A stretch of 64,000 nt of DNA from Haliotis rubra (taxonomy: Eukaryota), in contig NW_025765059.1 of NCBI RefSeq assembly GCF_003918875.1, positions 1,612,001 to 1,676,000 of the forward strand, in the 5' to 3' direction. Both the position numbers and the translations under genes were made by a program. The notes under the pieces are model-generated. The model made no database searches. It was not told the origin of the DNA and was given only the letters and a program-made list of their open reading frames with translations. Numbering within the stretch: position 1 is the first letter of the stretch; every line of letters begins with the position of its first letter. Positions 1 through 64,000 of this stretch are shown here, piece after piece.

Positions 1-348
1 AACTCAATATACAATCAACCGGATATGATCTGCTATTCCACGAATAGTTGGCTTCGAGTAATGGCCTCTGTACGAACGAAATCATTCTCAGTGAAATCAG
101 CTGAGGTAACTTTCATAATTATTACTCAAGAGCTTATAAATGTTTGGCAGTAGCGTCCTAAACGTACACACGACGACCTCCCTGAAAGTAATTCCCCCGT
201 GATGTCCGGAATAACAGGTTTCGGGTTAACGGGGTTTCACTGGATGAGACAGGGCGTGATCTGACCGCACTAAATAACCGGTTAACATAAAGGGTCGATT
301 ACTCTGTAATTATATAACTGGAATACTGTTCAATGCAACCTTTGGTGG

Positions 349-510
349 TGGTGGGGTAGCCTAGTGGTTAAAGTGTTCGTTCGTCACGCTGAAGACCCGG
401 GTTTGATTCCTCACATGGGTACAATGAGTGAAGCCCATTTCTGGTGTCCCCCGCCTTGATATTGTTGGAATATTGCTAAAAGCTGCGTAAATCCAAAGTC
501 ACTCACTCAC
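349..510 (+). mobile_element. tRNA-derived SINE, family 1
   Basis: A box TAGCCTAGTGG, B-box-like GGTTTGATTCC, (ACTC)n tail; several other copies in the window. Confidence 0.8.
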
Positions 511-911
511 TAATCGCGTGTCATCGTAAAGTGTTCATAATATCGTCCCCTGATTTGTCTGGTCCAAGCCAAAACACATAATCGGGGCGATTGTAAGATT
601 CCTATGAAATTATAATTTATAAATATATCTGATGCAATGTGCTTTCTTAATCAGAAGAATACCACACATGGTCAAATATACATCTACTCGGATATGTAAG
701 CACATAAAGAAACTGGCTATTAGATACGTCTACTAGATCTATATATGCTCCATAACGTTAAAAGAGAAAGACGACAGAGGACGTGACGTCCTGGCTAAGG
801 TGTCATATCGTACCCGGGCACCATGTACCATGCCTTCTGTAGCAAATCACATTTCGCCATGGATTGCAACTAATGGGTGCAACTCGTACACAACTCGCTG
901 TTACTCAGATC

Positions 912-1150
912 GACCCATGAAGATCAGGGCTAGAATTGGCCGTCAGCAACCCATGTTTGGGTTAGAGGCGACTAACGTGATCGGATGGTCAGATTCGCTG
1001 CCTTGGTTGACACATCTCATCGTTTGCCAGTTGCGTAGATCGATGCTGATGATGTTAATCACTGGATTGTCTGTTCCAGGCTCGATTATTTACAGACCGC
1101 CGCCGTACAGTTGAAATATTGTAGAGAGTCGCGTTAAACAACAAACAAAC
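912..1150 (+). mobile_element. Dispersed SINE-like repeat, family 2
   Basis: Shares the core CACTGGATTGTCTG...CTCGATTATTTACAGACCGCCGCC with copies near 4411, 9930-10115(-), 31173, 35972, 40398 and 52115(-). Confidence 0.75.
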
Positions 1151-2816
1151 AAAACATAACTTAGATCGCAAACCGCCATTAACATAAGGTATAAGACATT
1201 ATCAGTAAAATGTTGATTGGACGGAAAATCATGGGGAGGGGGGAGAAAAAAGTATTTGGGGGAGTTTGATAAAACACAAGATGTTGAACATGACATGACA
1301 TCGTGTATATCGCAAAGTATGGCATGCATACAAAAGGTCTTTGAACGTCATTGACATACATCTGTATTGTACATTTTGCTGCTTAGACATGAGCAGGAAG
1401 CGGGTTGGCAGGAAACAGATTGATGTAATAATGTGTGAAGAAGAAACCATGACAGATACATTTTACAGCTCCATTTTCACAACAGATTTTACGGGAGCTT
1501 GGAACATATTTGTAGGTCGCAATTCCGCAGTACAAACCATCAACAATCTCTTCATGATATACTCATACGCGTTTGTGCTGTACCAAGTTCCCATCTTACA
1601 AAGCGATGACGCGGGTTCTGACCCCACAGTCACTCATGTATTAAGTCTGGCATAAACTGCAATGCAATATACTCATTTAACAAACTCAAGACAATACCTA
1701 AACGTTCACTGCAACACTCTTCCATACATCTCTACATCAATTCACTGGCACACCCAAACAATGTTGATTAGAATTTAATGTGAATAATGTTATATTTTCT
1801 ACGTCATATATAGAAGCATGTACATGTGATTCTAATGTTGGAAGATATGCGTTATCTATTTTCTGTGTTGGTCGTGATGTTAAGATTCGGATAACATTTG
1901 CTTTTAGTGAGTGGTGTTTGCTACCGGTTGAGCAGGACATACTAGGATTTTATGCTCTTCCCATTTTCACGAAGCGATCTAATCTCAATGGTGATTTTAA
2001 TCCCCATGCTCCAACATGGACGTAGATAGACCAGTGTGTCATTACCGTTTTTAATGCTCAATTGATTTCAGCGATCCAGTCATACCCTGATGTTCACCAC
2101 TCTTTACCGTTTATGCCCAATCTCGTGAAAATCTGCGTCGAGGGGTGGTTGTACAGACTGACTCTCTAGGCACTGACCTTTGCTATTTATCGTAGTCAAC
2201 TTCTTTGTGGATAAAATGTGATTTGATACTAGGTGACCAACTCTGTGTACATAGCTTACTAAAATCGCGTCAGCTGTATGGAAAGTGTGCACCACAGAAT
2301 CTGAAAGTGTGCACCAGAGGAACCACATTGTCCCAGCCTTATATGAACCGGGGCGGGGGTTGCGGTGGTGGTATAGTTCAAGGTCGACTTGGACCGGGAA
2401 TAGGGTCTGTTTGCGTGCGGTACATTAACTGAAGTTGAACTATTATAAATATAAGCAGGCATACTGGACCAAAATAATTTAAAATAAAAATGTATTCATT
2501 GTATTCAGATATTTTGATGAAGTGACAGGATCCTCATAAGAATTGATTCATTGTACAGAGTTGCATCCCTTAGGCATGCCAGGAACCAGTTCAACGATGA
2601 TTTGAGCATCTCAGTAGTGGTTGTGGGTTTCATCAAAGGGTAAATATCTCAGAATGCATATAACACGCACAATTAATTCTGGACTCAGAAGAGTCGAGAA
2701 ACTCTCCGCACTGTGGGCACTTTCTGACAAGGGATTTGACCAAATTAAACATGCAGTTGTTATGAATATATACCAAGGATGAATTTTTTTTTCCGAAAAC
2801 TTTAAATTTAAACACG

Positions 2817-3160
2817 CTCGCCCATGGGCGAGAATGTTTAATTTCGATCAGAATTCATGTTTTGGAGGTTGTAAATGAATGAGTGTATGTTTATAAGCAT
2901 CATGACACAAATTTCAACTCATTTTGACTTAAGTCGACTAATTTAGAACGATATTAAAAATTCATGGGCGAGAATATTTACTTTTACTCAAAATACATGT
3001 TTTCGCATGCTTTGGAGGTTGTAAGTGAATGAGTGTATACTTATGGGTATCATGAAACAGAATTCAACTCATTTTGACTTAATTCGCCTAATTTAGAGCG
3101 ATATTAAAAAATCTCGCCCATGGGCGAGAATATTTACTTTTACTCAAAATACATGTTTTT
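2817..3160. repeat. ~148-bp direct repeat, ~2.3 copies
   Basis: CATGGGCGAGAAT recurs near 2823, 2963 and 3118 with matching downstream sequence. Confidence 0.7.
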
Positions 3161-3617
3161 CCATGTTATTATTAACATTTCGGAAGCGATGGTACAACAA
3201 TCTCACTCAGTAGACTAGTTCATGATAACATCCAGTAATTAATATTACGATGACAAAATACACAACATGACATCCAAATATGACATTTTGTTTATTCTAC
3301 AGCATTTTCACATCTTACTTGCGCTATTTGTTTCATGGCATACGAAATCCATTGTCGTTATGTTTATTCTCTTAGTCCAAGAAGATGTGTGTGTAAATAT
3401 AATTACGTAACTGTATCATACGAAAACTAATTATATATGTTGATAGACGACCTTACTCTCTACCTGATAATGCGAGTTCTGGAAATGAAGTAAAAAAGCT
3501 GTTCTTCTTCCGGCCATCGGCATCCACGGGCAGATAACTCTCAATCACCATCACACCTTCTCCCGGACGTTTCGAATGTGACGTGTCAAGGATACTTAGC
3601 CATCTATAATGGCGGTT

Positions 3618-3738
3618 CTAGCCGTCGACCAGTTCGTTATGGGCGTACTTTGAGCCTTCCTTGGTGATTGCTAAGTTTTTGCCGTTGCTGTCGTCATCTT
3701 TGATGATTTTCATGAAGCCATCAACTGCCTGGTCTACG
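3618..3738 (-). CDS. HPGD: HPGD-like exon 7, last coding exon (121 nt including TAG)
   Basis: ttcag|(G)VDQAVDGFMKIIKDDDSNGKNLAITKEGSKYAHNELVDG*; the joined CDS is 765 nt = 254 aa. Confidence 0.85.
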
Positions 3739-4181
3739 CTGAAATAACGCAAGTGAGTGAGTAAGTGAGTGTTGCGTCACGCTACGCTACAGTGTCTGGG
3801 CTTTGAACCCCTTGCATCAGGCATACCAGATCTTCCATTAAACCATGATTCTGAGTCTGAACATGCCCACGTGATCCACTGTTTTCAGCATACACGCAGC
3901 AAATACTAACTCCAACATTAGTTCATATTACAATAAAAATAAATTGTCAGTCAGTTTTCGAATGTATTTTTTTATGTTATCATATGAATGTTTATTTATG
4001 TTATCATGTTACAATAATAAAACATTTCCACAGTCATTGTAAATATCTAGAAAGAGGAATTCATTGTACGATTCCGACGATGTTATAAGCACACGTTTAT
4101 GAATCAGTTATACCGAACAGTGATGATGCTAGATATTCTGAGGTGTTCTGAGATTAAACGTAACGAAACGATTCTGCATAC

Positions 4182-4327
4182 CCCATAAGAGAAATAGCTT
4201 TGAGCATTTCCTTGAACTCGTCTGGATACAGTAACTGTTCGTCCTTGAACTTCTGGAAGGCTGTGTCTACTGCTGTGGGACACACTGTCCCAAACCGGAG
4301 TCCCATGTCCCCGAGGTAAGGGTTTTT
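4182..4327 (-). CDS. HPGD: HPGD-like exon 6 (146 nt)
   Basis: cag|KNPYLGDMGLRFGTVCPTAVDTAFQKFKDEQLLYPDEFKEMLKAISLM-GG|gtatg; CPxxVDT motif; phases fit the neighbouring exons. Confidence 0.85.
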
Positions 4328-4817
4328 CTGAAGAAAACAAGGACATTAAACAAGGTAATGTCATGTTAATGCTTAGTGAGAACTATTGTGTCCTTGCTCA
4401 ACTCCTCGTTTACCCATGAAGATCAGGGTAGGGATTGTTGTCTCCAGCAACCCCTACAGAGGGCGATTAAGGCGATCAAGTGGCCTTAATACATGTCATC
4501 GTATCCCATTTGCATAGATCGATACCCGTGATATCAATCACTGGATTATCTGGTCCATACGCAATTATTTACAGAGAAATTGTTACTATTTTAACGCATA
4601 CAAGACGTAACATATGTCATATTTGGGATTACACACACTCCCTATCTCTCAGTCTACAGTTCTGCAATTGTGCTGTGTATTTATACCATGTACAAATGCT
4701 CGTATTTGAAAATGTCTGGAAACACTGTATATTATGCATTTATTTTATATAAATTTTACATGTACAAATCCTTGCAACTCGTTAATAAACAATATACTGC
4801 ACTACTTCATAACCTAC

Positions 4818-4894
4818 CGCCCAACTGCTGGTGAAGCCGACCACAGCATGTTTAGAGGCCACGTAGACTGGAAACACGAACCTGGTGACAAGGC
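4818..4894 (-). CDS. HPGD: HPGD-like exon 5 (77 nt)
   Basis: cag|(G)LVTRFVFPVYVASKHAVVGFTSSWA|gtagg; catalytic YxxxK. Confidence 0.9.
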
Positions 4895-5483
4895 CTGGAA
4901 TGCATCATGTGTTATTGTACAAGTACATGCTATATACTGTAACGTCGTGCTATGTTTCAAAATTACTGTAACTCAATCAAAATAAAATCACATGACAACC
5001 TTTTGCTGTCCACACGAAAGGCGTATTCTGGACATGAACTATAACGGCAATTGGAGAAGCTTTCAGTCTGGCACCGTCCCGTGGTGAGGGAGTTAAACTG
5101 GCTGTGGAAGTCCATTTCTACCCTTCCCTTTTTGGGCTTTATGGCTGCTGTGCAAATGTCGCTCGATTGGAAGATTTGCAAGACATGTGTACTGTAAACT
5201 AGTGGGATTAAAGATCAGTTCACCATGATTGAAATCAAATGCACGTGGCATGGTGTGCGGGATCCGATTTGTCAATAGGAGGGACGGAGCGTGGAAGGGA
5301 CATAACTCGTCACAGTTACGAAAGAGCTAGCCACGAAATTCCAGCCTTGTCTGACTCTCGGAGGTACATATGTTTTGCAAATATTGCAATCGACAGAGGT
5401 CTTCACGGTATTCGCACCTGTGTTCGAACCGTGTTGATTTTGTTAAATATTTAATTCTTCTCTGCATAGTCTCCTCAGGCTAA

Positions 5484-5636
5484 TAATGGTTAAAGCGTTG
5501 GCTAGTCACGCCGAAGACCCGGGTTCGAATCCCCACATGGGCACAATGTGTGAAGCCCATTTCTGGTGTCCCCCGCCGTGATGTTGCTGGAATATTGCTA
5601 AAAGCGGCGTAAAACCAAACTCAGTCAGTCAGTCAG
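5484..5636 (+). mobile_element. SINE family 1 with target-site duplication
   Basis: Flanked by TCCTCAGGCTAA on both sides; B box GGTTCGAATCC; (AGTC)n tail. Confidence 0.85.
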
Positions 5637-6018
5637 TCCTCAGGCTAACCAAACTGAAACTTAGAAAATCCCAGCCTCCATTACACAAGGGTTGAAACTG
5701 GACTTCTTCAGTCGAGTTCACTCCCCTGCCTCAGGAGGATGTCAGACTTGATGTTGCCATGACATCCAGTGGGTGAAACTGCGATACCATGAGTATGGTC
5801 AGAATATTATAGCGTGTTCGTTAACACAATACACGTTTAACTACGAGACACTCAGACTGGCTTTTGGGAGACATACACAATTTTGAACCTGAAACGTCCG
5901 TAATTATTTCAATAGTTCACTTTCAGCATGGAGTATATACGGGAGTATATTATCCGACTGAATAGACATCGTCAGGTGAACGTTCAACTAGATCCCCGTG
6001 TAGCTGTTGTTTCCTTAC

Positions 6019-6115
6019 CGACCATGGAGGCGGTGTTGATGATGACGCCACCGCGACCCCTCTTGTCTTTGCGCATGTGCTCCACGGCTAGCTGGGTTCC
6101 ATTCACCACCCCGCT
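6019..6115 (-). CDS. HPGD: HPGD-like exon 4 (97 nt)
   Basis: cag|SGVVNGTQLAVEHMRKDKRGRGGVIINTASMV-G|gtaag; catalytic Ser region. Confidence 0.9.
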
Positions 6116-6335
6116 CTGGAGAACAAAACAATACATGCAGATATAATACAACATACAGACGACATTCACAGATACAAAATACAGATACCATAAAACATCC
6201 TGAAAACTATTACAAATTGTACTGAAAAAGTGAAAAAAAGAACTATATCTTGAGAGTTATTATGAAAATTATATCTAGACTTACACAAGTTACACTCGCT
6301 AGCAACATGAAAAATAAAAATACAGTAAGCCTTAC

Positions 6336-6442
6336 AATATTGACCGAGCACATCATCTGCCATCTCTTCTCGTTCACCAAGCCAGCGTTGTTCAGCATAA
6401 GATCTATGTTGCCATATTTCGACACGGCGCTAGCAAAGGCAT
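6336..6442 (-). CDS. HPGD: HPGD-like exon 3 (107 nt)
   Basis: cag|(D)AFASAVSKYGNIDLMLNNAGLVNEKRWQMMCSVNI|gtaag; NNAG motif. Confidence 0.9.
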
Positions 6443-6739
6443 CTGCATTCAGAACAAATCGTTCACTTCATCTTTTTATTGATATCCAAATTCATTTTGA
6501 CTTAATGGTACATTTAGTTCAGTTTAGACACCGCTCTGGAAAACAGTCCAGTTACAATCAGAAGTAATACTGGTGTCCATCAAATTACCACTTCAATGGT
6601 GAAACACACCACCGGGAATGGTGCTCACGAAGCAGGACACCTAATCGTTCGGAGCCAGAATCATATGGTTTTTTGACGTACCCAAGGGAGACAACTCTGC
6701 ACATCAAACTGCGCCTCAGACAGCTGGGATAGCGTTCCC

Positions 6740-7510
6740 ATCATCGGGGGTAACAGAAGATTGCTGAATGTCCTTTAACACTGGCAAAATGTGTGCCAAA
6801 CATCGAGGTAGCAGAAGATTATCAAATGTCCGTCAACACTAGCCGAATGTGTGTCAAGCATCGGGGTAACAGAAGATTACTGAATTTCCGTCAACACAGG
6901 CAGAATGTGTGTCATACATCGGAGTAACAGAAGATAATTTAATGTCCGTCAACACTGACAAAATGTGTGTCAAACATCGGGGTAACAGAAGATTATTGAA
7001 TTTCCGTCAACGCTAACAGAATATGTATCAAACATCGGGGTAACAGAAGATTATTGAATGAGTGAGTGCGTTTAGTTTTACGCCGCACTCAGCAATATTC
7101 CAACTATATGGCGGCGGTGAAGATTATTGAATGTCTGTCAACACTGACAGAATGTGTGTGTCAAACATCGCGATCGGAGTAACAGAAGATTATAGAATGT
7201 CTGCCAACACAGGCAGAATGTGTCAAACATCGGAGTAACAGAATATTATTTAATGTCCGTCAACACTGACAAAATGTGTGTCAAACATCGAGGTAACAGA
7301 AGATTATTGAATGTTCGTCAACACTGACAAAATGTGTGTCAAACATCGAGGGTAACAGAAGATTATTGAATGTCTGTCAACACAGGCAGAATGTGTCAAA
7401 CAAAGGAGTAACAGAAGATTATTGAATGTCCGTCAACACTGGCAGAATGTGTGTCAAACATCGGGGGTAACATAAGATTATTGAATGTTCGTCAACACTG
7501 GCAGAATGAG
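6740..7510. repeat. ~58-bp minisatellite, ~12 copies, interrupted by a SINE tail
   Basis: Unit ~AAACATCGGGGTAACAGAAGATTATTGAATGTCCGTCAACACTGACAAAATGTGTGTC; SINE 3' fragment at ~7059-7120. Confidence 0.85.
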
Positions 7511-8431
7511 AGTCAGTGTATGTGAGTGTTTTCGAAACTCAAACTGAGTGTGAAATAATTTTTACTCACTCACTCAAGAAACACGATGAACACACAGCAA
7601 ATAATATACTATGCAAAATATAGTTACTTTTTATTGATTATGAAATCACTTTATTTTAAGGTATTGAGTGAGTGAGAAACCACTCAGCTTCTCGTGCATG
7701 TGTTTTAGTAACCAGAATAGTGCAATTTAGTAAGTATGCCAGAACATGTGACGCGTGACCCTCAACGTGACGAGACATCTCGCCACTTACGTATTATCGG
7801 TCTAGAGTTGGCCTTGTTATCAGCCCCGAGATTTGTCGTATGATGCTCCCACACAAATCAGATAATATGCTTGGCTTTACCGCATTCCCTCCAATAACGC
7901 AGGTATTAAATAACCATTATACACTTGTAACATGTCTGTGATATAATATTTGTCAGAATATATTCAAATCCAAACTCAACAAAGCATTTATCGGTTTCTG
8001 TTTTAAATCTGCTTGTTTTGATTGCCGGGGATGAAGGACAGGTGACGGGTTATATTTCGAATTTCTATACTGATCTAGTTCCTACGGGTTGGTTATGTAA
8101 GGAGTTTCTATGCTTGCCGAGCTAATCGGGGGTAAATGAGTGCATAAAGATTTAGAGTGACAGCAATCTATCCACAAGACTGTATGTGAAGAAGGGCGAC
8201 TACAACTTTCCCATAATCAATTGTCCTTGAAATTGAGCAGTATTCCAGCAGCCAGTGTATTCTTTTCAGAGGTATTCATTACTGAGGTACAATCGGGGAC
8301 GGTCTTTCTACAGGGGTAGTCACACGACACGTACTTTGTTTAATGAGCTGACATGCTGAGGACTTTGACCCATCAGCGACCAAAGATGATATTCGATATA
8401 TTTCCCTATGTTGGCTTTAATCAAGTGACCA

Positions 8432-8810
8432 TTTGGCATGTATGTGCATGTGTTCGTACGTATCTGCTTCTTAACCGTACACAGTACTCTGATTATGTAA
8501 AAGCTATGCCCTGTATATTGTATTGACAACTTGGCATGTCATGTGTTCGTCCGTATCTGCTTTTGAACCGTACAAAGTACTCTGATTATGTAAAAGCTAT
8601 GCCCTGTATATTGTATTGACCACTTGGCATGTATGTGCATGTGTTCGTCCGTATCTGCTTTTGAACCGTACAAAGTACTCTGATTATGTAAAGGCTATGC
8701 CCTGTATATTGTATTGACCACTTGGCATGTATGTGCATGTGTTCGTCCGTATCTGCTTCGGAACCGTACACAGTACTCTGATTATGTAAAAAGCTATGCC
8801 CTGTATATTC
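8432..8810. repeat. ~98-bp tandem repeat, ~4 copies
   Basis: TGATTATGTAAAAGCTATGCCCTGTATATT recurs at ~8490, 8583, 8681 and 8779. Confidence 0.85.
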
Positions 8811-8972
8811 ATACTCTCGTGATGTCAAAATATGTGTGAGTATTGACTTATTTAACTACAGCTTAAAATTTCGTCACGCCGACCACAACCCTCAACGGTG
8901 CAGCCCTATTCTATCAAAATAAACACCGTGATAAAGACTGTGATAGCCTTTTGTTGGGAGATAGGTCAAATA

Positions 8973-9395
8973 TACTACCCATCAAAAGTTTAGACTCACT
9001 GAAAGCATTCACTATATGTTATGTGTATATATATGGTTACATCGAAGATGAATTTCTCCACTAATTTGGGGGAACCAACTGCAAACCGTGTGCAGACGAA
9101 TTGCACGAGGATCATCCATCAAATTGCTGAAAAGCATGTGCAAATATCGTGTATGTGAACAGCTGCGTTTTGGTGTAAAGTTTTGTTAAGAATTCGCCAA
9201 TTGTCACTGAGTTTCATCATTCATTGAGCTCATGACAATAATCTTTTCAACGTTATGAATTTGTTTTACAATACATCAGTTCAGGTGTAAACAGAGGCTT
9301 CTTAACAGTATGGAATATTTTACAAAATCTAGCTTAGAACAGATGACTTAAGTAAGTGGCTACATTTACATAGTCTAAACTTTTGATGGGTAGTA
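8973..9395. mobile_element. Tc1/mariner-type MITE
   Basis: TIR TACTACCCATCAAAAGTTTAGACT / AGTCTAAACTTTTGATGGGTAGTA, TA flanks; second copy inverted at 54571-54990. Confidence 0.85.
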
Positions 9396-10259
9396 TAAAT
9401 GAAACCGAATGCAACGAAGCCCTTGGGTGCAAGTAAACCTAGTGATGACCCACAAGTTGCAAGCAGTGTATGACCTAGCCGGCCGTCTGGGTTACCGTAT
9501 GTCGGTCAAAGGTCCACCTTTGCCCTCTATAGCAGCCCGGGGACTTCATAGGGAAGGTGATCAGATATCGTCTTCAGCTTGACCGTATTCATCCCAATAA
9601 TGCAGTACAGTGAGTGGTGGGTTTTGAAGTTGCTTTGAATATTATACCATTTACACATTGGCGTGTCCAGTGAGACGAACGCCCGGAGAGGTGCAGGTCC
9701 AGATGATACTCACACGCTCTGGAGATGGTTTTATAACCATTTTCCATTCCAAATATGGTCTTCGATACATACATTATCAGAAGGCGTCCTTAATCATTGT
9801 TATTGTTGGGTAGGAAGGCTGAACAAAGATAACTAAGTTCGAGCTCTCCTCTTTCACCACATTTCATATCTCGCTCACTTGAGCGTTGTGTCCAGTTATG
9901 CTTGCAAATGAACCCAGAGTATATGCATGTATTTATGTTTAACGCCGCACGAAGCAATTGTCCGGCTAAATAATCGAGTCTGGACAAGAAAATCCAGCGT
10001 CATGCACGTGCATGGATCTACGCGATTGGGAGATGATGACGGGCTTTACCCGAGTCAACCTTTTACGACCATTATGGGTTGCTGAAGACCATTTGTAACC
10101 CGGGTCTTCACGGGTTCCAGGGTATTTACCATGCTGGAATGAACTGTCATTTACAGAAAATTTGAGAACGACGTCACACAAGGAAAGGTAATTATGTAAG
10201 CCCTTACTATCTCATTACATAAAGATATGTAGCTATGGCTAACATTGAGGTGTATCATA

Positions 10260-11801
10260 TATTAAGCAGCAAAAGAAACGTCAGTTTGGAATTTTCCTTC
10301 GCAGAAACGGATAACTGTAAACTCATTTAATGTTTTGATTGTATATTTTTGACAACATCTCCAACTTTACCTGAGCAAAGACATTCCTTCCCAAACTCAG
10401 AATGGAACCCAGGAAATGGTCACAAAAAAGGCAACCTCATCTCGGAGATGGTACGGTGTTCTCCATGTTTTTTTACATGCAACTCATGCTGAACGTGCTG
10501 TTCACAAGGACCAGCCCTATAAAATGCACCCCCAAACCTGGTTGAAACATTCACATTACAACGTCAGCAGGATCCCGCGACTCACGACAGCTCAGAGGAA
10601 CCAGGCGCTAGGAAGACTTGAAGCTGGCCACACTGCACAAGCCGTTGCCAATCACTTCCAGGTCAACGTTCGGACCATCTACAAGCTGCAGCAAGGTTTC
10701 CGGGCCACCAACACCACAAATGATCGCCCCCGTACTGGCAGACCAATGGTGGCCACAAGACGACAAGACCGCCATGTTGTGCGACAGCATGTACAAAATC
10801 CTTTCATGCAGGCACCCGAAACAGCACGACAGACAGTGGGAACACATGGAAGACCAATCTGTACTGATACAGTACGCCGACGTCTTAACAGCGGAAACCT
10901 CCATTGCCGTAGACCTTACCGTGGACCTATCCTCACCCCTCGTCATCGGCGTGAATGTCTACAGTGTGCCCTACAACACCAAAACTGGCGATACAGGCAA
11001 TGGAGAACTGTTCTGTTCACGATGAGAGTCGGTTATGCGTATCAACTGCAGATGGCAGAACAAGAATATGGCGACGACGTGGCCAGCGTTACTCAGACCA
11101 ATGTGTTATGGAAAGAGACTCATGGGGTGGTGCAAACATCATGGTATGGGGTGGAATAGGCCTGAACCAGAGAGTGGGTCCTGTGGTGTTCCAGAACCTT
11201 GGTCCAGGGAGAGGAAGCGGCATCACAGCGGTGCGCTACATCGGCCAAGCTCTCAGACCCTACGTCATACCACATTTCGCACGTCACCGTAACAACATTT
11301 TCCAGCATGATAACGCCCGGGCCCATACTGCCAGAGCTACACGGGACTTCCTACAGCAGAACGGTGTCAACATTATGCAGTGGCCAGCCCTTAGTCCTGA
11401 CTTAAACCCAGTTGAACATCTATGGGATGAAATTCAGAAGAGACTGAATAATGTCATACCAAGGCCGAATACAGCCGATTTATTGCGCCAGGCCTTTCTC
11501 AGCGTTTGGTTCAAGGTGCCAATGGGCTTCATCAATCGATTGGTGCACTCAATGCATAGACGCTGTGCTGCAGTTATTGCCGCTCGTGGTGGTCACACTA
11601 GATACTGAAGTGAAGAGTCTGAATGGACTGCAAACGTTCACGTCTTGGAATTGTGTCTTGGAGTTATTCATTGATGTGTCAAAATATTGTACACAAAAAA
11701 TGTTTTTGATCCGCTTATTATGTCAATTTCTGTAATGATTTGATTACAGTTCCTATCTAATTTTGAATTCGTACTGACGTTGTTGTTTTTGCTGCTGAGT
11801 A
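10260..11801 (+). mobile_element. Tc1-family DNA transposon (DD34E), defective, in HPGD intron 2
   Basis: Imperfect TIRs (AGCAGCAAAA..AACGTCAGT) with TA flanks; transposase split by a frameshift at VLFT/DESR (~11022); QHDNA-x34-E in WPALSPDLNPVEHLW; probable start codon mutated (ATC CCG CGA). Confidence 0.92.
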
Positions 11802-11868
11802 TACATTTAACTGAGCCTGTGACTATACGATATCCCTTACTTTAGGTGCAGTTAAACACGATACGTAC

Positions 11869-11992
11869 CCTTAAAAGACTGTTCGTCACCAACGTCACAT
11901 TTGACAAAAAAGGCCCTGTCTTCTCCATACGCCTTTCTGAAGTCACTCGCAGTTGCCTCCCCTTGCTCTGCGGCAATGTCCGCTAACGCCAC
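11869..11992 (-). CDS. HPGD: HPGD-like exon 2 (124 nt)
   Basis: cag|VALADIAAEQGEATASDFRKAYGEDRAFFVKCDVGDEQSFK-G|gtacgt; acidic residue after beta2 (NAD preference) and CDV motif. Confidence 0.88.
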
Positions 11993-13284
11993 CTGTTTGA
12001 CGGTAGTTACATGTTGTATAAGAAATCCGTGAATTTAATATGTGCACACCTGTCATAAAAAGTATCATATGTTATGTCTGTTTATAACTACTAGTATGAA
12101 CTATTGCAATATTGATGATTGCATTATATGTACTATTAATGTATCATTATGTCTATAAATGTTTCAGGGTGAATTATCGACTAATAAATGCTCCTTCGGG
12201 CAATATCCCACACCCGTAGCGTGTGTTTGAAGTTTTGTTACATTCACTTCCCTGCCACACAAATAAACTCGAGCTGAAAATATCGATGAAATTGTCTTTT
12301 TACTTCCTGATGTCCTTTTCTTCGAGTATTTACTTGTTTACAACTTTTACTATTACAGTGTCTAACAATTATGTTTAATACTTCGCGACAGTTTGTTGGG
12401 AATCAAAACTATACATGTATTGGGATGCTGTGAGGAAATTGTCATGGTTCCCTCAGAAGTATAAACTATCGATAACAGGCTCTAATTCCTGTGACAGTTT
12501 GTACGTGTAAGTCTCACTGTATTAGAAGATCTACAGAGGACACGGGACTTTCAATGCACCAGTTACCCCAGCTAGATTAGTCCGAATCCTAGGTGTTCGT
12601 TATGGGTCATGTTCGTCATATTCATTGTGATTCCTGGATCAACACCAGCACAACCATCATCAGCATTATTCTGTATCATTTCAGATACATTTGAAATAGT
12701 GTGGAAAGCTGTTTCAAAGGTCATTCTCACGTAGTTTTTAAAAGCTTACTGCACACTGTGTTTAATACAGCCCAAGAATTCAAATTCTAAATCTGGCACC
12801 ACGAAGGGAACCAGCATCGTTAAGACCACTGGGCCAATTTCAAGGCTATTATAATTATAAATATATGCCTTAGCCTATGTGAATGTGATGATCACAATTC
12901 AACGTAAACGTCTTGATTGTCTCCATAAACACACACCGTGGTGCAAACACTACAAAGTAGTAGTTGAATAATACGATCACATGATAACGTCGATCTTTGT
13001 CTCGTACGAAGCATATGTAGATCGAGGTGTCGGTTATTTCAAATCCAATGTAATGATGAAATGAACTATGCCTGCATCATTAAAAATATTAACTATAATA
13101 AAGTTTTAACAAAGTGCCTTAACTGGAGGAAACTGATTAAAATTCTACAACACCAGTGGACAATACTTTAATCTACTTTAATTTTTCAAAACTAATTTAC
13201 TTTGAATAAAAATTATTTTTTACCAAAAGGATTTACTTCATCGGAGAAAGTATTAATCACGCAAGAGAAGTGTATTGACCGAAC

Positions 13285-13377
13285 CTTAGCTCCTTCTTTC
13301 AGTAGAGCTTCTGCCACGTTCTTCCCCACCCCCATGGCCCCTCCGGTGATAAACGCAACAGAGCCTTCGATCTTCAT
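13285..13377 (-). CDS. HPGD: 15-hydroxyprostaglandin dehydrogenase-like SDR, exon 1 (93 nt)
   Basis: MKIEGSVAFITGGAMGVGKNVAEALLKEGAK with the TGxxxGxG Rossmann motif; GT donor follows; phase 0. Confidence 0.88.
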
Positions 13378-15204
13378 CTTGTGTTGCTGGTCGAGAGATG
13401 ACTGATCCCACAATCTGTCCCCTTGTTGAACGTAAGTACTGGCGCTCAAACTCCACACACGTACACTCGTTATCAACCTTATGTAAATCTATATTTAGGT
13501 CAAGATACTTGCAAAGTGTAATGTGAAGTTTGTTTACTCGGGGACGTCTTATATATCCGAATAATTCATCATGGACAAGTTATAGGGACGGAATTTTCCC
13601 CTTCAAGAAATAGAAATGTTTTCAATACTATTTAGTACTATACAATAGCAAGCTTCTAAACGTTACCCTATTTCATTAATAATTAGGCAGGTGTTGAAAT
13701 GAAGCTGTATTGTGGCCTAAAGTACGGTTATTAAACTCTGATATGTACATGTATCCTTACCACTGTTCACATTTGAAGAAAACATTAAAAACTAGTATTT
13801 TATTCAAAAAGAGTGCAGTGTCTTGAATTGAATCACCCAGACGTTAGACGACGTCTTCAAGTAAATCTAGTCAGACTGTTGGTGCTCCTTGCTAGGTTTT
13901 ACAGAGTCTATCTCGCGGTCTGATAGTCACCTAAACCGCGATATTTCCACATCCGCTCAGCCCTTTCTGCATGGCTAAAGCTCTAAATGAAGCAAGTCTA
14001 GATTTCTTCAGGTTCAGGTGTCGGCCATCTCACTAGGCAGTAGGCTCCTTGCCATTTTAAAAGGAATTATTTGTTTCCATCACAATGATATGTTTTGGGA
14101 GACTGAGCGTTAGTCTAGGTATTACAGCGTAAGCCCACTGAGATACATTTTGACATGGATACTTCCTATCAGACACAGTATCCTGACTCCTACCGACCTT
14201 CTGCCCTACCACCTGACGTTCTGTCCACTTGGCTAGGGGTGAGCTCTATTGAAACGGACACCTACAGGCAAAACATTCAAAGTTAATCATTTAGTAATTA
14301 CGGACAGAAGACACCCCAACACCCATAAGAATCATTGGTTCAGCTGTAGCAAGGACATACAAGCACACTGCAAGCTTCAACTGCTGTATGTCTAGCAGTT
14401 TTGATCGTTTTGAGATTTGACTCTGCGCAATGTCGTCATTAGCAGTACTGTAGACCACCGGGCAACGAACTGAATAACAGGAATATGCGTTAAGGATGCC
14501 CTGACACATTTTGTTGTTAGTGCTATCCAAAATGACAAAATCTGACCCAAAACGGTTTTTAGATCGGGGTAAGTGACAAATGCTCACTATCGAGCTGCCT
14601 CTCTTGGGTACGCCAAACATGGGTTGGTTGGTTGGTTTTATAGTTTTAGGGCGACGTGGGCCAGTAAGAGGCCTATTTGTGCCCAACACATTGACTTGAT
14701 TTAATAAACAATCACAGGTAATTTCATTGCCAAAAGGAATCGTTTAGTTAAGGTAAAAGAAACGACAACACTATTAATTTGGATAGATGTATACGTATGT
14801 CGAATAACCTCTGCTTTGTGTTACGGATTAAAAATCTTAAGTAATCACTTCCATGTCTGAAACATGAAATACTCATTCAATAAAAAAGCAGTAGGTTCAG
14901 ATGACAGAGTGTTAAAATGATTTAAAACCACAGAACTAAATCTGTCTAAGCCATTCGAGAGCCTGTCTAGATGACATAATATTTTCCAGATGACGAAACA
15001 AAATCTAAAACTGCCCGTTGCACAGACCCATACATGATATTGGGGCCCAAAACTGTTTCTAATGAAAATACATCATCAACCTCAAGTACAGCACTTCTGA
15101 GATTATGTCTTATGTTGTTATGCCCGGGGCATGTAATTAAATAATGTTCGATGTTTTCAGGCCAAACATGCTCACTATCGAGTTGCCTCCCTTGGGTACA
15201 TCAA

Positions 15205-15825
15205 ATACAAAATATACACTGTAAACACAAAATATACACTGTACACACAATATACACTGTATACACAATACACACTGTATACACAATATACACAAATATA
15301 CACTGTACACACAATATACACTGTATACACACTATACACAATATACACTGAATACACAATATACACTGCATACACAATATACACTGAATACACAATATAC
15401 ACTGCATACACAATTATACACCGTAGACACAATATACACTGTACACACAATATACATTGTACACACAATAAACACTGTACACACAATATACACTGTACAC
15501 ACAATATACACTGTACACATAATATACACTGTACACACAATAAACACTGTAGACACAATATACAGTCTACACATAATATACACTGTATACAGAAATATAC
15601 ACTATATACACAATATACACTGTATAGACACATATACACTGTACACACAATAAACACTGTATACATAAATAAACACTGTATACACAAAAATACTATGTAT
15701 ACACAATACACATTGTACACACAATATACACTGTACACACAATATGCACTGTATACACAATATACACTGTATACACAATACACACTGTACACACAATATA
15801 CACTGTACACACAATATACACAGTA
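15205..15825. repeat. 18-bp minisatellite (TACACACAATATACACTG)n
   Basis: Direct inspection; source of the spurious VYCVYS ORFs. Confidence 0.92.
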
Positions 15826-17176
15826 CAAATGAGTCTGTAAAAGTATAATTTATCCTTGGTTGCAGACCTTGAATTAAGGTACAAGGTTCATTCCGGTTAT
15901 CATCACTATCTGACAGTGATTCATAAACACATGCGTACGATCTAGTCAATTACAACGTACGATTGACTGGCGTCACACAAGTGTGAGTATGGAAAGAGGT
16001 TTTACGGTTTTATTCAGCCATTTTCTTGGGCAACTATCAGTGCTGAAAGTTCACAAACACCGCATGGAGGGCACCCACAGACGTGCATGATTATAACATG
16101 GCGGTATACAGATTTCCTGACGAGGCATCTCATCTGCTCAGTACATTTCACCCGTCAGACCTTGACCCATGTTATGCATAGCAGGCCCTAAATAGGACAG
16201 CCACGCCCTGACAGCAAATATGACGGGTCAGGGATTGTTGGACACGGGTAACTTGTGGCCATACAGTAAACAGACCTCCGCGTATACACGGTAGTCGCTT
16301 CATATTATTTTCTTGTCCATTTGTGTTAAGTCTTTGTTAGTTGTATATATCCGTAGTTCCTTATTTACAAGTGTTTATGTTCAATGTACCAGAGCAAAGA
16401 ACTTTTGCCATCAAAACCATATATGGACAAGAGGCCGCGATGGCTTTGCTGGTTAGACGGCTGACTTTGTGTGCTGGCGATTAGGTGCCTGAGGGTGTGG
16501 TTCGAATCCCGGATGGGACTCAACCCAACAAAAGTACAAGAATTTGTACCTTACTGAGAAAGTGTAATCCCAAATATAACACGTGGCAAGATGCTGTCCA
16601 GGGGCCTTATTCTCGAAACATTCGTAGCCCTAAGAATTCTTAACTTTGATCGTAGCCAATGTGTTAAGAATGGGCTTAAGAAGTTCGTAGGACTACGAAC
16701 GTTTCGAGATAGCTAGCCAGGTGATTGACTTCAGTAAGCGACAGTCCCAGCAGGTGATGTCAGGATCAGCAGTGACACAAGCTAGCAAGTCTGACGACGT
16801 CATGAGACGACCCCTATTATGAAACATGGCTGCACTGTTACAGTGTCAACACATGTGATCTGTGGAAGTCCTCTCGGACTGAAAGTTGTCTGGGTTCACA
16901 TGTCAGCCCACAGTATCGGATACAGCATTCCTTACAGTCTAAAATCTGTAAAGAACGGTGAATTGCAAGATAATTCAAAATCGAGAATAGCCCAATTCAC
17001 TGTCAATTTAGTAATAACCTCTGCTTTGTGTTACGGATTAAAAACCTTAAGTAATCACTTCCATGTCTGAAACATGAAATACTCATTCAATAAAAAAGCA
17101 GTAGGTTCAGATGACAGAGTGTTAAAATGATTTAAAACCACAGAACTAAATCTGTCTAAGCCATTCGAGAGCCTGT

Positions 17177-17365
17177 CTAGATTACATCATATTTTCCAGA
17201 TGACGAAACAAAATCTAAAACTGCCCGTTGCACAGACCCATACATGATATTGGGGCCCAAAACTGTTTCTAATGAAAATACATCATCAACCTCAAGTACA
17301 GCACTTCTGAGATTATGTCTTATGTTGTTATGCCCGGGGCATGTAATTAAATAATGTTCGATGTT
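17177..17365 (-). mobile_element. 3' end fragment of a non-LTR retrotransposon ORF2 (duplicate at ~14967-15155)
   Basis: IEHYLITCPGHNNIR...VLDFVSSSGKY* resembles the C-terminal zinc-knuckle tail of LINE RT proteins. Confidence 0.5.
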
Positions 17366-17414
17366 TTTAGGCCAAACATGCTCACTATCGAGTTTTCTTC
17401 CCTTGGGTACATCA

Positions 17415-18100
17415 AATACAAAATATACACTGTAAACACAAAATATACACTGTACACACAATATACACTGTATACACAATATACACTGAATACACAATAT
17501 ACACTGTATACACAATATACACAAATATACACTGTACACACAATATACACTGTATACACAATATACACTGTACACACAATATACACTGTATACACAATAT
17601 ACACTGTATACACAATATACACTGTACACGCAAATATACACTGCATACACAATTATACACCGTAGACACAATATACACTGTACACACAATATACATTGTA
17701 CACACAATATACACTGTATACACAACATACACTGTACACACAATATACACTGTATACACAACATACACTGTACACACAATATACACTCTACACACAATAT
17801 ACACTGTACACACAATAAACACTGTAGACACAATATACAGTCTACACATAATATACACTGTATACAGAAATATACACTATATACACAATATACACTGTAT
17901 AGACACATATACACTGTACACACAATAAACACTGTATACATAAATATACACTGTATACACAAAAATACTATGTATACACAATAAACATTGTACACACAAT
18001 ATACACTGTACACACAATATGCACTGTATACACAATATACACTGTATACACAATACACACTGTACACACAATATACACTGTACACACAATATACACAGTA
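17415..18100. repeat. 18-bp minisatellite, second copy
   Basis: Same unit, in duplication unit 2. Confidence 0.92.
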
Positions 18101-19977
18101 CAAATGAGTCTGTAAAAGTATAATTTATCCTTGGTTGCAGACCTTGAATTAAGGTACAAGGTTCATTCCGGTTATCATCACTATCTGACAGTGATTCATA
18201 AACACATGCGTACGATCTAGTCAATTACAACGTACGATTGACTGGCGTCACACAAGTGTGAGTATGGAAAGAGGTTTTACGGTTTTATTCAGCCATTTTC
18301 TTGGGCAACTATCAGTGCTGAAAGTTCACAAACACCGCATGGAGGGCACCCACAGACGTGCATGATTATAACATGGCGGTATACAGATTTCCTGACGAGG
18401 CATCTCATCTGCTCAGTACATTTCACCCGTCAGACCTTGACCCATGTTATGCATAGCAGGCCCTAAATAGGACAGCCACGCCCCTGACAGCAAATATGAC
18501 GGGTCAGGGATTGTTGGACACGGGTAACTTGTGGCCATACAGTAAACAGACCTCCGCGTATACACGGTAGTCGCTTCATATTATTTTCTTGTCCATTTGT
18601 GTTAAGTCTTTGTTAGTTGTATATATCCGTAGTTCCTTATTTACAAGTGTTTATGTTCAATGTACCAGAGCAAAGAACTTTTGCCATCAAAACCATATAT
18701 GGACAAGAGGCCGCGATGGCTTTGCTGGTTAGACGGCTGACTTTGTGTGCTGGCGATTAGGTGCCTGAGGGTGTGGTTCGAATCCCGGATGGGACTCAAC
18801 CCAACAAAAGTACAAGAATTTGTACCTTACTGAGAAAGTGTAATCCCAAATATAACACGTGGCAAGATGCTGTCCAGGGGCCTTATTCTCGAAACATTCG
18901 TAGCCCTAAGAATTCTTAACTTTGATCGTAGCCAATGTGTTAAGAATGGGCTTAAGAAGTTCGTAGGACTACGAACGTTTCGAGATAGCTAGCCAGGTGA
19001 TTGACTTCAGTAAGCGACAGTCCCAGCAGGTGATGTCAGGATCAGCAGTGACACAAGCTAGCAAGTCTGACGACGTCATGAGACGACCCCTATTATGAAA
19101 CATGGCTGCACTGTTACAGTGTCAACACATGTGATCTGTGGAAGTCCTCTCGGACTGAAAGTTGTCTGGGTTCACATGTCAGCCCACAGTATCGGATACA
19201 GCATTCCTTACAGTCTAAAATCTGTAAAGAACGGTGAATTGCAAGATAATTCAAAATCGAGAATAGCCCAATTCACTGTCAATTTAGTACGAGACAATGA
19301 GTACCCTGTTCCCAACAATATCTGCTGTTTGTTATTTTGATACTCATCACTGGAAAACAATTATGTGGAAACAACCATGCTGTTATGTGTACAAATTGGC
19401 ATCTTTACTGAGGGGGTCACAACGATCGTGAGAACAGCGCAAACACTCACGTGATACACAACGCTACTTTATATGACAGCATAAGAGGGGTCTCATGATG
19501 ATATTAGTCGCAATAGGACTCATCGTCAGGCTCGCTTGTGTCACTGCTGATGGTAAATATTTAATATTTGTGGGAGTCTGTTTATCATGTTATCACTACG
19601 TGCCGTTGATGGTTCGGGAAGCACAACCATGCCACCATTGTTACCCGTTCAAGGGATTTACGACATCCCGAAAGGTACACGATTTTTTAAAACGCCCAAC
19701 GCGACCTTCAACTGCAGCCCATATCAACTCTACTGGGATGCGATCGAAAGGAGGGAAGTCGTAAGACGACATGACCTTGACCTTTAATCTAATTATCAAC
19801 CATCTACACGGACTGACAATGTCATGATTCCATAGAGGTGTATACGTAGTTTTTAAGGAAACGTCATCGTCACGCGATTCAACCGCGTCACCATATCTCG
19901 TTTAATGCTATTAGAGGTCGGGCCCTGCTGATTGCGATGTTATGTATTTTCCATGAGGATAAGAGACTGGGCAGCTA

Positions 19978-20290
19978 TATAACATATGTTATATTTTGGA
20001 TTACACTTTCTTAGTACTGACTGACTGACTTTGGTTTTACGCCGCTTTTTAGCAATATTCCAGCAACATCACGGCGGGGGACACCAGAAATGGGCTTCAC
20101 ACATTGTACCCATGTGGGGATTCGAACCCGGGCGTGACGAGACAACCCTTTAACCACTAGGCTACCCCACCGCCCCACTTTCTTAGTAAAGTACAGATTC
20201 TAGTACTTTTGTTGGGTTGAGTCCCATCCGGGATTCGAACCCACACCCTCAGAGTCAGGCACCTAATCGCCAGCACACAAAGTCAGCCGC
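19978..20290 (-). mobile_element. tRNA-head SINE family 3 with a nested family-1 SINE (~20017-20175)
   Basis: The family-3 body is interrupted; the nested SINE is flanked by a CACTTT(T)CTTAGTA duplication; other family-3 copies at 16434, 18710, 48090, 54277(-), 54503 and 62833. Confidence 0.75.
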
Positions 20291-20301
20291 GGTATATAAT
20301 A

Positions 20302-20428
20302 TACTCATGCCAATAATGGTTGTTACCCCCCCCCCCCCCCACCACCACACACACCTCACACCCCCACCCCACACCCCCTCTCCAATTAAAAAAATTGAAG
20401 GGGGTGACAACCATTATTGGCATGAGTA
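20302..20428. mobile_element. Short Tc1-type MITE
   Basis: TIR TACTCATGCCAATAATGGTTGT(T/C)ACCCCC / reverse complement, TA flanks. Confidence 0.75.
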
Positions 20429-20834
20429 TATATGTTAAATTTGATAACTTTCTAAATGGCATTGTGTAATCATGGGCAGGTATAGCAGGGACAAAATTAG
20501 TTTTCACCCTTTCCAGAATAAATGTCTGTGAATGTCCCGGTTGTCCTTGGACTTGACTTTAAAGACGAGGTCACAGTTTGGGAGAAACCCCTTTACTAGA
20601 ACAGCTAACGTGGAGAATGATATTTCTTTAACCATCTCCGACTGGTAACATTTTTCCAGACTCATTACTGCTCCCACTGGGTACCCACTGACTGACGGTT
20701 GTGTGAGAGGCATTCACACTCCTTCAAAATCAGCTGTTTTCTACATCAGCTGAGTTTGTCCTGTACTTGCGAGCTTGGCAATGGTGTCTCATTGACACCA
20801 GGTGGTTGAGAAAGGTTTGTGGTATTTCAGACCG

Positions 20835-20986
20835 GGGAGCGGTGGGTAGCCTAGTGGTTAAACCGTTGGCTCGTCACGCCGAATCCCCACATAGGTACAA
20901 TGTGTGAAGCCCATTCCGGTGTCCCCCGCCGTGATGTTGCTGGAATATTGCTAAAAGCGGCGTAAAACCAAACTCAGTCAGTCAGT
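20835..20986 (+). mobile_element. SINE family 1 (internally deleted)
   Basis: A box, shared body, (AGTC)n tail, CAGACC flanking duplication. Confidence 0.75.
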
Positions 20987-22398
20987 CAGACCAAGGTCTT
21001 TCGCAGCTGTACGAACATCATCTGTTGGTTTCGAAGTCGGGTAAACGATTTTAATTTTACCTCACAAAAGTTCAATGGGTGACCGATCTGGAGACAGCTG
21101 GCCACGGAATGTCGATGAAGACGTACAGCAGGAGACGCACACTTTCATATAGACGTGACAGAACGTGCACGAGGTATGGCATCTAACAAACATGCTTATC
21201 ATAGTTCACGAACTTCATCAGTTTTCTCTGTAATAATTGCCTCGTTCCCATGTGTACTATGAGGCTGTGATGTCCTACTCACTGAATCTCACACATGAGA
21301 CAACCGAGATGCACCTGCAATTTCAGCATCATCATGACAACTTGTGATAATTATGGATTTGAAAGCATTATGTTGAATTTTAATGGGAGTTTTGATACAG
21401 CCAACTGAAATTGGAATGGTTGGCTGTGTTACCTGACTGACTGCGGCGGCGATGGCTATTGAACATTGAACAGTATCGTGTCACCATGATACCATCACGT
21501 ATCGCCATGGTCGTATCACCTGATTTGTCTGAACGTAGATACTGTCAAGTTAACCAGTTGTGTCGCTCATGATCAGGTGTCTAACCAACCATGTTAACGA
21601 TTCGATATCCTGACTCCGAATTGTCTAAACTGTATAAGTCATGGTTGTTATTCACAGAACCTTGGCACGAAAAATATTTTATTTAAAACCCATTGTTCTG
21701 CTAAGCGTATTTAAGTAACTCAAGACATGCATGCTTCACTATGAGAAGAGTACGTGAGTGCTGGTAGCAGTCCGGTAAATGGTGATACGTATTTTACATA
21801 TTCTATGTTAAATAGGGATGGAGTGGTAATATTCAGTCACTTGGTTGAATTCGTTTCATCGAAGCCGATAGTTCATCATGGTTGATGAAAACTGGAATAT
21901 TGCTGATTGCGTGGTTAAAACAACATTCATTCATAGGTTATCATGTAAAGAAAGGGCAATAGCAAAACATTTAACAATGGCGCAACTCAAACAATTCTCA
22001 GGCTATGGCCTGTGTGGAGGCAATAACGTAGGTGTCACAGCTACATCGGGAATATGTAAAAGGCTCGCCTTTATTACTGCAGCAGAACATTGATAAATGT
22101 GCACGTCATATCAATAAGTGTCCCTGAGCACTGAGACAGGAAACTACTCTTTTACGAAAGCTTCAAACAATAACGCACTCAATTCGCATAATTGTTTCGA
22201 TTTGATATCATTATGCATAACAGACATGTTTTAAGGTATAAATGAAATGTACATTTCATTATTGTAATTTTATTCATTAAAAGTTACAAACAAACATGCC
22301 TTTATAAGCAATATATGAGTTTTATTAAGGGCGCATAACAATGTCGAAACTGATATCATAATATACAGGGAACTATAATATACACGAAACTTCTATGT

Positions 22399-22496
22399 GT
22401 TTCAACCCATGAGGTGTCAGCCTATTACGTCAGTCACTACAGATGCAATGGTTTTCTGTAATGACGTCATCTAGGTAGGGCTCATAGGGATCAAAC
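22399..22496 (-). promoter_or_regulatory. SECIS element (orphaned; homologous to the SECIS of Dio copies B-D)
   Basis: Minus strand AUGAC-GUCAUUACAG-AAAACCAUUGCAU-CUGUAGUGAC-UGAC; 10-bp helix II fully paired; basal helix CCCUAUGAG/CUCAUGGG; AATAAA downstream (~22322-22327). Confidence 0.8.
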
Positions 22497-24001
22497 CTGG
22501 AAGAAGTCCCCATGATATTAATATGCAGAAAGACGTACCACGAAGGTGAGAAGACATGCAACAGGCAAGCATCTAGGCAGGGCTCATAGGGATCAAACCT
22601 GGAAGAAGTCCCCATGATATTAATATGCAGAAAGACGTACCACGAAGGTGAGAAGACATGCAACAGGCAAGCATCTAGGTAGGGCTCATAGGGATAAAAC
22701 TTGGCAGAACTCACCATGATATTAATATGCAGACAGACGTACCACGAAGGTGAGAAGACATGCAACCAGGCAAGCATCTAGGCAGGGCTCATAGGGATCA
22801 AACCTGGAAGAAGTCACCATGATATTAATATGCAGAAAGACGTACCACGAAGGTGAGAAGACATGCAACCAGGCAAGCATCTAGGCAGGGCTCATAGGGA
22901 TAAAACTTGGAAGAAGACACCATGATATTGATATGCAGAAAGACGTACCACGAAGGTGAGAAAACATGCAACCAGGCAAGCATCTAGGCAGGGCTCATAG
23001 GGATCAAACCTGGAAGAAGTCCCCATGATATTAATATGCAGAAAGACGTACCACGAAGGTGAGAAGACATGCAACAGGCAAGCATCTAGGCAGGGCTCAT
23101 AGGGATAAAACCTGGAAGAAGTCACCATGATATTGATATGCAGAAAGACGTACCACGAAGGTGAGAAGACATGCAACCAGGCAAGCATCTAGGTAGGGCT
23201 CATAGGGATAAAACTTGGAAGAAGTCACCATGATATTGATATGCAGAAAGACGTACCAGGAAGGTGAGAAGACATGCAACCAGGCAAGCATCTAGGTAGG
23301 GGCTCATAGGGATAAAACTTGGAAGAAGTCACCATGATATTGATATGCAGAAAGACGTACCACGAAGGTGAGAAGACATGCAACAGGCAAGCATCTAGGC
23401 AGGGCTCATAGGGATCAAACCTGGAAGAAGTCACCATGATATTAATATGCAGAAAGACGTACCACGAAGGTGAGAAGACATGCAACAGGCAAGCATCTAG
23501 GCAGGGCTCATAGGGATCAAACCTGGAAGAAGTCACCATGATATTAATATGCAGAAAGACGTACCACGAAGGTGAGAAGACATGCAACCAGGCAAGCATC
23601 TAGGTAGGGCTCATAGGGATAAAACTTGGAAGAAGTCACCATGATATTAATATGCAGAAAGACGTACCACGAAGGTGAGAAGACATGCAACAGGCAAGCA
23701 TCTAGGCAGGGCTCATAGGGATCAAACCTGGAAGAAGTCACCATGATATTAATATGCAGAAAGACGTACCACGAAGGTGAGAAGACATGCAACAGGCAAG
23801 CATCTAGGCAGGGCTCATAGGGATAAAACTTGGAAGAAGTCACCATGATATTAATATGCAGAAAGACGTACCACGAAGGTGAGAAGACATGCAACAGGCA
23901 AGCATCTAGGCAGGGCTCATAGGGATAAAACTTGGAAGAAGTCCCCATGATATTAATATGCAGAAAGACGTACCACGAAGGTGAAAAGACATGCAACAGG
24001 C
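22468..24001. repeat. 102-bp minisatellite, ~15 copies
   Basis: CTAGG(C/T)AGGGCTCATAGGGAT recurs every 102-103 bp (22471, 22573, ...). Confidence 0.95.
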
Positions 24002-25099
24002 AGTTTAGACACGTGAAGTTCTGGGGAACAAGAAAGTATTCACCCATGTTAACTGATGGCTAAGCATGAACCAAACCAGTACTGGTTGTTCGATGGTGAC
24101 TATATCATTGCTGTATTTTACGCGTTAAGGTTGTTGTGTGCTGCCGACTATTTTCAGTCAGTTAACGTTAACAACTTTTCATAAAGCTCGTAATTGTTTG
24201 ACTAATTTCGGTTTTCAGATGAAGTATTTTCTTCCGATAATTAACATATATCCATGCTCATTATGCATTAAGTATGAAAATAAGTATTTACAGTTTTTGT
24301 TATCTGAAATAGTTTCTTGGTTTTGTTTTTAGTCCGCATACGTCGGACCGAGATTGTGTATTTTTAAGGTATGTTGCACACAATGAAACATCTTTTTATT
24401 TGCACCCAAATAACAAGTGCAATATTGAAACACCGTATAGGCTATAAAATACTTGCTTTTCATTCAATTTGTGAAAACAAACTTTTCATTATTATATTTC
24501 TGCCTCAATGACACTATGTTTTTAGACACAGGCATTTAAATATAAAACGTAAACACTAGGGCTTGATTATCCACAGACACCGAATCCAAGGGGTGGAAAT
24601 ATGGTAGTGAAAAGTACTTGAATGGATGGTAACCGAATGGACCTCTTGACAATAAGTGATGATACATGGCTTTGGCGGAACGGGTGAGTGAGTGGTGACA
24701 ATCAGTGATGATAGCCATATCGTGACTCGGAACGGGTGAGCAAGTCGCACACAATATGAAGTTTAAAAAGTAAGTGTAAGCCTTAATTCCCGTGGAAACA
24801 TCCGGCTTCTGGATCATGTATACATGTTACTGGATAAACGATATCAGCTTCTTAAATTAAGAAACTCTACTGGCCGTTTGGTATCACTAAGGGACCACAG
24901 GACAGAAATCAAATCCTGAAACTATAATTTTCAACAAAATCTCAGAGTTTACTTTGGCAGAAAATTATTCATGCTTAAAACCAAAACAACAAATGTTTTC
25001 AGAGAACCGATCGGTAATATGTGGCATGGTTCGGTTTTGATAGTGAGCTGAGCGCCTTGCAGGCAGCACGCATACTTTGCTCTGCAGTATGTTGCATAT

Positions 25100-28000
25100 T
25101 TCATCTGTTTATTCCCATTCTCTCTCTCTCTGATGTTTGGCATGCTGGTTCCTAACACAGTTGTGCATCTTTTCATATGAAATTTGCATATTTTCCAAAT
25201 GTTGACTTATTTGACATTTGTATGGACAATTGGTATAGTTTTGGAGGCTATGCTCACCATGCCCAAACAGCACGGACAAAAGAGCTTGATTGAAGAACAA
25301 TCACCGGTGAGCTACAGCAGAGGTTACATCACCATGCAGTCAAGCCCAGAAACAAAGGCTGAACTCTCAAGTCTATCAACATATCTGTGAACTTGGTATT
25401 CAAAGACATAAGCCCACAAGACGAGGCAAGCGAGCTGGGCACAGGAAACAAAATCAGACCCATGTAATACAAAATGAGCTCAGCAGGACAAAAACATGTA
25501 ATGTAAATAACCTAATAAATGTTCACCCACCGAAGAGATCTTCTAAAGTTTAAGCCACCATGTGGAACGCACAGTCAGCCAGGAATAAAACTTTAGAAAT
25601 TGCAGATTTCATTGTTGAAGAGAACTTGGATGTAATGTTTATCACAGAATCGTGGCTCCGAACAGTTGGTGATGACAGTTTGATGACAGATATAACACCC
25701 GGCGGTTACACGTTGCACAGTCTACCTCGACAAACTGGATCCGGTGGAGGGATTGCTGTAATACACAGGGAAAGCCTCACTGTGGATATGTGTTCTGTGT
25801 CTATCAATCTGCCGTCGTTGGAGCTGCTGGAATGTGTTATCACTGCTGGAAATAAGTCCGTACGAGTTGTACTTGTATACAGACCGCCACCATCCAAAGC
25901 AAATGGCCTGACTATATCCAAATTTGTAAGTGACTTTGTTCTGTTGCTTGAATGTTTCATTACAAAAAACGGCCCATTGCTAATACTAGGTGACTTTAAT
26001 ACCCACTTTGAAGACCTGACAAAGACTGATGTAGAAGCTTGCAGAAAAATCCTCCATGCAAATGGTGTCATTCAACATGTTAAGCATGCTACTCATAAAA
26101 GGGGACATACTATTGACTGGCTTATCACCAGGGAATCTGACTTACTACTAAGTGAGATGAAAGTGCAGGATCGTCAAATGTCGGACCACTTCATGATTTC
26201 ATTTGAATTTGATCTTCAGAAACTCCCTCCGGTCAAAAAGTGTGTTGTGTGTAGAAACATTAAAGGTATTCCTCTGGATGTTTTCAGAGAGGATTTGTTG
26301 AGTTCCAAGCTTGTCTTGAATCCTACATCAGACATCGATGAACTAATGGACCTGTATGTCTCCACACTGGACGACCTGCTAGACAAGCACTCACCCTCTG
26401 TTACTCGAACAATCACAGTTCAGCCAAATGCACCTTGGTACAATTATGACATACAGACGGCAAAAGTACACAGGCGTAGAACAGAACGGAAGTGGAGCAA
26501 ATCTGGTTTAGAAGTTGACAGGCAAATATATCAGCAAGCAAGAACCGATTTGAAGAAACTCATCCGGAATGCTAAGTTAACATACTGCCGTGAGATGATT
26601 CTCTCCAACTCAAACAACCCTAAAGTTCTTTGGAATCAACTGTCAAAACTCCTAGGAAAAGGAGATCCAAAGCCACTTCCGACAGAGGAAAGTGATGAGA
26701 TTCTCTCTGAGAAGTTCAATTCTTACTTCATAACTAAAATTGACAATATCAGAGCAGTGTTAAGATCTTTGCAGTCTTCAACACCCAAGGATATCACGGC
26801 CCACGATCATATCTCAGGGGAAAGACTTGCACAGTTTGAACCTGTGTTGGAAAGTGAAGTGCTAACCCTCCTCAAGAAATCCAAGCAGACGACCTGTGAA
26901 CTAGATCATATTCCCACGAGTCTGCTGATGAAGGTGAGCGATGTTCTGATTCCTGTCATCACACACATCGTCAACACCAGTTTACAGACTGGACGTGTTC
27001 CCAAAGCTTTCAAAGAAGCCGTGGTGAAGCCTCTCCTGAAAAAGCAGAACCTTGATGTGAACACTTTGAGCAATTACCGCCCGGTATCTAATCTTTCCTT
27101 TACCTCGAAGATACTAGAGAAAGCTGTTGCAAAACAGCTAACTCAACATCTGGATACCCACGGATTGTCTTGCAAATTTCAATCAGCATACAAAAGATCA
27201 CACAGCACCAAGACGGCCCTGGTGCGAGTTGTGAACGATTTGCGCTCAGTGGTTGACCGTGGTGACTTAGGGATGCTTGTGCTGTTGGATTTATCCGCAG
27301 CTTTCCATACAATCGACCATGAGATCTTGAAGTAGACTTGAGATGCAGTATGGCCTGTCAGGATGTGTCCATGATTGGTTCTCCTCCTACCTGTCAGATC
27401 GGTGCCAGAGTGTCATCATCAAAAATACACAATCATCAAGGATCGATCTATGTTGTGGTGTGCCCCAGGGTTCTGTGTTGGGACCAGTACTGTTCACGCT
27501 ATATGCTGAACCACTGGGAGAGCTTCTCAATAGCCATGAAGTACCTCATCATTTTTATGCAGACGACTCCCAGTTGATCAACAGTATTTCTCCTGGTGTT
27601 GAACATTCATCTCTTGCAAAAATGGCAACTTGCACAACCGATGCCAAAACATGGATGGCAGCGAACATGCTGAAGTTGAATGAGAGCAAAACGGAAGCCA
27701 TGTTCATTGGACTAAGACGGACACTCCAGAAACTAGATGTGACTGACATCCCAATATGTGACATCACAGTCCCACATTCCAGATCCGTGAAGAATTTGGG
27801 AGTATATCTTCAATCAGATCTTTCGATGGACAGACAAGTCTCAGAGCCTTGTAGAGTCTGCAATTACCATCTGTGGAACATAGGAAGTATACGTCATCTT
27901 CTCACTCAAGACACTGCAGCAACTCTAGCGAGATCATTCATCCTGTCCCGGCTGGATTATTGCAACTGTCTCCTTGCTGAATCTACACAGTCAAACATTA

Positions 28001-28477
28001 ACCGCCTCCAGAGAATCCAAAATAAAACTGCTCGTATGGTTACCAGGTTACCCCAGTCCGCTGACATAAACAACATCTTAAGATCGCTGCACTGGTTGCC
28101 CATCCGTGCTCGTGTTGTTTTTAAACTCCTGTGCCTAGCCTACCAGTGTGTTCACGGAACTGCTCCTGAGTATCTGTGTGAACTCCTGACACAGTACCAG
28201 CCAGCTAGAGGTCTCCGGTCCAGTTCAAAGCAACTCCTTGACATTCCCAGATTTCAGCTAAAAACATTCGGAGGCAGATCTTTCAGTGTGACAGCAGCTG
28301 TCAAATGGAATCAGCTCCCTGACTCTTTAAAACACTCTGACTCTCTTCCATCATTCAAAGCCCTCCTGAAGACCTATCTGTTCAACAACTATCTCTGACT
28401 CTGGACTTTCTTTGCTAAAGCGCTTTGAGCGTGCATTGGTGTGTGGAAAAGCGCTATACAAATGGAACTATTATTAC
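25100..28477 (+). mobile_element. L2/CR1-clade LINE (APE endonuclease + reverse transcriptase), one frameshift; 5' boundary approximate
   Basis: ORF 25560-27335 (WNAQS, ITESWL, LGDFN, SDH; YRPVSNL, LLDLSAAF) continues in 27343-28398 (GVPQGSVLGP, YADD); 3' AAGCGCT...AAGCGCTATAC and (TAT)n tail. Confidence 0.93.
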
Positions 28478-29085
28478 ATGGCGGTATTGGCAATATTGTC
28501 CACAACGATTGGGCAGACTGGATTCTTCTCAGCCAGTATCATTGCAGCCTTGCGGCGGTCATCCAGTGACTTGTGAGAGGCAATCTGAACATTGTACTCG
28601 AAGCGCCAACCATCAGATGCATGCGCCTCTTCAATATAAATGATCAGAAAATCGGCGATGTTGGCAAACTCTGACGCCACGGCGTTGTAGCGCTTGAATT
28701 TGCTCATGAACGGTCGTCAGGTACAGCTCCCAAAGTTGACCACCAGGGGGCGCCCTTGTTTCTGAAAGTCCAGCAATCGGTGGATCTGTGTTCCGTCAAG
28801 TGAGTGCAGTCGAGGATTGGGGGCAAGATGGTGGAGGAAGGCGTCCTTATACAAGTCTAGATACGCTGCACGGAATACACCTTTGAAGTGACTCAGCTTC
28901 AGAACAGAACGATCGTAGTCTCTGGCAAGGTCTTCACTGGTCGCCCCCTCTACTTTTGTTGTAGTTACAACAACAATGTGTTTCCCGAACACTCTTTTGA
29001 AGATGGTGGAGACGAGGTAGACCCAGAGACGGAGTATTATTCCCAGCAGGCGCCACAGCAGTACCGTCTGTCTTACCACGCCCAT
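28474..29085 (-). pseudogene. Dio: Iodothyronine deiodinase copy A, 3'-truncated by the LINE
   Basis: NFGSCT-TGA(28717-28719)-RPF...YIEEAHASDGW...DNIANTA, then runs into the LINE tail and stops; the last ~50 codons, including FERL, are absent. Confidence 0.88.
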
Positions 29086-29199
29086 CGTACTGAAAGTTAA
29101 ACAGCAAATTTGACTTAAGTGTGCATGTGTTCAATCGAAACATAGTAAAAGAATATCGGGGTTCTTAACCAATTTTACTGAACATGACAGCCAATACAA

Positions 29200-29546
29200 A
29201 TCCGTGGTGTACTGGTTAGAGGTTCCGCTAGGAGAGCAGAAGGTCGCGGGTTCGATCCCCGGCTGCATCACACCAAAAGACGTTAAAATATGGTACTTGT
29301 TGGTCCCTGCCTGGCGCTCGGCATTAATGGGTACAACAAGGACTGGTCGGCTCGGAGTCAGTATAATGTGTCTGAGTGGGGTATTCATGCTTAACAGCGG
29401 CATGGTATCTCAGTGGGCTAGCACTATAAAACCAGGTAAGGTCTGGGCTAGTACAAGTAGCTACACATACACACGCATGCACGTTGTCATATGAGCGAAA
29501 TAATGTTAAGCGCGACGTTAAACCCCATTTTACCCCACCTCACCTC
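29200..29546 (+). mobile_element. tRNA-head SINE family 4, one copy per tandem unit (also ~33893-34238, ~38655-39001)
   Basis: A box TGGTGTACTGG, B box GGTTCGATCCC, (CACCT)n tail. Confidence 0.75.
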
Positions 29547-31999
29547 AAATGCAAAGAGAGTTAGGTGTGTATTTACGCATGTCATTCTCGCCGTATTTTT
29601 CCGTGGTGTTCAATTTTCATTGACAAGCACTGCTACCTGCAAATAAGATCATATTTCACCAAGCAATGCCAACCAGAAACATGTATGTGGCATTATGCAG
29701 TGTGCGTTCTCAAACCTTTCTCGGTCAATAAGTCGCACATTGGACTATTCTTGGAGTCCTACTCTGTTACAAAGAGGGCGATATTGCGATTGTTCCTACA
29801 CAATTGGCGGTAATTCATTTAATCAGGTGGACAATTTGACCGGTGAAAATTTACAGTGGACAGAATTTGTATTTGAACTGAACAGTTGCAATATAAAACG
29901 TATCAAAAGTGTGACTTTCATGTGTCATATGCATGAAACGGAAAAATGTCAATTCGTTGATTACACATGAAAATGTATAAGGGCTGATTGAGGAAATCTA
30001 GTATGCATTAAGAATGCAATGATATATGTATTTCGGATTTCGTACTGTATTTGCCAGAAATTCCCAGCATATTGCAGTTTACATGGATTAAGTATACGCC
30101 ATCATCGTCTCTGTATAGCCCTTCATGTTGAGGGGATTACCTCCAGACAGCCACACAGGACACGTGGAGCTGCAGGTATGAATGCAAGCTATGTCGGTCA
30201 AGTCCAGTAATCTACAGTCCTTTGACAACCGTCTAAAGGATACACGACTTGACCCACATTCTACATTGCCTGGTTGTTGTTTAACGCTGCACTCAGCAAT
30301 ATCCAGGTTTATCACGTCGGTCATAAATAATCTGGGTTGGACAATTGAAAGAGGATGGTTATGACTATCGAGATACGCAAATGAGATATGATGACAAGGT
30401 CAGCGAGTCTGACCATCAGACACAGCTGGTCCCCTTTATGACAGGCATGGGTCGCTGAAGATATACTTCAGCCATAAGTTAGTTAAAGCGAATATCTTGG
30501 TTTTGTTTTGCCAACCTAAGCAGAAATTCCGAGTCACATGTGTAAACACAGAGTGCTGTGAAACGGAAAGCACATCCATGGCGATTCCTACATTTTGTCT
30601 AAAATGTCTAACCTCAAAGTTCCATGTGTTATCAGTGGGGAAGACCAGACTGTCCCATATTTCTCGGTAAACGTCAGATGACACTAAAAGTCTTGCTCAA
30701 AATGACAAATTGGGGTGTGAGAATGTCTTTGGTTACCACCATGTTATGTGACATCTCATTGATGATGGAACAGAGTCATTCCTGGGGTTTGTCATGTGGG
30801 GTAGTGGTGTACAAAGGTGAAAAGTCAAATCTTTTGATGTAATTGAACTTGATGTTTTCTGAGATTGCCAAAATTCTTGCAAATCCTTTGAAGATTTGCA
30901 AATCTACTTATTATTGATTCCACTTGTCTGCAATTCATTCTCAGAACATGGCAACTGGCTGGGATAAAATGGGTTTCAGAACGATTTCAACTTTCCAATC
31001 GTCACCTTTGTGTCGAGAAATATTTCAACAGCTGCGGCTACATTGCATACATTTCGAACCTTCGAGTACGGAGGTCTTTCTTGGGCGATTTCGAAGAACA
31101 CCACATTGCTCAAACGTTGTTTGACCAAAGTTCCATCATACAAGGCCTAGGTAATACTTTCTAATGTGTTATTACCCGTGAAGATCCGGGGTAGAATAGG
31201 TCTTCAGTACCCCATGCTTGCCACAAAAGGCGACTATGCTTGTCGTAAGAGGCTCGCTGACTTGGTTGACACATGTCATCGGTTCCCAATTACGTAGATC
31301 GATGCTCATGCTGTTGATCACTGGATTGTCTGGTCCAGACTCGATTATTTACAGACCGCCGCCATATAGCTGGAATATTGCTGAGTGCGGCGTAAAACTA
31401 AACTCACTCACTCACTCTTATGTTTTGTGGAACACGTGTGGAGGTCATTATCAAATATGGCTCATCGGTGACAAACATGATATCCTTGTCTTTATTTATT
31501 GTAGATGAACAATTGACTTGCCTTTGCGTGTGTACGTGCCGGGTGTCCTCGGTGGACAGGATACGCTCACCTATTGCTAACATCTGGTGCCATCACCGTA
31601 TCATGGCGATTCATGTATACATGCTAAGACATGATATAGTCGAAATCATGCAATCGCATTTGCTATTAGCAGGGACAATCATTATAGATACAGAGAAGGC
31701 GTGATCGTTTCTTTTTACTCCAACTCTGTTTTCTCTTTTTCAGTTTGACCACGTGATCAGTGATGCTATCGCGTACACGTTCAGATGGTTGATTTTCTCC
31801 TCTGGTTTAAAAAACCCCTGTAATACGATTCAATTATTTCCCAGTCACGTTAAATCTCACATTTGTCATAACCGTTTATTATTGGTTCATAGTAAATGCA
31901 CAACTCTTCATGTTCAGCACAAATATTTTATTACAGATTAAAAACTGTGGTACATGTCTATACTGAGTAAAATGGACACATCATGAAAATACTATCATC

Positions 32000-32097
32000 G
32001 TTTTAACCCTTGTGACGTCAGCCTATAGCATCGGTCATTGTAGATGCACAGGTTTTCTGCAGTGACGTCATAGAGGGATGACTCACTGGGGTTAAAC
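32000..32097 (-). promoter_or_regulatory. SECIS element of Dio copy B
   Basis: AUGAC-GUCACUGCAG-AAAACCUGUGCAU-CUACAAUGAC-CGAU (UGAN/NGAN quartet, apical AAAA, two C.A mismatches in helix II); basal helix UUUAACCC..GUGA/UCAC..GGGUUAAA; AATAAA signals at ~31875 and ~31928. Confidence 0.8.
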
Positions 32098-33018
32098 GGG
32101 GAACAATTTATCACGATGTTCCTTAAATTGTTGATATAAACCTGACATGGTAGTGTACCATCATTTGATACCCCAAGTGCTTCACCTAGGCCTTTAATGC
32201 TTTAATGAGAGGAGTTCCTAGTGAAACGACGTAACTGCACTTATATATCATGGTTTGAGTTCTGACCTTTGTATATAATGTTTCAAGTAAACCCCTCCTA
32301 TATTCCGATCAATATCAGGACTGCCAAGAGTGTGTTCGGCAGGTAATGGTGAACCATTGAAATGTAAGTGTAATTTCTTGTTCGTTGGCCATTTGAGAGT
32401 TTTATTTCAACTGGGGTGGAGCACAAAGATTTACATCTTGGGTAGCGTATCTTGGGGAATTTCCCCTAGAATAGCGCATCAAGAACGATAAGAATGGTGA
32501 AAATGTTGACTTTCATTAATTGCAAGATTGTCTTGATTTCACTTAAATGTATGAAAAACACGTGATCAAAATGGCGTGAAAAACATACGGTCGTGGGAAC
32601 CCGCCAAACAGACACCCCCAACCTTAGGAAGATCACTTTTGGAACGTTCACATGTACTTGCCCCTAAAACTACTACTACTACTACTGGTGAATTTCTAAA
32701 AAGTTAATATTCAGCGAGAAGTATACCGGCCGGCCTAACGGTATTTCACAAAATCAAAGGTAGGGTTGGACCTTTCAACACAAGGCGTTAACTGGTTATA
32801 ATTCTCTAAATTCGGCTCCAGTCTGTCGGTCAGCTGTGCTTAAAAGTCTATATGCCTATATTCATTTCATTTTCAAACATACCTTCACATCTTGTGTACC
32901 TGTACCCGTCAATTTGTGGTTTTCTTAACGTGCATAGTAAGATTGCTTGCTTGGAGATGGTATAGGGTGAGTTACGTTACTTTAAAAGTTCAGCAAATGA
33001 AAATGTAATTGTTTAACT

Positions 33019-33777
33019 TCAGCAATGTTTGTCTGTAGAGCCCCTGTATGACGCCAACCACTGATGTACTTCGTCTAAATTGTAGAACTCAGGACCTCTT
33101 CCCCCCTCATATGCTATAACTCCATCTTTGATGATGTACAGTCGCTCAAAGTAGCCGCCATATTGGATGTTGGCGGTGTTGGCAATATTGTCCACAACTA
33201 TTGGGCAGACTGGATTCTTCTCAGCCAATATCATTGCAGCTTTGCGGCGGTCATCAAGTGACTTATGAGAGGCAATCTGAACATTGTACTCGAAGCGCCA
33301 ACCATCAGATGCATGCGCCTCTTCAATATAAATGATCAGAAAATCGGCGATGTTGGCAAACTCTGACGCCACGGCGTTGTAGCGCTTGAATTTGCTCATG
33401 AACGGTCGTCAGGTGCAGCTCCCAAAGTTGACCACCAGGGGGCGCCCTTGTTTCTGAAAGTCCAGCAATCGGTGGATCTGTGTTCCGTCAAGTGAGTGCA
33501 GTCGAGGATTGGGGGGCAAGATGGTGGAGGAAGGCGTCCTTATACAAGTCTAGATACGCTGCACGGAATATAGCTTTGAAGTGACTCAGCTTCAGAACAG
33601 AACGATCGTAGTCTCTGGCAAGGTCTTCACTGGTCGCCCCTCTACTTTTGTTGTAGTAACAACAACAATGTGTTTCCCGAATACTCTTTTGAAGATTGTG
33701 GAGACGAGGTAGACCCAGAGACGGAGTATTATTCCCAGCAGGCGCCACAGCAGTACCGTCTGTCTTACCACGCCCAT
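33019..33777 (-). pseudogene. Dio: Iodothyronine deiodinase copy B; two homopolymer frameshifts (pseudogene or sequencing error)
   Basis: Same length as copy C, but C4 instead of C5 at 33637-33640 and G6 instead of G5 at 33511-33516; Sec TGA at 33409-33411. Confidence 0.75.
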
Positions 33778-36700
33778 CGTACTGAAAGTTAAACAGCGAA
33801 TTTGACTTAATTGTGCATGTGTTCAATCGAAACATAGTAAAAGAATATCGGGGTTCTTAACCAATTTTACTGAACATGACAGCAAATACAAATCCGTGGT
33901 GTACTGGTTAGAGCGTCCGCCCGGAGACCGGAAGGTCGCGGGTTCGATCCCCGGCTGCATAACACCAAAAGACGTTAAAATATGGTACTTGTTGGTCCCT
34001 GCCTGGCGCTCGGCATTAATGGGTACAACAAGGTCTGGTCGGCTCGGAGTCAGTATAATGTGTCTGAGTGGGGTATTCATGCTTAACAGCGGCATGGTAT
34101 CTCAGTGGGCTAGCACTATAAAACCAGGTAAAGTCTGGGCTAGTACAAGTAGCTACACATACACACGCATGCACGTTGTCATATGAGCGAAATAATGTTA
34201 AGCGCGACGTTAAACTCCATTTTACCCCACCTCACCTCAAATGCAAAGAGAGTTAGGTGTGTATTTACGCATGTCATTCTCACCGTATTTTGCCGTGGTG
34301 TTCAATTACGTTACGTTCTCTATCAGTATTTCTATAAACTCCTAAACTTAAACAAGAGTTCATATTTCACTGCTACCAAAATAAGATCATATTTCACCAA
34401 GCAATGCCAACCAGAAACAATTGTGCAGTGTGCGTTCTCAAACCTTTCTCGGTCAATAAGTCGCATATTGTATGACTGTACACGCACGTCACCAGAGTAA
34501 TGTATCATTATCTGACAGTTGACATATGTGTGTCGGCCAGGTGAAATGTGTCACTATTCTTGGAGTCCTACTCTGTTACAAAGAGGGCGATATTGCGATT
34601 GTCCCTACACAATTGGTGGTAATTCATTTAATCAGGTGGACAATTTGACCGGTGAAAATTTACAATGGACAGAATTTGTATTTGAACTGAACAGTTGCAA
34701 TATGAAAAGTGTGACTTTCATGTGTCATATGCATGAAACGGAAAAATGTCAATTCGTTGATTACACATGAAAATGTATAAGGAGGAAATCTAGTATGCAT
34801 TAAGAATGCAATGATATATCTATTTCGGATTTCGTACTGTATTTGCCAGAAATTCCCAGCATATTGCAGTTTACATGGATTAAGTATATACGCCATCATC
34901 GTCTCTGTATAGCCCTTCATGTTGAGGGGATTACCTCCAGACAGCCACACAGGACACGTGGAGCTGCAGGTATGAATGCAAGCTATGTCGGTCAAGTCCA
35001 GTAATCTACAGTCCTTTGACAACCGTCTAAAGGATACACGACTTGACCCACATTCTACATTGCCTGGTTGTTGTTTAACGCTGCACTCAGCAATATCCAG
35101 GTTTACCACGTCGGTCATAAATAATCTGGGTTGGACAATTGAAAGAGGATGGTTATGACTATCGAGATACGCAAATGAGATATGATGACAAGGTCAGCGA
35201 GTCTGACCATCAGACACAGCTGGTCCCCTTTATGACAGGCATGGGTCGCTGAAGATATACTTCAGCCATAAGTTAGTTAAAGCGAATATCTTGGTTTTGT
35301 TTTGCCAACCTAAGCAGAAATTCCGAGTCACATGTGTAAACACAGAGTGCTGTGAAACGGAAAGCACATCCATGGCGATTCCTACATTTTGTCTAAAATG
35401 TCTAACCTCAAAGTTTCACGTGTTATCAGTGGGGAAGACCAGAATGTCCCATATTTCTCGGTAAACGTCAGATGACACTAAAAGTCTTGCTCATAATGAC
35501 AAATTGGGGTGTGAGGATGTCTTTGGTCACCACCATGTTATGTGACATCTCATTGATGATGGAACAGAGTCATTCCTGGGGTTTGTCATGTGGGGTAGTG
35601 GTGTAACAAAGGTGAAAAGTCAAATCTTTTGATGTAATTGAACTTGATGTTTTCTGAGATTGCCAAAATTCTTGCAAATCCTTTGAAGATTTGCAAATCT
35701 ACTTATTATTGATTCCACTTGTCTGTAATTCATTCTCAGAACATGGCAACTGGCTGGGATAGAATGGGTTTCAGAACGATTTCAACTTTCCAATCGTCAC
35801 CTTTGTGTCGAGAAATATGTCAACAGCTTCGGCTACATTGCATACATTTCGAACCTTCGAGTACGGAGGTCTTTCTTGGGCGATTTCGAAGAACACCACA
35901 TTGCTCAAACGTTGTTTGACCAAAGTTTCATCATGCAAGGCCTAGGTAATACTTTCTAATGTTTTATATTCCCCGTGAAGATCCGGGGTAGAATAGGTCT
36001 TCAGCAACCCATGCTTGCCACAAAAGGCGACTATGCTTGTCGTAAGAGGCTCGCTGACTTGGTTGGCACATGTCATCTGTTCCCAATTACGCAGATTGAT
36101 GCTCATGCTGTTGATCACTGGATTGTCTGGTCCAGACTCGATTATTTACAGACTGCTGCAATATAGCTGGAATATTGCTGAGTGCGGCTTAAAACTAAAC
36201 TCACTCACTCACTCTTATGTTTTGTGGAACACGTGTGGAGGTCATTATCAAATATGGCGCATCGGTGACAAACATGATATCCTTGTCTTTATTTATTGTA
36301 GATGAACAATTGACTTGCCTTTGCGTGTGTATGTGCCGGGTGTCCTCGGTGGACAGGATACGCTCATCTATTGCTAACATCTGGTGCCATCACCGTATCA
36401 TGGCGATTCATGTATACATGCTAAGATATGATATAGTCGAAATCATACAATCGCATTTGCTATTAGCAGGGACAATCATTATAAATACAGAGAAGGCGTG
36501 ATCGTTTCTTTTTACTCCAACTCTGTTTTCTCTTTTTCAGTTTGACCACGTGATCAATGATGCTATCGCGTACACGTTCAGATTGTTGATTTTCTCCTCT
36601 GGTACAAAAACCCCTGTAATACGATTTAATTATTTCCCAGTCACGTTAAATCTCACATTTGTCATAACCGGTTATTATTGGTTCATAGTAAATGCACAAC

Positions 36701-36795
36701 TCTTCATGTTCAGCTCAAATATTTTATTACAGATTAATAACTGTGGTACATGTCTATACTGAGTAAAATGGACACATCATGAAAATACTATCATC

Positions 36796-36893
36796 GTTTT
36801 AACCCTTGTGACGTCAGCCTATAGCATCGGTCAATGTAGATGCACAGGTTTTCTGCAGTGACGTCATAGAGGGATGACTCACTGGGGTTAAAC
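36796..36893 (-). promoter_or_regulatory. SECIS element of Dio copy C
   Basis: Same fold as copy B; the single helix-II substitution falls at an already mismatched position. Confidence 0.8.
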
Positions 36894-37780
36894 GGGAAAC
36901 AATTTATCACGATGTTCCTTAAATTGTTGATATAAACCTGACATGGTAGTGTACCATCATTTGATACCCCAAGTGCTTCACCTAGGCCTTTAATGAGAGG
37001 AGTTCCTAGTGAAACGACGTAACTGCACTTATATATCATGGTTTGAGTTCTGACCTTTGTATATAATGTTTGAAGTAAACCCCTCCTATATTCCGATCAA
37101 CATCAGGACTGCCAAGATTGTGTTCGGCAGGTAATGGTGAACCATTGAAATGTAAGTGTAATTTCTTGTTCGTTGGCCATTTGAGAGTTCTATTTCAACT
37201 ACCCAAGATTTACATCTAGGGTAGCGTATCTTGGGGACTTTCCCCTAGAGTAGCGCATCAAAAACGATAACAATGGTGAAACACAATTATCAAAATGTAT
37301 TTCACATGTACTTAAACGATCGCAAAAAACACGGTCGTGATAAGGTAACCCGCCAATCGAGCCAAACACACACCCCAACCTTAGGAAGATCACTTTTGGG
37401 AACGTTCACATGTACTTGCCCCTAAAACTACTACTACTACTACTACTGGTGAATTTCTAAAAAGTTAATATTCAGTGAGAAGTATACCGGCCGGCCTAAC
37501 GGCATTTCACAATTCAAAGGTATCGGGTTGGACCTTTCAACACAAAGCGTTAACTGGTTATAATTCTCTAAATTCGGCTCCAGTCTGTCGGTCAGCTGTG
37601 CTTAAAAGTCTATATGCCTATATTCATTTCATTTTCAAACCTACCTTCACATCTTGTGTACCTGTACCCGTCAATTTGTGGTTTTCTTAACGTGCATAGT
37701 AAGATTGCTTGCTTGGAGATGGTATAGGGTGAGTTACGTTACTTTAAAAGTTCAGCAAATGAAAATGTAATTGTTTAACT

Positions 37781-38539
37781 TCAGCAATGTTTGTCTGTAG
37801 AGCCCCTGTATGACGCCAACCACTGATGTACTTCGTCTAAATTGTAGAACTCAGGACCTCTTCCCCCCTCATATGCTATAACTCCATCTTTGATGATGTA
37901 CAGTCGCTCAAAGTAGCCGCCATATTGGATGTTGGCGGTGTTGGCAATATTGTCCACAACGATTGGGCAGACTGGATTCTTCTCAGCCAATATCATTGCA
38001 GCCTTGCGGCGGTCATCCAGTGACTTATGAGAGGCAATCTGAACATTGTACTCGAAGCGCCAACCATCAGATGCATGCGCCTCTTCAATATAAATGATCA
38101 GAAAATCGGCGATGTTGTCAAACTCAGACGCCACGGCGTTGTAGCGCTTGAATTTGCTCATGAACGGTCGTCAGGTGCAGCTCCCAAAGTTGACCACCAG
38201 GGGGCGCCCTTGTTTCTGAAAGTCCAGCAATCGGTGGATCTGTGTTCCGTCAAGTGAGTGCAGTCGAGGATTGGGGGCAAGATGGTGGAGGAAGGCGTCC
38301 TTATACAAGTCTAGATACGCTGCACGGAATATAGCTTTGAAGTGACTCAGCTTCAGAACAGAACGATCGTAGTCTCTGGCAAGGTCTTCACTGGTCGCCC
38401 CCTCTACTTTTGTTGTAGTAACAACAACAATGTGTTTCCCGAATACTCTTTTGAAGATTGTAGAGACGAGGTAGACCCAGAGACGGAGTATTATTCCCAG
38501 CAGGCGCCACAGCAGTACCGTCTGTCTTACCACGCCCAT
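37781..38539 (-). CDS. Dio: Iodothyronine deiodinase (selenoprotein) copy C, 252 aa; 254 aa (to 37775) if the terminal UGA is also Sec
   Basis: Hydrophobic N-terminus, RPLVVNFGSCT-U(38171-38173)-RPF, YIEEAHASDGW, YGGYFERL, GGRGP; the two ORF-track pieces are in frame across the TGA; SECIS downstream. Confidence 0.93.
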
Positions 38540-40701
38540 CGTACTGAAAGTTAAACAGCGAATTTGACTTAATTGTGCATGTGTTCAATCGAAACATAGT
38601 AAAAGAATATCGGGGTTCTTAACCAATTTTACTGAACATGACAGCCAATACAAATCCGTGGTGTACTGGTTAGAGCGTCCGCCCGGAGAGCGGAAGGTCG
38701 CGGGTTCGATCCCCGGCTGCATAACACCAAAAGACGTTAAAATATGGTACTTGTTGGTCCCTGCCTGGCGCTCGGCATTAATGGGTACAACAAGGACTGA
38801 TCGGCCCGGAGTCAGTAAAATGTGTCTGAGTTGGGTATTCATGCTTAACAAGCGGCATGGTATCTCAGTGGGCTTGCACTATAAAACCAGGTAAATTCTG
38901 GGCTAGTACAAGTAGCTACACATACACACGCACGCACGTTGTCATATGAGCGAAATAATGTTAAGCACGACGTTAAACCCCATTTTACCCCACCTCACCT
39001 CAACTGAAAGAGAGTTAGGTGTGTATTTACGCATGTCATTCTCACCGTATTTTGCCGTAGTGTTCAAACGTACGTTAGGTGCTTTATCAGTATTTCTATA
39101 AACTCCTAAACTTAAACACTTCAAAGTTCAGTTTTCATTGACAAGCACTGCTACCTGCAAATAAGATCATATTTCACCAAGCAATGCCAACCAGAAACAA
39201 GTATGTGGCATTATGCAGTGTGCGTTCTCAAACCTTTCTCGGTCAATAAGTCGCATATTGTATGACTGTACACGCACGTCACCTCAGTAATGTATCATTA
39301 TCTGACAGTTGACATATGTGTGTTGGCCAGGTGAAATGTATCACTATTCTTGGAGTCCTACTCTGTTACAAAGAGGGCGATATTGCAATTGTCCCCACAC
39401 AATTGGTGGGAATTCATTTAATCAGGTGGACAATTTGACCGGTGAAAATTTACAGTGGACAGAATTTATATTTGAACTGAACAGTTGCAATATGAAACGT
39501 ATGAAAAGTGTGACTTTCATGTGTCATATGCATGAAACGGAAAAATGTCAATTCGTTGATTACACATGAAAATGTATAAGGACTGATTGAGGAAATCTAG
39601 TATGCATTAAGAATACAATGATATATCTATTTCGGATTTCGTACTGTATTTGCCAGAAATTCCCAGCATATTGCAGTTGACATGGATTAAGTACTTATAC
39701 GCCATCATCGTCTCTGTATAGCCCTTCATGTTGAGGGGATTACCTCCAGACAGCCACACACAACACGTGGAGCTGCAGGTATGAATGCAAGCTATGTCGG
39801 TCAAGTCCAGTAATCTACATTCCTTTGACAACCGTCCAAAGGATACACGACTTGACCCACATTCTACATTGCCTGGTTGTTGTTTAACGCTGCACTCAGC
39901 AATATCCAGGTTTACCACGTCGGTCATAAATAATCTGAGTTGGGCAATTGAAAGAGGGTGGTTATAACTATCGAGATACGCAAATGAGATATGATGACAA
40001 GGTCAGCGAGTCTGACCATCAGACACCGCTGGTCCCCTTTATGACATGCATGGGTGGCTGAAGATATACTTCAGCCATAAGTTAGTTAAAGCAATTTCTT
40101 GGTTTTGTTCCTTTGAAGATTTGCAAATCTACTTATTATTGATTCCACTTGTCTGCAATTCATTCTCAGAACATGGCAACTGGCTGGGATAGAATGGGTT
40201 TCAGAACGATTTCAACTTTCCAATCGTCACCTTTGTGTCAAGAAATATTTCAACAGCTGCGGCTACATTGCATACATTTCGAACCTTCGAGTACGGAGGT
40301 CTTTCTTGGGCGATTTCGAAGAACACCACATTGCTCAAACATTGTTTGACCAAAGTTTCATCATACAAGGCCTACGTAATACTTTCTAATGTTTTATTAC
40401 CCGTGAAGATCCGGGGTAGAATAGGTCTTCAGCAACCCATGCTTGCCGCAAAAGGCGACTATGCTTGTCATAAGAGGTTCGCTGACTTGGTTGACACATG
40501 TCATCGGTTCCCAATTACGCAGATCGATGCTCATGCTGTTGATCACTAGATTGTCTGGTCCAGACTCGATTATTTACAGACCGCCGCCATAAAGCTGGAA
40601 TATTGCTGAGTGCGGCGTAAAACTAAACTCACTTACTCACTCTTATGTTTTATGGAACACGTGTGGAGGTCATTATCAAATATGGCACATCGGTGACAAA
40701 C

Positions 40702-41260
40702 CATTCTCTTCCCCACAGAGGTTACTTGTCATATCTTCCTACGAACCTCTGTTCTAATACGGCCATATTTCCCGGTTCTCGTAAAATCCCCTAGCGGCAA
40801 AAGATCGCAACACGAATTATCTCCCTTCTTTCTATCCAATCAGAACACGTGTTACATCGACTTAGATTCAACTTGACTAACACAAGCAAATGTGAGGGCA
40901 CAAATATCCCCCCATCTGCCGGGGACTTGTGTTGATGTTACACACAAGACGTTTAATGGCTAGCTTGTCCGTTGTCAACGAGGGCGATGGAGACGCCACT
41001 GATCCGCCATAACATGACTGAGTTCTGTCTAGCAGAAACGTTTGCGCATCGCGCAGGGGAAGAGGTTTAGTTTTCTCGAAGTATACGGAAATTACCGAGG
41101 CCTTGCGAATGATCACTTTTGAAACAACGTCGCTGATTGCACAACTAAATCTGATTGCCTCCAATCACGAGTCTTGAACGCTCACACCATGAAAGGGCCG
41201 TATTAGAACAGAGGTTACGTAGGAAGATATGACAGGAGTAACCTCTGTGGGAAGAGAATG
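40702..41260. mobile_element. MITE unique to the C-D spacer
   Basis: ~63-bp TIRs (CATTCTCTTCCC..CAGAGGTTAC...); GTGACAAAC duplicated on both sides (9-bp TSD, or 7 bp if the termini are CC..GG); empty site in the other two spacers. Confidence 0.9.
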
Positions 41261-41793
41261 GTGACAAACATGATATCCTTGTGTTTATTTATTGTAGATG
41301 AACAATTGACTTGCCTTTGCGTGTGTATGTGCCGGGTGTCCTCGGTGGACAGGATACGCTCACCTATTGCTAACATCTGGTGCCATCACCGTATCATGGC
41401 GATTCATGTACACATGCTAAGATATGATATAGTCGAAATCATACAATCGCATTTGCTATTAGCAGGGACAATCATTATAGATACAGAGAAGGCGTGATCG
41501 TTTCTTTTTACTCCAACTCTGTTTTCTCTTTTTCAGTTTGACCACGTGATCAGTGATGCTATCGCGTACACGTTCGGATGGTTGATTTTCTCCTCTGGTA
41601 AAAAAAACCCTGTAATACGATTCAATTATTTCCCAGTCACGTTAAATCTCACATTTGTCATAACCGTTTATTATTGGTTCATAGTAAATGCACAACTCTT
41701 CATGTTCAGCACAAAAATATTTTATTACAGATTAAAAACTGTGGTACATGTCTATACTGAGTAAAATGGACACATCATGAAAATACTATCATC

Positions 41794-41891
41794 GTTTTAA
41801 CCCTTGTGACGTCAGCCTATAGCATCGGTCATTGTAGATGCACAGGTTTTCTGCAGTGACGTCATAGAGGGACGACTCACTGGGGTTAAAC
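41794..41891 (-). promoter_or_regulatory. SECIS element of Dio copy D
   Basis: Core and helix II identical to the copy B SECIS. Confidence 0.8.
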
Positions 41892-42843
41892 GGGGAACAA
41901 TTTATCACGATGTTCCTTAACTTGTTGATATAAACCTGACATGGTAGTGTACCATCATTTGATACCTCAAGTGCTTCACCTAGGCCTTTAATGAGAGGAG
42001 TTCCTAGTGAGACGACGTAACTGCACTTATATATCATGGTTTGAGTTCTGACCTTTGTATATAATGTTTCAAGTAAACCCCTCCTATATTCCGATCAATA
42101 TCAGGACTGCCAAGAGTGTGTTCGGCAGGTAATAGTGAACCATTGAAATGTAAGTGTAATTTCTTGTTCGTTGGCCATTTGAGAGTTTTATTTCAACTGG
42201 GGTGGAGCATCCACAAAGATTTACATCTTGGGTATCGTATCTTGGGGAATTTCCGCTAGAGTAGCGCATCAAGAACGATAAGAATGGTCAGTGTAAAATG
42301 TTGACTTTCATTAATTGGAAGATTGTCTTGATTTCACCTTTTCTTACTTAAACGATCGCTATCTGAAAAAACACAATTATCAAAATGTATACACGTGATA
42401 AGGTAAAATACGGTCGTGGGCACCCCGCCAAACAGACACCCCCAACCTTAGGAAGATCACTTTTGGGAACGTTCACATGTACTTGCCCCTAAAACTACTA
42501 CTACTACTACTTGTGAATTTCTAAAAAGTTAATATTCAGCGAGAAGTATACCGGCCGGCCTAACGGTATTTCATAAAATCAAAGGTAGGGTTGGACCTTT
42601 CAACACAAGGCGTTAACTGGTTATAATTCTCTAAATTCGGCTCCAGTCTGTCGGTCTGCTGTGCTTAAAAGTCTATATGCCTATGTTCATTTCATTTTCA
42701 AACATACTTTCACATCTTGTGTACCTGTTCCCGTCAATTTGTGGTTTTCTTAACGTGCATAGTAAGATTGCTTGCTTGGAGATGGTACAGGGTGAGTTAC
42801 GTTACTTTAAAAGTTCAGCAAATGAAAATGTAATTGTTTAACT

Positions 42844-43608
42844 TCAGCAATGTTTGTCTGTAGAACCCCTGTATGACGCCAACCACTGATGTACTTCGTC
42901 TAAATTGTAGAACTCAGGACCTCTTCCCCCCTCATATGCTATAACTCCATCTTTGATGATGTACAGTCGCTCAAAGTAGCCGCCATATTGGATGTTGGCG
43001 GTATTGGCAATATTGTCCACAACGATTGGGCAGACTGGATTCTTCTCAGCCAATATCATTGCAGCCTTGCGGCGGTCATCCAGTGACTTGTGAGAGGCAA
43101 TCTGAACATTGTACTCGAAGCGCCAACCATCAGATGCATGCGCCTCTTCAATATAAATGATCAGAAAATCGGCGATGTTTGCAAACTCTGACGCTATGGC
43201 GTTGTAGCGCTTGAATTTGCTCATGAACGGTCGTCAGGTGCAGCTCCCAAAGTTGACCACCAGGGGGCGCCCTTGTTTCTGAAAGTCCAGCAATCGGTGG
43301 ATCTGTGTTCCGTCAAGAGAGTGCAGTCGAGGATTTGGGGCAAGATGGTGGAGGAAGGCGTCCTTATACAAGTCTAGATACGCTGCACGGAATATAGCTT
43401 TGAAGTGACTCAGCTTCAGAACAGAACGATCGTAGTCTCTGGCAAGGTCTTCACTGGTCGCCCCCTCTACTTTTGTTTTTGAGAGAACAGGGCTTCGTTT
43501 AGGTACCTTGAAAACTCTTGTGAAGATGGTGGAGACGAGGTAGACGCAGAGACGGAGTATTATCCCCAGCAGGCGCCACAGCAGCACCGCCTGTCTTCCC
43601 ACGCCCAT
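42844..43608 (-). CDS. Dio: Iodothyronine deiodinase (selenoprotein) copy D, 254 aa; 256 aa (to 42838) with terminal UGA readthrough
   Basis: ATG at 43608 just after a tttcag acceptor, homologous to the ATG of A-C; Sec TGA at 43234-43236; same motifs as copy C; divergent N-terminal linker. Confidence 0.92.
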
Positions 43609-45465
43609 CTTACTGAAAGTGAAACAGCAAACATATCTGAAATGTGTGTAGGTATCCAAATGAAACCTAAAGCAGTGGACATAAATGGTCAATACACTGA
43701 CTCCAGCAGAAATATTATTTTCACTATTTTGTTGGTACCCTTCCATCATTACATGTATTTCTATGAACTTTTAAAATGTGAAAATTATGACAATAATTAT
43801 GAAAGTTAATGATATCGTTTTGCCGTAAAGGTTGGCAACTCTGCTCTTGAAATGATGTAACCTGCGGTAGATCCTCAAGCACCGTGTGAGTGTAGACTAT
43901 CAACTAGTCTCTGACATGAACATATTTACTGAAAAAAGTTCATAGTAAAAAAAAATATAATATAATGAAAAGGAGCCCTGAGACTTTCTTCATTCCTGAA
44001 GCTGAGGAAATCTAGACTTGCCACATTTTGTAGACTTGCGTGGGCTTTCTTGGATATATTTGCTTCAGGGTCTGTACGACAGACTACGTGTGAGTGGTAC
44101 AGGTATGTGTGGCACTTTGGAACGCCATTCTTGTGATATGTCATCATATGATTTACAACTGACTCTTCCCAAGTTTCTGTTGTTTGTTCTTTAAATCAGA
44201 TTGTTTCCAAAATGCTGACGGAAACAGAAACACAAGAGTGAAACAGAAATTCAAATTGAAAAATGAAGCTAATATTCGGCGTCCGGACAGCTATCAGCTA
44301 TCGGTCAGTCAATAAGAGTTCCGACTTCCTTCTGTGGTTGAAAACGCAATGTACCAGCGGATATTCGAAAAATGTAAGGGGCAGTTATTGTTGAAATAGG
44401 AATTACTGATATCACAAATTCAGTGTATGATAACTAAAATTCATAACAATTTTATATCACAAAATTAATTATTGATATCGCAAAATTTAATGTAGGACAT
44501 AAAATACTTACGACTTTAAGACATCAAAAATTTGATACATTGATATGAACAAATACGTTACTGGATATCATAAAATTCATTTCCAGATGTTAAATTTTCA
44601 TGTATGACATTTATTTATATCAATTACTCATTTTCTGATCGATAATTGAATTATTGCTATGGTAATTATTTCATGATATCAATAATCAATTCATGCTCTT
44701 CTTTATTCGAAATTGGTTCAGCAAAAACTCATTTTGTGATCTATAATTGAATTATTGGTATGATAATTATTTTATTACTTCAATAATTATTCATATCAAT
44801 AATTATCTCTCACAACTTGTGAGAGAGTGACTTAGATTCAACGCCATTTTTAATGGTATTCCAATTTCAAAATCATCAGCAGCAGCAGCTTTATGTTGGA
44901 TGAAAGGACGAAGAGATGCCGGTTTCAGACGTTTATCACTTTGGTGCAACCTACGAGGACGAATGACGTGCTTACAAACATGGAAACACAATCTGGTCTA
45001 ACCTATACATCCACAATCACGGGGCTATTACTTGTACAGCGGCGCCTTGTCCCGTGCCCCGTGCCCCGTGCCCCGTGCCAACTGAGATGTTGGATGGACA
45101 TAATAAGATAATAGTAACTGCTTGTTGTACAATGTTCAGCACATTACCTACTAAATACTTATTGCGACATAACTACAGATATGTGCATACAGAGAAGTAT
45201 ATGTCAGGTATGAAAGAGAGGAATGCAAACGTGGAGAAATAATACCGACCTCGACAACTAACACCTGGAATGACGATAGTTGTTCCCATCAGCAGTGGAT
45301 TTCTGTGTCGTTCAAGAGGTCCTCCCCGATGTGACTCTAGGTCACAGACCGTTCTATTTTTAGGTCACCACAATTGATGTAAAGGGCGAAGTAATATGCT
45401 GGTCATATACATGCGTGATCGTGACCGATGAAGGTGAAGGTTGTACTGTATACGGATTTAAACTG

Positions 45466-46345
45466 TGTTACTACCTCTGACCTCTTGGTATACGTGTTAA
45501 AACGCGAGTGTTGGGGAATTAGCTCGCTTGGCAAGAGGTATGACAATACCAACCCACACACAACACAACACCTGAGTAAAATAAACAAGGAGTTTATTAC
45601 ACAGCAGTCACAGGATGATTTCACATAATCAGTCAATAATGGTATGGTTTATAATTAATTATTAGAACATGTTTACCATGTAATCAGCTATCAAAGTAAA
45701 TAAACATTACATGTAGATTCGTTACACACGACACATACTACATTAATCCCGACACATTTTCCAATGTTCACAACAATAGTTCAGTACACTACACATCACC
45801 ACAGTGGGGGTTGTAACTTATAGTTAATGTATTTACAATAGGTTAAAGTTAACATAGAATAGCAACAGTATGTCAAAGTAGAAGGAAGTAAAGTTTCTTA
45901 CCTGAGTGAATTTACTAGACAGCCACCCCTTGATTTGTGACTGTCATCCGTAATATATATTTATTCTAGCTATCGCAAATAATCGCGTTTACAGATAAAA
46001 CTTACGATAACGGTGTTATTGTGATCGTGAGATTGTGTCATTTAGTTGGACCGAAGCATCGATGGCCAGTCGCGAGTATGCCACAAAGGTATATGTGGCA
46101 CGGACGTGATTTGACCAACGTGGAATACAAACAGCCGTAAAGACAGATAAACGTAATGCACCTTGGTTCTGTTAGCTTTAGAGATACTGGTCCCGGATTA
46201 AGTCCGATGCTCGTTATCAGTGTGACCCTTCGCAGGTTTAAGATTGAGGAACGTAGTCGGTTAGTCTGTAATATTTCCAGTTTTCAATAACGCATATCGT
46301 TATAAAATATTGGTAAAACTTTGTCTAGTTTTTCCGTGTTGATAG
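45466..46345 (-). mobile_element. ~0.9-kb dispersed repeat, possibly a solo LTR
   Basis: Inverted homologue split into 56126-56666 and ~59340-59430; TGT.../...ACA-like ends when the copies are combined; end fragment repeated at 47432-47511. Confidence 0.5.
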
Positions 46346-47635
46346 TATCCTCCTGTTCTTTTAAAATTTCGTCCCGAGATTTCAATAAACAAAAATGACA
46401 TCATACAGTACATTACGAGTGATGACTAAATTGCGGTACGGAAACAAGTGGCACCGCGGATGCATGATGCCTGACGAGAACAGGTGTACAGACATTGATA
46501 AATAGTCAAATGATCGTAATGGTTTTAGATAAGATATACAGGAACGTACAAGTAAACACATAAGTCGACTTGCCAACATCGGCGTAGCAAAATATAACAA
46601 TTACAAGTTCAACGTAATTTCTGACGTGTACACACAAAACACAAGTGAGCGGCTGTCCAGCTCGTACAGACAAAACACTGGACGTTTCCAACCGAGCGAC
46701 AAAATCCTGCTCGCGGTTAACCATATAGTCGGAATACCTGACTGATAAGTACATATATGATATATAGAAACAAAAACATAATGTGCGCAATGCGTCGTCG
46801 TTTGCATATGAATGTAATATCTCACGGAAACAGTAAGATCCTTGAAATTGGGAGTCTTATATTGTGAGCCTAGACTCGGCAAGGCTAACAGATGTTGTGA
46901 TCTGCTCTAAACAAAGTAAGGACATGGAGAGAAGGGAACCTAACCAACTTCAAAAGCCTAAACTGACATATAATGAAAAATTCATTCAAGTAAATATGGC
47001 TCGACGATATTTCTACGAATCGTTTATGTGAGCCAGGGACCCGAAGTTACTTACTTCCGCCAGTATCATAGTTAAGAGTAAACTCACAGAGGCGAAACGA
47101 AGTACATGTAGTACGATACAGACTGGGTATACAGTCTCCACTAAATAGCTCGGTTAATATGCCTAGCAATGGGTCTCCATAACATTGGTATTCTTGTACA
47201 GAAGCTGTTACGACAGGGAACGATATGTCATATCTTTCATAATGATTACTTATAAATTTGATGCTCACATGTTCAAAATGGATGACATGAAAATGTAAGC
47301 AGGAAATCATATTGTATTGAATAGCTTATGGAAAGCTATTATCTATAGTGCCGGTTATAGACCTACAAAGTATGAGAAAAATCCTGGAAACCGGGAGTCT
47401 GGTTTGTATGGCAAGACTCGGATCCCGCAGATCTGTAATATTTCCAGTTTTCAATAACGCATATCGTTATAAAATATTGGTAAAACTTTGTCTAGTTTTT
47501 CCGTGTTAATATACGTGTAAACAGAGTCGGTTGATAAACAAGATACCTGACAGGCATTATGTTCGATGACATACAAAACAACAACACGTACAAAATAGTT
47601 TTGCCCCTTCATTATCTTTTGTCACATAATACATA

Positions 47636-48030
47636 TACGAGGGGTGTCCCAAACGTTTCCGGTCTTCCAAACTAAACGGCGACCTAGTTGTTGAACTGAC
47701 TTTTCAACATAATCCCCCTTCAGTTCAATGCACTTGTTCGCCCGTTTCTCCAGCATATTCAACCCGTCTGAAAACCATCAGTGACCAAACAACTCTACAG
47801 AAGTGATGACCTCCTCATCTGTCTTAAATTTGCGGCCCCTGGTGACAGATTTGAATTGAGAGAAGCGAAAGAAATCAGAAGGGTCAAGATCTGGAGAATA
47901 GGCTGGGTGAGGGAGGATCTCGTAGCCACAGTTCTATGCAGCAATCACTGCAACTTGGGCCGTGTGAACTGGAGCATTGTCCTGGAGGAGCCAGACACCT
48001 CGGAGAAGTTTACCTCGACGCTTTTCTCTG
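47636..48030 (-). mobile_element. mariner (DD34D-type) transposon 3' relic
   Basis: Minus strand encodes YEILPHPAYSPDLDPSDF; TACGAGGGG-type terminus at 47636. Confidence 0.7.
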
Positions 48031-48294
48031 ATCTGAGAGACACAAAGTCTGCAGTCTAGACTACCAGTTGTCCGACTTCCATCGTGGAAGTTGCGTTGGC
48101 TGAGCGGGTTAGACGGCTGACTTTGTATGCTGGCGAGTAGGTGCCTGACTCTGAGGGTGTGGGTTCGAATCCCGCATGGGACTCAACCCAACCAAAGTAC
48201 TAGAATCTGTACTTCACTAAGAAAGCGTAATCCCAAACATAACATATGTTACATTTGATGACTTTCTAAATGGCATTATGTAATCAACAACTTG

Positions 48295-48445
48295 ATCTTA
48301 GCAATGTACAGGTTAAGTGTCTGCCCCCTAACACAACTTCAGTTCTCCAACCTCTAGATCAGGGTGCCATCAGTGCATTCATGGCAAGATATCGCAGATA
48401 CCTATTAAAATCACTTATTTGCCGCATGGATGAAGTGCCAGTGAG
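48295..48445 (+). mobile_element. pogo/Tigger DDE transposase fragment
   Basis: LPPNTTSVLQPLDQGAI motif. Confidence 0.75.
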
Positions 48446-48742
48446 TTGTGTAAGGCAATCACTGCGTTAATTCACTGGATCAACAACGCAACCTAAACTT
48501 ATTCATGTAGACAATAGCAAAACGGCTAAGCCTAAACATTTTAATCTCGATAAAAACAGCAACGTTTCGCGCAAATGTTGACACAGATAAGGTAAATAAA
48601 CTTACAAATCCTGTCCGTATCCAGCGGAGATTTATCGATTATCAACGCGAGCTCTGATAGCTTCGCGCACGTGCTTGCTAATTCTGCACGTGAAACATTC
48701 GGGACACGGAAAACACAAAATACACATCCCGTTATCGTAAGA

Positions 48743-48903
48743 GTGAGTGAGTATGGTTTTACGCCGCTGTTAGCAATATTCCAGCAATATCACGGCGGGG
48801 GACACCAGAAATGGGTTTCACATATTGTACCCATGTGGGGAATCGAACCCGGGTCTTCGGCGTGACGAGCAAACGCTTTAACCACTAGGCTACCCCACTG
48901 CCC
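48743..48903 (-). mobile_element. SINE family 1 with TSD
   Basis: CCGTTATCGTAAGA duplicated on both sides. Confidence 0.85.
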
Positions 48904-49285
48904 CCGTTATCGTAAGAACAAGCCGTGGCTCGATACAAAACGTGGAAAATTCAGAACAAATCCATAAAGCAAAAAGGAATGTTAAGCAAAATAGATCCCA
49001 GTCTAATCTTCAAAAACTAAGTCACCGAATCGATAGCTAGCAAGAAATGGCTTGATGAACATATTAGAAAAATAAGATATCTCTTGAAAATATGTTCAGA
49101 GAAAAAATCACCGAAAGAATAAAGACAGCAATCCGCAAGACAACATTGCGATGCCTGATATGAATACTGTAAAAATCTAGATAAAGAAAACTATAGCGAA
49201 CCTGAATTAAATTTCGAAGAAAGTATCCCTGATTTGGAATATGCTATGCATATCTGAATTTACCTTTGCATTGTTTATTATCGGC

Positions 49286-49440
49286 ATTTGATGTGATGAT
49301 AACGCCAGTTTTAAGATATGGATCGGAAGTGGGGGATTTGAAGAACTTGACCTAATAGAGAATATCTATCCAAAATTTCTGAAACGTGTATCTGGACTAA
49401 GAAAATCTACGCCGCATTTCATGGTCTACGGCAGAATTTG
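49286..49440 (+). mobile_element. LINE RT C-terminal relic
   Basis: FDVMITPVLRYGSEV / KFLKRVSGLRKSTPHFMVYG-like peptide with a frameshift. Confidence 0.5.
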
Positions 49441-49859
49441 CAGAACTCCAATATATATATAAAATTACCAACGTATGTTATCGAGACGATGCCGAGCAGT
49501 AATTGCTGCCAATGGTGGCCATACAAAGTACTCACTTTGACGCCTCCTTGTGAACTCAAGTAAACAGAAACGCAACAATAATGGCTGCTGTTGTGTAGGG
49601 AATTCAAGACGTGTGAATTTGCACCTTTTTACCATTTAAATTACAGTACATGAAATAATTAAACTAACGCAATATATTTCATTTTTGAAGAGTGTGTGTG
49701 TATGTATATACATCGACAGATAGACGAATGTTTTTGATGATGATTTGGAGAGTTATATATGTTACAATTCTGAATGGGTTAACTCAGTTAGAGTCTGTCA
49801 TTGTTTAATAGAGGATATGAAAAAAATCCAATCATTATCTGCATCTAAGGCCGCATATA

Positions 49860-51036
49860 TACTCTTCAAAAAAAGAAACTTGACATGCTGTTTTGGAGTT
49901 TACTTACTAAGTGCATATAACTGATTCATTGCTCAGTAACAGCAAAATCATCACTTTACAAATTTCCAAAACATGATTATCCAGAAAGTGTTTGGTAAAA
50001 CCACAGAGAGCTATTAAAGCCACTTGGTCAGGGTAAAATGTCAGTATCTGGCGTGACCACCATGAACATCGATAACAGCGTGGCAGCGGTGACCCATAGA
50101 AGAAAGAAGATGCCGAATGCTGTCTTGAGGAATGTTTTGATACACTTGCTGAAGTGCTGTGTGCAGTTCTTGTAGTGTCTGAGGCGGCGGATTACGCTGG
50201 CGCAAGCGTCGATCAAGAGTATCCCATAGATGTTCAATGGGGGACAAATCCGGTGATCGAGAAGGCCAAGGTAACAACTGAACATTGTTTCGCTGGAGGA
50301 AGACCTGTCAAACACGTGCAACGTGAGGTCGAGCATGGTCATGCTCCAAAGATCACGTTGATGTAGGGAACGACGTGACGTTGAACTGGTCTTCTGGCAA
50401 AAAAAGTCTGGCTTTCCATAGCCAATTGTGCACTGTCTGGTCGGAGATTCGGAGCAGTCCAGGAATTTGGATTGTTGTGGATGATGCGGCCGTGGTGTTT
50501 GAACGAAAATGTCTCAACCGGATGTAGCGATCCTGGGCGGCGGTGGTAACTCCAGGTCGACCTGACCCGGCTCTGACATTATCACTCCCAGTATTTTTGT
50601 ATCGGGTCCATAGGTTTGAGAAGGTCTGTTTGGACACACTGAAGTGACTTGCCACATCATGCTGCGATGTCCGTCCTTGCAAACGGTTAATGGCGTTGTG
50701 TCGTTGAGCTTCTGTCAGTCTTTTCATTCTCTTGTCGTCTATAGTGGCTTAAATCAATGCATGTGGAGTACCACTGATGTGGCTTTTTTAAAGCCTACAT
50801 TCATAGGCTTCAGCTCGGGGTGATACACAATTTCATGATGCTCGTGCATTTCATGTAGGGTGCGTTTTAGTGATTCACTACAGACGTGAGTGTAGCGTTA
50901 CGTTTTTGTTAAACGTTTAATTTTGTCATCAGCAACCATTCCCCCACATGATGGGATTGAACATGTATTGATTTGTGTCAAATATTTTCCTAAAATTCAA
51001 ATTTGTCCTATGTCAAGTTTCTTTTTTTGAAGAGTA
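49860..51036 (-). mobile_element. Tc1-family transposon, internally deleted
   Basis: TIR TACTCTTCAAAAAAAGAAACTTGACAT and reverse complement; MKRLTEAQRHNAI..GRP N-terminus (50727) and WPSRSPDLSPIEHLW...GGHARY* C-terminus (50041). Confidence 0.9.
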
Positions 51037-52724
51037 ATATTCCCTCATACCCCACAGCAACCAAGCTCAAAATAGCGAACAGATACCATCCAAACCACCT
51101 GTACTTCCACCCGTTTCCATCACTCCCGGCAAACTTCATTATCCAAATTCATTAAAAAAATTAGGATACAAATCTTACGCCCCGCTCTTTGGTCATGATC
51201 AACCATCTTTCGTCCAAACACGGCCTTGCGTGACTGTGCATCATGTCGGGAAGCGCACGTAAAATCCCCAATCCATCATCAAAACTATCGTCTATCTCTC
51301 CTCTATACACTTTGGAAGGCTTGGCAAAGCCCATGGAAAGTACTGCCATACATTCCCATCTGTTAGACATTCAAGACAGTTCATTTGTGGTTTTGTCAAA
51401 TTTATGAATTTGACAAATGATTTTTCAAAGAGTAGTCTGCCGTGCAGCTGGAGAATGTTGCGAAAGCTCTGACACGGCCTGTAATGGGATGTCCTTTGAC
51501 CTCTGGTTCGCAGTAGCGAGAACAAAAATCTGATCTCTATGCGACTGACATATACCCCAAGGGATGCTGCTACAGCGCCTTATCTTACCAACATGTGTCA
51601 AATAGCCGTTGTGAAAGAATTCAAACAGCTGTTCGATCGAGCTAACTGTATTGTATCACGTGACATTGATTCTTGTAGTTATTTGTTTCGTATCGGCTTA
51701 TAAAGGTTCAGGGTCCTTCTCAGGAACCCACTCGCAGCCTGTTTTGTTTCGTGGCTTGGTATAAATGATATATTCCACAACTCAGAATATATACTTCCCA
51801 CTAGGCTGATTTCATGGTATTTCATCAAGGTCACGTAAACCTGTCACATGTAAACACTCTGATGGATTACAAATATATATTTGTCGTGTGTTACGTGAAA
51901 TGTCGATAAAAAGGTAAAAAGGAACATAATGAGGCTCACAAGTTAATCCGACGTGGTAGTTTCCTATATCAGCATGAGATGCCCATCGCTCCTGTAATAC
52001 TACATCCTGCGTATGTCGCCTATGTAATCTCTGCAAGATAAAGTCCCGTCTCACCGGTACAATCTGTCCAAGTTGCATATCTGTCCTATCTTATGTTTTA
52101 CTGTTGATCGAATTGTTTGTTGTTGTCGCCGAACTCAGCATATTCCGATATGACGGCGGTCTGTAATTATTCGTGCCTGGACCAGACAATCCAGTGACAG
52201 ACATATACTTTCATATGGCGATAATTCAACACGTAGCGGATGGTACCCGTCAAGTGTCAAGTCCAATGTCAGATACCATCAGATGCTGGGGGCTAGAAAT
52301 TGATACACAATATAATACATATTAATCTGCAAAGCCGTTTTCTATCAACAGGCAAACATTAAACACAGTGGTGTGAAACTATCTTTCGTGGACATTGAAA
52401 TCTTGATTTATCTCTTCAATCCGAACGCAGTGTATGAGAGTGACATATTGTTTAGTCTGAACATATGACCAAAAGAAATACGCTCCATTCAATTCTTTAA
52501 TCAGAAAGAGCATACATGTCGATGTAAACAATCACACCTAAAGCAGAAGACATGAATATAATTGTTGGACACGCAAAATACTCTAGAAGTTGACAAGAAC
52601 TGCAATATTTAAGAACAAAAGAAGAAAAGTCGAGAAAATAATAATGAACAAATCAAGAACGACGAATATGACGAATACATTCCACAATGGACCCCCCCTG
52701 CACGTGCCGGCATGTCATTCTCCC

Positions 52725-52807
52725 CAGTAATGTGTATAGTCACTTCAGTCTCTGCAGCTGTGGTCAGTTTGCAACAGCGACGTCACACTCTATACAACAT
52801 TCACCTG
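52725..52807 (-). promoter_or_regulatory. SECIS element of Dio copy E (GUGA core, type II-like)
   Basis: GUGAC-GUCGCUGUUG-CAAA-CUG(ACCA)CAG-CUGCAGAGAC-UGAA with basal helix UGUAUAG/CUAUACA; ~200 nt after the stop codon. Confidence 0.75.
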
Positions 52808-53003
52808 AGTGGAATAAGATGCAGGTTGCCGTGACCCAACCATTAGTGTCAGTACAATACACAGTATTTGTTAACTTTATCAGACATCTTAAAAAATGTA
52901 TAAATTCTGATTACCTTTCTGCTATTGCAACAACAACTACCCTACGTCTAGGCATTGTATGAGACACAGCAGAATATCTTTGAACAGTATTATAATGGTT
53001 CCC

Positions 53004-53762
53004 CTATTGAGTGCCTCTGTATTTTGACAACCAGTCATACACCTCTTCTATTTTATACCCAACTGGTCCTCGCATGCCCTCATAAACAATCACTCCGTTT
53101 AGCACTATGTACAGACGCTCGAACAGACCGCCGTAGTGCTTGTTAGCTTCATCGTCCATGTTGTCCACCACAATCTCACAATCGCAGGGTTCCAGTTCAC
53201 CCAGGCGCCGAGCTGCTGCGACCCTGTCTTCAAGGGTGTTGTGACGATGGATATCTATATTGTTTCTGAAGAACCACCCATCAGTAGGATGGGCTTCTTC
53301 AATGTACACAATCAGAAAATCCGCTAGGTTGGTAAAGTCAGCAACGATCTCTCTGAATCTCGCCATCTTTACCATAAACGGGGGTCAGGTGCAGCTACCG
53401 AAGTTCAACACCAGAGGGCGATCTTTCTTCCCGAAATCTAGAAGTTTCTTTCGTGTCTTTCCGTCCATTGGAATCACTTCCGGGTTGGGAGCCTTGCCGT
53501 TGAGAGAAGCTGTTTTTAGAAGATCCATGTATCTACATCGGAAGTGGGCACTCAGAAATGTGAAGCTGTGAATGCTTTGTGAGTAATCGTCCCTGCTGAG
53601 CCCAGAGCCGTCCATCACGGAGCCGATCCTGTCAACCAGTTCCTTGCGGTAGGACAGGAAGAGACGGGCCAATATTTGTTGCATGAAAAAGAACCCAACC
53701 ATGTGGCAGCACAGGAAAAATACTCGGAGCATCAAGGTCAAGGATGCCGTTAGAGACGCCAT
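53004..53762 (-). CDS. Dio: Iodothyronine deiodinase (selenoprotein), divergent paralog E, 252 aa
   Basis: Hydrophobic N-terminus, RPLVLNFGSCT-U(53385-53387)-PPF, YIEEAHPTDGW, YGGLFERL, GMRGP; TAG stop; acceptor ttttcag at ~53778. Confidence 0.94.
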
Positions 53763-54269
53763 CGTTTTGCCTTTTCTCTGAAAATGTGAAGTCTACGTGA
53801 AATAGTGCATGTATGATACACCCGGAAGTAGTTTCAGCATTTGTTAAAAGGCCTCGATATTGAATCTCACAATGTTTCAAAAAGGGAAGCGGCTTACTTT
53901 ACTGTTATGTTGCGCATTTAATTTTAATTGTTAAAAACATGATAATGATGTGGTTGGAGGCGAGATGAATAGTGCCCACCTGCACAACATACAACGGATA
54001 TTGACCTTAGATAGTGCTTCCACCCTCCAGAATATCCACCCACTCCCTTCCCACCGCGCCTCACCCTTCCCATCCCTTCTTATTGATTATTCTTTCTTAG
54101 AACAATCTGTGGTTCAAAGCAACACTCTTTTTTGCTTATTGACATTACTGTCTGTTCCAGGGGCTTATTTCATATTTCATTATATCATAGGATACATTCG
54201 TCGAATGTTTATATAGTTTATTACGTCTGAACACGTGTATACATAAACAATGCCCTTAGAAAGTGGTCA

Positions 54270-54570
54270 AATATAACATATGTTATATTTGGGATTACAC
54301 TCACTTAGTAAAGTACAGATTCTAGGACTTTCTTTAATTTGTATTCTATTTTTTGTTGTTGTTGTTTTGTTTTTTTGGTGGGGGAGGTTGAGTCCCATCC
54401 GGGATTCGAACCCACACCCTCAGAGTCAAGCACCTCATCGACAGGACACAAAGTCAGCCGCCTAACCTGCTCAGCCACCGCAAATTACAGGACTCATCCC
54501 ATGGAGTGGGACTCAACCCCCCAAAAAGTATTAGAATCTGTACATTACTAAGAAAGTGTAATCCCAAATA
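54270..54570. mobile_element. Two family-3 SINEs in inverted (head-to-head) arrangement
   Basis: Minus-strand copy ~54270-54480 and plus-strand partial copy ~54503-54570. Confidence 0.65.
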
Positions 54571-54990
54571 TACCAACCATCAAAAGTTTAGACTCACTAA
54601 TGTAAATGTAGCCACTCACTTCAGTCAACTGTTATGAACTATATTTTGTAAAATAATCCATACAGTTTAAAGGTACTGTTTATACATGAGCTGATGTAGT
54701 GTAAAACAAATTCGTGACGTTGAAAAGTTTATTGTCATGTGTTCAATAAATGATGAAACTCGGTGAAAAATGGCGATTCTTTTATCAAAACTTTGCACCC
54801 AAACGCAGCTGTTCACATGCATATTTGCACATTTTCAGCAATTTGATGCATGATCCTCGTGCAATTAATCTGCATAAGGTTTGCACGTTTCCCTCAAGTT
54901 AGTGGAGAAATTCATCTTCGTTGTAACCATATGTACATACATAACATATAGTGATTGATTTAAGCGAGTCTAAACTTTTGATGGGTAGTA
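54571..54990. mobile_element. Tc1-type MITE, second copy, inserted into a SINE 3' end
   Basis: Same TIRs as 8973-9395, interior inverted; splits ATCCCAAATA|TAACATG. Confidence 0.85.
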
Positions 54991-57039
54991 TAACATGTCT
55001 TACAACGTTTGTAATTTTTTTTATAAAGTTCAAATACTGAGATACGGGATACTGAGCCCCCTCGCCAGTGAGGTACGTACGTGGGATTTTATTTGAAAAA
55101 ATGTGACAATATATGTAAATGCAGTTGTCTTACTTTACATGGTACACAGGACCTATAGTTTGCCTACCATCACCAAGCCCATCTACTGACACGCACACAC
55201 AGGCTTGCATAGAGTATTCACACGTCATACACGGGGACACGTTGTCAACTAAAATACACGGCACATTTAATGCAGTGGAATTTGAACAGAAAGATATACT
55301 TTAAATACAGGCTGCAATACTACAATAAGGAGACCGGGGGTTAACGATATGTTGTTCCAACCGGCCACCAGTTGGGTTGCTATTTCAACATATGTAAGGT
55401 TGGTCATTCCCGATCTCACTCCAGATAATGGAGCGTGGATTTCGGGACATGACGATGAACATATGAAATGTTTAGGAGAAAAGATGAACTTCAACGCGTG
55501 CTTACGCTACTGATGACTGTACACATGATCTGGTATGTACTTACAATTTGAAATCTACTTTCAAAACATCAGATGCCCATCGCCCCTTGTAACTACAGCC
55601 TGTTGATCGTCACCCCAGGTAAATGTCATGACATGACATTTCTCCCTATGGCAATGACCTCATCCGGCTTAGTTTTATGACTCCTTCAGAAATAACGGTA
55701 AAAATCAGCCAGTCATGTGCATCTATACTACGGCCATATCAGCTGTACAACGTTGTGCGATTGTGTGTTCGTGGTTGTTATAAGTGATTACATCACGGTC
55801 ATTTGTTTAACCTGGGAATATTTACCTGAACACATATAGATCACACCCACTAGCGGACTACTGGCTTCTGATTTGATAATGATACAATGGGCGTTTCGTT
55901 GTTGCTTTTGGTCGCTGATGAGGCAGTGTTATACGTGTGCTGTATTGATACTTACTACAAAGTTTATTCCAGGATCATCTGCCTTAGTTTAGACTTATCT
56001 TGTTAGAAGGCTAGCTGTTAGCTGTTACCTGTCATCTCACAGTATATCTGAAGTCAACAGAAGGCAAGCATCGCATGTGATGATCATACCTAGCCTATAG
56101 CTGCAAGCTGGAATATTACCATCATTGTATTAACACGGAAAAACTGGACAAAGTTTTACCAATATTTTATAACGGTATGTGTTATTGAAAACTGGGAATA
56201 TTACAGACTAACTGACCACGTTCCTCAATCTTAAACCTGTCAAGGGTCACATTGATAACGAGCATCTGACATAATCCGGGACCAGTATCTATAAAGCTAA
56301 CAGAACCAAGGTGCATTACGTTTATCTGTCTTTACGGCTGTTTGTATTCCACGCTGGTCAAATCACGTCCGTGCCACATATACCTTCGTGGCATACTCGC
56401 GACAGGCCATCGATGCTTTGGTCCAACTAAATGGCATAATCTCAAGTTCACAATAACACCGTTATCGTAAGTTTTATCTGTAAACGCGAATATCTGCGAT
56501 AACTAGAACAGGTATATAATACGGGGGACAGTCACAAATCATTGGGTGGATGTCTGGTAAATTCACTAAAGTATGTCACCTTGCTTTCGTCAAGTTCGAC
56601 AAATCTTGACCATTGCTATTCTATATTAACTTTAATCTATTGTAAATACCTTAACTATATGTTACCAGCCTTAGCACTTCTTTCAAGTTGATGTTGAACG
56701 ACTGTCTCATATACAGTCAAGCACTGTTGTCTCGATATTCATGGGACCAATAAAAAATATCGAGTTATCCGAACTTCGAGACATCCGACCAGGGCATATC
56801 ATCACATATCACTATGAAAGAAAACAAAACGCTTCTTAGTATGTTTTGATTCGAAACTTTAATCCATTATCAGTAGTGTTTAGTCGTAAACGTGAGTACA
56901 GTATATTCTTTATAACTGATTAGGAATGCTTATTAAATGCTGATTAACAGAAGGCTGTTTTGTGTCGACTGTTTAACTATAATGTACGTGAAGACTGCTG
57001 TTTTGGGACTGTTTTATAGAATTGTCGCGCATTTTTAAC

Positions 57040-58946
57040 TGTGAAGACTATGCTGTTTTGTGACTGTCATATAATGTATAGAATGTGTCGCGTATTTTAA
57101 CTATTGTATTACGTGTGAAGACTATGCTGTTTTGTGACTGTCATATAATGTATAGAATGTGTCGGGTATTTTAACTATTGTATTACGTGTGAATACTATG
57201 CTGTTTTGTGACTGTCGTATAATGTATAGAATGTGTCGGGTATTTTAACTATTGTATTAGGTGTGAATACTATGCTGTTTTGTGACTGTCATATAATGTA
57301 TAGAATGTGTCGGGTATTTTAACTATTGTATTACGTGAATACTATGCTGTTTTGTGACTGTCGTATAATGTATAGAATGTGTCGGGTATTTTAACTATTG
57401 TATTAGGTGTGAATACTATGCTGTTTTGTGACTGTCGTATAATGTATAGAATGTGTCGGGTATTTTAACTATTGTATTACGTGTGAATACTATGCTGTTT
57501 TGTGACTGTCATATAATGTATAGAATGTGTCGCGTATTTTAACTATTGTATTAGGTGTGAATACTATGCTGTTTTGTGACTGTCATATAATGTATAGAAT
57601 GTGTCGCGTATTTTAACTATTGTATTACGTGTGAATACTATGCTGTTTTGTGACTGTCGTATAATGTATAGAATGTGTCGGGTATTTTAACTATTGTATT
57701 ACGTGTGAATACTATGCTGTTTTGTGACTGTCGTATAATGTATAGAATGTGTCGGGTATTTTAACTATTGTATTAGGTGTGAATACTATGCTGTTTTGTG
57801 ACTGTCATATAATGTATAGAATGTGTCGGGTATTTTAACTATTGTATTAGGTGTGAATACTATGCTGTTTTGTGACTGTCATATAATGTATAGAATGTGT
57901 CGCGTAGAATGTGTCGGGTATTTTAACTATTGTATTAGGTGTGAATACTATGCTGTTTTGTGACTGTCGTATAATGTATAGAATGTGTCGGGTATTTTAA
58001 CTATTGTATTAGGTGTGAATACTATGCTGTTTTGTGACTGTCATATAATGTATAGAATGTGTCGCGTATTTTAACTATTGTATTAGGTGTGAATACTATG
58101 CTGTTTTGTGACTGTCGTATAATGTATAGAATGTGTCGGGTATTTTAACTATTGTATTAGGTGTGAATACTATGCTGTTTTGTGACTGTCGTATAATGTA
58201 TAGAATGTGTCGGGTATTTTAACTATTGTATTAGGTGTGAATACTATGCTGTTTTGTGACTGTCGTATAATGTATAGAATGTGTCGGGTATTTTAACTAT
58301 TGTATTAGGTGTGAATACTATGCTGTTTTGTGACTGTCGTATAATGTATAGAATGTGTCGGGTATTTTAACTATTGTATTAGGTGTGAATACTATGCTGT
58401 TTTGTGACTGTCATATAATGTATAGAATGTGTCGGGTATTTTAACTATTGTATTACGTGTGAATACTATGCTGTTTTGTGACTGTCGTATAATGTATAGA
58501 ATGTGTCGGGTATTTTAACTATTGTATTAGCTGTGTGAATACTATGCTGTTTTGTGACTGTCGTATAGAATGTGTCAATGTATAGAATGTGTCGCGTATT
58601 TTAACTATTGTATTACTATTGTATGAATACTATGCTGTTTTGTGACTGTCGTATAATGTATAGAATGTGTCGGGTATTTTAACTATTGTATTACGTGTGA
58701 ATACTATGCTGTTTTGTGACTGTCGTATAATGTATAGAATGTGTCGGGTATTTTAACTATTGTTTTATTACGTGTGAATACTTTGCTGTTTTGTGACTGT
58801 CATATAATGTATAGAGTGTGTCTGGTATTTTAACTATTGTATTACGTGTGAATACTATGCTGTTTTGTGACTGTCGTATAATGTATAGAATGTGTCTGGT
58901 ATTTTAACTATTGTATTACGTGTGAATACTATGCTGTTTTGTGACT
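57040..58946. repeat. 74-bp satellite, ~26 copies
   Basis: GAATACTATGCTGTTTTGTGACTGTC recurs every 74 bp (for example 57191, 57265). Confidence 0.95.
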
Positions 58947-60187
58947 TAGGAGATAAACATCATGTGTTGTATGCATTCGCCAACACATGATGTTTTACTC
59001 AGGTATTGACCCGTAAACTGCAGGTGTCCCGTAAACCGAAAGGTCCACACACGTTTTTTGTGTCAGCTCTCATTGACATCGAGTACGGGTACAGCAGTGA
59101 AATGTCATCAGCCGGCCGTTTCGGTTGTCTCCCACGGTAGCATCTGGAACTGCTCATTTGTGATCACGTTTGATCACGTTTTTCAACCAATCAGATTAAA
59201 GAACACAATGACTTTTGGTTTACAATGGAATATGTATCGTGATGAATTTAGTATGTGTCGTGTGTAACGAATCTACATGTGATGTTTATGTACTTTGATA
59301 GCTGATTGCATTGCTAACATGTTCTAATATTTTAATGTTCGTTTATTTACTCAGGTATTGTGTTGTGTGTCGGTTGGTATGCTTTGACTTCTTGCCAAGC
59401 GAGCTGATTCCCCAACTCTCGCGTTTTAATAATTATAATATCACGCTATTTGAGAACATTGTTGGATAATTTTAGTCACTGCTGCATTCTCAAGTCTTTC
59501 AGAGCTGGGAGGTGTTCTGAATGTTAAGTCAGCACTGTAGATTAGCATGCCGCTCGGCATTGGGTCTTTGGTAATTCACGATAGTCTGGTTATAATAGAA
59601 GCCGGCATATTATTCAACTAGCCGACTGAAATTCTATATCAAAATTGTAGTTTAAAATCAGTATGATACATTATTACAGAAAACACATATAAACTTTCCT
59701 CTTGATTGTATTTTACTGATTTTTTCGATTTAATGTGTGCTTTGGAAATCGTGGAATTTGAAAATGCAAACTTTATTGGAATATCCTGGTATACTTACTC
59801 CTACATAAACAACAAGCGCCGCTGATCGTGACGTGACCATCTGTATGTTAACCTTTCGCGATGCGTTCATATTGAGTCACATATAAACAGAGAGTAAACA
59901 CAGTGTGGAGGTTTCTACGCCATCTAAAGTAGTAGAGATACGTCCATCACAGAGATATCTGGATGCTTTTCATATCTATACAATCTCTTATAATTTCTTC
60001 AGATCACAGATTTCTTTAAAAACAGGAATTGTGTGAAGAAAAACCAGCCTTAGCCTGTTTTCGAAGCTGGAGCAGGCGAGGTGAATACTGTCATCACGGA
60101 TCATTATGGGTATAATCGTATAATCACTGCATGTTTGTTTTCTTGCCGTTGTACCTTTGAGGCCAAGGAATTTGTATATATTTAAAC

Positions 60188-60433
60188 NNNNNNNNNNNNN
60201 NNNNNNNNNNNNNNNNNNNNNNNNNNNNNNNNNNNNNNNNNNNNNNNNNNNNNNNNNNNNNNNNNNNNNNNNNNNNNNNNNNNNNNNNNNNNNNNNNNNN
60301 NNNNNNNNNNNNNNNNNNNNNNNNNNNNNNNNNNNNNNNNNNNNNNNNNNNNNNNNNNNNNNNNNNNNNNNNNNNNNNNNNNNNNNNNNNNNNNNNNNNN
60401 NNNNNNNNNNNNNNNNNNNNNNNNNNNNNNNNN
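60188..60433. other. Assembly gap (N run)
   Basis: 246 consecutive N. Confidence 1.
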
Positions 60434-61665
60434 ACGTCACGTCGATGACCCGGATTCGATTCTCCACATGGGTACAATGTGTGAAGTCTGTTCCTGGTGT
60501 CCCCGTACAAATTTCGGTTTATCTATTTGTTTATATATCTGTTTAAAATGTGTGATTCCAATCTGTCTGCACTCAATACTTGCTGTGCCTCTGTGTTTGT
60601 CTACGGTTTACCACTACCTAGACAGTTTGTTGACATATCGGGCCGACATACTGTTATATATTTAGTCTTACACGACTCATCATCTCTCTGCTCACCTGTT
60701 TAATCTTGATAATGAGGTCGTAAAGGCGACACGGAACTAGTTAGCTCCAGATGTCCAAATGATACATTAGATTACTGTTGTTGTATTACTACACCTGTCA
60801 CCATTACATGCATAGTATGATGAATTAAAAACTGACACAGATTGGTTCAAATCTCGTGGAACAATAATTGACCATTAAACATCGTCTGTCATTACCAGTT
60901 GTTTGTTACGATATTCAAAACTTGTTTTATGAATGGAAAAAGAAGAACGAATTGTCATTATAATTCAATCGCCGATGTCTTGATGTCCTAAAACGAGAAC
61001 ACACGTAATGTCCTCAAACGAGAACACGCCTTTCAACTATCAACGTTGGTTACTGTAAACAAAACTTAGAATTTATTCTCAACACGACAAATGTCTTACC
61101 TCTTCAGCCACACTGCCGCAGTGGTTCTGTCTCAGCTAGGAGAGCTGGGACACTATTCTGGCATAACCTACTTCCTTTCATGAACAAGTCGGTTATGGAC
61201 ACGTAAGCTATGTTCGATAAGGTCATAGGTCCTCAGATGACTCCTCCCACCCACAAGGCACGGTGACCGGATGATGACGGCATGTTCCCAGACCCTGACG
61301 AGTGTATTATATGAGAGTCAAGCTGAAATCCAGAATGCCTCAAGACAGACATCGAAACTTGCTTTGGACGCCTTTTGAATTTTATTATTCATCCATGAAT
61401 TGTTTGTAGATATATATCTCTAAATAATATTGTATTTCTGGGACTAAATGCCAGTCTAAAGTGATAGCAACAGTAACACAAATGGAGCCTATTAATGTAT
61501 TGTTACAGTAGAACATCTCCACTAAAATATTTACGTCTCCAACAGAACAGTTATTTCTTGAAAAGCGCACCTTGTAATGTTGTCATCACTGTAAGCAGTG
61601 CTCCTTATCGCAGGGATGTGTTTTATCACATTGTAGGTAGCTGCTCACATGCAGTTGTCTGTTAC

Positions 61666-61745
61666 ATTGGCGGTTCCAGAGGGGGTTTCAGGGGGTTCGA
61701 ACCCCCTGAACCCCCTCCCTTTCAAAATTCCTGGATCCGCCCATG
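61666..61745. mobile_element. Tiny inverted-repeat element (MITE-like)
   Basis: GGCGG(T)TCCAG...CTGGATCCGCC ends with an internal TTCAGGGGGTTCGAACCCCCTGAA palindrome. Confidence 0.55.
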
Positions 61746-63439
61746 TGTTATACCTCTAGGTCCCCGTTTGTGTAGATACTCAACATTAATGGTTATATTC
61801 ATCATTAAAAGAAACATTTTGAACAATCGGTGTAAACAAACAACACTGGAAATTCACGAAAGAGACCGTCAAAGTGCGTATAGTATAGGTGACGCGAGTT
61901 GGTTAAAACCAGTAACAAGCATCTTACCTGTTCGATGGAAGCCAAAGCTCCACTTGTCTACAAGTAGAAACGGTTCCATGTTATGGTTGTTGCGAAATCT
62001 CTTACATAAATGTTGGACTTAAACGTGTCTTTAAACACATGACTGATATCGTTCGTAGTTGCCTGTATTTCACAGACTAATGTATGTACTTCAATGCAGG
62101 TATTTCACAATAGTTTGAATGGAAACTTCCCGACTGTTATCGCAGACAAAGAGATTCATTCAGAACAGATGATATACAATAGGGACAATTCAAAAGCATC
62201 CCTACTATATATTTTTGGAAAAAAGAAATGTTACATAATGTATGGCACTATTCAAGCATCGAGGGAATTGTGAAATCATTACACCGTACCTCTTTAGGGA
62301 ACTGACAACAACCTGGTCCATGGAAATGCGAAATTTGAGGTGAAACATCTCTAGACCAGCTCTAGATTGTAAGTGCCATTAACTGTCCTGCTTAGCATTA
62401 TTTGATATGCACAAAATAATATTACCGTGGGTATTTTTGTGTAAACAAGGCCAGAAATTGCAAACATCTGTTAACACCATATTACCCTAGCGTGACTACA
62501 CTATAAGACATGATTGGAATTCAGTTCGCATTGGCCGGAACAAGTTGTGGATCAGAAACCATTTTATCAAGAATAATATATTCCAAGATCGTGTTATTCT
62601 GGTTGCAGCATTTACCATATATATTTGAAATATTGACAACCAGTATGTACGCATGTAAATGTAAACATTAATGTAGACAACACCGAATGATCTTTTTAAA
62701 TATACTTGTGTAACAGATTACAAACATAAGTAAGTTAGACGGTGACCTATTCTGTATATTAAGTGTGTGTAATAACGTGAATACACAATGCCATTTTAAA
62801 TGGGGTCAAATGTGAATGCTTCCCTTCACAAAGCCGTAGTGGCTGAGTGGGTTAGATCACTGACTTTGTGTGGTGGCGATTAGGCGCCTGATTCTGAGAG
62901 TGTGGGTTCGAATCCCAAAGAACTAGAATCAGTATTTACTGAGAAAGTGTAATCCCAGATATAACATGTTACCTGTGTAATAACATGATTGAATTGACAA
63001 TGCCCGAATGAGATAACCGTCCCTTTTGTTCTAAGATCAAAAGGTTCCAGATCAGTGAAGCGATATAATCCCCAAGAACGAAAGGTCCACCTGTAATTTA
63101 GTTCCCTTTGAGATTTGGTCACCAGCAAAAAAGAAAATGAAGGTGTAAATTATCACCATTTTATTTATAATTTCATCGCATATTTACTGGATATTTTAAT
63201 AAATACTTACTTACAAGTAGATTGACATATGATTTTTCACATTTACTAATGGAAAGATATCTATTATATTATTAATATACACTGATGGACTTTTATGGCC
63301 GATAAGGCACAAAACACGATCAACATAGTCGTGAATAGAAATGTTTCTTGTTTCAAGTTCATTCTTGAAAGTAAAGATACCTGAATGTATCTACGTTTTC
63401 TAGGTGGTGGCCTGGCACCGCCTTGCAGTTGAAGAATAC

Positions 63440-63745
63440 AGGATTCGATCCAGACCGGTTCCTTCTTAAAACAAGTCTATGATTTTGTAGATGTTAGGGT
63501 GGCTCTCTGTCAACACATTCAGCTTTCTGTGCCGCCCCTCAGCATGGTTGGTCATTCGTGACTCTTCTGTTGCACAGTGGTTCCATGTTGCCGTGGTCAC
63601 CCTCCACACAGTTGGTTGTCACGTAGTCGTCGGTGAAGCTGTTGATGTTGTTACCGGGTGGAGCATTTTCTAGGGCATGGAACCACACGTCACTGACAGT
63701 GTGCACGGGGACAAGTGGAAGGGACATAGTTCTCTTCACTAACAT
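63440..63745 (-). mobile_element. Mutator-like (MULE) transposase C-terminal relic
   Basis: LPLVPVHTVSDVWFHALE...FTDDYVTTN, then in a shifted frame WNHCATEESRMTNHAEGRHRKLN..HPNIYKII, resembling the RTNNxxEGWH motif. Confidence 0.6.
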
Positions 63746-64000
63746 CCTTTTAGTTCGACGTCAGGAAAGATGGCGAGGAAGGCACTCTGGACGGCAGTTT
63801 CAAAGTCAGTAAGGAGCGTTCATAATTTATGGCTATGGTGGGGTAGGTAGGAGGGTGGGTGATGATTTTTATGGAGGAGCATGTACAATGTTTGCAGTAC
63901 ATAAAGTTCAGTTCAGACGGGAATTTTATAATTAAGTGGACCAAATATAACATGTTGCAAACAATTAAAAAAAAAGAATCACATGCACTTTGTATTATAT

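What the first reader, a model, noticed from the sequence alone, without database searches (positions are those of the whole stretch)
28474..53762. Five-gene tandem cluster of selenoprotein deiodinases hidden by in-frame UGA codons
Seen: five co-oriented single-exon CDSs, each cut in two by the ORF finder at the same SCT-TGA codon, with SECIS-like stems downstream. Four are recent ~4.8-kb unit duplicates and one is an old paralog. Established: vertebrates have three dispersed Dio genes, and gene predictors routinely truncate or mis-splice selenoproteins. Inference: a lineage-specific birth-and-death expansion in an invertebrate, possibly for thyroid-hormone-like signalling or for dehalogenating dietary iodinated/brominated aromatics.
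Basis: partly seen in the sequence, partly recalled or inferred. Interest (0 to 1): 0.75.

Follow-up and report, generated by a model that had tools for sequence, protein, structure and literature searches.

The report
Abalone selenocysteine deiodinase gene cluster
This is a real tandem cluster of deiodinase-family selenoprotein genes in what is very probably the blacklip abalone; only three of the five copies are intact, one copy type is shown to be transcribed, and such clusters are already known from other invertebrates.

Summary
Five minus-strand loci match Pfam T4_deiodinase, and each has an in-frame TGA at the active-site Sec position. C, D and E are intact. A is cut off at codon 202, where a LINE abuts it, and has no 3'UTR. 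B carries two homopolymer frameshifts, which may be assembly errors. A-D form a 15-kb array of 4.7-5.1 kb units. E is an old paralog, 46% identical.

TGA is read as Sec: all 15 motif-bearing deiodinase loci found in this genome keep it, and the part downstream of it has dN/dS 0.08 against another Haliotis. Rfam finds no SECIS in the window at its threshold. SECIS-shaped elements do lie about 0.95 kb after the stops of B, C and D (SECIS_1 is the best family at D, 17.1 bits), and a GUGA-type candidate lies 217 nt after E.

RNA contigs of a close relative show a D-type mRNA: a 5' leader exon, a 1.6-kb intron, then one exon with the whole CDS and the 3'UTR. A-C lack that leader exon yet show purifying selection, which is unexplained.

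A second, larger cluster lies on another contig. Public annotation splits these genes at the TGA. Tandem Sec-deiodinase clusters were described in invertebrates in 2012, so this is a new member of a known kind. Function is inferred only.

The parts
45250..45407 (-). Non-coding 5' leader exon of gene D
   Evidence: RNA-type contig 27 of run X9 joins 45250-45407 directly to 43612. The donor reads GAG|GT and the exon is unique in the window.
43613..45249 (-). Intron 1 of gene D (GT..AG, 1637 nt)
   Evidence: It is skipped in X9 contig 27. The stretch flanking the acceptor (43448-43882) is contiguous in contig 21 of run X4, whose library type is not on record. The acceptor CTTTCAG lies 4 nt before the ATG.
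42844..43608 (-). Gene D CDS, intact (254 codons plus TGA); Sec codon at 43234-43236
   Evidence: X9/X10 contigs cover 42369-43612.
41811..41879 (-). SECIS of D (AUGA..AAAA..GA; helix II has two C.A mismatches); AATAAA follows at 41721-41726
   Evidence: Rfam SECIS_1 is the best family here at 17.1 bits, below its cut-off of 35. The element is 70% identical over 139 nt to the orphan SECIS. Poly(A) signal. X9 contig 26 runs from the CDS to 41852.
37781..38539 (-). Gene C CDS, intact (252 codons plus TGA); Sec codon at 38171-38173; splice acceptor at 38543/38544
36813..36881 (-). SECIS of C; AATAAA follows at 36723-36728
33019..33777 (-). Gene B, with two homopolymer frameshifts (about 33639 and 33516); Sec codon at 33409-33411
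32017..32085 (-). SECIS of B; AATAAA follows at 31927-31932
28479..29085 (-). Gene A, 3'-truncated after codon 202; Sec codon at 28717-28719; no SECIS
25560..28478 (+). Non-LTR retrotransposon (endonuclease plus reverse transcriptase) whose 3' end abuts the truncation point of A
28479..43628 (-). Tandem array: three full units plus 633 nt. Each unit holds ~60 nt of intron end, the coding exon, the 3'UTR with SECIS and poly(A) signal, and a ~2.9-kb spacer containing a SINE.
53004..53762 (-). Gene E CDS, intact old paralog (252 codons, stop TAG); Sec codon at 53385-53387; acceptor-like CAG 15 nt before the ATG
52731..52800 (-). Candidate SECIS of E (GUGA core, AAA 12 nt later, 7-bp helix I)
   Evidence: Found by my own scan, and its MFE fold has the SECIS shape. 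Rfam gives no SECIS_1 match.
22416..22484 (-). Orphan, well-formed SECIS with AATAAA 89 nt downstream; remnant of a deiodinase 3'UTR
   Evidence: (SECIS_1, 20.4 bits).

Best explanation
The window holds one of two clusters of iodothyronine-deiodinase-family selenoprotein genes in an abalone genome, very probably Haliotis rubra.

What each intact gene (C, D, E) encodes:
- An enzyme of about 250 residues with a hydrophobic N-terminus and a thioredoxin-fold catalytic domain.
- The active-site residue is selenocysteine, encoded by UGA and recoded with the help of a SECIS hairpin in the 3'UTR. The presence of these signals is shown. The recoding itself is inferred from conservation.
- By homology, the enzyme reductively removes halogen from iodothyronine-like substrates. 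This is inferred and was not tested.

Shown gene structure of D: a short non-coding leader exon, a 1.6-kb intron, then one terminal exon of about 1.9 kb. That exon carries the whole CDS, about 0.95 kb of 3'UTR, the SECIS and a poly(A) signal.

How the array arose: within the Haliotis lineage this terminal exon, together with ~60 nt of intron end and a ~2.9-kb spacer, was duplicated in tandem to give C, B and A. Unequal crossing-over is the likely mechanism (inferred). The promoter and leader exon were not duplicated.

State of the copies: the array is in birth-and-death turnover. A has lost its 3' end next to a LINE. B carries two frameshifts, if these are not assembly errors. C and D are intact. 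Substitutions specific to the copies are mostly synonymous, so A-C were functional for most of their history.

How A-C are transcribed is open. The options are splicing from D's leader exon to the downstream acceptors, or promoters inside the spacer.
For: Family membership:
- Pfam PF00837 matches both halves of every copy, at E values of 1e-14 to 1e-44.
- Whole-genome matches score 161-231 bits with one TGA inside.
- The C-halves match the mouse Dio3 catalytic domain 4TR3 at E about 1e-31, and the YIEEAHxSDGW, H(K/R)SL(D/E)DR, Cys and GGRGP motifs are kept.

Sec decoding:
- The TGA sits at the same site in 15 loci.
- Against an orthologous contig from another Haliotis, the N-half has dN/dS 0.32 and the C-half, after the TGA, 0.08 at dS 0.6.

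SECIS:
- Four sequence-unrelated SECIS families with the same AUGA/AAA/GA architecture lie 0.2-1 kb downstream of the genes, on the coding strand.
- Rfam SECIS_1 scores 40.5 bits for one C2423 element, 20.4 for the orphan and 17.1 for D. In each case it is the top family with a full-length alignment.
- AATAAA lies 84 nt after the SECIS of B, C and D.

Transcription and splicing: X9 contigs 26 and 27 and X10 contig 16.

Array anatomy.

Selection within the array:
- dN/dS is 0.06-0.12 in the catalytic part.
- Among variable codons at position 43 or later, 11 are synonymous and 4 nonsynonymous, p = 1.7e-4.

Annotation split.

Organism: the genome has 1,378,282,171 bases in 2855 contigs. The published H. 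rubra assembly A6 has 1,378,265,264 bp in 2,854 scaffolds (PMC6774278).
Against: - No SECIS in the window reaches Rfam's gathering score.
- The B/C/D SECIS has two C.A mismatches in a 10-bp helix II and is not the MFE fold.
- E's candidate has a GUGA core and no Rfam match.
- Covariation within the window's five elements is not significant. The observed covariation score was reached by 90 of 500 shuffles; only the slid-register control is clear, with 85.5% of cells paired against at most 45.5%.
- Expression was shown only for a D-type transcript, only from assembled contigs of runs whose RNA status is a guess, and in a relative about 3% diverged. Nothing was learned about the expression of A, B, C or E.
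- Copy number could not be checked, because only contigs and no raw reads were available.
- No enzymatic function was tested. The residue after Sec is Arg instead of the usual Pro in A-D.
Confidence: 0.85

Rival explanations
1. Only D (and E) are working genes. C, B and A are promoter-less, dead-on-arrival copies of D's terminal exon that are simply too young to have decayed much.
For: - The leader exon 45250-45407 exists once in the window, upstream of D only.
- A is truncated and B is frameshifted.
- The only transcript evidence is D-type: it aligns to D's distinctive N-terminal region without gaps.
Against: - Copy-specific changes in A, B and C are mostly synonymous. Among variable codons at position 43 or later, 11 are synonymous and 4 nonsynonymous, where about 74% nonsynonymous is expected under neutrality (p = 1.7e-4).
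- B versus C has dN 0.0017 against dS 0.030.
- The 3' splice site region is kept in A-C.
- The public gene set has models on A and C.
Confidence: 0.3
2. The A-D array is wholly or partly an assembly artefact: haplotypes or noisy long reads of one or two genes laid out in tandem.
For: - If this is the published H. rubra assembly, it was built from about 30x Nanopore reads of a highly heterozygous animal, merged from two assemblies and purged of haplotigs (PMC6774278).
- B's two lesions are single-base homopolymer changes, a typical Nanopore error.
- Read depth could not be used.
Against: - The units differ by 2.5-6% and by many indels, and have different lengths of 4692, 4762 and 5063 nt.
- D has a different N-terminal linker and upstream sequence.
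- A ends at a LINE.
- There is no N gap within 28-54 kb.
- Short-read contigs of the best-holding run X1 carry both D-type and B/C-type letters at 41832 and 41873.
- No second copy of the locus exists elsewhere in the assembly.
Confidence: 0.1
3. The in-frame TGAs are true stops and these loci are pseudogenes or encode only half-proteins.
For: - ORF finders and the public annotation stop at the TGA.
- Rfam at gathering score reports no SECIS in the window.
Against: - The same TGA is kept in 15 paralogs and in another species.
- The region downstream of it has dN/dS 0.08.
- Catalytic motifs downstream of the TGA are conserved with mouse Dio3.
- SECIS-type elements are present.
- The family is a classical selenoprotein family (PMC3473315, PMC8481496).
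Confidence: 0.02

Closest known systems
Tandem Sec-deiodinase (DI) clusters of invertebrates, described by Jiang et al. 2012 (BMC Genomics 13:446, PMC3473315)
   Same: - Multiple Sec-containing DI genes sit in tandem, sometimes on both strands.
- Some copies have no SECIS, and some SECIS elements are surplus.
- Reported counts are 11 in Trichoplax (one cluster of 6), 12 in Capitella, 9 in amphioxus and 4 in the gastropod Lottia.
   Different: - Here there are at least 15 motif-bearing loci, about 8 of them intact, in two clusters of one gastropod genome. That is well above the 4 reported for Lottia.
- One sub-array is very young (dS 0.03-0.07).
- That sub-array was duplicated without its leader exon.
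Vertebrate type 3 deiodinase (Dio3; mouse catalytic domain, PDB 4TR3/4TR4)
   Same: - It is the best solved-structure match, at E about 1e-31 over 116-119 residues.
- It has an intronless CDS (PMC3316567) and an SCT-U active site.
- The YIEEAH, H-x-SL-E/D-DR, Cys and GGRGP motifs are conserved.
   Different: - In A-D the Sec is followed by Arg, not Pro.
- A-D carry a C-terminal extension, STDKHC.
- Substrate and physiological role in abalone are unknown.
- The abalone genes are clustered and multi-copy.
Cloned mollusc deiodinases: oyster CgDx/CgDy, mussel McDx/McDy, scallop, and the abalone H. diversicolor
   Same: Proteins of about 240-260 residues, with one TGA-encoded Sec in a conserved centre and a SECIS in the 3'UTR (PMC8481496; PMC10083991).
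   Different: Those studies report one or two genes per species. No orthology to them was established here, because their sequences were not fetched.
Second in-frame UGA of vertebrate Dio2
   Same: A-D end in Cys-UGA-Ser-UAA. This is a UGA a few codons before another stop, in an mRNA that carries a SECIS, as in Dio2 (PMC3316567).
   Different: In Dio2 the extension is not conserved and the UGA is judged to be a stop. Here the UGA follows a Cys, only this clade uses UGA, and the two-codon tail is kept in another Haliotis.

Membership tests
Iodothyronine deiodinase family (Pfam PF00837) | Profile match above the curated cut-off (27 bits) across the whole domain | tested here: met
   The N-halves score 53-57 bits (profile positions about 7-113) and the C-halves 144-150 bits (118-236). 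Read through, the loci score 161-231 bits.
Iodothyronine deiodinase family (Pfam PF00837) | Active-site motif FGS(C/A)T-Sec-P-(P/S)-F, with Sec encoded by in-frame TGA | tested here: met
   E has FGSCT-TGA-PPF. A-D have FGSCT-TGA-RPF, an Arg variant at position +1. The TGA is kept in another Haliotis.
Iodothyronine deiodinase family (Pfam PF00837) | Catalytic-domain residues conserved with the solved Dio3 structure (acid/His of YIEEAH, the His of H-x-S-L-E-D-R, the distal Cys, the Arg of GGRGP) | tested here: met
   Alignments to 4TR3 show all of these motifs in C and E. The roles of the residues are recalled from the literature and were not tested.
Iodothyronine deiodinase family (Pfam PF00837) | Reductive deiodination of iodothyronines | not testable with these tools
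   No assay was possible; the function is inferred by homology.
Eukaryotic selenoprotein gene | [quoted passage not shown] | tested here: met
   B, C and D carry such elements 0.93-0.98 kb after the stop, followed by AATAAA, and reached by an RNA contig in D. Helix II has two C.A mismatches. E has only a GUGA-type candidate. A has none.
Rfam SECIS_1 (RF00031) | Covariance-model score at or above the gathering cut-off of 35 bits | tested here: not met
   Window elements score 20.4 bits (orphan), 17.1 bits (D) and nothing (E). Whole-window scans were blank. An element of the sister cluster scores 40.5 bits.
Eukaryotic selenoprotein gene | Purifying selection continues downstream of the UGA | tested here: met
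   dN/dS is 0.08-0.09 for the 129 codons after the TGA, against the other Haliotis contig L035.
Eukaryotic selenoprotein gene | Sec actually inserted (75Se labelling or mass spectrometry) | not testable with these tools
   No data were available.

The most novel reading that the evidence does not exclude
The A-D array works as one transcription unit. A single promoter and leader exon (45250-45407) is spliced alternatively to any of several interchangeable terminal exons. Each terminal exon is a complete selenoenzyme cassette with a start codon, Sec codon, stop, SECIS and poly(A) site, so copy choice is made by splicing and polyadenylation rather than by separate promoters. This would explain why the promoter-less copies A-C keep intact 3' splice sites and evolve under purifying selection.
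Probability: 0.2. Interest if true: 0.6.

Novelty: new member of a known kind. Interest (0 to 1): 0.4.

Why it matters
- It corrects the annotation of a whole gene family in a commercially fished mollusc. The genes are now split at the UGA or missing from the gene set.
- It shows that abalone carry far more Sec-deiodinase loci (at least 15, about 8 intact) than the one or two usually cloned from molluscs. That matters for work on thyroid-hormone-like control of abalone metamorphosis and for using molluscs in thyroid-disruptor screens.
- The young array gives a natural series in which a selenoprotein cassette (Sec codon plus SECIS) is born, maintained and lost.
- It raises a testable question about how promoter-less copies stay under selection.
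- It is not a new kind of system.

Tried and rejected
1. Rfam scans of the whole window at gathering score, of 26-56 kb at E<=10, and of the 1.5 kb downstream of C and of E found no SECIS. Only 111-121-nt scans showed SECIS_1 as the top family.
2. My first SECIS scans gave false leads, such as a GTGA 130 nt after the stop of B-D and several weak hairpins. I dropped these once the elements 0.95 kb downstream proved homologous to the orphan SECIS.
3. I tested whether contig C2423 is a haplotig of this locus. It is not: it shares no extended DNA similarity apart from repeat-derived stretches (a SINE and one other), and its proteins are 36-53% identical to those of this locus.
4. I looked for A's missing 3' end on the far side of the LINE. 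It is not in the window.
5. Read depth as a copy-number test was not possible, because all runs are kept as contigs.
6. A covariation test on the window's five SECIS elements was underpowered, since three of the rows are nearly identical.
7. A MAFFT alignment of all ten SECIS elements misaligned the 3' arms, so I built no covariance model.
8. The protein-atlas search gave the family but no useful taxon.
9. The large protein searches were not used, because the family was not in doubt. No phylogeny with other phyla was made.
10. No protein read through a stop was sent to any tool.
Full report
**What is there**

ORF listing of 27-55 kb shows five minus-strand pairs of ORFs. In each pair the first ORF ends ...LVVNFGSCT, or ...LVLNFGSCT in E. 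The second begins just after a TGA.

Pfam places the N-halves on positions about 7-113 and the C-halves on positions 118-236 of T4_deiodinase (PF00837). E values run from 1e-14 to 1e-44. Each CDS is therefore one uninterrupted exon broken only by the TGA at the Sec position. Direct reading gives AGC TGC ACC TGA CGA CCG TTC (SCT-U-RPF) in B-D, with the synonymous TGT for Cys in A. E reads ...TGA CCC CCG TTT (SCT-U-PPF).

The C-halves match the mouse Dio3 catalytic domain (PDB 4TR3) at E about 1e-31. They keep the YIEEAHxSDGW, H-x-SL-D/E-DR, Cys and GGRGP motifs.

**State of the five copies**

- C (37781-38539), D (42844-43608) and E (53004-53762) are intact.
- A is not intact. In the four-way alignment its homology ends after codon 202, at 28479. 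What follows is the 3' end of a plus-strand non-LTR retrotransposon, with an endonuclease plus RT ORF at 25560-28398. The missing ~50 codons and 3'UTR are nowhere else in the window.
- B has a 1-nt deletion in a G5 run and a 1-nt insertion in a C5 run 125 nt later, with a stop between them.
- B otherwise differs from C by 5 synonymous changes and 1 nonsynonymous change. The genome matches the published 30x Nanopore assembly of Haliotis rubra in size and contig number. G000 has 1,378,282,171 bases in 2855 contigs and the published assembly has 1,378,265,264 bp in 2,854 scaffolds. B's two frameshifts may therefore be assembly errors. I could not decide this.

**The array**

A self-comparison defines a tandem array at 28479-43628. 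It has three full units of 4692, 4762 and 5063 nt plus 633 nt, at 93.7-97.5% identity. There is no N gap in the region.

Read on the coding strand, each unit consists of:
- about 60 nt of intron end with the splice acceptor;
- the coding exon;
- the 3'UTR with a SECIS and a poly(A) signal;
- a ~2.9-kb spacer that includes a SINE.

D differs from A-C in codons 1-42 (dN 0.16, dS 0.31) and upstream. From codon 43 onward dS is only about 0.05. E is 46% identical to A-D in protein.

**The rest of the family**

A six-frame search of the whole genome with PF00837 found 22 matches. Five are in this window. One is a weak hit on contig C2278. Sixteen lie on contig C2423 at 1.664-1.764 Mb.

That 100-kb region is not a haplotig of this one. 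It holds ten loci with the FGSC(S/T)-TGA-PPF motif. About five of them are intact genes of 248-253 codons. The others are truncated, frameshifted or fragments. The five-gene cluster is thus the smaller part of a family of at least 15 loci.

**Is the TGA read as selenocysteine?**

Three lines of evidence say yes.

1. All 15 motif-bearing loci keep TGA at that codon.
2. A Logan contig from another Haliotis sample (L035, 86% identical in DNA to D) encodes the same protein with the same TGA. Against D, the 124 codons before the TGA give dN/dS 0.32. The 129 codons after it give dN/dS 0.08 at dS 0.60. The part after the 'stop' is therefore the most constrained part of the gene.
3. SECIS-type elements are present downstream, as described next.

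**SECIS elements**

Rfam reports none in the window at its gathering score, nor at E<=10 in longer scans. On the minus strand it reads CCUAG-AUGA-C-GUCAUUACAG-AAAA...CUGUAGUGAC-U-GA with a perfect 10-bp helix II. Scanned alone, it matches SECIS_1 full-length at 20.4 bits.

It is 70% identical over 139 nt to one site in each of the B, C and D units, 0.93-0.98 kb after their stops.
- These sites keep AUGA, AAAA and GA.
- They show one compensatory change (A-U to G-C) relative to the orphan.
- They have two C.A mismatches in helix II and are not the MFE fold.
- At D, SECIS_1 is still the top Rfam family with a full-length alignment, at 17.1 bits against a cut-off of 35.
- AATAAA follows 84 nt later in B, C and D, and 89 nt later at the orphan.

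E has a candidate 217 nt after its stop.
- It has a GUGA core, AAA 12 nt later, a 7-bp helix I and an MFE fold of SECIS shape.
- Rfam gives no match.
- At my scan's settings about 9 presumably false hits occurred in 368 kb of sequence-strand. A hit within 1 kb after E therefore has a chance expectation of about 0.02.

In the sister cluster, two further SECIS sequence families lie 0.3-0.65 kb after the genes. Their helix II sequences are AACACAGAC/GUCUGUGUU and CACGUGACC/GGUCACGUG. One element scores 40.5 bits, E = 1.7e-7. Four unrelated helix sequences with one architecture, at one relative position, are the strongest structural argument. The formal covariation test on the window's five elements alone is not significant.

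**Transcription**

The runs that hold this stretch are coded and kept only as contigs. Laid on 39501-45500, two small runs of 'organism B' (RNA by guess, about 3% diverged) gave three informative contigs.
- X9 contig 27 joins 45250-45407 directly to 43612-43198.
- X9 contig 26 runs from 43174 through the stop to 41852, inside the SECIS.
- X10 contig 16 covers 42586-43612 and ends exactly at 43612.

The skipped 1637 nt begin GT and end CTTTCAG. Contig 21 of run X4 from the same organism (library type not on record) is contiguous across the acceptor, covering 43448-43882. The X9 join is therefore best read as a splice. It shows that a D-type gene is transcribed as a leader exon plus one long terminal exon. 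Depth is meaningless for contigs, so neither copy number nor the expression of A, B, C or E could be assessed.

**An unexplained point**

The leader exon occurs once in the window and not at all in the C2423 stretch, so A-C have no copy of it. Yet A-C keep the branch-site, polypyrimidine and AG region. Among variable codons from codon 43 on, 11 are synonymous and 4 nonsynonymous, where about 74% nonsynonymous is expected under neutrality (p = 1.7e-4). Pairwise dN/dS is 0.06-0.12.

These copies were therefore functional for most of their short history and must be, or have been, transcribed. Three readings are open:
- They are spliced from D's leader exon as alternative terminal exons.
- They use promoters inside the spacer.
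- The selection signal reflects conversion from D.

**Comparison with what is known**

- Jiang et al. 2012 (PMC3473315) counted 11 DI genes in Trichoplax, 12 in Capitella, 9 in amphioxus and 4 in Lottia. They described tandem DI clusters, including copies without a SECIS and surplus SECIS elements.
- Vertebrate Dio3 genes are intronless, and Dio2 has a second UGA near its end (PMC3316567).
- Mollusc deiodinases with TGA and SECIS have been cloned from oyster, mussel, scallop and an abalone. Thyroid hormones induce abalone metamorphosis (PMC8481496, PMC10083991).
- The misannotation is the usual one. The public protein collection holds C as two proteins of 122 and 126 aa and A's N-half alone. 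The halves of B, D and E are absent as exact sequences.

**Verdict**

This is a real and correctly recognised selenoprotein gene cluster. It needs three corrections: three of the five copies are intact, the SECIS positions and strengths differ from the first description, and there is a leader exon. It is a new member of a known kind. The points beyond the ordinary are:
- the size of the family in abalone;
- the promoter-less but constrained copies;
- the Arg after Sec;
- the Cys-UGA-Ser-stop tail of the A-D clade.

**Function**

Reductive dehalogenation of iodothyronine-like compounds is inferred from homology only.

Noticed in passing
window 37775-37792, 42838-42855 and 33013-33030 (minus strand); L035:~855-870: Only the A-D clade ends ...DKHC-TGA-AGT-TAA, on a 6-residue tail extension. 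E and the eight C2423 paralogs whose stops were read all end in TAG or TAA. Another Haliotis keeps ...DKQC-TGA-AGT-TAG. Because the mRNA carries a SECIS, a fraction of the protein may end in Cys-Sec-Ser. The vertebrate Dio2 precedent was judged to be a stop (PMC3316567).
   Followed up: partly
window 22416-22484 (minus strand), with 22468-24002: This is an orphan SECIS with a perfect helix II and AATAAA 89 nt downstream, but no deiodinase CDS nearby. A 102-nt minisatellite of 15 copies starts exactly at its AUGA core and repeats the SECIS's 5' flank.
   Followed up: partly
G000:C2423:1664000-1765000 (L023-L034): This is a second, larger deiodinase cluster on both strands. It holds ten loci with FGSC(S/T)-TGA-PPF plus fragments. 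About five are intact, and there are two further SECIS sequence families, some duplicated together with gene fragments.
   Followed up: partly
window 43228-43236, 38165-38173, 33403-33411 and 28711-28719: In A-D the residue after Sec is Arg (CGA), where the other paralogs and the vertebrate enzymes have Pro. The Arg is kept in the other Haliotis contig.
   Followed up: partly
window 29201-29544, 33893-34236 and 38655-38999: A SINE-like repeat with a tRNA-like box (GGUUCGAUCCCCGG) sits just upstream of the acceptor region of A, B and C. An 89%-identical copy lies in the C2423 stretch.
   Followed up: no
window 40300-41300 and 43700-44100: These are very high-copy repeats, with contig depths of 1e5-1e7. 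The 43883-44086 piece is absent from the relative's contig, so it is an insertion polymorphism in D's intron.
   Followed up: no
window 50041-50727 (minus strand): Broken ORFs between D and E look like a Tc1/mariner-type transposase remnant. This is judged from the translations only.
   Followed up: no
window 60188-60433: This is the only run of N in the window (246 nt). It lies outside the cluster and was left untouched.
   Followed up: no
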